NCBI GenBank assembly: GCA_002269645.1
Contig: NIVC01004857.1
Coordinates: 1-33,111, forward strand
DNA from: Macrostomum lignano
Lineage: Eukaryota
Length of the DNA stretch: 33,111 nucleotides
Direction: 5' to 3'
The notes beneath the pieces were generated by a model that saw only the letters and a list, made by a program, of their open reading frames with translations, was not told the DNA's origin and ran no database searches. This document shows positions 1-33,111 of this stretch, piece by piece. A program made the position numbers and the translations under genes. Numbering within the stretch: the first letter of the stretch is position 1; each line of letters opens with the position of its first letter.

Positions 1-691
1 TAAGTAAGACAAAGGAAGCAGGAATGTTTTAATTTTAGACTATTTTAGCTATTTAGGTATAACAAAAAGTAAATAAAGTACGCTCGTACTCCTATATATA
101 AAGTAGTATTTACTGAACATCCAACTCATCAAATATTTTAATTAATAATTGAGGCAGAATTTAGTTTTTATGGCTTGTACCTAATAATTTTGTTTAAAGC
201 AATTGATAAAAACAATTAATATCGTATTCGCTGTCTATTGCAGTAATTGCAAGCCACTAAGCTATATTTAATGTGGCTAAAATATTCTAAAATCTTCATT
301 TTCGACGTTGTAGCTGCCACCCTCAGACTGCATGCAGTACCTGATATACATACAGTAGGTCTACGTAAGCCAAGTCGGCCAGAATCTTCAAGATAAGGAT
401 CGCATTGCCTTCAATCTTATGAAAGGCCCATTATTTATCGTATTTGTATATTAACGTCTAATTTCTGGTAAATGGCTAAAATTCTGCATTTCATAAACAA
501 ACCTTCGAGCTAAATTACATTTCAAAATTTAAAAGCGTGCAACGAAAGTTCAACAAAGTTTGCAGAGGCCGGGCCGGTCATAAATAAACACAACAAGGAG
601 TCATAAAAGTGTCAATGCGCTTATTCGTATTTGCTAATGATACATCGCTAAATTTTCTTTGCAAAGTGAAAAGCCACAATCAGAAATACGG

Positions 692-3600
692 ATGCGAGCT
701 GTTTCCAAATTTCTATTGCTTCTGGCTGTTGCGCACACCGCTGCTATCCAAGACTGTGAGTTTGAGTTGAGTTCGGGGGTTTCAACCAAGGCAATAAATT
801 CTCAATCGACAGCTTCATCACTGTTACTCGCAGGCAAAATAGAAATCCGCCGCACGCGCGTTCTCAACTCGTGGCAGTCGTCCTTCGGCAACGGTCCAAC
901 TTGCTTCCACAACAGAACTGAATCGGAGGAAGCCGCTGTGCTCAGCAAGCCCAGCAGCAGCTACAGGTTTTTTCACAGCGGGGACGGCTCGGCAGCAGAC
1001 GGCGGGTTTCACTGGTTCGCAGTGCAGCTGAGTGAGCCACTGCTCATCAGCTCAGTGACCCTGAAGGGCAGAGAATGTGAGTGGCACTGTGATGCAGCTC
1101 ATGCACGCACAGAGCTCGTTCGACTTGATTTTCTCAACTCATTCTAGACGGGAAATCGTTCACTTACTCGAGAACCAGGGGGATCGAAGTCTGGACAGCA
1201 GGAAGCAGCAGAGTGATGCTCTCGGGAGATCACTGCAGCTCCAGGAGCATGAGCAGCCAGTTCAGAGAGTCGCGGTGGTACTGGAGGCTGTGCGGCGTCA
1301 CGGACGGCCAGCAAAGAAGCATCAGGGCTGGTGAGACACTGACGGTGAACTGCACACAGGATGTAAGTGTCTCAACCAGTGCATCAATAAACTGCAGTGT
1401 TCTAATGCTTCTTTTTTGAACAAGTTATTTTTCAAATCCAGGTCCGGTACTTACTGTTGAGGCGTGACGTCAGAACTGCTGATCCTTCCATGACCCACGA
1501 CTTCATGAGCTTCGCAGACCTCAGCCTGCAGACAATGGAGCTGAGTAAGTGCTGCGGATTGGACAGAACATGCTCACCTGGACACAGTTGATAGCAAATA
1601 GCAAAAATTCTGATCACGAAAATGTTCACGAAAATTGGCACGATTCACACCCATAAGGCGCAACCCCCAAGGCACAGAGAATGCCGTCAGCATTATATCA
1701 ATTACTAACTTTGCGAAGTGTCTTCCCCTCGTCTGCAGAAGTGTCTTCCCCTGAAGAGACGGTTAGAAACGACAATGTCTCAGTCAGCTGCTCACTGCAC
1801 TGCAAAGGTACGAAAGTCGACGCGCAGACAAAAAGATTAAAGCTCTGCTCTCCTCGTGGCAGCTGCACAGCTTCCAACGCGGTACACATCCCAGAATCCA
1901 GTCAGAGGACTCAGGAAGTTACACCTGCAAGATTGGTACGGTCAGGAAGACCACCAACCTCACCGTGTATTGTGAGGCGCTCTTCAATAATTTTTCTCGA
2001 AATTATTTTCTTTCGCTTTTCAAACAACGGAAAATCCGAATGAATCCGAATCCGCAGACCCACCAACGAGAGTGGCGGTCTCAGTGCTGAACTCTCAGAA
2101 CTGCCAGAGTTTGACCCATGTGACCGTGCAGTTCACGTCTTCCTCATCGCAGCCCGTGTCTGAGCACAGATGCGACGCCAGAGTTGGAGTCAACTTGTGG
2201 AATCTCACACTGCTACCAGTAGTGCGTGCTCAAAATTGATACAGTACTGACTGACTGACTGACTGACTGACTGACTGACTGACTGACTGACTGACTGACT
2301 GACTGACTGACTGACTGACTGACTGACTGACTGACTGACTGACTGACTGACTGACTGACTGACTGACTGACTGACTGACTGACTGACTGACTGACTGACT
2401 GACTGACTGACTGACTGACTGACTGACTGACTGACTGACTGACTGACTGACTGACTGACTGACTGACTGACTGACTGACTGACTGACTGACTGACTGACT
2501 GACTGACTGACTGACTGACTGACTGACTGACTGACTGACTGACTGACTGACTGACTGACTGACTGACTGACTGACTGACTGACTGACTGACTGACTGACT
2601 GACTGACTGACTGACTGACTGACTGACTGACTGACTGACTGACTGACTGACTGACTGACTGACTGACTGACTGACTGACTGACTGACTGACTGACTGACT
2701 GACTGACTGACTGACTGACTGACTGACTGACTGACTGACTGACTGACTGACTGACTGACTGACTGACTGACTGACTGACTGACTGACTGACTGACTGACT
2801 GACTGACTGACTGACTGACTCACTATTAACTGCAAATGTCGCTGCACTGCAGAGCAAGGACGGTTACGTCAGCAGATGGGTATTTCCTACTGATGACGTA
2901 AAGAGGCTGGATATCAGCAGCGCCATCATCACTTGCTCTGCCGTGCAGAGTTTTCCGAAGGGCATCCGTATTCAGGCTGTCCACACAGACTCAACATTCA
3001 CGAGCTGTTGCAGCGGAAGTCTGGTGTCTACAGTACTGGTGCTCCACATCGCTATGGGATTTTGTTTTGGCTTCATCGCGGCCGCAGCCTCCGCGGCAGC
3101 CATCAGACTCCGAATGCTCAACCGGGTAAGTACACACTCACAATGTGGCTGACATTGTGCACCAGAGGAGGTTGCAGGCAGTTGACGAAACTTCTCGAAG
3201 ATGCTGCGAGTTGTTAGAACCATCAATTTGGATTTCTGTTGCTCATCGATTTCATCAAGACGTCAATTATGAAGTTGCTCGTCCGATTTCATCAAGACGT
3301 CACTTGTGAAGTTGCTAGTCCGATTTCATCAAGATGTCACTTGTGAAGTCGCTCGTCCGATTTCATCAAGACGTCACTTGTAAAGTCGCTCGTCCGATTT
3401 CATCAAGACGACACTTGTGAAGTCGCTCGTCCGATTTCATCAAGACGTCACTTGTGAAGTCGCTCGTCCGATTTAATCAAGACGTCACTTGTAAAGTCGC
3501 TCGTCCGATTTCATCAAGACGACACTTTGAAGTCGCTCGTCCGATTTCATCAAGACGACACTTTGAAGTCGCTCGTCCGATTTCATCAAGACGACACTTT

Positions 3601-3814
3601 GAAGTCGCTCGTCCGATTTCATCAAGACGACACTTTGAAGTCGCTCGTCCAATTTCAGACAAGGCCGGACTCCTGCGGCTCTGCAGGCTGTGCCCGGCGG
3701 CGTCCAACGGCAGGGAGACCGGCCGCAGGGGGACCGGCGGCACCGCAGTCTGCATCTGAGTACGAGAACTCGGAGTACAAGCTGGAGAATGCGACTGGAA
3801 TCTATATTCTGTGA
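692..3814 (+). CDS. Gene A: F-type-lectin-like + Ig-like type I membrane receptor (multi-exon; one apparent 1-nt frameshift)
   Basis: Exons 692-755 (signal peptide MRAVSKFLLLLAVAHTAA), 834-1076, 1148-1362, 1442-1544 (lectin domain: WQSS...FFHS...HWFAVQL...SVTLKGR...IEVW...CG...C...VRYLLLR...MSFADL), 1739-1971 (Ig-like, frameshift at ~1907), 2058-2221, 2853-3125 (TM VLVLHIAMGFCFGFIAAAASAAAI followed by RLRMLNR) and 3659-3814 (tail ending EYENSEYKLENATGIYIL*). All junctions are GT-AG with compatible phases. A small extra cytoplasmic exon near 3166-3210 is possible but unresolved. About 483 aa if the frameshift is repaired. Confidence 0.8.
2246..2820. repeat. Perfect (ACTG)n microsatellite, ~143 units, intronic in gene A
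   Basis: An uninterrupted gact run lying between exons 2058-2221 and 2853-3125. Confidence 0.98.
3238..3658. repeat. 37/36-bp minisatellite, ~11.5 units, in the last intron of gene A
   Basis: Six 37-bp units gaagtcgctcgtccgatttcatcaagacgtcacttgt (3271-3492) are followed by four 36-bp units ending gacacttt (3493-3636). There is a degenerate 5' unit and a partial 3' unit ending at the splice acceptor. No spacers. Confidence 0.95.
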
Positions 3815-4171
3815 TGATGGAGGCTGGTTGGAATACTGCAGGGACTGTGTTTGAGTAGTCCCTGGAATACTGTCTCATCTGTCTGATTGTGATATCACTG
3901 TTACACTTGAAACAGTTTCCAATACATGCATATCACTTTTTTCATACTATCTAAATATTTACTGCAATATCACCTGCATATTCCAACTTAGTACAGGTGT
4001 GAGAGAGAAAACAGTAGCTTAAACTGTCAAAAAAATAATAACCACCTCTTGCTTCGTCTTATGAAAAGTTTATTATCAATAAAATGCTATTGTAAAATTT
4101 AGAAGTTTTTTGAAGTCGTAGGAAACGCAAGGACATAGCATTTGATGCGACAGTCTCGATTGAGCCTCTTT

Positions 4172-4248
4172 AGGAGTCAAGGGTCAGGAGTCAGGAGTCA
4201 GGATTCAGGAATCAGGAGTCAGGAGTCAGGAATCAGGAGTCAGCAGTC
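4172..4248. repeat. (CAGGAGT)n heptamer repeat, short block
   Basis: caggagt units with caggatt and caggaat variants. Confidence 0.9.
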
Positions 4249-4677
4249 AGTGTGGGGTAGGCTGTGTGGGGTAGGCTGTGTGGGGTAGGCTGTGTGGGGT
4301 AGGCTGTGTGGGGTAGGCTGTGTGGGGTAGGCTGTGTGGGGTAGGCTGTGTGGGGTAGGCTGTGTGGGGTAGGCTGTGTGGGGTAGGCTGTGTGGGGTAG
4401 GCTGTGTGGGGTAGGCTGTGTGGGGTAGGCTGTGTGGGGTAGGCTGTGTGGGGTAGGCTGTGTGGGGTAGGCTGTGGGGGTAGGCTGTGTGGGGTAGGCT
4501 GTGTGGGGTAGGCTGTGTGGGGTAGGCTGTGTGGGGTAGGCTGTGTGGGGTAGGCTGTGTGGGGTAGGCTGTGTGGGGTAGGCTGTGTGGGGTAGGCTGT
4601 GTGGGGTAGGCTGTGTGGGGTAGGCTGTGTGGGGTAGGCTGTGTGGGGTAGGCTGTGTGGGGTAGGCTGTGTGGGGT
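4249..4677. repeat. 14-bp G-rich minisatellite (GCTGTGTGGGGTAG)n, ~30 units
   Basis: Near-perfect 14-mer tandem array with one GGGG tract per unit. Confidence 0.97.
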
Positions 4678-4682
4678 TATCG

Positions 4683-4905
4683 TCACATTTTTGCTGCACT
4701 CGGAACACTCGAAAAGAAAGAATTACGGGCAGTCAGTAATTCGGACAAATCGGGACAAATTCGGACAAATTCTGACAAATTCGGACATTATATATTCGGA
4801 CACTACGAGCGCAAAGTTGGAATGGATTCAGCTTCCATTGCTGACACTCTCAAGAGTCTGAGTTCGCTTCAGAACCTGCTTTTTCCCTCATGATGTTGAT
4901 CAACA
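4683..4905. repeat. Diverged direct repeat, copy 1 (copy 2 at ~6088-6310), with an internal 10-bp (TTCGGACAAA)n block
   Basis: Both copies share tcacatttttgctgcactcggaa...gggcagtcagtaattcggacaaa...ctacgagcgc...gcttccattgctg...cctcatgat. Confidence 0.8.
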
Positions 4906-4924
4906 AAAAAGGAGACAAGAGATA

Positions 4925-5686
<762 letters not shown>

Positions 5687-5687
5687 T

Positions 5688-5700
5688 CAGGAGTAAGGAA

Positions 5701-5734
<34 letters not shown>

Positions 5735-5833
5735 ATCAGGAGTCAGGAGTCAGGAGTCAGGAATCAGGAGTCAGGATTCAGGAGTCAGGAATCAGGAGTC
5801 AGGATTCAGGAGTCAGGATTCAGGAGTCAGGAT

Positions 5834-5881
<48 letters not shown>

Positions 5882-5910
5882 ATCAGGAGTCAGGAGTCAG
5901 GAGTCAGGAA

Positions 5911-5984
<74 letters not shown>

Positions 5985-5985
5985 T

Positions 5986-6028
<43 letters not shown>

Positions 6029-6029
6029 T

Positions 6030-6070
<41 letters not shown>

Positions 6071-6078
6071 TGTCAGGA
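5688..6078. repeat. (CAGGAGT)n heptamer microsatellite, ~55 units
   Basis: Tandem caggagt/caggaat/caggatt units. Confidence 0.97.
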
Positions 6079-6087
6079 TTTTTGTTT

Positions 6088-6310
6088 TCACATTTTTGCT
6101 GCACTCGGAAAGATTTAAATTAAGGGCAGTCAGTAATTCGGACAAATCCGGACAAATCCGGACAAAGTCGGACAAATCCGGACAAAGTCGGACAGTATAT
6201 CCGAAACTACGAGCGCTGGGTCGGAATCGAGCTTCCATTGCTGGCACTCTGCCTGAGCTTTCTGTTGATTTGGTTCCTGAACTTCCTCTTTTCCTCATGA
6301 TCAACAGAAC
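6088..6310. repeat. Diverged direct repeat, copy 2 of 4683-4905
   Basis: Same blocks as copy 1, with six 10-bp (t/g)(c/t)cggacaaa units. Confidence 0.8.
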
Positions 6311-6502
6311 AGCAGGTAAGATGGCGAGTTTTTACTAAAAAAGTGCCACAGTTGACTATGTTTAAAATCAAAATTTCATTCACTAAAAATATCTTAGATT
6401 CAACTTCAGCTGTGTAAATTTCAACGCGGCACGGAGTATTCGAGATTGGTAGGCATTCAAATTTTGACATATTACATTAATAAATAATAAATCAAGCTAG
6501 TT

Positions 6503-6844
6503 TTTTTATTAGAGGCAGGGGGTTGTGTGCACCCTGGCGCACTTTAAGCGACATAGGCACACAACCGGCGAGAAGCATTGCTGCCCATTTCGCCGACTCC
6601 GCTGAGCAGGCACACAAGCGCGCGGATACGTACGCAGGCACACACTCACACAGGAGTGTACAGCGGCCCTAACTTTATTTTATCGTTAGGCATGTACACT
6701 CACTGCGCCTTGGGGGGTTGGCTCTCAAGGCCGTTAATTGCACGAGCAGAGCCAAGCCGAGATTCCAATTCAGCCCCAAATTAATGTGACTGCACTTGGA
6801 ATCGAGCCTGGGTCGCTGGCACGCTGGCTACTCCCCCCCCCCCC
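6503..6844 (-). mobile_element. Probable tRNA-derived SINE with a 15-bp target-site duplication
   Basis: The direct repeat taaatcaagctagtt flanks it at 6488-6502 and 6845-6859. On the minus strand there is a B-box-like GGCTCGATTCC (6808-6798) in a tRNA-like context (gacccaggctcgattcc) and an A-rich tail (aataaaaa). Confidence 0.75.
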
Positions 6845-7056
6845 TAAATCAAGCTAGTTACCTTACAGTTTATTTCCAGCTTCCGGTAAAAGGAACTGGC
6901 CCACGGCAGTGTCTATGCGCGATGGCTTGCGACTGCTTGGGGGAACTTCGCACAGGACGAACTTTTGCACAAAAACAGCCGCGGCTGACAATTCTGGACC
7001 CGCACAACTTGGCTGAGAGGCTTGGATTAAGAATTACAGCCTCGTCATCGACACCT

Positions 7057-10000
7057 ATGAAGCTGACTCTGCTGCTACTGCTGCTGCTGGCATTGCTCTG
7101 CGCACGAGCGACTGACACGTGTGAGTTGAGTGCCGGCTTGTTGTAATCGCAGACAGAGAGCACTGCTCATCCCCATTGCTCCAACTTGCAGGCGAGTTCC
7201 CAATTCGTTGGAGCCGCGTGCTGAGCACCTGGCAGTCGTCCTTTGGAATCATCTTTGGAGAACCCACGTGTTTCTACCAACGAAGCAGGTCGCGTGAGGA
7301 TTCCTTACTAAACAATATAAGATACAAATTCTTCCACAGCAAAGGGCAGGGCGAGGCGGACGGCGGGTTTCACTGGTTCGCAGTGCAGCTGAATGAGCCA
7401 GTGCTCATCAGATCTGTGACTGTGAAGGGCAGAGGCGGTGAGTCACTCACTCAAATGCGGGCTCCAAGCCAGCTGTCTCTGCTCACGGTGCTCTCACATT
7501 CCAGATAAAGCATCGCATGTCTTTGAAAGAGCCAGAAGCATTGAGATCTGGACATCAGACAGCAGCAGTCAGCTGTTCTCAGGAGATCACTGCAGATCAA
7601 GGAACATGAGCAGCCAGTTCAGAGAGTCCCAGCAGCACTGGAGACTGTGTGGGGTCACGGAGAGCAACAATTCACAGATCGCGGCTGGGGAGATCTTCAC
7701 AGTGAACTGCGTTGCAGAGGTGAGTTTTGGAGCGAAATCTGGTAACCATCGCAACCGATTTCGCAACACCAACGCAACCACTTCAGGTGCGGCAGTTGCT
7801 TCTGCGAAGAAACGTTACAGCTGCTTCAACTGACCACGGCTTCATGAGCTTTGCGGACCTGCGGCTTCAAACGCTCCCGCTGAGTAAAAGCAGCTGTTCT
7901 CAAATGTTTGCTTCTTTGATTACGCGAAAAAAACAGTTATTGAGCCCTCTAATTTTGTCTGAGATGGGATACTCCCCTTTGCCTGAAGTACTCAAACAAG
8001 AAGATTCTAGCATGTTCCCTTTTACCATTTAGCCTGTACAGTTGTAAGTTTTTCAACCGAGACTGCTAGGGTAGATTTATCAGTGCTTGATTGATCCAAA
8101 CATCTCGCTTTCAGACATTTCAAGCCCTCAACTGGTGGCAGAGCAGTCCAGCTTTGAAGTTCGCTGCTCTCTGCAATGCGATGGAGCTGATCACCTGAGT
8201 ACACACTCAGCCAAGTTGCAGCTGTGCTCACCAAACGGCAGCTGCACCGTCAGGAACCAGCTGAAGGTCGACAGAGCTCAGCCATCGCACTCTGGAGTTT
8301 ACACCTGCAGAATTGGCTCGATAAATCAATCGTCTTCAATCACAATCCTATGTGAGAGCCTGATGTAGTTTGAGTTTGCTCTTATTAGTTCCTTAAATAT
8401 TAACCTGCCTGTCACAGTTAAAATGTTCCTGTAAATTAAATATAGACAGCTTTTAATACGGAGACCTTGATCATGCCATTTCGTATCGCATTCCAGCGTC
8501 ATCACCAAACCAAGTGGTTGCTGAGAACTCCAGCCTCACGCTGAACTGCACTCTGCACTGCGGAGGCGGCGATGCAGCTCAGTGCGCAGACTCCGCTGCT
8601 GTCGGACAGCTGCTGCTGTGTCGCCCCAACAAGACCTGCACAGCACAGACGAGTCTGCAGATCCCAGCGGCAACTGCAGCACAATCGGGAGACTACAACT
8701 GCAGCATTGGACAGGTGGTTGCTGTCACAAGTGTGGCTGTTCTCTGTGAGTAGCAGCTTTGCACCTGAGTGGTCAGTCACTGTCTGCATGTACATCGCTG
8801 ACAAATGAAGTCATTCCTGTTTGTTATTTTACAGCTGCAACGCCGCATCAAGTGGTCCCTGAGGGCTCCAGTCTCAGCCTGGGCTGCGTACTGCATCATG
8901 CGGGCTCAGCTGATTTCCGCCAGCCTCAGCTGTGCTACCCGAACGGCAGCTGCTCAGCTGAGAGCTCGATAAGCGTTGCCAGTGCCAGGCCATCGAACTC
9001 CGGTCTCTACAGGTGTCGGCTCGGCTCACTGGAAATACCGTCACTTGTTGCTGTGCTGTGTAAGTTGCTCAGATCATCTTACACTTTCTTGCACTCTCAG
9101 TTTCTGAACAAGAACTGATCAGTTTCTCTGTGGATCAGTAAGTGATCAGTCTCCAGATTCATTCTTGTACAAAAGTAAGAGTTTCTCTACTGACAAGTGT
9201 AGCATGCTTAAGCAGGCAGTTCGGGCACCTATAGTTTGCACTCCGTGACCCCCACCCAGCCTATCCACTTCCCTCTGCTCGAGCACATCCCAACGCGCAC
9301 TCAATGAACTGGTAATCTGTGTTCTACCAGACAACACTCGTTAATATACAGACACAGCCACATTCTATTTCTCCACCGTTTTGAGTGGCTAACTATGCAC
9401 TCGCAACAACCAGCTAGAGTTGCTCGCTACAACAAGTAGAAAGCAATGAGTGTGGCGATTTATTCCTGCATGCAAGGCAAAAAATGTGACCAAGTAAGAG
9501 AGCAGAGTTCTGGTAGGAGTTCCGACTTGAGCTTGGATGAAGACGTATGAGTATGAACATGATCAGAAAAATCCATCTCAGGGTCGATATTCTACTCGTA
9601 CTTTTAAGCAGCTGTGCACTCCAAGTGGGGACTGCCGACACAATCAGCAGATCCACATTGCTCATGTGAAACATCTGTCAAAATTACTTCAAGTCGCTGT
9701 TCTGAGTGAGTCATTGATTAGCTTAAAATGCTTTCACTAAAGATGGCAAGGATGCATTCGATAGGACACGGAGATTTTTTCCACCAAGAACTTCCATTTC
9801 AATAGAATAGAAATAGGCTCAGTTTGAATAAATTTATGTATCTGAAATTTATTAAATTCCCAGCTTCATCTCCGAGCCAGAAAGTTTCCGAAAACGCAAG
9901 CTTCACCGTGAGCTGCTCTCTGCACTGCGGAAATGCATCGCAATGCTCAGACCGTCCACTGGGTGGCGACCTCCGGCTGTGCCCTCCGAATGGGAGCTGC

Positions 10001-13000
10001 CTGACAAATTCAAGTGGACAGAGCTCAGGCAATGCACTCCGGAGTTTATACTTGCAGATATGACGTCATTGAGATTGAGACAGAAGTCTTTGTTCTTTGT
10101 GAGTAGAAAGTAGGCTGCCTTCAGAATCTTGTTGCTCAGTGTTGCTCAATGTTGCTCAGTGTTGCTCAGTGTTGCTCAATGTTGCTCAGTGTTGCTCAAT
10201 GTTGCTCAATGTTGCTCAGTGTTGCTCAGTGTTGCTCAATGTTGCTCAATGTTGCTCAATGTTGCTCAGTGTTGCTCAGTGTTGCTCAATGTTGCTCAGT
10301 GTTGCTCAGTGTTGCTCAGTGTTGCTCAATGTTGCTCAGTGTTGCTCAATGTTGCTCAGTGTTGCTCAGTGTTGCTCAGTGTTGCTCAATGTTGCTCAGT
10401 GTTGCTCAATGTTGCTCAGTGTTGCTCAGTGTTGCTCAGTGTTGCTCAATGTTGCTCAATGTTGCTCAGTGTTGCTCAGTGTTGCTCAGTGTTGCTCAAT
10501 GTTGCTCAGTGTTGCTCAGTGTTGCTCAGTGTTGCTCAATGTTGCTCAATGTTGCTCAAGTGTTGCTCAGTGTTGCTCAATGTTGCTCAATGTTGCTCAA
10601 TGTTGCTCAGTGTTGCTCAATGTTGCTCTGTTTGCTCAGTGTTGCTCAGTGTTGCTCAGTTTTGCTCAGTGTTGCTCAGTGTTGCTCAGTGTTGCTCAGT
10701 TGCTCAGTGTTGCTCAGTGTTGCTCAGTGTTGCTCAATGTTGCTCAGTGTTGCTCAGTGTTGCTCAGTGTTGCTCAGTGTTGCTCAATGTTGCTTAATGT
10801 TGCTCAGTGCTCAGTGTTGCTCAGTGTTGCTCAGTGTTGCTCAGTGTTGCTCAATGTTGCTCAGTTGCTTGCTCAGTGTTGCTCAATGTTGCTCAATGTT
10901 GCTCAATTGCACAATCGATTAACTCACCTTCATCAGGTGAGTTCCCAGTTCGGCGAAGTCGCATTCTGAGTTCGTGGCAGTCATCATTCGACGATGGTCC
11001 GACGTGTTTCCACAGCAGGAATCAGGCAGACGAAGCCTCCATCATCAGCAACAGGCAAACCAGCTACAAGTTCTTCCACAGCGCCAACAGAAGCCAAGCA
11101 GACGGCGGGTTTCACTGGTTCGCCGTGCAGCTGAATGAGCCAGTGATCATCAGATCTGTGACTTTGAAGGGCAGAGAGGGTGAGTGAAAGACAACTTACT
11201 TCTTCTTTCTGCCTTAGGCTTCTGTAAAGACTGAGTCTCCTGCTCTGAAGATTCCACCGTACAGTAATATGTTTCAGTAAGATCAAAAGTAACTCCTCAT
11301 CTTATTTTCAGACGGTGTGATATATAATTATAATCGAGCAAAGGACATTGAAATATTTACCTCCAACTCTAGCAGCTCCCTGATCCATGGGGATAACTGC
11401 AACATCAGGAATATGGGCCTTCAGTTTAAAAATTCGATGCACCTTTGGAGGCCATGCGGCGTAACTAAAAAGCAGGGAGACGTCGCAGATGGAGAAATGT
11501 TTCACGTGAAATGCGTTGCTGAGGTAAAAATATTTCAAATATCTGCAGTGATTTGAGTCTTATGGTCTCTTAAAGCAACCTGAAATGATGAGCATTTAAA
11601 CTGCAGGTCCGAAGTCTACTCCTGCGAAGAAACGTGTCTAAAGACACGGACGGGCACATGAGCTTTGCTGACCTGAGGCTTCAGACTGGGAAAATCAGTA
11701 AGATTTTTGAGCTGTCATGAGTTGTGTCCAAGTCCTGGTGTGTGTGCTAAGTTGAAGCGCTAGCAGTACATGCAAAATGACTGAAGTTCGTCTCAAAAGT
11801 GTCTCAAATCATTGCATTTCAGAAGTCGAGAGCCCCAAGGCGGTGCTGCAGCACTCAGCATTCTCAGTGCGCTGCCTTTTGGACTGCAACGGTCGAACCG
11901 AATTCTCACCGAAGTTGGAGCTCTGCCTTCCAAACGGAAGCTGCGTTGGACAAGCTGAAGCCGTCATTCACAGGGCGCAGCTGTGGCACCATGGAAACTA
12001 CACGTGCAAGCTGGGCAGCTCGCGGAGCTCAAAGTTCTTAACGGTGTTTTGTAAGTTGATTCCGGCCTCTGGATGACAGTCGATTGATTAGCATTTGGTT
12101 ACAGCAGCGTTGCACTGGGACTCCTCTCGTACACAGATTGGGACAAAATTCTCAGTGTATGCTCACAAGGAGTGCAAGCTTAAGGCTGACTGGTGGCAGT
12201 AGGAGCAGCCTTCAACGGCAGCAGATCAGACTGCATTTCAGGTCACCTTTCTATTAGCCTTTTATCCTTACAGGGTATGTCAACTAAGTCCGGAAAGGGA
12301 AACGGATTGTCAAAGGGGTGGTTTCTCTCTCGGACGCCATTATTGGATCCACCAACCAGTGTAGAACGATCGATGGAGATGTGTACATATTCAAAATATT
12401 CACATAGACTTTTGCACTCAAATGATGTGGAGTAACTTCTATTCATCTTCGGTACGGTATTCAATACGTATCGATCCACGGCCTAAATAGGTTTGAAAAA
12501 ATCATGAAAACCATCAGATAACTGAAAAGCTTATTGATCGAACTTGATGAACTCCATTCCCCTTTTTAATATGCTCACAGACCCGCCATCAAGCGCATCA
12601 ATTTCTGTACTCAATCTGCCAACCTGCGAGAACTCATCCGACGTATTGGTACAGTTCGCATCGTCTGCATCTCTACCAGTGCCCGAGCACAGATGCAGCG
12701 CTGTTGGTGGCGGATTGGAAGTGCGAAACCTCACGCAGCTGTCATTTGTGAGTCGCTTGCATTTTGCACTTTCACACTATGAGTGACTACGCGCTGACAT
12801 GCTGACCAGCGAGCTTCATCAATTCCAGAGCTCGTGCGGAGACGGTTGGGTCAGCACGTGGGCACTGGCGATCGGGGGGAAGCTGAGCTCAGAGTGGCTT
12901 GTGGGCCTCGTCGAGTGCAGCGCAGTGCAGAATCTGCCGCCGGAGATCCGGTTCAAGGCCGAGCACAGGGCCTCAGCTTGCTACAGCTGCGGCAGTCACA

Positions 13001-13438
13001 ATGGTCTCATCAAACCTGATGTGCAGTCCTTACACATGTACATTTCACAGTTCTTGTACGGATTTCTAACAGCAACTGCTCTGCTAAGTGTGCTCTTGCT
13101 TGTCTTGGGCTCGGTGAGTAACCCCTCTCTCTAAATTATATTTTCCGTCTCTGTGCTCTAAGCTGCCGTGTTGCATCTGCTAACTTCAGTTTTCAGTCAT
13201 CAAATTCAGAGTAACAAAGTCGTGGACAAAACAAACTATTCCAATGGTAAGCTTTGATTTTCTCAATCTGTACAGTCGACTCAAACTGTGACAGCTAAAG
13301 TTCGAACTCTTTGCGCTTTAGTCTGATCGATCCACGACGCCTGGATCTGGAGCACCGGTTGCTGCCGCTTCTGCTTCCATGGAGTATGAGAACTCTGGTT
13401 ACAACCTGGAGGATGCTACTGGTGTCTACGTGACCTGA
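7057..13438 (+). CDS. Gene B: double-lectin receptor, SP-FTP-Ig-Ig-Ig-(two decayed Ig)-FTP-Ig-proximal module-TM-Tyr tail
   Basis: Exons 7057-7120 (MKLTLLLLLLLALLCARATDT), 7192-7437, 7505-7719, 7787-7883 (lectin 1), 8115-8351, 8497-8745, 8835-9059 (Ig-like), 10937-11179, 11312-11523, 11607-11697 (lectin 2), 11823-12050 (Ig-like), 12581-12747, 12829-13113 (TM), 13190-13246 and 13322-13438 (tail [19 protein letters not shown]). The exon sum is 2733 nt = 910 aa + stop, open throughout when the two defective Ig exons are skipped. It could instead be two partial genes (7057-10098 and 10937-13438). Confidence 0.72.
9582..9705 (+). pseudogene. Decayed Ig-like pseudo-exon in gene B
   Basis: It keeps the family motif QLCTPSGDC and the terminal VAVL plus a phase-1 GTGAGT donor at 9706. 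It lacks the B-strand Cys region and the SGxYxC strand, and I found no phase-compatible acceptor. The start coordinate is approximate. Confidence 0.55.
9864..10098 (+). pseudogene. Frameshifted Ig-like exon in gene B
   Basis: Good acceptor (ttcccag) and donor (gtgagt). The first frame gives VSCSLHC...LRLCPPNGSC and a second frame continues VDRAQAMHSGVYTCRYD...VFVL. The exon is 235 nt (not 3n). Only 13 nt lie between the Cys codon and VDRAQ (10001-10013), versus 21 nt in the paralogous exon at 8115-8351. Confidence 0.75.
10130..10907. repeat. 10-bp minisatellite (TGTTGCTCAG/TGTTGCTCAA)n, ~77 units
   Basis: Two unit variants (G or A) are interspersed. The array fills the intron between the last Ig exon and lectin 2 of gene B. 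Confidence 0.97.
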
Positions 13439-13459
13439 GGGTTTTCAAGCTGGCAAAGT
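12517..13459 (+). repeat. Near-identical segmental duplicate of 25687-26629
   Basis: Constant offset of 13170 with no indels, and 29 substitutions in 943 bp by manual count (~97% identity). Confidence 0.95.
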
Positions 13460-14865
13460 GATCCTGATCCTGATCCTGATCCTGATCCTGATCCTTATCC
13501 TGTCCTGATCCTGATCCTGTTCCTGATCCTGATTCTGATCCCGATCCTGATCATGATCCTGATCCCGATCCTGATCCTGATCCCGATCCTGTCCTGATCC
13601 TGGATCCTGATTCTGATCCTGATCCTGATCCTGATCCTGATCCCGATCCTGTCCTGATCTTGATCCTGATCCAGATCCTGATCCTGATCCAGATCCTGAT
13701 CCTGATCCTGATCCTGATCCTGATGCTTATCCTTATCCCGATCCTGATCCCGATCCCGATCCTGATCCTGTCCCGATTCTGATCCTGATCCTGATCCTGA
13801 TCCTGATTCTGATCCTGATCCTGATCCTGATCCTGATCCTGATTCTGATCCCGATCCTGATCCTGATCCTGATCCTGATCCTGATCCTGATCCTGATTCT
13901 GATCCTGATTCTGATCCTGATCCTGATCCTGATCCCGATCCTGATCCTGATCCTGATCCTGATCCTGATCCCGATCCTGTCCTGATCTTGATCCTGATCC
14001 AGATCCTGATCCTGATCCAGATCCTGATCCTGATCCTGATCCTGATCCTGATCCTGATGCTTATCCTTATCTCGATCCTGATCCCGATCCCGATCCTGAT
14101 CCTGATCCTAATCCTGATGCTTATCCTGATCCTAAACCTGATCCTTATCCTGATCCCGATCCTGATCCTGATCCTGATCCTGATCCCGATCCTGATCCCG
14201 ATCCTGTCCTGATCCTGATCCTGATCCCGATCCCGATCCTGATCCTGATCCTGATCCTGATCCTGATGCTTATCCTGATCCCGTCCTGATCCTGATCCTG
14301 ATCCTGATCCTGATCCTGATCCTGATCCTCCTGATCCTGATCCTGATCCTGATCCTGATCCTCCTTATCCTGTCCTGATCCCGATCCTGATCTGATCCTG
14401 ATCCTGATCCTCCTGATCCTGATCCTGATCCTGATCCTGATCCTTATCCTGTCCTGATCCCGATCCTGATCCTGATCCTGATCCCGATCCTGATCCTGAT
14501 CCTGATCCTGATCCTGATCCTGATCCTGATCCTGATCCTGATCCTGTCCTGATCCTGTCCTGATCCCGATCCTGATCGATCCTGATCCTGATCCTGATCC
14601 TGATCCTGATCCTGATCCTGATCCCGATCCTGATCCTGATCCTGATCCTGATCCTGATCCTGATCCTGATCCTGATCCTGATCCTGATCCCGATCCTGTC
14701 CTGATCCTGATCCTGTCCTGATCCTGATCCTGATCCTGATCCTGATCCTGATCCTGATCCTGATCCTGATCCTCCTGATCCTGATCCTGATCCCGATCCT
14801 GATCCTGATCCTGATCCTGATCCTGATCCTGATCCTTCCTGATCCTGATCCTTATCCTTTCCTGA
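13460..14865. repeat. (GATCCT)n hexamer satellite, ~1.4 kb, starting 22 nt after the gene B stop
   Basis: gatcct units with gatccc/gattct/gatgct/tatcct/gtcct variants. Confidence 0.98.
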
Positions 14866-15329
14866 GCCTAATTCGATTTATTGTTCTCAGTTCATGAGGA
14901 TGTGTTTATCCCAGAGCTAGATTTACCGTACACATAGGCCAATATATTTTATTTTACTGCGCTTGATACACATTAGAAATAATGACGCAACACTCCCGAA
15001 TACTGTAAAACAGTTTTGAAGCCGACAGTTCAATTACCAATATCACCTGATCTGTTTGATGCAGAAGCAAAATTCTTTTGATAGTTTTTTCAGAATTTAT
15101 TCACAATTCACTTTTTTTCCAATAAACCATATGATATATAGTATTAGCCAATGCTAAACATAGCTGTGCCTTAAGCTACATCATATCTAGCCTAAAGTCT
15201 AAAAGCTAAGCACTGCAGGTCATTTGATGTTTTCAACAGTTTAATATTGGTCCAAGACTTTTTAAAACAAATTTATATTACCATACCTAATTTCATACTA
15301 AATTATATTAAAAAACAACAATATACACC

Positions 15330-16110
15330 TCTTGCCGGCCACAAGTGGTCACAGAGGGGGAGGTGTCAGAACACACGTCATTGGGCCGCACTTCTCAAAA
15401 ATTCATCTCCTCCAGTCAGAGTCGGAACGGGGGTTCTCGCATCCTTCAGAAGCAGCTCGGGGTAGCGCGTCGTTTGCCATTGGCTTCGTCTCCGCGGACC
15501 CTACGCCGTTGACGTAGCGTTGACGTTGACCTAGCAGGTCGTGTAACGGCTCACGGCAGCGACTCTTCGACCGGATGACGTGGCCAGCCAGCTTGAGCCA
15601 GCTTGAGAGCGCAGCATCACAGAGTGCTCGGCGTAGAGCAGAGAACAGTCTCGACGACTGCCCGAAACAGCTGAGCCCTGGTCGCGTCATCCAGAGCCTC
15701 AGATCGCAGCACTGCGAGTGCACCGAGCGTAAGGCGTCTCCTCAAGTCACGGCGATATCAGGCACGAGTTCGCCGAGGTATACAAAATGTGTGGAAGCGG
15801 GGTCTCATTCCTGACAGCATCTCGGCAGGTCCAGCGGCATAGTGAAGACTTCTGCGCGTGCAGCGTGAGAGGCCGACCATCGCTGCCGCTTTCGTCAAGC
15901 CATCCAGCAGCCGTTGGGCGCCTTCGACTGTTGAAGACACTGCAACGCTAGGTCATCCACGTAGCCGAGCACACAAAGACGCTTCTCCGGATGCCTCCGA
16001 CTCATGCGACGTCTAAGCATGAAGCCATTGCCATCGTCCGACTCAGGCAGTCTGGTTCTCAGCACCCAGTACTCGTACGGTACCAGCACAAATAGAAAAA
16101 GCGCCAGCGT
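15330..16110 (-). mobile_element. Degenerate RTE-like non-LTR retrotransposon fragment (C-terminal part of RT)
   Basis: Minus-strand frames give FLFVLV...WVLRT, RLCVLGYVDDLAL (YxDD motif), STVEGAQRLLDGLTKAAAMVGL, FVYLG and KLAGHVIRS, with many frameshifts. Boundaries are approximate. Confidence 0.8.
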
Positions 16111-16457
16111 GTCAACCTAAAGTAGTAATAATCTGCAGTACATGTACAAAGACAAGTAAACTGAGACAGTGTACCATTAAATTCGCATCTGGATTTTTGC
16201 ACTTCCGAATTCCAAATAGAGCTCTGTCAGGCGAAATTTCAGCTGTTCCTGTCTGTTTGAAATTATTGAGTTATAGTTTAATAAAAGTTTCATCATTAAG
16301 CAACGATGCATTGCATAAATGCAAAAGAAAACTCTATTTCAGCAATTCCTATACTGGAGTTAAATTGGAGGAGTAAGTGGGCGCAGGGCCCAAACCGATA
16401 TTTAATGGTATTTATACCAGACATTAACTTTGGGGGTTGAGCCCAGAATAATAAGGA

Positions 16458-16492
16458 GAGGGGGGCGGAGGGAGACTGGAGAGCCAATCAGA
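16458..16492 (+). promoter_or_regulatory. Possible GC box + CCAAT box upstream of gene C
   Basis: gggggcggag followed by agccaatcag about 720 bp upstream of the gene C ATG. Motif match only. Confidence 0.3.
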
Positions 16493-17210
16493 AGGCGGCG
16501 AGGGAGACAGAGATAAGAATAACAAGATTGAGCTAGACAGAGGGCCTTTTCATATTGCTTGTTCTGGTTCCAGAACCAGAACCAATTTGTGAAGTATAAC
16601 TTTTTGTCTCCATAACTAGAGGGAGATACGTGCTATAAAGTTTTTATTATTGAATGACAATCGCCAAGAAGAAAGTGAAAAATTGTGCTAAGTGAGGTTG
16701 TTAAGGCAGTCAAACATTCAACAGAGTTAAATAGTTATACTGCTGTTTTTCTTGGAAGATCCGAACCGATTCTGATTCTGGAATTGGTAATATGAAAAGC
16801 CTCAGAGAGAGAGGTGAACTAAGAAATGACTAGGAAAGTCGCGACACCTGCAGAGTCAGAGACGGCCAAGCAAACTCAGTCCCCATCGGAGCCAAGAAAC
16901 CCAAATATGATTTTCGTCGCTTATTCAAACCAAGTTCAGTTTGGCCAAGGACTTCTATTATCTAGAAGTCCTTGGTTTGGCTAAGCTGCAGCCAGAGAGT
17001 TTGTAAACATTTTATTTCAACTTGCAGTCTTATACACAGATGGAACTTGTAGTCACCACCTGCCGGAACAGAACTTGCGACTGCAGCCCTGCATCAATGG
17101 TTTCTGCAGCCAAATACAAAAGCCATGACACAAGATCAAAATGGATTCTTTTTTGCTGCGCTTGTTGTACTAACGACAGAATTGCTTTGAAGTGATCAGC
17201 AAGTGTCTGC

Positions 17211-20200
17211 ATGATGGAAGCTGCAGCGCTGATATCCCTGTTAGGGGCTCTGCTCTGCATCGCTACCTGTCTCTGCGACTGTGAGTGAAAGCTTTTTAAA
17301 CCCTCCAGGGTGTTTTTTCAAGCGAAATGGATTTCTAACTTCTCAAGTTCCTATGTTGCAGGTGGGGTGCCGATTCGCAACAAGACTGTACTCAACGCCT
17401 GGCAGTCCTCTTATTTCTATTCTTGCTTTCACGAGAGAGACCAGCTGAATGAGAGCAATGTTCTGAACACAAGCCAAAGTTTTCAGTTCATTCACAGCAA
17501 TGACAAAAAGCATTTTAACGATAGCGGATTTCACTGGTTCGCTGTGCAGCTGAGTGAGTCAGTGCTCATCGGTTCTGTGACAGTGAAGGGCAGCGAGGGT
17601 GAGTTACACCACAGACCAGTTTTATGAAGCACTGATTGACTAGTTGGTTAACTTACTTGACATAGCTTCAGGGAGTCCGGGCATCCGGATGCAGCGAGGC
17701 GTCGCCGCCCATTTTGCGAACCCCTGGCGACCAGGGAAGCTGGTGCTGCGGTGTTCTGCAGGGAGATCCGGTGGTGCCAGTGTCCGCAGCGCGGTAGCCC
17801 TTAGGTAGCGGACGAGCTGGCAGAGATTCTCGGGCCTGAAAACGTCGGAGAGGTCCGAGTTTGGGCTGAGGTAGGTGAAGCCTGTCCTGAGTAAAGGCGG
17901 AGCATTCACAGATGAAGTGCTCCGCATTCTCGACACCGGAGAGGCAGAAAGGGCATCATTCCTCGCTACGGATTTTTCCTGAAGGTAACGATGCCTGGCA
18001 AAACAGCCATGACCCGAGAGGTCCATGGTCACGGCCCTGATGTCCCTGCGGTTGAGTCCAAGCAGGACTCTTGGCTAGTTGGTTGATTTCATAAAAAACA
18101 GCAGCTGCTTTTTATTGACTGTCTAAGCTGGATGCTGTAATTTAACCCTAAAGTCATCGGTTCGCTTATGAAACTAAATCACTGCAGCATTCCTGAAACC
18201 CTCTTTCTTCCGGTATTTTTACAATCTCGTTGATCTGGCAATAATTTCAGTCTTCTCGGATGCTGAAATGTTCCGCAGCTCAGCTGGCATCGAGATCTGG
18301 ACTTCGAACTCAGAGGAGCAACTGTTTTCTGGCAATCACTGCAACTCAAAAAATATGAGCAAACAGTTTAATAAGTACCTGAGCAGTTGGAAGCGTTGCG
18401 GTGTCACTACAAATAGGTCGATGAGTAGCACACGTAATGGGCTCTACATGGTGGACTGTCTTGCAGAGGTGAGCATTGATGCTACAGAGATTATGTGCTT
18501 AATTAGTTCATCTCACCCGGATCTCAAAATGTTGAGTGCAACATCCCAGGTCCGGTATCTGCTCCTCAGGAGAAACGTGAGCCTGAGCTTCTCAGCCAGA
18601 GACTACGGCTATCTGAGCGTCTCAGATCTGACGCTGCAGACAGTGCGCCTGGGTGAGGCTGTGGACTTTCCCAAAGCACTTGAAGACCAGAGAAGCCTCA
18701 AAAGTGGCATGAAAATATCTGATAATATTGTGGGCTTTGGCCTGACTTTCTAGTCATCAGGCTTGTGCACTCTCTGTGCATTGGGGGCTGGCCTTCATGG
18801 GTCATGAATGACACGAGAACTGCCACGGTAAATAGCATTATAGCATTAAAGTATAAATTTATATGACTTGATTTGCAGTACCATCGACAGACCAACTTGT
18901 TGCTGCAAACGAAAGCTTTAACGTGAGCTGCTCGTGCATTCTATGCAACGGCACGGAGTTGAGCACGAACTCAAGGCAGCTGCAGCTGTGCCAACCAGAC
19001 GGAAACTGCACGAAAACCTGGAAGCTGTCGGTTGTGAAGGCACAGTCGCAGCACTCTGGCCTCTACACCTGCCAGCTTGGCTCTGCCGCAGAGTCAACTT
19101 CCGTCACAGTGCTGTGTGAGCTGAGTGTCATTGCTTGTCTCCATATTTAAATACAATTAATAGACAAAAAGCAACCATAACGTGTTGATTTTCAGCATCC
19201 TCGCATGCGCAAACAGCAGCCGAGAACGACAGTTTTGCAGTGAGCTGCACGCTGTACTTCAATGGTTCGGAGATCATTGGTAACAACACAAGCGGCATGC
19301 AGCTGTGCCAACCAGATGGGAACTGCAGTGCGGGCCCGGAGCTGCGGATCAACAGGGCGCTGCGGCAGCACTCCGGCAGCTACACCTGCCAGGTGAACTC
19401 CACTCGAGTTTCAACCTTCGTTACCGTGCTGTGTGAGTTTCATTTCAATTTGAAATTGAATGGATAAAGAAAGGCCCTTTAACTCATCTGAAATGTTTGT
19501 TATAGCCCAACAGAAACTTAGAAAATAAGTTTCCACTTGACTAAATAGCTTGTGATACAGATGATGATGTCGTTGTGTTGTTGTTGCTGCTGCTGTTGTT
19601 GTTGTTGTTGTTTTTTTTTTGTTGTGCTTTTAAACCTGATGTAACCGCCCTTGTCGCCTGTCCGCTCCGTAGAGAGACGAACGAGGGGGGGGGGAGACGA
19701 GAGAGGGGGCAATGACCGTAGGCTGCCTATGACCGGGCAATGACCTGACGGACCTCCAGCACCAGACTGTCCCGTCCACATGATTGATAGCTTTGGTAGT
19801 GCTTCGTGACCAGAGGGCCAAGGACCCACATGGACCCCACCTGCAGCCAAGGTGCAAAACCTGCAGCAAAGGCTGCCACCACTCTATGTGACCTGGCGCA
19901 CCTGGATCTTTCTACCAGACCTCTCGAGGCTAGAGCCCCGCCTGGGGTGGTTACCAGGAGATTTAGGCTAACAGGGGAGACACATGCAGCCGAGTACAGG
20001 GACTCTGCTTGGGGCATGATCGGGAACTCTGGGCTCAATCTGGAGGATTTCTCAGCAGGGGATCCTTTGTGGCTGTGAGCGAGGCTGACTTGCGACTTTG
20101 ATTACTAAGAGTAGTATGAGGCGAACATCTACTGTCTCTAGTTTAGATTGCTCAGGGCGAAGGGACGCGTCAGCATGGGGGTTGCAACCTTCCTACTGCC

Positions 20201-23200
20201 ATTCTGTGCCAAGACTCGCTAATCCCTCTACTGCACGCACACACGGCCCCGCAGCACGCACTCACAGACGAGCTTTGCACGGGGAGAGGCCATTAACTTA
20301 CCCAAACTTCCCTATGCTTTGCCACCCCGGGAGAAAGGCTTAGCAAGCCATGAGTGAAATGATGGTGAAAGAGTGAATAATGATGAGGTTAGTTAATAGT
20401 TAATAATTAGGCCCTTAGGCAAATAACCAGGCAATTAGGCGGCTTCACTATTGAGTAAAAATACAGCAAAAGGTACGGTATCACAACTGGCTCAGCCCTC
20501 TAATCAGACAATGGAAAATAGGCAAACCCCGGATAAGCAAAGGCAATTAGAGCACAAATCAGTAACAGGAACTTACCGGCAGCTGCACAGAGAGAGAGAG
20601 AGAGAGAGAGACGGAGTGACCGAGGGTGGCTGTAGGCTGCAGTCAGGCGGACAGTGAAGCGGCGATGCGCTGAAGCGACGAGGCGCTGGTGTAGATCAGG
20701 CGAAGCTGATGATGCTGGGCGGTGTCAGACCGCTGGCCAATAGGCGAGCTCACTTGGGGAGCTGAAGATAACTTGGCGGTATCAGACCGCAGACCGGCAG
20801 GGATTCGTCTTATAGACGAATGGGTCAGAACTCAGTCTGACGGCAAGTCTAAAGAAAGACTAGGAGCCCGAAGGTGGGCAAAAGTTGAGTCTTCTCATGC
20901 CGAAAACCGCCTCCTTTTATAGCCTTCCCAGCCGCCGCTCCAAGGTCGTTTCCATGGCTCCCTCTCTCTGATTGGCTGCCGGCCGAATGACGTCAGAATG
21001 AGTCATGATGAGAAACATGAGACCGGCATAGCAACATGAGAAATAGGGAAATTGCGCAATCCGGAGGTGGGGTGGGGGGATAATTGGCGCAGCGGGTGGT
21101 CGCGAAAGTGTTGCGCAAGCAAACATTGAGAACAATAGGGCTGGGGTCGAGAACAAAGGAATTGGAAATCGGGGATAATTGGGGAGAATCGAGAACAATA
21201 GAAAAGCAAACATTGGAGAAAAGGTGATAATTAGGTGCGAAAACGAGAACAAAAGAAAGAGAAAATCGGAGAAAATGTGATGATTGGTGGGGGTAAAGAG
21301 AACAAAAGAATCAAAAACGAGAACAATAGAAGCGGAGGTGGGGTGGGTGTCGCATGAGAAATTTGGGGAGGAAAACAATAGCATGAGAAAAGGTTGCGCA
21401 AGAGAGGGGATGAGTCATCGATGAGTCATCGAGGGGAAGAAGGGGTCACACGACTTGCGTCACCGTTTGGGAGTTTGGGAAGGGATGGGAGGTCGATGAG
21501 CACACAAAATACTGTAAGTAGACGCAGAGAAAGAGGGGACAGAGCAGGAAAATAGTGCAGAGAGAGACAAAGAGAGGGGGGATGGGGAAAGTACAAGAAG
21601 ACTAGGGTGGAGCGCAGGGGAGATAAGGTAGAGGGGGGAGGTACAGAGAGGGATAGGGAGCTCCGGAAAGGCAGGTGTGGCGGCAGGGGAGACGGAGTCA
21701 AGGCAGCAGGAGGGTGCAGCAGAGCGGGAGTCTCCAGGCCTGGCCGGAGACCTAACCGAGTCTCGACAGCTCTGCGCAGGGGAGGTGCACGGGATAGGAG
21801 GCACCTTCGAAAAAGTTCCCATGCCCTATCCCGCGACCAGAGCGTGGTTACATCAAACCAATGAGATATAGTCAAGTCAGTTGGCACGAGACGGGCAGGT
21901 TCGAGCCTGGCCAATCCAAACCAAGAAAGTTCGACAGAGAGAGAGTTGGAGCGCGCTAACCCGGCGAGACAAGCCATGCACAGCCGCCCTTGTATCCGAA
22001 TCCCGAACAGATAGGTAGCGAAACACCGAGTTGTCCTTCCAGTCACCCAGCTTCTTGATGATCATCAGCAGTGGAACACCGAGCTGCATGGCTGCTGTAG
22101 CGCCGCGCCGCCGCAGCCTGTGGCTAGTGAACTCACGTGGTGACAAACCCGCCGATGTGTACAGAGTGCGAAGCCGGCCATCAAACCTGCTAGCCGTCAG
22201 AGGCAAACATCCCGTTGCCGACCACGTGGAGAACAGGTGAACCGGACGCGGCGCCTGGCCGATTCGGTTTGTCCGTAGCTGCCGCTCGAGCGCACGGAAC
22301 GGGCACAGGACACCCAAGCTCCCATCAGGCAGTTTCGGAAGAAACACTCGCTGAACTCGGTCGCCAAACTGGTTGGTCTTTGAATGCCGTACGGTGAGCT
22401 CACAGTCGCACTTTGAAAAGACGATGTTTGATGCCGCCAGGTTGCACCACAGATCTAGCCGCTCCGATTGCATCCGATCACATTCGCTTTCCGCAGCATA
22501 CCCCACCAGGCTGCCAGAACAGCTGCCCAGAACGCGATGTCACTCTTCTTTCGTTGGTCCAGGTGGGCGTTCAGCTTGAGGAGATCTGCGATTCTGAGGG
22601 GCTCCCTTGAGCACTGCTACCGACTGAGACATCAGCGAAGACCACAGACCACAACGCACCAGCTTAACCATCGGCGACTCACACGGGTCCGGCCGACCGA
22701 GGGCTCTGAAGTACAGCGAGACCGCGTTAGCGTACGCCTGGCAACTCCGAAAGACTGACAGCCGGGTGACAACTCGGCCACTTACACGGCCACGTGCACC
22801 GGCTGCGCGCGCACCGGTGTCAAGTGCTAGGAGTTGCAAAAACACAGCCAGGACGCGAGCTGCGACCGGTAACTCCGCTTTGTGTGGGGCCAGCAGGGCC
22901 GAACGGAGACAGCAGGGCAGAAAGCATGGCTGGCGATTTCATTAAAACAGCAGTTTACAGTGCCATACACTCAAAATAAAAATCGCGCATCTTGCCTACC
23001 GCGTGCAGCCGAGAGCACGGGTCCGCAAAAACGAGGCACCAGCCAGGCATATGAAAAGTGCGCACCTCAACCCCACGCCTAACAGCAATGAGCATGGCAG
23101 TCTGGAACAGCGGCTGCAACTCAGGCTGCCGGCAGCAACCTCTGTTATCATACCAACAGCCGCGACTACGACCGTAGTAGACCACGACCGAACCGTCATT

Positions 23201-26200
23201 TAAAAAGACACTCCAGCGAACCATAGCCAATAGCGGAACAATAGCGTCTTTGTACGTGATATGCTTGTCTTTAAACTTTCCTCCAGCATCCAGATCCCAA
23301 TTGACATACAGCCAATCCATCATTCCGCTACCATTGCGCAAAATGGCACCACCACCAGCACTGCTGGCATCGGTTTCGATGATCCAGCCGTTTGTGCGAC
23401 TTCTCCAAAGCTGAAAATCAGGCAGCTTCAGAAGGGCACCGCGCCACCAGAGTAAAATACGCACAGTGTCAGCGGACACTCGTACTTTGTGATGTGGCTT
23501 TTCCAGGGCATTAGGCAAGTCGAACAGGGGCCTGAGGAAGCAACTCCCAGCGTGCACCACTTGGACGACCCAGCTGAGCTTGCCACAAAGCGACGAAAGC
23601 TGGCGTTTCGAGAGACGCCTGCTCTGCGAGAAATTAAGCAGTGTGGTGCGCATTTCCTCACACTTTCCCGCCGGCACACTAAGAACTCCACGGACAGTAT
23701 CAATCTTCACACCGAGATACACCAAGCATTGCGTAGGTTCAACCACTTTGTTCCAATTGACACCAAAACCCAACTGGCGAACCAACTTCATCAGTTCTTT
23801 CAGGGCATCCATACACTCCTCCTCGCTCTCGGCCGCAACCAGAAAATCATCCAGGTAGACCGAACTATTGGCCACACCGGTCGCACCATCATCCTCTTGA
23901 CCGCTTGAGTAAGCCGGTAGAAAATCTCGACCGAGGCGCAGCTACCAAAGGGTAGCCGGGTGTCGATTAGCCATGTCAGATCACGGTTGCCTTTAAAGCG
24001 CTAACCAATGCCAGTCGCCTGGTAATCATCCGGATGAATCGCCACACTTCTGTAAGCTTGCGACAAATCAAGCTTTGCCATGAACCAGCCCTTGCCGATA
24101 GAGGCTGCAGCCTTCTTGACGGACTCAAACTTAGGGCTCAGCTTCCTCGTATAAGTGTCTTTTACCGAGTAGCCCGGAGGCGTGCTGCAGTCATGAATAA
24201 GTCGAACCTTCCTGTTATCCTTGGGAATAGCTCCCAGAGGGCTGACCATCGTCGGCTTCTCAGGCACCACCACGTATCTGCCATTCTCAGTCTCTTCCTT
24301 AATTTGCAGCTTCGCAGAGTTCAGTTCTTGTCGAATGGTTCGCCTCATGGTGGGCCTCAAAACAGATACGGCAAACATGTCGGAATTTGCAGCTTGAAGT
24401 GCAAGTAGATCTCTAGCCCGTCTGCCGTTCTGAGGCTCTTGGGGTCTATTGGTTTTGAAAACGCTGCTGCCATGGCTGGGGCAATGACTTGCTGACTCCA
24501 TGGTTTGCTCGAGTTTCAGTTCTGATTAAGTGCTTAGCAACGAGTTGGAAAGACTCCTTGCCCCAGCACATACCAGTTTCAGCTTGCCTAGTGCGTTAGT
24601 CCTCTTCAAAACGGTTCACCTGAGCAAGGCCGAAGCCCGCGTCAAACAGCTCGCCTATCTGTATTGAGTAGCGTAGGTGATTCATCAAATCAGTCGTGTC
24701 GGCAATTCCATTCCTATTAGTCACCAGGGCACCATCCTTGATCATTTGCATCATCAGCCTGCCATTGCCTACCAAATACTGCGCTGCTGTGATGCTATTA
24801 TGTTTTCTGCTCTTGTAAGTGATTCGGCCACCAAAATCATTAGCCAGCACCTCTTTCTGCTCAAAGCCGTCAAGGAAATCACGAATCAGGAGAGCCTTAC
24901 GCCTGCCCGAACACTCCATCCGTTCATTAGCCCTGTTCCGTGACAACAATCTACCAAGCAGCTCATTGCCATTATCTTCCTGGTCTAATCCAGCATCATC
25001 CCACACTTCAGGAAAGCAACTGGGGGCAGCAGGCTTGGCACACTCACCGCGATTCATAGGATGGACACTCGCGTTGCAGATCTCCGATCTCCCTCTTGAG
25101 TTTAGCGGCTTCCTTGTGTAGCTGCAACAGTCTGATCTCCTCTTCCACCTTCGCGATGTCCTCGTCCAGGCCCGCCGCCGACTCCCGAGCCGCCTCCGTA
25201 CTGATGTTGTCGTCTGCATCGGCTTCTTGCTCATATTGCTCCATGTTCTGCAATAGCGAGTCTGTTCACGACTGGTCTGGGGCCGCGAGCAAGGCGCTGA
25301 CAAGGTCGGCCTTATTGCCCCGACTGCTTACATTAGCGTGGGCACACAAGGCTTGCAGAGCCACCTTGCTCAGGTGCATGAGTTTCACGCGGTCCGCCAT
25401 TGCAAAAAGAATCGATACGCACTTGGCAGGCCATAGGCAGCCCGCCCCACATTAAATAAAGGCACATAAACCGGGGGCACGGGACCAAAGGCCCGGCCCA
25501 CCACCCCCCTGCACCAACGCACAAGAGCCACCCCCACTGGTTTAACACCCAACCAAGCTACGCCCGGCCGGACCAGTTATTATTTAAGCTCAATCATCCC
25601 TCTTATTTGCAAAAAAGTTGCTGTGCAAACATCTGCTGTGCAGAAGTCTGGCCCAGCCAAATTAACCAATAAATCCGCCTTAATTCGATAACTGAAAAGC
25701 TTATTGATCGAACTTGATGAACTCCATTCCCCTTTTTAATACGCTCACAGACCCGCCATCAAGCGCATCAATTTCTGTACTCAATCTGCCAACCTGCGAG
25801 AGCTCATCCGACGTATTGGTACAGTTCGCATCGTCTGCATCTCTACCAGTGCCCGAGCACAGATGCGGCGCTGTTGGTGGCGGATTGGAAGTGCGAAACC
25901 TCACGCAGCTGTCATTTGTAAATTGCTTGCATTTTGCACTTTCACACTATGAGTGACTATGCGCTGACATGCTGACCAGCGAGCTTCATCAATTCCAGAG
26001 CTCGAGTGGAGACGGTTGGGTCAGCACGTGGGCACTGGCGATCGGGGGGAAGCTGAGCTCAGAGTGGCTTGTGGGCCTCGTCGAGTGCAGCGCAGTGCAG
26101 AATCTGCCGCCGGAGATCCGGTTCAAGGCCGAGCACAGGGCCTCAGCTTGCTACAGCTGCGGCAATCACAAAGGTCTCATCAAACGTGATGTGAAGTCCT

Positions 26201-26608
26201 TACACATGTACATTTCACAGTTCCTGTACGGATTTCTAACAGCAACTGCTCTGCTAAGTGTGCTCTTGCTTGTCTTGGGCTCGGTGAGTAACCCCTCTCT
26301 CTACATTATATTTTCCGTCTCTGTGCTCTAAGCTGCCGTGTTGCATCTGCTAACTTCAGTTTGCAGTCATCAAATTCAGAGAAAAGAAGTCGTGGACAAA
26401 ACAAACTATTCCAATGGTAAGCTTTGATTTTCTCAATCTGTACAGTCGACTCAAACTGTGACAGCTAAAGTTCGAACTCTTTTCGCTTTAGTCTGATCGA
26501 TCCGAGACGCCCGGATCTGGAGCACCGGTTGCTACCGTTTCTGCTGTCATGGAGTATGAGAACTCTGGTTACAACCTGGAGGATGCTACTGGTGTCTACG
26601 TGACCTGA
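17211..26608 (+). CDS. Gene C: SP-FTP-Ig-Ig-proximal module-TM-Tyr tail receptor
   Basis: Exons 17211-17280 ([23 protein letters not shown]), 17362-17598, 18251-18468, 18550-18652 (lectin), 18879-19115, 19196-19432 (Ig-like), 25751-25917, 25999-26283 (TM), 26360-26416 and 26492-26608. The sum is 1728 nt = 575 aa + stop with no internal stops. Intron 19433-25750 (6.3 kb) contains transposons. Confidence 0.8.
17650..18074 (-). mobile_element. 5'-truncated LINE (CCHC end) in intron 2 of gene C, with a 10-bp TSD
   Basis: Minus-strand frames give [10 protein letters not shown] and [18 protein letters not shown], with a short caagtaag tail. The TSD ctagttggtt lies at 17640-17649 and 18075-18084. 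Confidence 0.88.
19637..21855 (-). mobile_element. Probable solo LTR (2219 bp) with TG...CA ends and a 4-bp TSD
   Basis: Perfect 10-bp terminal inverted repeat TGATGTAACC...GGTTACATCA, with AACC on both flanks. It has no credible ORF and carries an internal minus-strand CCAAT/TATA promoter. A short-TIR non-autonomous DNA element is not excluded. Confidence 0.7.
20913..21430 (-). promoter_or_regulatory. LTR-borne promoter/enhancer: TATA, CCAAT, CRE, 3x AP-1, 3x C/EBP-type palindromes
   Basis: Minus-strand TATAAAA (20921-20915) and AGCCAATCAG (20977-20968); TGACGTCA 20988-20995; TGAGTCA at 20999, 21411 and 21422; TTGCGCAA at 21052, 21111 and ~21394. Motif matches only. Confidence 0.55.
21877..22900 (-). 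pseudogene. Tyrosine recombinase of the DIRS/Ngaro element (fragmented)
   Basis: [27 protein letters not shown] (H-x-x-R), [13 protein letters not shown] (catalytic Tyr region). An N-terminal piece [14 protein letters not shown] lies in another frame. Confidence 0.9.
22955..24400 (-). pseudogene. RT/RNase H of the DIRS/Ngaro element
   Basis: [38 protein letters not shown] and IETDAS (DIRS-type RNase H). Stop at 24001-24003 and a frameshift near 23880. Confidence 0.92.
24330..25400 (-). pseudogene. Gag-like ORF1 of the DIRS/Ngaro element with a SAP-like N-terminus, coiled coil and Cys/His finger
   Basis: ATG at 25400 gives [38 protein letters not shown], then the coiled coil [31 protein letters not shown], then ALLIRDFL, and C-terminal [18 protein letters not shown]. 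It contains an in-frame stop at ~25267 and frameshifts. Confidence 0.75.
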
Positions 26609-26629
26609 GGGTTTTCAGGCTGTCAAAGT

Positions 26630-29600
26630 GATCCTGATCCTGATCCTGATCCCGATCCTGATCCTGATCTTGATCTTGATCTTGATCCTGATCCTGATCC
26701 TGATCCTGATCCCGAACCTGATCCTGATCCTGATCATGATCCTGATCCTGATCCTGATCCTGATCCTGATCCTGATCCCGATCCTGATCCTGATCTTGAT
26801 CTTGATCTTGATCCTGATCCTGATCCTGATCCTGATCCCGAACCTGATCCTGATCCTATCATGATCCTGATCCTGATCCTGATCCTGATCCTGATCCCGA
26901 TCCTGATCCTGATCCTGATCTTGATCCTGATGCTGATCCTGTCCTGATCCTGATCCCGATCCTGATCCTGATCTTGATCTTGATCTTGATCCTGATCCTG
27001 GATCCTGATCCTGGATCCTGATCCTGATCCTGATCCCGATCCTGATCCTGATCCTGATCCTGATTCTGATCCCGAACCTGATCCTGATCCTGATCCTGAT
27101 CCTGATCCCGAACCTGATCCTGATCCTGATCATGATCCTGATCCTGATCCTGATCCTGATCCTGATCCCGATCCTGATCCTGATCCTGATCTTGATCCTG
27201 ATGCTGATCCTGTCCTGATCCTGATCCTGATCCTGATCTTGATCTTGATCTTGATCTGATCCTGATCCCGATCCTGATCCTGATCCTGATCCTGATCCTG
27301 ATCCCGATCCTGATCCTGATCCTGATCCTGATTCTGATCCCGAACCTGATCCTGATCCTGATCCTGATCCTGATCCCGAACCTGATCCTGATCCTGATCT
27401 TGATCCTAATCCTGATCCTGATCCTGATTCTGATCCCGAACCTGATCCTGATCCTGATCCTGATCCTGATCCCGAACCTGATCCTGATCCTGATCTTGAT
27501 CCTAATCCTGATCCTGATCCTGATCCTGATCCCGAACCTGATCCTGATCCTGATCCTGATCCTGATCTGATCCTGATCCTGATCTGATCCTAATCCTGAT
27601 CCTGATCCTGATCCTGATCCTGATCCTGATCCTGATCCTGATCCTGATCCTGATCCTGATCCTGATGCTGATCCTGTCCTGATCCTGATCCTGATCCTGA
27701 TCTGATCCTGATCCTGATCCTGATCCTGATCCTGATCCCGAACCTGATCCTGATCCTGATCTTGATCCTGATCCCGATCCTGATCTTGATCTTGATCTTG
27801 ATCCTGATCCTGATCCTGATCCTGATCCTGATCCTGATCTTGATCTTGATCTTGATCCTGATCCTGATCCTGATCCTGATCCTGATCCCGATCCTGATCT
27901 TGATCCTGATACTGGTCCTGATCCTGATTCTGATCCTGATCCTGATGCTTATCCTGATCCTGATCCTGATACTGGTCCTGATCCTGATTCTGATCCTGAT
28001 CCTGATGCTTATCCTGATCCTGATCCTGATCCTGATCCCGATCCTGATCCTGATCCTGATCTTGATCCTGATCCTGATCCTTATCCTGATCCTGTCCCGA
28101 TCCTGTCCCAATCCTGTCCTGATCCTGATCGTGTCCTGATCCTGATCCTCATTCTGATCCCGAACCTGATCCTGATCCTGATCCTGATCCTGATCCCGAA
28201 CCTGATCCTGATCCTGATCTTGATCCTGATCCCGATCCTGATCCTGATCTTGATCTTGATCCTGATCCTGATCCTGATCCCGATCCTGATCCTGATCCTG
28301 ATCCTGATCCTGATTTTGATCCTGATGCTGATGCTGATCTTGATCCTGATCCCGATCCTGATCTTGATCTTGATCTTGATCCTGATCCTGATCCTGATCC
28401 TGATCCTGATCCTGATCTTGATCTTGATCTTGATCCTGATCCTGATCCTGATCCTGATCCTGATCCCGATCCTGATCCTGATCCCGATCCTGATCCTGAT
28501 CTTGATCTGGATCTTGATCCTGATCCTGGATCCTGATCCTGGATCCTGATCCTGATCCTGATCCCGATCCTGATCCTGATCCTGATCCTGATCCTGATCC
28601 TGATCCTGATCCTGATCCCGATCCTGATCCTGATCCTGATCTTGATCCTGATCCTGATCCTTATCCTGATCCTGTCCCGATCCTGTCCCAATCCTGTCCT
28701 GATCCTGATCGTGTCCTGATCCTGATCCTCATTCTGATCCCGAACCTGATCCTGATCCTGATCCTGATCCTGATCCCGAACCTGATCCTGATCCTGATCT
28801 TGATCCTGATCCCGATCCTGATCCTGATCTTGATCTTGATCCTGATCCTGATCCTGATCCCGATCCTGATCCTGATCCTGATCCTGATCCTGATTTTGAT
28901 CCTGATGCTGATCCTGTCCTGATCCTGATCCTGATCCTGATCTTGATCCCGCTCCCGATCCTGATCCTGATCTTGATCTTGATCCTGATCCTGATCCTGA
29001 TTTTGATCCTGATGCTGATCCTGTCCTGATCCTGATCCTGATCCTGATCCTGATCCCGCTCCCGATCCTGATCCTGATCTTGATCTTGATCCTGATGCTG
29101 ATCCTGTCCTGATCCTGTCCTGATCCTGATCCTGATCCTGATCCTGATCTTGTTCCTGATTCTGATCCTGATCCTGATCCTGATCCTGATCCTGATCCTG
29201 ATCCTGATCCTGATCCTGATTTTGATCCTGATCCTGATCCTGTCCTGATCCTGATCCTGATTCTGATCCTGATTTTGATCCTGATGCTGATCCTGTCCTG
29301 ATCCTGATCCTGATCCTGATCCTGATCCTGATCTTGTTCCTGATTCTGATCCTGATCCTGATCCTGATTCTGATCGTGTCCTGATCCTGATCCTGATCCT
29401 GATCCTGGTCCTGATCCTGTCCTGATCCTGATCCTGATCCCGCTCCCGATCCTGATCCTGATCCCGCTCATGATCCTGATCCCGCTCATGATCCTGATCC
29501 CGCTCATGATCCTGATCCCGATCCTGATCCTGATCCTGATCCTGATTCTGATCCCGAACCTGATCCTGATCCTGATCCTGATCCTGATCCCGAACCTGAT

Positions 29601-32204
29601 CCTGATCCTGATCTTGATCCTAATCCTGATCCTGATCCTGATTCTGATCCCGAACCTGATCCTGATCCTGATCCTGATCCTGATCCCGAACCTGATCCTG
29701 ATCCTGATCTTGATCCTAATCCTGATCCTGATCCTGATCCTGATCCTGATCCTGATCCTGATCCTGATCCTGATCTTGATCCTGATGCTGATCCTGTCCT
29801 GATCCTGATCCTGATCCTGATCTTGATCCTGATCCTGATCCTGATCCTGATCCTGTCCCGATCCTGTCCCAATCCTGTCCTGATCCTGATCGTGTCCTGA
29901 TCCTGATCCTGATTCTGATCCCGAACCTGATCCTGATCCTGATCTTGATCCTGATCCCGATCCTGATCTTGATCTTGATCTTGATCCTGATCCTGATCCT
30001 GATCCTGATCCTGATCCTGATCCCGATCCTGATCCTGATCTTGATCTTGATCCTGATCCTGATCCTGATCCCGATCCTGATCCTGATCTTGATCTTGATC
30101 CTGATCCTGATCCTGATCCTGATCCTGATCCCGATCCTGATCTTGATCCTGATACTGGTCCTGATCCTGATACTGGTCCTGATCCTGATTCTGATCCTGA
30201 TCCTGATGCTTATCCTGATCCTGATCCTGATACTGGTCCTGATCCTGATTCTGATCCTGATCCTGATGCTTATCCTGATCCTGATCCTGATCCTGATCCT
30301 GATCCCGATCCTGATCCTGATCTTGATCCTGATCCTGCTCCCGATCCTGATCCTGATCCTGATCCTGATCCTGATCCTGATCCTGATCCTGATCCCGATC
30401 CTGATCCTGATCCTGATCTTGATCCTGATCCTGATCCTGATCCTGTCCCGATCCTGTCCCAATCCTGTCCTGATCCTGATCGTGTCCTGATCCTGATCCT
30501 CATTCTGATCCCGAACCTGATCCTGATCCTCATTCTGATCCCGAACCTGATCCTGATCCTGATCCTGATCCTGATCCGAACCTGATCCTGATCCTGATCT
30601 TGATCCTGATCCCGATCCTGATCCTGATCTTGATCTTGATCCTGATCCTGATCCAGATCCCGATCCTGATCCTGATCCTGATCCTGATCCTGATTTTGAT
30701 CCTGATGCTGATCCTGTCCTGATCCTGATCCTGATCCTGATCTTGATCCCGCTCCCGATCCTGATCCTGATCTTGATCTTGATCCTGATCCTGATCCTGA
30801 TTTTGATCCTGATGCTGATCCTGTCCTGATCCTGATCCTGATCCTGATCCTGATCCCGCTCCCGATCCTGATCCTGATCTTGATCTTGATCCTGATGCTG
30901 ATCCTGTCCTGATCTTGTTCCTGATTCTGATCCTGATCCTGATCCTGATCCTGATCGTGTCCTGATCCTGATCTTGATCCTGATCCTGATCCTGATCCTG
31001 ATTTTGATCCTGATCCTGATCCTGTCCTGATCCTGATCCTGATTCTGATCCTGATTTTGATCCTGATGCTGATCCTGTCCTGATCCTGATCCTGATCCTG
31101 ATCCTGATCCTGATCTTGTTCCTGATTCTGATCCTGATCCTGATCCTGATTCTGATCGTGTCCTGATCCTGATCCTGATCCTGATCCTGGTCCTGATCCT
31201 GTCCTGATCCTGATCCTGATCCCGCTCCCGATCCTGATCCTGATCCCGCTCATGATCCTGATCCCGCTCATGATCCTGATCCCGCTCATGATCCTGATCC
31301 CGCTCATGATCCTGGTCCTGATCCTGTCCTGATCCTGATCCTGATCTTGATCCTGATGCTGATCCTGTCCTGATCCTGATCCCGATCCTGATCCTGATCT
31401 TGATCTTGATCTTGATCCTGATCCTGGATCCTGATCCTGGATCCTGATCCTGATCCTGATCCCGATCCTGATCCTGATCCTGATCCTGATTCTGATCCCG
31501 AACCTGATCCTGATCCTGATCCTGATCCTGATCCCGAACCTGATCCTGATCCTGATCTTGATCCTAATCCTGATCCTGATCCTGATCCTGATCCTGATCC
31601 TGATCGTGTCCTGATCCTGATCCTGATCCTGATCCTGATCCTGATCCTGATCCTGATTTTGATCCTGATCCTGATCCTGTCCTGATCCTGATCCTGATTC
31701 TGATCCTGATTTTGATCCTGATGCTGATCCTGTCTTGATCCTGATCCTGATCTTGTTCCTGATTCTGATCCTGATCCTGATCCTGATTCTGATCGTGTCC
31801 TGATCCTGATCCTGATCCTGATCTTGATCTTGATCCTGATCCTGATCCTGATCCTGATCCTGGTCCTGATCCTGGTCCTGATCCTGATCCTGATCCTGAT
31901 CCTGATTTTGATCCCGATGCTGATCTTGTCCTGATCCTGATCCTGATCCTGATCCTGATCCCGCTCCCGATCCTGATCCTGATCCCGCTCATGATCCTGA
32001 TCCCGCTTATGATCCTGATCCCGCTCACGATCCTGATCCTGATCTTGATCTTGATCCTGATGCTGATCCTGATTCTGATCCTGATCCCGCTTATGATCCT
32101 GATCCCGCTCACGATCCTGATCCTGATCTTGATCTTGATCCTGATGCTGATCCTGATTCTGATCCTGATCCTGATCCTGATCCTAATCCTGATCCTGATC
32201 CTGA
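26630..32204. repeat. (GATCCT)n hexamer satellite, ~5.6 kb with higher-order structure, starting 22 nt after the gene C stop
   Basis: Same position relative to the stop codon as the array at 13460-14865. Diagnostic variant blocks recur within it. Confidence 0.98.
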
Positions 32205-33080
32205 GCCTAATTCGATTTATTGTTCTCAGTTCATGAGGATGTGTTTATCCCAGAGCTATATTTACCGTACTCATAGGCCAATATATTTTATTTTACTGCG
32301 CTTGATACACATTAGAAATAAGGACGCAGCACTCCCGAATACTGTAAAGCAGTTTTGAAGCCGACAGTACAATTACCAATATCACCTGATCTGTTTGATA
32401 CAGAAGCAAAATTCTTTTGATAGTTTTTTCAGAATTTATTCACAATTCACCTTTTGCCAATAAACATTGTATTATATACAATAGTAATAGATAATGCAAA
32501 AAACCTATCTGTTCGAAGCTACATTACTACATCATATCTGGCCTAAAATACAAAGGCTAAACACTGAAGGTCTCTTGATGTTTTAAACATTTTTTTCATT
32601 AGACTGACTTTTCATTTGATCAAATTTATAACACCATACCAAAATTTGGGATATAAAATTTGGTAAATTTATTTTATATTAATTAATAATTAATATATTA
32701 ATCTGACGTTGCTTTTGTGATCCGGCAGCGTACTCTGTTGTTGTTGTTGTTGTTATATTATTCTATACATATTATATATATTTATTTATTAAATTTTATT
32801 TTTTTAATTACTCAACTTACTTTTTATTAACATAATACCAAATTAACAATGCAACAATGCGATTGAAGGCCATAGCAGTAGAACCGGTTTAAAAAATGCT
32901 AAAATTACATCATAACCTGCAGTACATGTAGAAAGACCACAAACTGAGGCTGTTTAAAATTAAATTCGCGTCTGTTTGTTCGAGGCAATCAAGCAAAGTT
33001 TCGAATAAAGTTCAGCTGTTCCTGTCTGTTTGAAATAATTAGTTTAATGAAGTTTCATCATTAAGCGAAGATGCCTTAAT
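32205..33080 (+). repeat. Paralogous copy of the B-C intergenic region (14866-15300 and 16115-16320)
   Basis: gcctaattcgatttattgttctcagttcatgagg... is near-identical for about 250 bp and then diverges. The blocks ctgcagtacatgta, cagctgttcctgtctgtttgaaat and aagtttcatcattaagc are shared. The RTE fragment is absent from this copy. Confidence 0.85.
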
Positions 33081-33111
33081 AATAATGTAACATACCTATT
33101 TGTTCCTAGCT

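Follow-up and report, generated by a model that had tools for sequence, protein, structure and literature searches.

A tandem cluster of predicted single-pass receptors with galactose-binding-like and Ig-like domains in the flatworm Macrostomum lignano

In flatworms, neither innate immunity nor recognition at the cell surface has been charted well. Among the described systems that resemble the three tandem genes reported here (A, B, and C of Macrostomum lignano), discoidin-domain receptors (DDRs), neuropilins, and Drosophila Furrowed, a membrane protein that bears an F-type lectin domain, likewise carry a galactose-binding-like domain distally on a single-pass receptor. However, the A/B/C proteins lack a kinase, CUB, MAM, or CCP domain, and an exhaustive profile search revealed no sequence relationship to DDRs, neuropilins, or Furrowed. 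Siglecs are functional analogues rather than relatives: they too occur in tandem clusters, pass the membrane once, and carry a glycan-binding domain distally (putative in M. lignano), a variable number of Ig spacers, and short tyrosine-containing tails. The lectin domain of Siglecs is a V-set Ig domain, whereas the distal domain in M. lignano has a galactose-binding-like fold, and the A/B/C tails are devoid of ITIM or ITSM sites. The FREPs of Biomphalaria and the VCBPs of amphioxus are also multigene families of invertebrate Ig and lectin-type chimeras, which is an analogy only: they are secreted, with Ig domains at the N-terminus and, at the C-terminus, a domain that is fibrinogen-like or chitin-binding, whereas the A/B/C proteins have the reverse order, another fold, and a transmembrane segment (TM) with a tail. 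No fibrinogen-related or chitin-binding domain was found in the A/B/C proteins by Pfam.

At the level of the distal domain, F-type lectins (eel AAA, 1K12; striped bass MsaFBP32, 3CQO; lectinolysin; SpX-1) belong to the same beta-jelly-roll class and have collinear motifs. The M. lignano domain differs from them by having only ~20% identity, a His-to-Arg spacing of 31 rather than 24-26 residues, a loop after RxD that is longer by 3-5 residues, no Cys-Cys pair, and a 17-residue insertion (HC...QF...W), and it is carried on a TM protein with Ig domains. By Pfam, the best likeness is to PF00754, which covers discoidin (F5/8 type C) domains together with the CBM32 modules of bacteria, and the top Foldseek likeness is to such CBM32 modules. 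The terminal Cys-Cys bridge, which is typical of discoidin domains, is not evident in the M. lignano domain.

The window, which is the whole analysed stretch of 33,111 nt (NIVC01004857.1:1-33111), carries genes A, B, and C in tandem, all on the + strand. Its origin from M. lignano is borne out by UniProt fragments with 100% identity. A preliminary description had placed the cluster at 692-26608, which proved exact, with the ATG of gene A at 692 and the last base of the gene C stop codon at 26608. The lectin-like module is present in four copies on the + strand (A, 834-1544; B, 7192-7883 and 10937-11697; C, 17362-18652), which tblastn relates to the gene A copy with E 3.7e-48, 2.2e-46, and 2e-19/7e-17. 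There are exactly three 3' cassettes consisting of a proximal module, TM, and tail. The exon blueprint postulated to be shared by the three genes was borne out, as all placed introns are GT-AG and the phases agree. The signal exons (64, 64, and 70 nt) each end in phase 1; the lectin-like domain (~185 aa) is encoded on three exons (243-246, 212-218, and 91-103 nt); each intact Ig-like domain corresponds to a single phase 1-1 exon of 225-249 nt; two exons encode the proximal module, the second one including the TM; and the tail has an exon of its own. Many junctions of the A, B, and C models are recovered by independent public gene predictions. Exon models and tblastn copies bear out both the tandem paralogy and the modular architecture. 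The features of gene A are as follows.

692-755, + strand: exon 1, signal peptide MRAVSKFLLLLAVAHTAAIQD; GTGAGT donor, phase 1 end, designed as the first exons of genes B and C
834-1544, + strand: lectin-like domain, exons 834-1076, 1148-1362, 1442-1544 (GT-AG model)
1739-1971, + strand: Ig-like exon of 233 nt with a -1 frameshift at a CCC run near 1888 (tblastn, Ig HMM)
2058-3125, + strand: proximal beta-sandwich module and TM, exons 2058-2221, 2853-3125 (model and P0013 agree; beta-sandwich predicted by AF2)
3659-3814, + strand: tail exon, ending in ...SEYENSEYKLENATGIYIL and the stop (GT-AG model)

The lectin-like region of gene A is 98% identical to UniProt A0A1I8JJS2 (P0013). The two halves of the Ig exon match the Ig HMM in different frames; including the exon results in premature stops, and skipping it yields an intact ORF of 405 aa from 7 exons. 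The near-identical annotated copy P0013 also omits this exon, which is either a pseudo-exon or an assembly error. Of the "one lectin plus one Ig" previously attributed to gene A, the lectin-like domain thus stands and the intact Ig domain does not. The intron between the proximal-module exons contains (ACTG)145. The TM of gene A has a Kyte-Doolittle (KD) peak of 2.25 at residues 324-342, and an AATAAA is found downstream of the gene at 4078.

The features of gene B, modelled with GT-AG introns as an intact ORF of 891 aa from 14 exons, are listed below.

7057-7120, + strand: exon 1, signal peptide MKLTLLLLLLLALLCARATDT, phase 1 (model; KD 2.0)
7192-7883, + strand: lectin-like domain 1, exons 7192-7437, 7505-7719, 7787-7883 (tblastn and model)
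8115-9059, + strand: Ig-like domains 1-3, exons 8115-8351, 8497-8745, 8835-9059, phase 1-1 (tblastn; Pfam Ig_2, E 2.7e-13; Ig HMM)
~9606-9668, + strand: decayed Ig remnant "LCTPSGDC" in an intron (hmmsearch E 3.4e-4, HMM positions 34-54)
9864-10098, + strand: frameshifted Ig-like exon of 235 nt, +1 at an AAA run near 10003 (tblastn, HMM)
10937-11697, + strand: lectin-like domain 2, exons 10937-11179, 11312-11523, 11607-11697 (GT-AG model)
11823-12050, + strand: fourth intact Ig-like exon (tblastn, model, P0010)
12581-13438, + strand: 3' cassette, proximal exons 12581-12747 and 12829-13113 (with TM), tail exon 13322-13438 (model; ~97% identity to the gene C cassette)

The assignment of the Ig-like domains was upheld by Pfam (Ig_2, 50.4 bits with a cut-off of 27; ig, 33.8 bits with a cut-off of 21.8), and domains 1-3 of gene B match the Ig HMM with E 1e-29 to 1e-37. 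In the window, tblastn detected eight Ig-like exons and the HMM one additional short remnant. The intact exons retain FxVxC with the B-strand Cys and the F-strand signature SGxYxC; the canonical C-strand Trp is missing, and there is an additional LCxPNGxC pair. The frameshifted exon at 9864-10098 has intact AG/GT sites, and its inclusion leads to a stop. Because there is no in-frame ATG upstream of lectin-like domain 2, it is an internal domain. UniProt A0A1I8H768 (P0010) is identical to gene B over 176/176 residues, spanning the junctions between the second and third exons of this domain and between the domain and the following Ig exon. Exon models and HMM matches agree with the composition previously given for gene B (two lectin-like, four intact Ig, and two decayed Ig domains).

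Gene C has an intact ORF of 556 aa from 9 exons, again with GT-AG introns, and its exon models confirm one lectin-like and two Ig domains.

17211-17280, + strand: exon 1, signal peptide, phase 1 (model; KD 2.44)
17362-18652, + strand: lectin-like domain, exons 17362-17598, 18251-18468, 18550-18652 (GT-AG model)
18879-19432, + strand: Ig-like domains 1-2, exons 18879-19115, 19196-19432 (tblastn, model, Ig HMM)
19433-25750, - strand: 6.3-kb intron with a degraded DIRS-like retroelement (Pfam, broken ORFs)
25751-26608, + strand: 3' cassette, proximal exons 25751-25917 and 25999-26283 (with TM), tail exon 26492-26608 (model)

The UniProt fragment P0004 matches the lectin exons of gene C in 185 of 189 aligned residues, the mismatches being located where the P0004 model reads through the last donor. 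The gene C model requires splicing over the 6.3-kb intron, in which the retroelement has a reverse transcriptase (22955-23875; Pfam RVT_1, E 1.2e-6) and, on a separate ORF, a tyrosine-recombinase-like region (21877-22506; Phage_integrase, E 5e-5); both ORFs are broken. Arrays of (TGATCC)n start at most 20 nt past the stop codons of genes B (1.4 kb) and C (5.6 kb), and the first AATAAA for these two genes is found beyond the arrays.

A profile search among 1.84 billion (1.84e9) representative proteins returned 21 relatives. The source of 13 of these was checked, and all are from M. lignano except for one metagenome contig. The preliminary description did not recognise a named family, which holds: literature and database searches found neither a named family nor a paper describing A/B/C-type proteins. 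The region from Ig domain to tail of genes B and C has no match among 5.8e9 predicted proteins, and full-length B and C are thus unannotated. A second tandem cluster, with genes having 0, 3, and 2 Ig domains, is located on M. lignano contig NIVC01002544.1, where a paralogue shows 82.6% nucleotide identity to lectin-like domain 1 of gene B. On current sequence collections, the family is undescribed, flatworm-restricted, and so far found almost only in M. lignano.

The 3' cassettes of genes B and C are ~97% identical over exons and introns, while their 5' parts share ~45-50% aa identity. This pattern indicates a recent exchange or duplication of the cassette involving genes B and C. Since that duplication, 13 nonsynonymous and 3 synonymous changes have accumulated (pN/pS ~1.5, from small numbers). 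Gene B has the appearance of two paralogue lineages joined into one gene. Several of these observations also fit a decaying cluster, in which A, B, and perhaps C are pseudogenes or relics and the working family members reside elsewhere in the genome: the pN/pS ratio of the duplicated cassette, the lack of annotation for full-length B and C, the invasion of introns and 3' flanks by retroelement and satellite sequence, and the frameshifted Ig exons of A and B, which keep their splice sites and would truncate the proteins if included. We nevertheless give this explanation little credence. ORFs of 891 and 556 aa that stay open over 14 and 9 canonical exons are very unlikely in the absence of selection, the tail motif and the core of the lectin-like domain are strictly conserved, and P0013, the near-identical copy of A, is annotated as a complete protein. 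Each frameshift amounts to a single base within a homopolymer of 3 nt, which an error in the long-read consensus may explain. The three genes encode a real, lineage-restricted, receptor-like family with the anatomy described above, and we consider this structural description, taken by itself, very probably correct.

The fold of the N-terminal domain was addressed with an AF2 model of the gene C domain (pLDDT 71.7, pTM 0.77). Foldseek returned 47 PDB matches at E<=1e-3, headed by CBM32 modules and F-type lectins, which supports a galactose-binding-like fold. The best matches were the CBM32 modules of EndoS, ZmpB, and chitosanase (E ~4e-5, TM 0.44-0.52), with the F-type lectins 3CQO, 1K12, lectinolysin, and SpX ranked below (E 3e-4 to 1e-3). 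SUN, XRCC1 N-terminal, and BIRC6/HECTD3 domains were also matched; these presumably have the same galactose-binding-like fold. The best Pfam match is F5_F8_type_C (PF00754), for which the two-domain gene B protein sums to 34.5 bits (cut-off 28.2), with single domains reaching at most 22.3 bits over the central third only; at E<=5, a match is obtained for 5 of 6 members.

The preliminary description had called this domain an F-type lectin. The term fits the order of the motifs (QSS, H-S/T, W-x-V-x-L, R-x-D, R) and the collinearity of the entire domain with its counterparts in AAA and MsaFBP32, and both domains of gene B (B1 and B2) have equivalents of Arg79, Asp81, and Arg86. In the gene C domain, Ser is found at the Arg79 position, and in that of gene A, Tyr at the Asp81 position. 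The equivalents of Cys108-Cys124 align as LCGV / VxC, and hhalign pairs GR[GE]D...R with NRGDCC..R as well as both Cys. The domains fall short, however, of the strict fucose motif and of the profile thresholds of F-type lectins. The strict fucose motif H-x(24-26)-R-x-D-x(4)-R/K occurs in none of the four domains, whereas the controls AAA and MsaFBP32 D1 match; a relaxed version, H-x(24-34)-R-x-D-x(4-9)-[RK], is matched by B1 and B2 only. The alignment shows no vicinal pair equivalent to Cys82-Cys83 of F-type lectins. PF22633 scores 18.2 bits (cut-off 27.8), compared to 86 for AAA and 68 for lectinolysin, hhalign reports a probability of 32% (E 4.7e-4, 69 columns), and an hmmsearch profile of the domain gave no match to PDB at E<=10. 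These results bear directly on the proposal that the proteins are bona fide fucose-binding F-type lectins on diversified innate-immune pattern-recognition receptors, comparable to FREPs and VCBPs. While collinearity, the paired motif and Cys residues, and the tandem expansion with variable domain number at two loci are in its favour, the missing strict motif and the low profile scores make it very unlikely. The data rather support a very divergent galactose-binding-like beta-sandwich, as modelled, with F-type lectin, CBM32, or discoidin as the nearest family.

A domain of this fold need not bind glycans: DDR discoidin domains bind collagen, and neuropilin b1 binds peptide C-termini. The proteins might thus be adhesion or cell-cell recognition molecules whose distal beta-sandwich binds protein, acting in tissue adhesion or gamete/partner recognition rather than immunity. 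The fucose-binding motif is not kept across paralogues, the Foldseek fold class includes the non-lectin binders named above, an Ig stalk with a short tail is typical of adhesion molecules, and rapid turnover with lineage restriction would suit reproductive proteins as well. Since carbohydrate-binding modules and F-type lectins lead the structural matches, and B1 and B2 retain the Arg/Asp/Arg equivalents, we regard this alternative as unlikely, though less so than the two preceding ones.

Single-pass topology was upheld by KD hydropathy, with one TM peak per protein. An N-terminal hydrophobic segment was detected in B and C; that of gene A scores below the cut-off. The proteins have 5-18 N-glycosylation sequons. 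The cytoplasmic tails (38-57 aa) end in [DE]-Y-E-N-S-x-Y-x-L-E-[ND]-A-[TA]-G-[IV]-Y-[IV]-x-COOH, a motif with three conserved tyrosines which is common to the three genes and to P0001, a distant paralogue; the remainder of the tail is unalignable. A motif scan, with [SIVL]xYxx[IVL], TxYxx[VI], and YxxL/I-x(6-12)-YxxL/I as immunoreceptor patterns, found no ITIM, ITSM, ITAM, YxxPhi, or NPxY in the tails of A, B, and C. The sole recognised tyrosine site is YxN (YEN), which fits the Grb2/Drk-type preference. The tail of paralogue P0002 contains an ITSM-like TxYxxI site.

The explanation that we favour, and judge somewhat better than evenly probable as a whole, is that this M. lignano family comprises type I single-pass glycoproteins which bind through the distal domain and signal through the tail. 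From the outside inwards, the predicted order is signal peptide, one (A, C) or two (B) distal galactose-binding-like domains, an Ig stalk of 0-4 domains, the proximal beta-sandwich, TM, and tail. The distal domain would bind an extracellular ligand, probably a glycan, via the loop face used by F-type lectins and CBM32 modules; ligand engagement or clustering would result in phosphorylation of the tail tyrosines, on which SH2 adaptors could dock. The glycan-binding, phosphotyrosine-signalling mechanism as such is put forward tentatively, as possible rather than probable. The family diversifies by way of its phase-1-bounded exons. Ig exons are gained, lost, or skipped with the frame kept. The analysis shows the topology and fold class, the anatomy, the duplicated cassette, the second tandem cluster, and the restricted distribution; we infer the biological role, including any immune or signalling role, together with the ligand class, the adaptor, and phosphorylation. 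A more far-reaching reading is a macrostomid-specific recognition system (immune or self/partner), in which an orphan F-type-lectin-derived domain is carried on phase-1 exons, the repertoire is reshaped as exons are gained and lost, genes fuse, and neighbours exchange the TM/tail cassette, and signalling proceeds by the tri-tyrosine motif YENSxYxLExAxGxYxx-COOH, of a new class outside ITAM/ITIM/ITSM. In its entirety we consider this reading doubtful, slightly more so than a function in adhesion.

M. lignano serves as a regeneration model that is transgenic and amenable to RNAi, and a lineage-restricted receptor-like family is thus directly testable there. The near-orphan distal domain, with 21 relatives in 1.84 billion proteins, is a useful case of a lectin-type fold that has diverged further than family profiles can follow. 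The locus also illustrates modular evolution, with phase-1-bounded modules, an apparent gene fusion, and a 97%-identical TM/tail cassette in otherwise diverged neighbours. If the tri-tyrosine tail does not signal, the family would be another lineage-specific expansion of IgSF/lectin-like proteins, as is common in invertebrates; if it does, its motif would form an additional class, distinct from ITAM and ITIM.

Macrostomum lignano is a free-living macrostomorph flatworm, and the window shows eukaryotic features, namely introns that are short and of the GT-AG type, many satellites, and fragments of retroelements. The bacterial-style ORF list was therefore used only as a guide. With the hand-spliced gene A as tblastn query, the lectin-like module was found in four plus-strand copies within the window (E down to 3.7e-48). 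Six Ig queries revealed eight Ig-like exons, and queries with the proximal module and the tail returned exactly three 3' cassettes. No tRNA or Rfam features were found in the window. The tandem lectin-like/Ig family proposed in the preliminary description is real and was accurately described, except that the Ig exon of gene A is broken (see below). Its limits are exact, with 692 being the ATG of gene A and 26608 the end of the stop codon of gene C. The proposed exon blueprint was also recovered: a phase-1 signal exon, a lectin-like domain encoded by three exons, phase 1-1 Ig exons, a proximal module of two exons with the transmembrane (TM) segment in the second, and a tail with an exon of its own.

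All introns of the gene models were set at canonical GT-AG sites. The models of gene B (14 exons) and gene C (9 exons) have intact ORFs of 891 aa and 556 aa, respectively.

Exons of genes B and C
7057-7120, 7192-7437, 7505-7719, 7787-7883, 8115-8351, 8497-8745, 8835-9059, plus strand: gene B, exons 1-7
10937-11179, 11312-11523, 11607-11697, 11823-12050, 12581-12747, 12829-13113, 13322-13438, plus strand: gene B, exons 8-14
17211-17280, 17362-17598, 18251-18468, 18550-18652, 18879-19115, plus strand: gene C, exons 1-5
19196-19432, 25751-25917, 25999-26283, 26492-26608, plus strand: gene C, exons 6-9

Exact matches to the window exist among public M. lignano proteins. P0010 (UniProt A0A1I8H768) is identical to the gene B model at 176 of 176 positions, spanning two splice junctions, and P0004 matches the lectin-like exons of gene C at 185 of 189 aligned residues, with the mismatches confined to where this prediction runs past the last donor. 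For the region of B and C from Ig2 to the tail, a query covering Ig2, proximal module, TM segment, and tail of gene C had no match in any of the predicted proteomes searched. Absence from a word-indexed protein search is weak evidence, since the first such search missed P0004 even though this fragment is 100% identical. The possibility that gene B represents two genes was rejected: its second lectin-like domain (lectin 2) has neither an in-frame ATG nor a signal exon upstream, and it joins Ig3 in phase. We thus consider B to be one gene with two lectin-like domains. Past the donor of Ig3 the frame stays open to a stop, within an ORF ending at 9118, and a secreted short isoform of B might possibly arise by read-through at this point.

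Gene A had been described as carrying one lectin and one Ig domain. Both the lectin-like exons and a single Ig exon (1739-1971) are present, but the latter has 233 nt and its halves are read in different frames. Inclusion of this exon leads to premature stops, while skipping it and using a GTGCGT donor at 2221 yields a 405-aa ORF. P0013 (UniProt A0A1I8JJS2), a publicly available prediction for a nearly identical copy of gene A, shares 98% identity with this ORF and likewise lacks the Ig domain. The two decayed Ig elements attributed to gene B were confirmed.

Decayed Ig elements of gene B
9864-10098, plus strand: decayed Ig exon carrying a +1 frameshift, both splice sites preserved
~9606-9668, plus strand: short decayed Ig remnant

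The frameshifts in A (~1888, CCC) and B (~10003, AAA) are single-base events in 3-nt homopolymers, and the exons carrying them are otherwise well conserved and have intact splice sites. They could represent either very recent decay or consensus errors of long-read sequencing.

The expected Pfam domains were detected in gene B (Ig_2, 50.4 bits; F5_F8_type_C, 34.5 bits). Single lectin-like domains score at most 22.3 bits each on F5_F8_type_C, which is below the cut-off of 28.2 bits, and the match spans just the central HWFAVQL...KGRED stretch. An AlphaFold2 model of the lectin-like domain of gene C is a beta-sandwich (pLDDT 71.7, pTM 0.77). A Foldseek search of the PDB with this model returned 47 matches at E≤1e-3, with TM-scores of about 0.35-0.52. 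The top matches are CBM32 modules (EndoS, ZmpB, chitosanase DD1/DD2; E ~4e-5), and F-type lectins (lectinolysin, MsaFBP32, SpX, AAA; E ~3e-4) come next. Further matches are SUN, the XRCC1 N-terminal domain, and BIRC6/HECTD3, which we take to belong to the same fold class.

The preliminary description had assigned the distal domain to the F-type lectins. Public proteins and fragments contiguous within exons were combined into a family alignment, and its profile had no match at E≤10 when searched against PDB sequences. For direct comparison, true F-type lectin sequences were taken from the PDB. Using hhalign, the family aligns to these with a probability of 32% (E 4.7e-4). The family motif GR[GE]D...R is placed on NRGDCC..R of the F-type lectins, two family cysteines are placed on Cys108 and Cys124, and the joint alignment is collinear over the entire domain. 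The strict fucose motif, which matches AAA and MsaFBP32, is found in none of the four domains of the window (a relaxed motif in the two domains of gene B only), and on PF22633 the window family reaches 18 bits compared to 68-86 bits for true F-type lectins. From the Pfam, AlphaFold2, and Foldseek results together with these comparisons, assignment of the distal domain to the galactose-binding-like superfamily is solid and an F-type-lectin-like character is plausible, while membership in the F-type lectins proper is not established. The proximal module is also predicted to be a beta-sandwich (pLDDT 68.6); because its Ig/FN3-like matches are weak (E≥0.014), we name it a beta-sandwich and no more.

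Hydropathy analysis revealed a single TM peak in each of A, B, and C. Proteins B and C also have a hydrophobic segment at the N-terminus; that of A scores below the cut-off. The three proteins have 5-18 N-glycosylation sequons. Their tails and that of the distant paralogue P0001 share the terminal motif [DE]YENSxYxLE[ND]A[TA]G[IV]Y[IV]x-COOH, and the remainder is unalignable. Regex searches of the A, B, and C tails found no match to ITIM, ITSM, ITAM, YxxPhi, or NPxY, so that YxN, the preference of Grb2-type SH2 domains, is the sole tested tyrosine motif found. Given the conservation, it is reasonable to consider this a putative signalling tail.

The closest relative of gene B's lectin 1 is a paralogue from a different contig (82.6% nucleotide identity), and that of the first exon of lectin 2 is P0001 (75% aa identity). 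Because the closest relatives differ, B seems to have arisen by fusion of two paralogue lineages and not by a recent internal duplication. A recent event is suggested for its 3' end: segment 12517-14869 recurs at 25687-28075, and the full duplicated block (12517-15242 vs. 25687-32593) takes in the cassette, a (TGATCC)n array, and the distal flank of the array. The genic part is 94-99% identical (~97%), in exons and introns alike, from a breakpoint that precedes the first proximal exon by 64 bp, whereas aa identity between the 5' parts of the two genes is just ~45-50%. A likely explanation is that the cassette coding for proximal module, TM segment, and tail was recently duplicated or converted. 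The cassettes have since acquired 13 nonsynonymous and 3 synonymous changes (pN/pS ~1.5, based on small numbers), none of them in the TM segment or the terminal motif.

The (TGATCC)n arrays following genes B (13459-14869, 1.4 kb) and C (26629-32208, 5.6 kb) start within 20 nt after the stop codons. As the first AATAAA is encountered only beyond the arrays (15121 for B; 32459 for C), both 3'UTRs would have to traverse them. The gene C model crosses a 6.3-kb intron which holds a degraded DIRS-like element.

DIRS-like element in gene C
~19500-25500, minus strand: degraded DIRS-like retroelement inside the intron
21877-22506, minus strand: tyrosine-recombinase-like ORF
22955-23875, minus strand: reverse transcriptase
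24001-24501 and 24596-25303, minus strand: further broken ORFs

A plus-strand retrotransposon fragment between A and B (5008-5674; RNase H tail and zf-RVT), probably non-LTR, is flanked by (GTGTGGGGTAGGCT)30 at 4250-4677 and (AGTCAGG)56 at 5685-6078. Large intronic satellites occur in gene A (2246-2824 and 3247-3657; (ACTG)145 and a 37-bp minisatellite in 11 copies) and in gene B ((TGTTGCTCAG)78 at 10130-10905, between the decayed Ig exon and lectin 2). The 652-nt intron in the lectin-like domain of gene C contains a minus-strand 130-aa ORF (17640-18032) without Pfam match, which is possibly part of a repeat.

The family forms a second tandem cluster in M. lignano, on contig NIVC01002544.1 (region 89160-111382, to which the following positions refer). 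The Ig domain counts of its genes are 0, 3, and 2. Some of the tails are of another type, those of the P0002 type ending in the ITSM-like TVYLEI. A protein-kinase gene is located at the start of the region.

Second cluster
10163-21231: three genes, coding for lectin and TM (P0002), lectin with 3 Ig and proximal module, and lectin with 2 Ig and proximal module
2083-2196 and 8687-8809, minus strand: relics

Word-indexed searches of 5.8e9 proteins returned matches from M. lignano only, and 21 hits were obtained when 1.84e9 representatives were searched exhaustively with the HMMER profile. Among 13 relatives with checked source, all but one are from M. lignano. The exception, P0017 (E 9.6e-19), is encoded on a 1.6-kb (1598 bp) JGI/IMG metagenome contig and presumably stems from an unsampled relative in the environmental sample. 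Family matches have either no name or an unrelated one assigned automatically, and no description of this receptor-like family was found in the literature searched. As judged from their sequences, the genes in the window represent an undescribed family of single-pass proteins with galactose-binding-like distal and Ig-like domains, an architecture of a familiar general kind, which has so far been seen almost only in M. lignano.

Follow-up and report, generated by a model that had tools for sequence, protein, structure and literature searches.

The locus analyzed here raises the question of whether two neighboring units of a receptor gene family, B1 and B2, form a single gene (gene B) created by the fusion of two tandem genes, as a preliminary description of the sequence had proposed. 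The window, i.e., the whole 33,111-nt stretch of Macrostomum lignano DNA, contains four tandem units (A, B1, B2, and C) of one lineage-restricted receptor family. Our preferred answer, given tentatively and at slightly less than an even chance, is that gene B is a true chimera, generated by a deletion-type fusion within a tandem cluster of Macrostomum-specific discoidin-like lectin/Ig/TM receptor genes.

Organization of the Receptor Gene Cluster

A unit of this family comprises, in this order, a signal exon, a three-exon discoidin-like "lectin" domain, Ig exons, and proximal, TM, and tail exons. Throughout the ectodomain, exons are phase 1-1, and T is the last letter of each Ig donor. The term "lectin" was introduced in the preliminary description, and sugar binding by these heads is putative. 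Gene A (692-3811, + strand), a complete single-headed member, was taken as the reference; it is the same as UniProt A0A1I8H7P4 except for a 1-nt homopolymer deficit in the Ig exon 1739-1971. Gene C (17211-26608, + strand) is also complete and single-headed, with a signal exon (17211-17280), a lectin domain (17362-18652), Ig exons (18879-19115 and 19196-19432), an intron that carries a retroelement, and 3' exons (25751-26608) that are 97% identical to those of B2. The cluster has undergone recent unequal exchange, the region 12517-16312 being repeated at 25687-33077 with ~92% identity. Many introns of the family are filled by minisatellites. Since such intronic repeats and phase-1 exons are routine in the family, neither of them counts as special evidence for a fusion.

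A search of 1.84 billion representative proteins yielded 20 matches to the family, all of them from M. lignano. A literature search on the family retrieved no paper, and there is no NCBI transcript-based model for genes A, B, or C. With the Pfam model F5_F8_type_C (PF00754), the head of B2 scores 20.3 bits and that of B1 18.2 bits (E=0.003), both below the gathering cut-off of 28.2. The fold evidence for the discoidin-like domain of B1 was taken from the gene A domain, whose AlphaFold model (pLDDT 69.6, pTM 0.74) gave 67 PDB matches in Foldseek at E<=1e-3, with TM scores of about 0.4-0.5; the best 50 of these 67 include CBM32, galactose oxidase N-domain, muskelin discoidin, SUN, and F-lectin chains. 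The Ig assignments are above threshold, with 48.5 bits in three stretches for Ig1-3 of B1 (Pfam Ig_2, gathering cut-off 27) and 28.8 bits for Ig1-2 of gene C on a Pfam Ig model.

The family resembles DDR1/2, neuropilins, and Caspr in its weak F5_F8_type_C match (E 6e-4, below the gathering cut-off), but its partner domains are Ig domains and a novel stalk, with no kinase. Lectin-plus-Ig families of immune type are found in tandem clusters in other animals, such as the Siglecs, the FREPs of snails, and the VCBPs of amphioxus. Like them, the family described here combines an N-terminal, putatively carbohydrate-binding head with Ig domains and is multicopy, clustered, and fast-evolving, and it shares with the Siglecs a TM segment and a tail with a Tyr motif. 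In contrast, its head appears to be discoidin/galactose-binding-like instead of V-set, fibrinogen, or chitin-binding, and there is no sequence relationship. These receptors are possibly of an immune type or involved in gamete recognition.

Structure of the B1 and B2 Units

The B1 unit spans 7057-10098 (+ strand) and ends after its Ig exons. It starts with a signal-peptide exon (7057-7120; MKLTLLLLLLLALLCARATDT) that ends in phase 1, with a T followed by the donor gtgagt. The discoidin-like domain (7192-7883) is encoded by three exons (7192-7437, 7505-7719, and 7787-7883), which are followed by three phase 1-1 Ig exons (8115-8351, 8497-8745, and 8835-9059). All the B1 exons have canonical ag and gtRag splice sites, and without Ig4 they provide 444 uninterrupted codons plus the split junction codon. 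The fourth Ig exon (9864-10098, 235 nt) is thrown out of frame (+1) by one base in an A/T run, near caaattcaag (about 10005-10015), so that its reading runs into a stop (LYLQI*). Apart from this defect, its splice sites and all its conserved Cys and YTC residues are intact. Given that gene A shows a similar 1-nt homopolymer discrepancy with respect to the otherwise identical A0A1I8H7P4, the Ig4 frameshift may be an assembly indel and not a real lesion; as assembled, it brings a premature stop into the default splice path.

The B2 unit (+ strand) begins directly at lectin exon 1 (10937) and runs to a stop at 13438. Its discoidin-like domain (10937-11697) is encoded by exons 10937-11179, 11312-11523, and 11607-11697, followed by a sole Ig exon (11823-12050), a proximal exon (12581-12747), a TM exon (12829-13114), and two tail exons (13197-13246 and 13322-13438, stop included). 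With a phase-1 T as prefix, these exons read through 464 codons without interruption up to the stop. The first in-frame Met lies inside the lectin domain, and at two positions that are conserved elsewhere B2 has unusual residues (SGDHC to HGDNC and IEIW to IEIF). The only protein model at the locus, UniProt A0A1I8H768, spans B2 exons 2-4 and is identical to it in exons 2-3. A second copy of exons 2-4 (A0A1I8HGC7, 94% aa identity) is also open. The divergence between the database copies of B2 (6.2%) falls in the family range of 2-7%, and thus a more rapid evolution of B2 than of its neighbors was rejected.

Exons Missing Between B1 and B2

Signal exons were searched for with a strict rule, i.e., an ATG, a hydrophobic core, a phase-1 end, and a GTRAG donor. 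With this rule, a signal exon was recovered in each of the six other units, namely A, B1, C, and three units of a second locus of the family (L001), at 71-130 nt before the lectin exon. Applied to both strands of 47 kb of the window, the rule gave one extra match, and in L001, where the + strand was scanned, it gave no extra one. No exon complying with it was found in 9060-10936, and B2 is the only unit without one, in agreement with the preliminary description. The absence of proximal, TM, and tail exons after the last Ig exon of B1 was equally borne out: tblastn with the exons of A, B2, and P0002 detected no homology to them in 9060-10936, where the best match had an E of 0.2 and was on the wrong strand, while these exons are detectable between paralogues at E 1e-8 to 1e-12.

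The gap between Ig4 of B1 and lectin exon 1 of B2 (10099-10936, 838 nt) had been described as almost entirely a 10-mer array, and TRF finds in it a single array (10130-10905, + strand) with a period of 10, 77.9 copies, 92% matches, a score of 1273, and the consensus TGTTGCTCAG, accompanied by an A variant. Its 776 nt represent 92.6% of the gap. With its 10-nt units placed head to tail and interspersed variant units, the array is a minisatellite. The TTGCTCA core occurs in it 75 times, in 47 cases as the G variant and in 28 as the A variant; spacing is regular without exception over the first ~42 units, and the last ~33 show six indel events. All three frames are open across the array apart from a TAA at 10795-10797. 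The possibility that the array itself encodes a start for B2 was rejected, as no ATG follows this TAA in the lectin frame. Each G-variant unit had also been considered a potential cryptic acceptor; the 47 sites do exist, but only four of them (10808, 10835, 10865, and 10877) keep the frame open.

The array is flanked by 31 nt of unique sequence on each side, the 5' flank (10099-10129, + strand) being the start of the post-Ig4 intron and the 3' flank (10906-10936, + strand) ending in the acceptor cttcatcag. The 3' flank may be what is left of intron 1 of B2; its similarity to intron 1 of gene A reaches only p~0.03 in 10 tests. Among 20 comparisons of both flanks with other introns, the best p was about 0.015-0.03, which is not significant, and thus the flanks do not fix the breakpoints. 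A lone copy of the array motif lies 3' of the Ig3 donor (gtaagTTGCTCAG), with GTTGCTCAG 5 nt past the donor.

A Predicted In-Frame Junction Between B1 and B2 and Their Paralogous Heads

Splicing from 9059 to 10937 gives an uninterrupted ORF of 908 codons, with canonical splice sites at all the 15 exons of the joined B1 (without Ig4) and B2. The B1 exons can splice in frame to lectin exon 1 of B2 because the ectodomain exons are all phase 1-1. The alternative junction, from 10098 to 10937, is blocked as assembled by the Ig4 frameshift. The preliminary description had emphasized that the T of an Ig donor and the GT of the lectin exon restore the same Cys codon that the signal exon supplies in the other genes. 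The codon is indeed Cys, but a meaning of this coincidence is not supported: the phase 1-1 design of the ectodomain and the terminal T shared by all Ig donors produce it automatically, and two relatives have Ser or Tyr in its place.

The two heads have different nearest relatives. The lectin heads of B1 and B2 share 65% and 57% aa identity with each other; the B1 head has 83% identity to P0010, whose gene lies outside the window, and lectin exon 1 of B2 is 75% identical to P0002, the heads of B2 and C being only 42-48% identical. The heads are thus old paralogues, and this indicates that two genes were joined and that there was no recent internal duplication. In summary of the layout, the 5' and 3' parts of gene B come from different paralogues in the same orientation, the intervening exons are absent, and the frame is kept. 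On the sequence as assembled, a fusion appears to be the simplest reading, because B1 lacks its 3' exons, B2 lacks the signal exon that all six other units have, and the junction ORF of 908 codons is open.

The proposal of a receptor with two different lectin heads was therefore upheld as regards the layout, the two old paralogous heads, and the in-frame path from 9059 to 10937. As regards a receptor actually being made, B1, lectin exon 1 of B2, and the junction are absent from all the public proteins searched (5.8 billion proteins; 1.84 billion representatives), and no fused product was seen among them. In our estimation, the chance that the animal truly produces the fusion protein and puts it to use is only about one in four. 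Contig look-ups for P0001, P0002, P0003, P0010, and P0011 gave no match, and the unfused parental arrangement was not retrieved. A0A1I8J207, with two matched lectin stretches, is not usable as a two-lectin precedent, because another model of that annotation set, A0A1I8JLC6, is demonstrably a wrong fusion that skips a good signal exon in L001.

Alternative Explanations of the Locus

The same structure could be dead. A 3'-truncated B1 followed by a 5'-truncated B2 would be a young chimeric pseudogene whose frames are open only through youth, an alternative that we consider less likely. The frameshift of Ig4, the lack of a signal exon or start in B2, the atypical residues of B2 at conserved lectin positions, and the lack of a protein model for B1 or the junction all point in this direction, and so does the comparison of the 3' exons of B2 and C. 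Their exon divergence (3.1%) is equal to that of the introns (3.0%), with 17 nonsynonymous and two synonymous changes (pN/pS 2.8, from only 19 changes and with the lineage unpolarized), so that there is no sign of purifying selection on the 3' exons of B2. However, the raised pN/pS could equally reflect diversifying selection or the decay of gene C, and about 910 codons in 15 exons show no stop or broken splice site, Ig4 excepted. The lesion of Ig4 concerns one base of an A/T run, and gene A demonstrates that 1-nt discrepancies of this sort occur between the present sequence and an independent record; in addition, the second copy of B2 exons 2-4 is also open, and the copy-to-copy divergence of B2 is ordinary for the family. 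An assembly artefact, in which two 10-mer arrays (one in the post-Ig intron of B1 and the other in intron 1 of B2) were collapsed or misjoined, hiding the 3' exons of B1, the spacer, and the signal exon of B2, seems to us quite unlikely. In its favor, M. lignano is a hidden polyploid of recent origin whose genome assembly has acknowledged ambiguities (PMC10468722), the homopolymer discrepancy of gene A indicates that the sequence is not error-free, unique sequence amounts to only 31 nt on either side of the array, and the regular 5' half of the array differs from its indel-bearing 3' half. But such polar heterogeneity is normal for minisatellites, an array of 776 nt is far below long-read length, there are no Ns, and the two UniProt copies of B2 also start at exon 2 with no upstream signal exon, although this last point is weak evidence.

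It is very improbable that B2 is an independent gene with an unrecognized 5' end, either a cryptic first exon or an SL joined at 10937, and that B1 ends upstream as a secreted lectin-Ig3 protein. The Ig3-Ig4 intron contains a weakly signal-like ORF in phase 1 (9547-9613; MSMNMIRKIHLRVDILLVLLSS + T, with a GTGCAC donor), and an upstream end of B1 could be provided by AATAAA at 9827 and ATTAAA at 9851, both upstream of Ig4, or by the read-through of the Ig3 donor, which stops after 18 codons. Nevertheless, signal-like ORFs occur by chance at 0.36 per kb, about 0.4 being expected in this stretch; the candidate donor lacks the GTRAG found at every family donor; its hydrophobic core has only six residues and is broken by D and R; and the candidate precedes Ig4 instead of lying at the distance typical of the family, 71-130 nt before the lectin exon. 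The SL of M. lignano has 35 nt and ends in ATG, and the trans-splice acceptor motif is YTNCAG (PMC8629364). The acceptor before 10937 is CATCAG, which does not fit this motif, and joining the SL ATG to 10937 produces an out-of-frame ORF of 11 codons (MVSSQFGEVAF*). An SL trans-spliced, operon-type B2 gene is thus not supported, as its acceptor deviates from the motif and there is no usable start codon after the SL. The secreted decoy that had been suggested, ending at the stop of the frameshifted Ig4, is not supported either, because in the mRNA this stop would be premature, upstream of eight exon junctions, and the frameshift may be an assembly indel.

A Possible Origin of Gene B by Deletion

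Under the preferred reading of gene B as a deletion-type fusion, a deletion or unequal crossover would have had its breakpoints in the intron after the last Ig exon of B1 and in intron 1 of B2, removing the proximal, TM, and tail exons of B1, the intergenic spacer, and the promoter and signal exon of B2. The hybrid intron is now occupied by the 10-mer minisatellite, which may have been the site of the breakpoint or have drawn it there. The array probably expanded from a motif already resident in post-Ig introns, given the presence of gtaagTTGCTCAG after the Ig3 donor; as the introns of the family are often filled by minisatellites, its position in the gap may also be coincidental. Human intronic minisatellites are known as sites of recombination or instability, and the gap array resembles them in its 10-nt unit, its about 78 copies, its interspersed variants, and its polar heterogeneity. 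It differs from them in that its causal role in a rearrangement is only proposed and in that similar arrays are present in many introns of the family.

Driven by the B1 promoter, and spliced from 9059 to 10937, gene B would encode a type-I membrane protein of 908 aa with two different lectin heads, in the order signal, lectin 1, three Ig domains, lectin 2, Ig, stalk, TM, and Tyr-motif tail; should the Ig4 frameshift stem from an error of the assembly, the junction from 10098 to 10937 would encode about 986 aa. The stronger version of this reading, that gene B is a working hetero-bivalent receptor, recently born by an intron-to-intron deletion at the minisatellite, with two divergent heads, three or four Ig domains between them, and one TM/Tyr-motif stalk, appears unlikely to us. 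If true, it would represent phase-1 exon shuffling caught in the act, creating a new recognition specificity.

Deletion fusions of tandem paralogues are well known in the delta-beta globin Lepore genes, the red/green opsin hybrids, and the KIR/LILR hybrid receptors. As in Lepore-type hybrids, gene B would take its promoter and 5' exons from the upstream paralogue and its 3' exons from the downstream one, unequal exchange or deletion within the array of tandem genes having eliminated the DNA between them; the cluster shows other signs of unequal exchange. In contrast to them, the breakpoints of gene B would lie in non-equivalent introns (post-Ig versus intron 1), and thus the product would concatenate two ectodomains instead of being a hybrid of the same length. 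Exon shuffling through symmetric phase 1-1 exons is also known in extracellular proteins of animals. The lectin and Ig modules of this family are likewise in phase 1 at both ends, so that any intron-intron join is in frame, but gene B would be a case inside one young lineage-restricted family and not one of ancient domain accretion.

If gene B is real and expressed, it would be a clean, datable case of a tandem receptor cluster making a new multi-head architecture, for which a single deletion would suffice given that the family exons all share phase 1, and it would draw attention to an uncharacterized family, detected only in M. lignano, with a discoidin-like head, Ig domains, and TM segment. 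Should it instead be a relic or the product of a collapsed assembly, the locus would mainly illustrate the annotation hazards of the repeat-rich, polyploid genome of M. lignano. Either way, the rearrangement is of an ordinary kind. The automated gene models of this species both fragment the genes of the family, as in A0A1I8H768, and wrongly fuse them, as in A0A1I8JLC6.

Structure of gene B

Six-frame translation and splice-site inspection revealed that one gene family is present in the window as four units, in tandem and on the same strand, i.e., gene A (692-3811), the two units of gene B (B1, 7057-10098, and B2, 10937-13438), and gene C (17211-26608). The canonical unit, represented by genes A and C, starts with a short signal-peptide exon that has a phase-1 end, followed by a domain of ~185 aa spread across three exons (the "lectin" domain or head), one to several phase 1-1 Ig exons, a proximal exon, a TM exon, and two tail exons that close with a conserved ...EYENSxYxLExAxGxYxx motif. 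On the + strand, B1 contains a signal exon (7057-7120), three lectin exons (7192-7437, 7505-7719, and 7787-7883), Ig1, Ig2, and Ig3 (8115-8351, 8497-8745, and 8835-9059), and a fourth Ig exon, Ig4 (9864-10098). The 838-nt gap between Ig4 and B2 comprises 31 unique nt, a 776-nt array of TGTTGCTCAG/A, another 31 unique nt, and the acceptor of B2 lectin exon 1 (10937). The 10-mer array (10130-10905; 77.9 copies, TRF score 1273) accounts for 92.6% of this gap. From 10937, and given an upstream phase-1 T, B2 encodes 464 uninterrupted codons in eight exons up to a stop at 13438, and splicing of B1 to B2 from 9059 to 10937 generates a 908-codon ORF.

The proximal, TM, and tail exons of A, B2, and the related protein model P0002, used as tblastn queries, gave no match in 9060-10936; the same search recovers these exons between paralogues at E values of 1e-8 to 1e-12. 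To define signal exons we used a strict rule requiring an ATG, a hydrophobic core, a phase-1 end, and a GTRAG donor. In 47 kb of non-array window sequence, both strands included, this rule yielded four matches, three of which correspond to the real signal exons of A, B1, and C. The fourth, upstream of gene A at 271-364 (+) (MWLKYSKIFIFDVVAATLRLHAVPDIHTVGL + C|gtaagc), is probably a chance match. On the + strand of L001, a second family locus (NCBI contig NIVC01002544.1, 89160-111382), the rule found exactly the signal exons of three more tandem family genes. In these six units (A, B1, C, and three in L001) the signal exon is located 71-130 nt upstream of lectin exon 1, the place occupied in B2 by the array. 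A signal exon for the second unit, named in the preliminary description as evidence against a fusion, was not found by the strict rule in 9060-10936. The only loose candidate, 9547-9613 (MSMNMIRKIHLRVDILLVLLSS+T|GTGCAC), was discarded because of its non-family donor, its six-residue core, and its position upstream of Ig4; ORFs of this kind are expected by chance at 0.36 per kb. Thus, the layout initially described, with no proximal, TM, or tail exons after the B1 Ig exons, an array-filled gap, and no B2 signal exon, proved accurate in all structural respects, and gene B does have this structure in the sequence as assembled.

The array is open in three forward frames (10103-10966) and would encode (CCSVLLSVAQ)n. 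Its sole lectin-frame stop is a TAA (10795-10797) in a variant unit, and four CAG| sites (10808, 10835, 10865, and 10877) would yield in-frame Cys-rich insertions.

Interpretation of gene B

If B2 were an independent gene, it would need its own start. In M. lignano a 35-nt leader with ATG at its 3' end is trans-spliced onto about 30% of genes (PMC8629364), but trans-splicing at 10937 was rejected as a B2 start, since the leader ATG would be out of frame (MVSSQFGEVAF*). In addition, the B2 acceptor CATCAG mismatches the YTNCAG motif (PMC8629364), the first in-frame Met of B2 lies deep inside the lectin domain, and the array supplies no lectin-frame ATG after the TAA at 10795. With no usable start in the leader, B2, or the array, a protein entering the secretory pathway could be made from B2 only via B1 exons. 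An independent B2 is considered very improbable. Collapse of the assembly at the array is a somewhat more serious alternative, although still an unlikely one; this free-living flatworm has a repeat-rich genome, of recent hidden polyploid origin, that is acknowledged as hard to assemble (PMC10468722), and the gap sequence is continuous as assembled.

We tentatively favor reading gene B as a deletion-type chimeric locus. The proposal that an upstream ectodomain was fused to a downstream gene is partly supported, by the layout, the two divergent heads, and the in-frame ORF, but public protein collections contain no protein with B1, B2 lectin exon 1, or the B1-B2 junction. The sole protein model at gene B, A0A1I8H768, spans B2 exons 2-4 and has a second copy, A0A1I8HGC7, that is 94% identical. 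Nothing says that gene B is functional, and the same structure as a dead relic is a less probable but substantial alternative. B2 and C have diverged equally in exons (19/620) and introns (10/324), and their coding changes (17 nonsynonymous and 2 synonymous, not assigned to either lineage) are compatible with neutrality or diversifying selection. B2 carries atypical residues (HGDNC and IEIF) at otherwise conserved positions, which the second copy shares. On the other hand, ~910 codons and 15 exons are intact, which speaks against decay, and the copy-to-copy divergence of B2 (6.2%) is inside the family range. NCBI transcript-based models are lacking for A, B, and C alike, suggesting that the whole cluster may be weakly expressed.

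Proposed origin of the chimeric locus

The B1 and B2 heads share 65% identity in exon 1 and 57% in exons 2-3, and their nearest relatives are different protein models (P0010, 83%, for B1, and P0002, 75%, for B2 exon 1). They are old paralogues, which points to the joining of two genes and not to a recent internal duplication. A chimeric locus with this layout could arise in one event, a deletion or unequal crossover between the B1 post-Ig intron and B2 intron 1. The region 12517-16312, comprising the B2 proximal, TM, and tail exons, the TGATCC array, and downstream sequence, is repeated with ~92% identity at 25687-33077, the 3' half of gene C. Over these elements B2 and C are ~92-97% identical vs 42-48% in the lectin heads. 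The repeat is a recent segmental duplication or gene conversion, and gives independent evidence that unequal exchange took place recently in the cluster.

All family ectodomain exons are phase 1-1, so any intron-to-intron rearrangement in the family keeps the frame. Since all Ig donors end in T, a Cys codon arises wherever one of them meets a lectin exon that begins with GT-. The Cys codon previously pointed out at the junction is indeed formed, but it carries little weight, being automatic from the phases, and the equivalent residue is Ser in protein model P0004 and Tyr in the second L001 gene. The array might have grown from native post-Ig intron sequence, as hinted by a single copy of its motif, gtaagTTGCTCAG, directly 3' of the Ig3 donor, a post hoc observation. 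Comparison of its 31-nt flanks gave no significant similarity by which the breakpoints could be placed, and the presence of the array at the junction may be incidental, because minisatellites fill many family introns. Micro- and minisatellites are routine there, e.g., ACTG x145 (2246-2824) in the proximal-TM intron of gene A, a 37-mer x11 (3247-3657) before its last exon, and 30-mer, GATA, and 46-mer arrays (10937-11458, 15966-16587, and 19815-20334 of L001) in introns of the L001 genes.

The fourth Ig exon of B1

Ig4 has 235 nt, one base over, with the lesion within ...ctgacaaattcaagtg..., and is otherwise a perfect family Ig exon; when it is included, translation ends at LYLQI* after 510 residues. 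The spliced gene A product equals UniProt A0A1I8H7P4 (P0001) save at one site. The gene A Ig exon at 1739-1971 (233 nt) lacks one base in a CCC run (~1886-1888), where A0A1I8H7P4, otherwise 100% identical, reads ...AVHIPRIQSEDSG... in frame. The deficit reflects a frameshifted allele or else a homopolymer error of the assembly. Since the window sequence thus departs from independent data by single homopolymer bases, the Ig4 frameshift must be read with caution, and the suggestion of a secreted decoy made through the Ig4 stop becomes fragile. Moreover, in an Ig4-containing mRNA eight exon junctions follow the premature stop, and by the general rules of NMD such an mRNA would be destabilized. 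Read-through of the Ig3 donor adds 18 codons up to a stop at 9116. AATAAA (9827) and ATTAAA (9851) occur in the Ig3-Ig4 intron shortly upstream of Ig4, a number of hexamers within chance expectation. From the sequence, a short secreted B1 isoform is conceivable.

The receptor family

Gene B adds an example to a well-known process and matters more widely chiefly because it draws attention to an uncharacterized Macrostomum-specific receptor family and serves as a warning to annotators. A0A1I8JLC6, from the same UniProt set, is demonstrably a false fusion of two neighbors; in it, the tail of the first L001 gene runs into lectin exon 1 of the second one, and the signal exon at 13876-13939 is passed over. 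No paper on the family was found in the literature, and it is thus undescribed. All matches of the first protein search were Macrostomum lignano proteins, including A0A1I8H7P4, and the near-complete agreement of that entry with gene A identifies the window as genomic DNA of this species. Of 1.84 billion cluster representatives, only 20 proteins matched the domain profile, and every one looked up was from M. lignano; the family is lineage-restricted.

The Ig assignment is solid, as Pfam Ig_2 matches B1 Ig1-3 in three stretches with 48.5 bits (cut-off 27). The "lectin" label is weaker, since F5_F8_type_C scores 18-20 bits, below its cut-off of 28.2. An AlphaFold model of the gene A domain (pLDDT 69.6, pTM 0.74) resembles CBM32 modules, the galactose oxidase N-domain, muskelin discoidin, SUN, and F-lectin structures (TM ~0.4-0.5). 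The predicted fold is a galactose-binding-like beta-sandwich, and sugar binding is putative.

The tail exons of A (3656-3811), B2 (13322-13438), and C (26492-26608), as well as P0002, encode a conserved C-terminal motif, (E/D)YENS(E/G)Y(K/N)LE(N/D)A(T/A)G(I/V)Y(I/V)x. It contains three tyrosines, one within YxN, and is a possible signaling motif of unassigned type.

Other features of the loci

In the second cluster (10001-21026 of L001), three or more family genes are arranged in tandem and each possesses a signal exon; a lectin-exon relic lies on the minus strand at 2083-2261. In the window, TGATCC hexamer arrays (13459-14869, 240 copies, and 26629-32208, 937 copies) begin 21 nt past the B2 and C stop codons, in the presumed 3' UTRs, and the nearest AATAAA beyond them is at 15121 (B2) and 32459 (C). 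The gene C intron between Ig2 (ending at 19432) and the proximal exon (25751) contains a DIRS-like tyrosine-recombinase retroelement on the minus strand (~19500-25500), with Pfam Phage_integrase (21880-22539; 23.4 bits) and RVT_1 (22958-23941; 28.9 bits) matches just under their gathering cut-offs of 27.1 and 29.6, respectively. The A-B1 spacer carries a degraded non-LTR retrotransposon fragment (4945-5671, +) with weak, below-cut-off matches to Pfam RNase_H and zf-RVT.

Follow-up and report, generated by a model that had tools for sequence, protein, structure and literature searches.

The window analyzed here, a 33,111-nt stretch of DNA from Macrostomum lignano, carries a tandem gene cluster (A, B, and C), and the predicted proteins of genes B and C consist of a signal peptide, a head of discoidin/F-lectin fold, Ig-like exon(s), a Cys-containing membrane-proximal module, a transmembrane (TM) segment, and a Tyr-rich tail. 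The heads of genes B2 and C are encoded as follows.

10937..12050, forward strand: gene B2 head, with discoidin-like exons at 10937-11179, 11312-11523, and 11607-11697 and an Ig-like exon at 11823-12050
17211..19432, forward strand: gene C head, with a signal-peptide exon at 17211-17280, discoidin-like exons at 17362-17598, 18251-18468, and 18550-18652, and Ig-like exons at 18879-19115 and 19196-19432

A signal-peptide exon belonging to gene B2 itself was looked for, and none was found. The head exons of B2 and C showed 63-74% nucleotide identity and 43% protein identity with a pS of 0.68 (dS about 1.8), while their introns gave no alignment (z of -0.3 to 2.5, versus 44 for an intron of the near-identical tract described below). 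This agrees with a sequence-only reading of the locus, according to which the lectin and Ig exons of the two genes align in blocks only and their introns do not align.

The head scored below the Pfam gathering cut-offs for PF00754 (F5_F8_type_C; E = 6e-4, 20.3 bits, cut-off 28.2) and PF22633 (15.9 bits, cut-off 27.8). The AF2 model of P0001, the gene A protein, had pLDDT values of 80-90 in the head, and a Foldseek search against the PDB retrieved 3cqo (E = 9.5e-7), together with 1k12, 4pqq, 3nng, 2j1a, and 2v72, with target-normalized TM-scores of 0.5-0.67 for the single-domain targets. These results indicated that the predicted head is a discoidin/F-type-lectin beta-sandwich of the galactose-binding-domain-like superfamily. 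Its modeled fold resembles those of F-type lectins, discoidin (F5/8 type C) domains such as those of muskelin, and CBM32 modules; unlike F-type lectins, it stays below the Pfam gathering threshold, and the fucose-binding H...RxDxxxxR/K motif was not seen when the head sequence was read by eye. Each Ig-like exon has C...C and (Y)(T/I)C motifs and is of phase 1-1; the match to Ig_2 (E = 1e-4) was below the cut-off, and the AF2 model places a beta domain at residues 200-286. By their Cys pair, YxC motif, and phase-1 introns, these exons qualify as immunoglobulin-superfamily domains.

The B/C and A tails contained no canonical ITAM (YxxL/I-x6-8-YxxL/I) or ITIM ((S/I/V/L)xYxx(I/V/L)). The tail tyrosines are conserved, none of them has L, I, or V at +3, and the last one lies 2 residues from the C terminus. 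The short tail has the conserved end motif (E/D)YENS(E/G)Y(K/N)LE(N/D)A(T/A)G(V/I)Y, which is also kept in gene A, whose tail ends with SEYENSEYKLENATGIYIL and a stop, and in P0002. The YEN in this motif fits the pYxN pattern, which we take to be of the Grb2-SH2 type and treat as a lead only. We infer that the proteins may have a receptor or signaling function.

Only 37 family relatives were present among the 1.84 billion proteins of the HMMER representative library, whose entries carry no organism names, and all the named relatives are from M. lignano. P0010 (UniProt A0A1I8H768) corresponds to head exons L2, L3, and Ig of B2. When the tail ORFs and the family proteins were looked up, no further contigs with homeologous or orthologous loci were found, and we found no description of an architecture combining a discoidin-like head, Ig, TM, and a Tyr tail. 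The cluster proteins are, as predicted from sequence, a family of type I membrane proteins restricted to M. lignano.

Downstream of the diverged heads, genes B and C share a tract of recent identity that is interrupted by a hexamer array.

12517..13458, forward strand: recent tract of gene B 5′ of the array, 96.9% identical to 25687-26628 without indels; it comprises 64 bp of intron at its 5′ end, the exons for the proximal module (12581-12747), TM (12829-13113), and tail (13190-13246 and 13322-13438), the introns of these exons, the stop codon (13436-13438), and 20 nt of 3′UTR
13459..14869, forward strand: (TGATCC)n array in the gene B 3′UTR, 240 units, 1.4 kb
14870..15111, forward strand: 3′ unique part of the gene B tract, which stops directly before a T-run and AATAAA (15121-15126)
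25687..26628, forward strand: recent tract of gene C, with exons at 25751-25917, 25999-26283, 26360-26416, and 26492-26608
26629..32208, forward strand: (TGATCC)n array in the gene C 3′UTR, 937 units, 5.6 kb, with higher-order internal duplications
32209..32450, forward strand: 3′ unique part of the gene C tract; AATAAA at 32459-32464

In the first segment (942 bp), B and C differ by 29 mismatches (17 transitions and 12 transversions), and 7 mismatches are present in the 242 bp after the array (97% identity), where indels are likewise absent. The mismatches are spread evenly along the tract (chi-square p = 0.39), and their number stands against a divergence of 26-37% in the B2/C head exons; a chance origin is excluded, since at a background divergence of 25% so few mismatches (at most 29 over 942 bp) would have a probability of 4e-77. 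Thus, three claims of the earlier reading held: identity to 25687-26629 starts abruptly in the intron before the proximal module, and does so exactly at GATAACTGAAAAGC (12517/25687); it covers the TM and tail exons and their introns at about 97% without indels; and it continues some 250 bp past the array. The splice sites of the B exons are all AG/GT, and the B tail also stays open when read in the frame used by C. The C tract exons and the C head together form an intact 575-aa ORF in a clean GT-AG model of 10 exons. This tail is common to B and C only, with the final 19 codons identical, and gene A has its own version (60-72% identical). As the comparison consists of two sequences, donor and recipient are not distinguishable.

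The tract divergence was 0.026 for pS, 0.034 for pN (pN/pS about 1.3), 0.028 for introns, and 0.029 for the 3′ flank. Since all site classes differ equally, by about 3%, while the heads reach a pS of 0.68, the tract identity reflects recency rather than constraint. The pN/pS ratio suggests that both copies have drifted at a neutral rate since homogenization, and one of them may be in decay. GC3 was 0.58 in the tails versus 0.63-0.66 in the heads, with 16 strong versus 14 weak differences; it is not raised in the tails, and therefore no footprint of biased, long-running, repeated conversion is present, a pattern that argues against many repeated conversions and not against a single one.

The two edges of the tract differ in kind, and their surroundings contain the following features.

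12051..12516, forward strand: B-specific intron part 5′ of the tract, without homology to C or elsewhere in the window
15112..16320, forward strand: older homology in the B 3′ flank; 15112-15330 is about 72% identical to 32451-32695, and 16128-16320 about 75-78% to 32912-33095
15335-16125: GC-rich insert, present in B only, which splits the older homology of the B flank
21851..25579, reverse strand: tyrosine-recombinase (DIRS/Ngaro-like) retroelement in the 6.3-kb Ig-to-proximal intron of C, with its 5′ end at 25579 and ORFs for RT (22958-23941; RVT_1 match) and YR (21880-22539; Phage_integrase match)
25580..25686, forward strand: C-specific 107 bp between the retroelement end and the tract edge
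32451..33095, forward strand: older homology in the C 3′ flank, collinear with the B flank to the window end

At the 5′ edge, which lies 64 bp 5′ of the proximal exon, identity breaks off sharply to the random level, and upstream of 12517/25687 the local alignment was at the level of shuffled sequence (z of -0.3 to -1.1), with BLAST also returning nothing. The junction is blunt, with neither homology nor microhomology. It does not coincide with a transposable-element terminus, because the last 107 bp before the edge lie outside the retroelement, whose end is at 25579. This element, assigned to the DIRS/Ngaro type by its RT, tyrosine recombinase, and split direct repeats, shares 88-93% identity with its copies in L002 and L003; those copies have split direct repeats in the order A1...B1-A2-B2, and the window copy is without A2-B2. 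Rather than a place where conversion stopped within homologous DNA, the 5′ edge looks like an illegitimate junction at which an older partial duplication had its limit.

At the 3′ edge, by contrast, identity had been reported to fade; it actually steps down at 15112/32451, in B and C alike 10 bp short of AATAAA, onto older collinear homology of about 72-78%. The alignment there is 65-80% identical with indels and still highly significant (z = 28), and it extends for at least 1.2 kb, reaching the window end. Older homology of the kind that surrounds a conversion tract is thus present on the 3′ side (z = 28) and absent on the 5′ side (z about 0), as would be seen if conversion had reached the limit of an older duplication. 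The locus has three layers of divergence, and because the homology beyond the 3′ end of the tract is in turn younger than the heads, two or more events that differ in age are required. Instead of neutral old duplicate DNA, a conserved element or a repeat common to both flanks might in principle account for the older 3′ homology. As for the arrays, their start and end positions are homologous in B and C, and their unit-variant patterns are not collinear past about 24 bp, so that a joint transfer of arrays with flanks is conjectural.

Non-allelic recombination in the tandem family would be the natural cause of such a mosaic. Concerning the order and mechanism of the events, we infer that an older partial duplication probably fixed the 5′ homology limit and that later gene conversion homogenized the cassette. 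The older step (d about 0.3) would have been either an illegitimate unequal exchange or a partial duplication, with its breakpoint 64 bp 5′ of the proximal-module exon. It would have placed a B-type 3′ half, namely the cassette, the 3′UTR hexamer array, and the downstream flank, behind a different head, thereby creating a chimeric gene in which homology between B and C begins at 12517/25687. In the recent step (d about 0.03), the cassette would have been re-homogenized by homology-driven gene conversion, for which the mid-tract (TGATCC)n array or its vicinity may have been the starting point; this conversion would have extended from the homology limit across all four exons, their introns, and the array as far as the poly(A) signal, with its 3′ end inside the older homology. 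The sequence-only reading had invoked ectopic conversion or unequal crossover; it was right in that the mosaic is real and not a product of selection, but the 5′ edge looks illegitimate, at least two events took place, and GC3 is not raised.

A single recent event, which we regard as unlikely, could also be envisaged, in which a break or collapsed fork in or near the C array was repaired from B and the cassette was copied leftwards by one-ended invasion, break-induced replication, or template switching. Its 5′ end would then have been sealed by non-homologous joining in the intron, consistent with the blunt junction, and its 3′ end resolved in flank homology left by the tandem duplication that founded the family, consistent with a 3′ junction in homologous DNA; the mid-tract position of the array also fits. 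However, the non-coding 3′ flank (about 72-78%) is far less diverged than the heads (pS 0.68, introns unalignable) and hence not of family age, so that an intermediate event would still be required, and tblastn revealed no remnant of an older C tail within the window.

M. lignano is a neopolyploid with three subgenomes, paralogous subgenome copies differ by 1.9-2.4% SNPs, and the Mlig_3_7 assembly contains many large indels between homeologues as well as collapsed or chimeric sequences (PMC10733133). This sharpens the caveat of misassembly, whereby the C-side tract would be a homeologous or allelic B 3′ half joined behind the C head. Nucleotide divergence in the tract is 3.1% and protein divergence 6.7%, the B2 homeologue pair P0010/P0043 differs by 6.2% in protein, and the difference in array length (1.4 versus 5.6 kb) is an indel of the homeologue type. 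Nevertheless, a B homeologue should remain about 98% identical past both edges, whereas the 3′ flank is at 65-80% with many small indels and the 5′ side is unrelated. Moreover, the sequence at the junction is unique, the retroelement 107 bp away is a poor substrate for false overlap because its other copies match it at only 88-93%, and the ORF of the C model is clean across the junction. We consider an artifact of this kind improbable.

Homology-independent insertion by a mobile element, through Helitron-like capture, retroelement transduction, or retroposition of an unspliced transcript, could be suspected from the tract end, which in either copy precedes AATAAA by 10 bp, and from the retroelement 107 bp upstream of the C tract. 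It is very unlikely, as the tract edges have no target-site duplications, terminal inverted repeats, or poly(A) tail, the retroelement runs in the reverse orientation and has its 5′ end on the tract side, and in-register homology past the 3′ edge is not expected from insertion. Finally, purifying selection alone, without recent exchange, might account for the 19 identical last codons and for the tail motif kept in A and P0002, but it is refuted by the equal divergence of silent and coding sites, with introns, 3′UTR, and synonymous sites matching as well as coding ones, pN/pS at about 1.3, and the gene A tail at just 60-72% identity.

Chimeric genes arise by partial tandem duplication or by exon shuffling at intron breakpoints. 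The B/C pair resembles such chimeras in its intronic breakpoint, its non-homologous junction, and a phase-compatible (phase 1) exon cassette behind a foreign head; unlike plain partial-duplication chimeras, its duplicated segment bears a second, younger identity layer. In fugu protocadherin paralogues, divergent 5′ regions are followed by 3′ regions more than 99% identical, attributed to regional gene conversion, and such conversion affects clustered protocadherin variable exons in fugu, zebrafish, and human (PMC1852091, citing Noonan et al. 2004). Like these, B and C are tandem paralogues, predicted to be of cell-surface type, with divergent 5′ (distal ectodomain) parts and with membrane-proximal, TM, and cytoplasmic parts near-identical in nucleotides, synonymous sites included. 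In contrast to conversion within one large protocadherin exon, the B/C tract spans four exons, three introns, and a kilobase-scale 3′UTR microsatellite, is common to two genes only, shows no elevated GC3, and has no older homology behind its 5′ edge. The paired leukocyte receptors Siglec-11/16, KLRC, CEACAM, and KIR are reportedly homogenized by gene conversion (PMC5701461, PMC3210942, PMC2832619, PMC2768862). They likewise form head/tail mosaics with a sharp boundary between domain-encoding exons in clustered genes; their polarity is the opposite, in that the ligand-binding heads are homogenized and the tails differ (activating versus inhibitory), whereas in B/C the tails are homogenized and lack an ITAM or ITIM.

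The proposal that recombination couples different recognition heads to a shared signaling base was supported in part, as far as the B/C mosaic goes, the immune and signaling roles being putative; the sharing is limited to these two genes, gene A keeping a tail of its own. Thus, provided that the assembly is right, the combination of anciently diverged heads with a 97% identical rear cassette is an ordinary footprint of recombination between tandem copies, an event of a type already known, in a gene family that is undescribed.

Self-comparison of the window revealed that 12517-13458 in gene B and 25687-26628 in gene C, which contain the membrane-proximal module, the transmembrane (TM) exon, two tail exons and the introns of this cassette, differ at 29 of 942 bp and show zero gaps (96.9% identity). 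The indel-free identity that the sequence-only reading had claimed for the TM and tail exons and their introns was thus borne out; its abrupt start was placed exactly at GATAACTGAAAAGC, and the proposed 250 bp or so of identity past the array was recovered as 242 bp (14870-15111 versus 32209-32450) with 7 differing positions and zero indels. The features concerned are as follows.

Features of the window and related retroelement copies
692-3811, plus strand: gene A, first gene in the window, whose product is the database protein P0001 (100% match on most exons)
7057 to about 10098, plus strand: B1, with signal peptide, head and four Ig-like exons, without a tail
10130-10905: (TGTTGCTCAG)78 array between B1 and B2
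10937-13438, plus strand: B2, with head, one Ig exon and tail, without a signal-peptide exon of its own
13459-14869: (TGATCC)n array of B, 240 units
26629-32208: (TGATCC)n array of C, 937 units
15112-15330 versus 32451-32695: older 3′ homology, first block
16128-16320 versus 32912-33095: older 3′ homology, second block, about 75 to 78% identical, reaching the window end
21851-25579, minus strand: DIRS/Ngaro-like tyrosine-recombinase retroelement in the intron of C, its span taken from comparison with two other genomic copies
7805-12201 of contig L002 and 14152-18386 of contig L003: these other copies

A chance origin of the tract was estimated at P = 4e-77, even with a 25% background. B2 and C were 98.8% identical in the proximal exon, 97.5% in the TM exon and 94% in the last tail exon, and overall the tract showed 3.1% nucleotide divergence, the encoded protein being 93% identical (6.7% protein divergence); the tail of gene A is merely 60 to 72% identical to that of B or C. 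The proportion of differences was 0.026 at synonymous sites (pS; 4 differences in 155 sites), 0.034 at nonsynonymous sites (pN; 16/469), 0.028 in the introns (9/316; z = 44 for the P-TM intron) and 0.029 in the 3′ flank part (7/242), and the mismatches were spread homogeneously along the tract (chi-square p = 0.39). Since all site classes are equally diverged at a homogeneous mismatch density, the identity results from recency, and constraint was ruled out as its cause. For the tails, pN/pS was ~1.3, which indicates neutral drift since the exchange; diversification or the decay of one copy could also be involved. The shared cassette carries 14 amino acid differences between B and C (window 12835-12837, 12632, 13212-13216 and their C partners); a Cys/Ser switch lies where the TM exon begins (SSCGDGW versus SSSGDGW), an N-glycosylation sequon has been gained or lost (CENSSD versus CESSSD), and the charge changes right inside the membrane (KFRVTK versus KFREKK).

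The N-terminal heads of the same genes were far more diverged. The head and Ig exons of B2 and C are 63 to 74% identical, and the heads show 43% protein identity with a pS of 0.68 (dS ~1.8) and a pN of 0.37; their introns contain no alignable homology (z −0.3 to 2.5), as the sequence-only reading had stated. In the first head exon, the final 78 nt (ending in KGRE) retain 83 to 94% nucleotide identity among all paralogues (window 999-1075, 7359-7436, 11101-11178 and 17520-17597; contig L001 2085-2178, 10329-10409, 14231-14318 and 18905-18985), with a pS of only 0.08 to 0.39 versus 0.68 across the heads overall, which could be explained by short-tract conversion among heads or by nucleotide-level constraint, e.g., a splicing signal.

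At the 3′ edge, identity stays at 95 to 100% through 15111/32450 and then steps to 65 to 80% with small indels. The drop reported earlier is therefore real, but it is a step and not the fade described. The step sits at a T-run, 10 bp ahead of the AATAAA signals at 15121-15126 and 32459-32464, and the lower-identity homology beyond it is collinear and significant (z = 28), its noncoding DNA being 72 to 78% identical (d ~0.3); no such older homology of the 3′ flank or introns was found in gene A. A 790-bp GC-rich segment of the B flank (15335-16125) is missing from the homologous C flank. Because the 3′ flank is far younger than the heads and far older than the tract, three age layers can be distinguished.

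Unlike the 3′ edge, the 5′ edge has no older homology layer. Local alignment of B and C over 100 to 470 bp upstream of the tract was no better than that of shuffled sequences (z −0.3 to −1.1), sensitive BLAST of the upstream sequence gave zero matches, and faint old homology was absent both just 5′ of the edge and beyond the far side of the retroelement. No microhomology was found at the tract edges, and Rfam and tRNA scans there for a SINE or noncoding RNA gave zero matches. A mobile cassette was rejected, since the edges show no target-site duplications, terminal inverted repeats or poly(A) tail. The sharp 5′ edge is not the retroelement terminus either: the L002 and L003 copies match only 21851-25579, so that 107 bp of unique sequence separates the element from the tract edge, and no terminal inverted repeats were found when the edge was considered as a retroelement end. 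The other copies carry A1...B1-A2-B2 split direct repeats, of which the copy in C lacks the A2-B2 end, and NCBI annotates one copy as a part of P0041, the model of a host gene for a neurotransmitter-gated channel. Apparent non-LTR retroelement fragments (RNase H, zf-RVT-like CPxC...H...C motif) occur at 4945-5671 (plus strand) and at 17643-18074 (minus strand), the latter within the first intron of the gene C head.

Both (TGATCC)n arrays begin 20 nt past the stop codon, and their ends correspond in position as well. Collinearity of the unit variants extends only over the first four units (~24 bp), and the arrays are thus uninformative on the transfer. Tandem arrays with seven units (4, 37, 7, 14, 7, 10 and 6 bp) make up ~29% of the window (2246-2824, 3247-3657, 4172-4677, 5685-6078, 10130-10905, 13459-14869 and 26629-32208), and several of them lie within introns or 3′ untranslated regions (3′UTRs) of the family genes, such as (ACTG)145 and 11 copies of the 37-mer in introns of A.

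All three age layers are accommodated most simply, and probably correctly, by a history of two steps. In the older, a partial duplication or illegitimate unequal exchange that broke within the intron, 64 bp 5′ of the proximal exon, would have set a B-type 3′ half (cassette, array and downstream flank) behind another head and so produced the abrupt 5′ limit of homology. In the later step, with that homology in place, gene conversion would have rehomogenized the cassette over the stretch between the limit of homology and the poly(A) signal, array included, ending within the homologous flank; conversion may plausibly have been initiated in the array, which occupies the middle of the tract. One junction thus looks illegitimate and the other homologous, and, if the assembly is right, the cassette has been exchanged at least twice, at d ~0.3 and d ~0.03. 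No signature of GC-biased gene conversion was detected, and the tails show no GC3 elevation, indicating that conversion was not frequent; one or two events describe the pattern better than continuing concerted evolution does.

Two other explanations were weighed against this two-step history. A single repair event that used homology at the 3′ end and end joining at the 5′ end is a viable variant that could account for the different character of the two edges, but it would still require an event of intermediate age for the 3′ flank, and we consider it unlikely. The second, and the main caveat, is an assembly mis-join in which a homeologous copy of the 3′ half of B would have been attached to the head of C. 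The neopolyploid M. lignano carries three subgenomes, which differ by 1.9 to 2.4% SNPs and many large indels, and collapsed and chimeric sequences are known from its assemblies (PMC10733133); P0043 and P0008/P0042 show that subgenome copies (S, L1 and L2) of this cluster exist; the tract divergence at the nucleotide and protein levels is close to the 6.2% protein divergence of the B2 homeologues. A homeologue, however, should stay ~98% identical past both edges, whereas the 3′ flank is 65 to 80% identical and the 5′ flank unrelated; the junction is located in unique sequence beside a retroelement only 88 to 93% identical to its other copies, and the reading frame across the C junction is clean. 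Such a mis-join is improbable. The idea that the cassette and its kilobase (TGATCC)n array form a recombination module re-coupled repeatedly to various heads, i.e., a germline "constant region" of a lineage-specific lectin/Ig repertoire with the 3′UTR microsatellite as a hotspot, we regard as very doubtful.

In the architecture of the family, a signal-peptide exon, a three-exon head and between one and four Ig-like exons, each of them phase 1-1, are followed by a Cys-containing membrane-proximal module, an exon ending in the TM segment and two small tail exons with the conserved C terminus (E/D)YENS(E/G)Y(K/N)LE(N/D)A(T/A)G(V/I)Y. All genes in this eukaryotic window lie on the plus strand with GT-AG introns. 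The match of the head to Pfam F5/8 type C is below threshold (E = 6e-4), and a lectin-like fold is supported by the AlphaFold prediction (pLDDT 80 to 90 in the head), which matches F-type lectins (3cqo and 1k12), CBM32 modules and the discoidin domain of muskelin. The tail lacks a canonical ITAM or ITIM, and immune and signaling roles of the family are putative, a matter of conjecture.

The gene C model is an intact 575-amino-acid open reading frame (ORF) of 10 exons with canonical splice sites, including those across the 6.3-kb intron before the tract. For B, the acceptor of the first B2 exon is in phase 1 and fits the B1 exons, and all B exons are phase compatible; B1 and B2 may together make up a single two-headed gene, or else be alternative heads spliced to one tail. 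In the fourth Ig-like exon of B1 (9863-10098), the frame changes between ...NGSCLTN and ...VDRAQAMHSGVYTC, which points to a dead exon or to a 1-nt error in the assembly. Gene A is represented in the databases by P0001 and its homeologue by P0003; P0001 uses the Ig exon and omits that of the proximal module (2060-2227), whereas P0003 does the reverse, owing to either alternative splicing or annotation error.

Only four database relatives, all from M. lignano, were found for the spliced gene model that terminates at 13438, and when 1.84 billion representative proteins, a library without organism names, were searched exhaustively with HMMER, only 37 were obtained; every named relative is an M. 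lignano protein, and the matches of P0001 and P0010 identify the window as M. lignano. For B2 and C, the protein databases contain nothing but head fragments (P0010 corresponds to three head exons of B2), queries for exact matches to the TM-exon ORFs of genes B and C, as well as to P0001, P0003, P0008 and P0010, found no entry, and no second copy of the tail was retrieved from public collections; L001 carries at least 4 further heads. As far as found, the family is undescribed and so far known only from M. lignano, with clusters on several contigs that are annotated only as fragments.

Among known systems, the closest described likeness is regional gene conversion in protocadherin clusters, where tandem paralogues with divergent 5′ regions are >99% identical at the 3′ end, including synonymous sites (PMC1852091); B and C share the divergent 5′ and near-identical 3′ parts. 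The paired receptors Siglec-11/16, KLRC, CEACAM and KIR are reported to show sharp-edged mosaics like that of B and C, but with the opposite polarity: paired leukocyte receptors homogenize their heads while their tails differ, whereas B and C homogenize tails and differ in heads. A literature search on gene conversion in Macrostomum returned nothing relevant. The proposal that recombination couples different recognition heads to a shared signaling base is partly supported: the mosaic itself stands, and the signaling base is putative. The event is of a known, ordinary kind and reveals no new mechanism. If the assembly is right, the pair is a clean, datable case of module recombination in a tandem receptor family whose heads are saturated at silent sites, and its value comes chiefly from the nested age structure, the microsatellite-centered tract and the undescribed family. 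It is also a warning for gene trees and gene models in this neopolyploid genome, since tail trees and head trees will conflict, and a tract divergence near that between subgenomes is a further pitfall in M. lignano.
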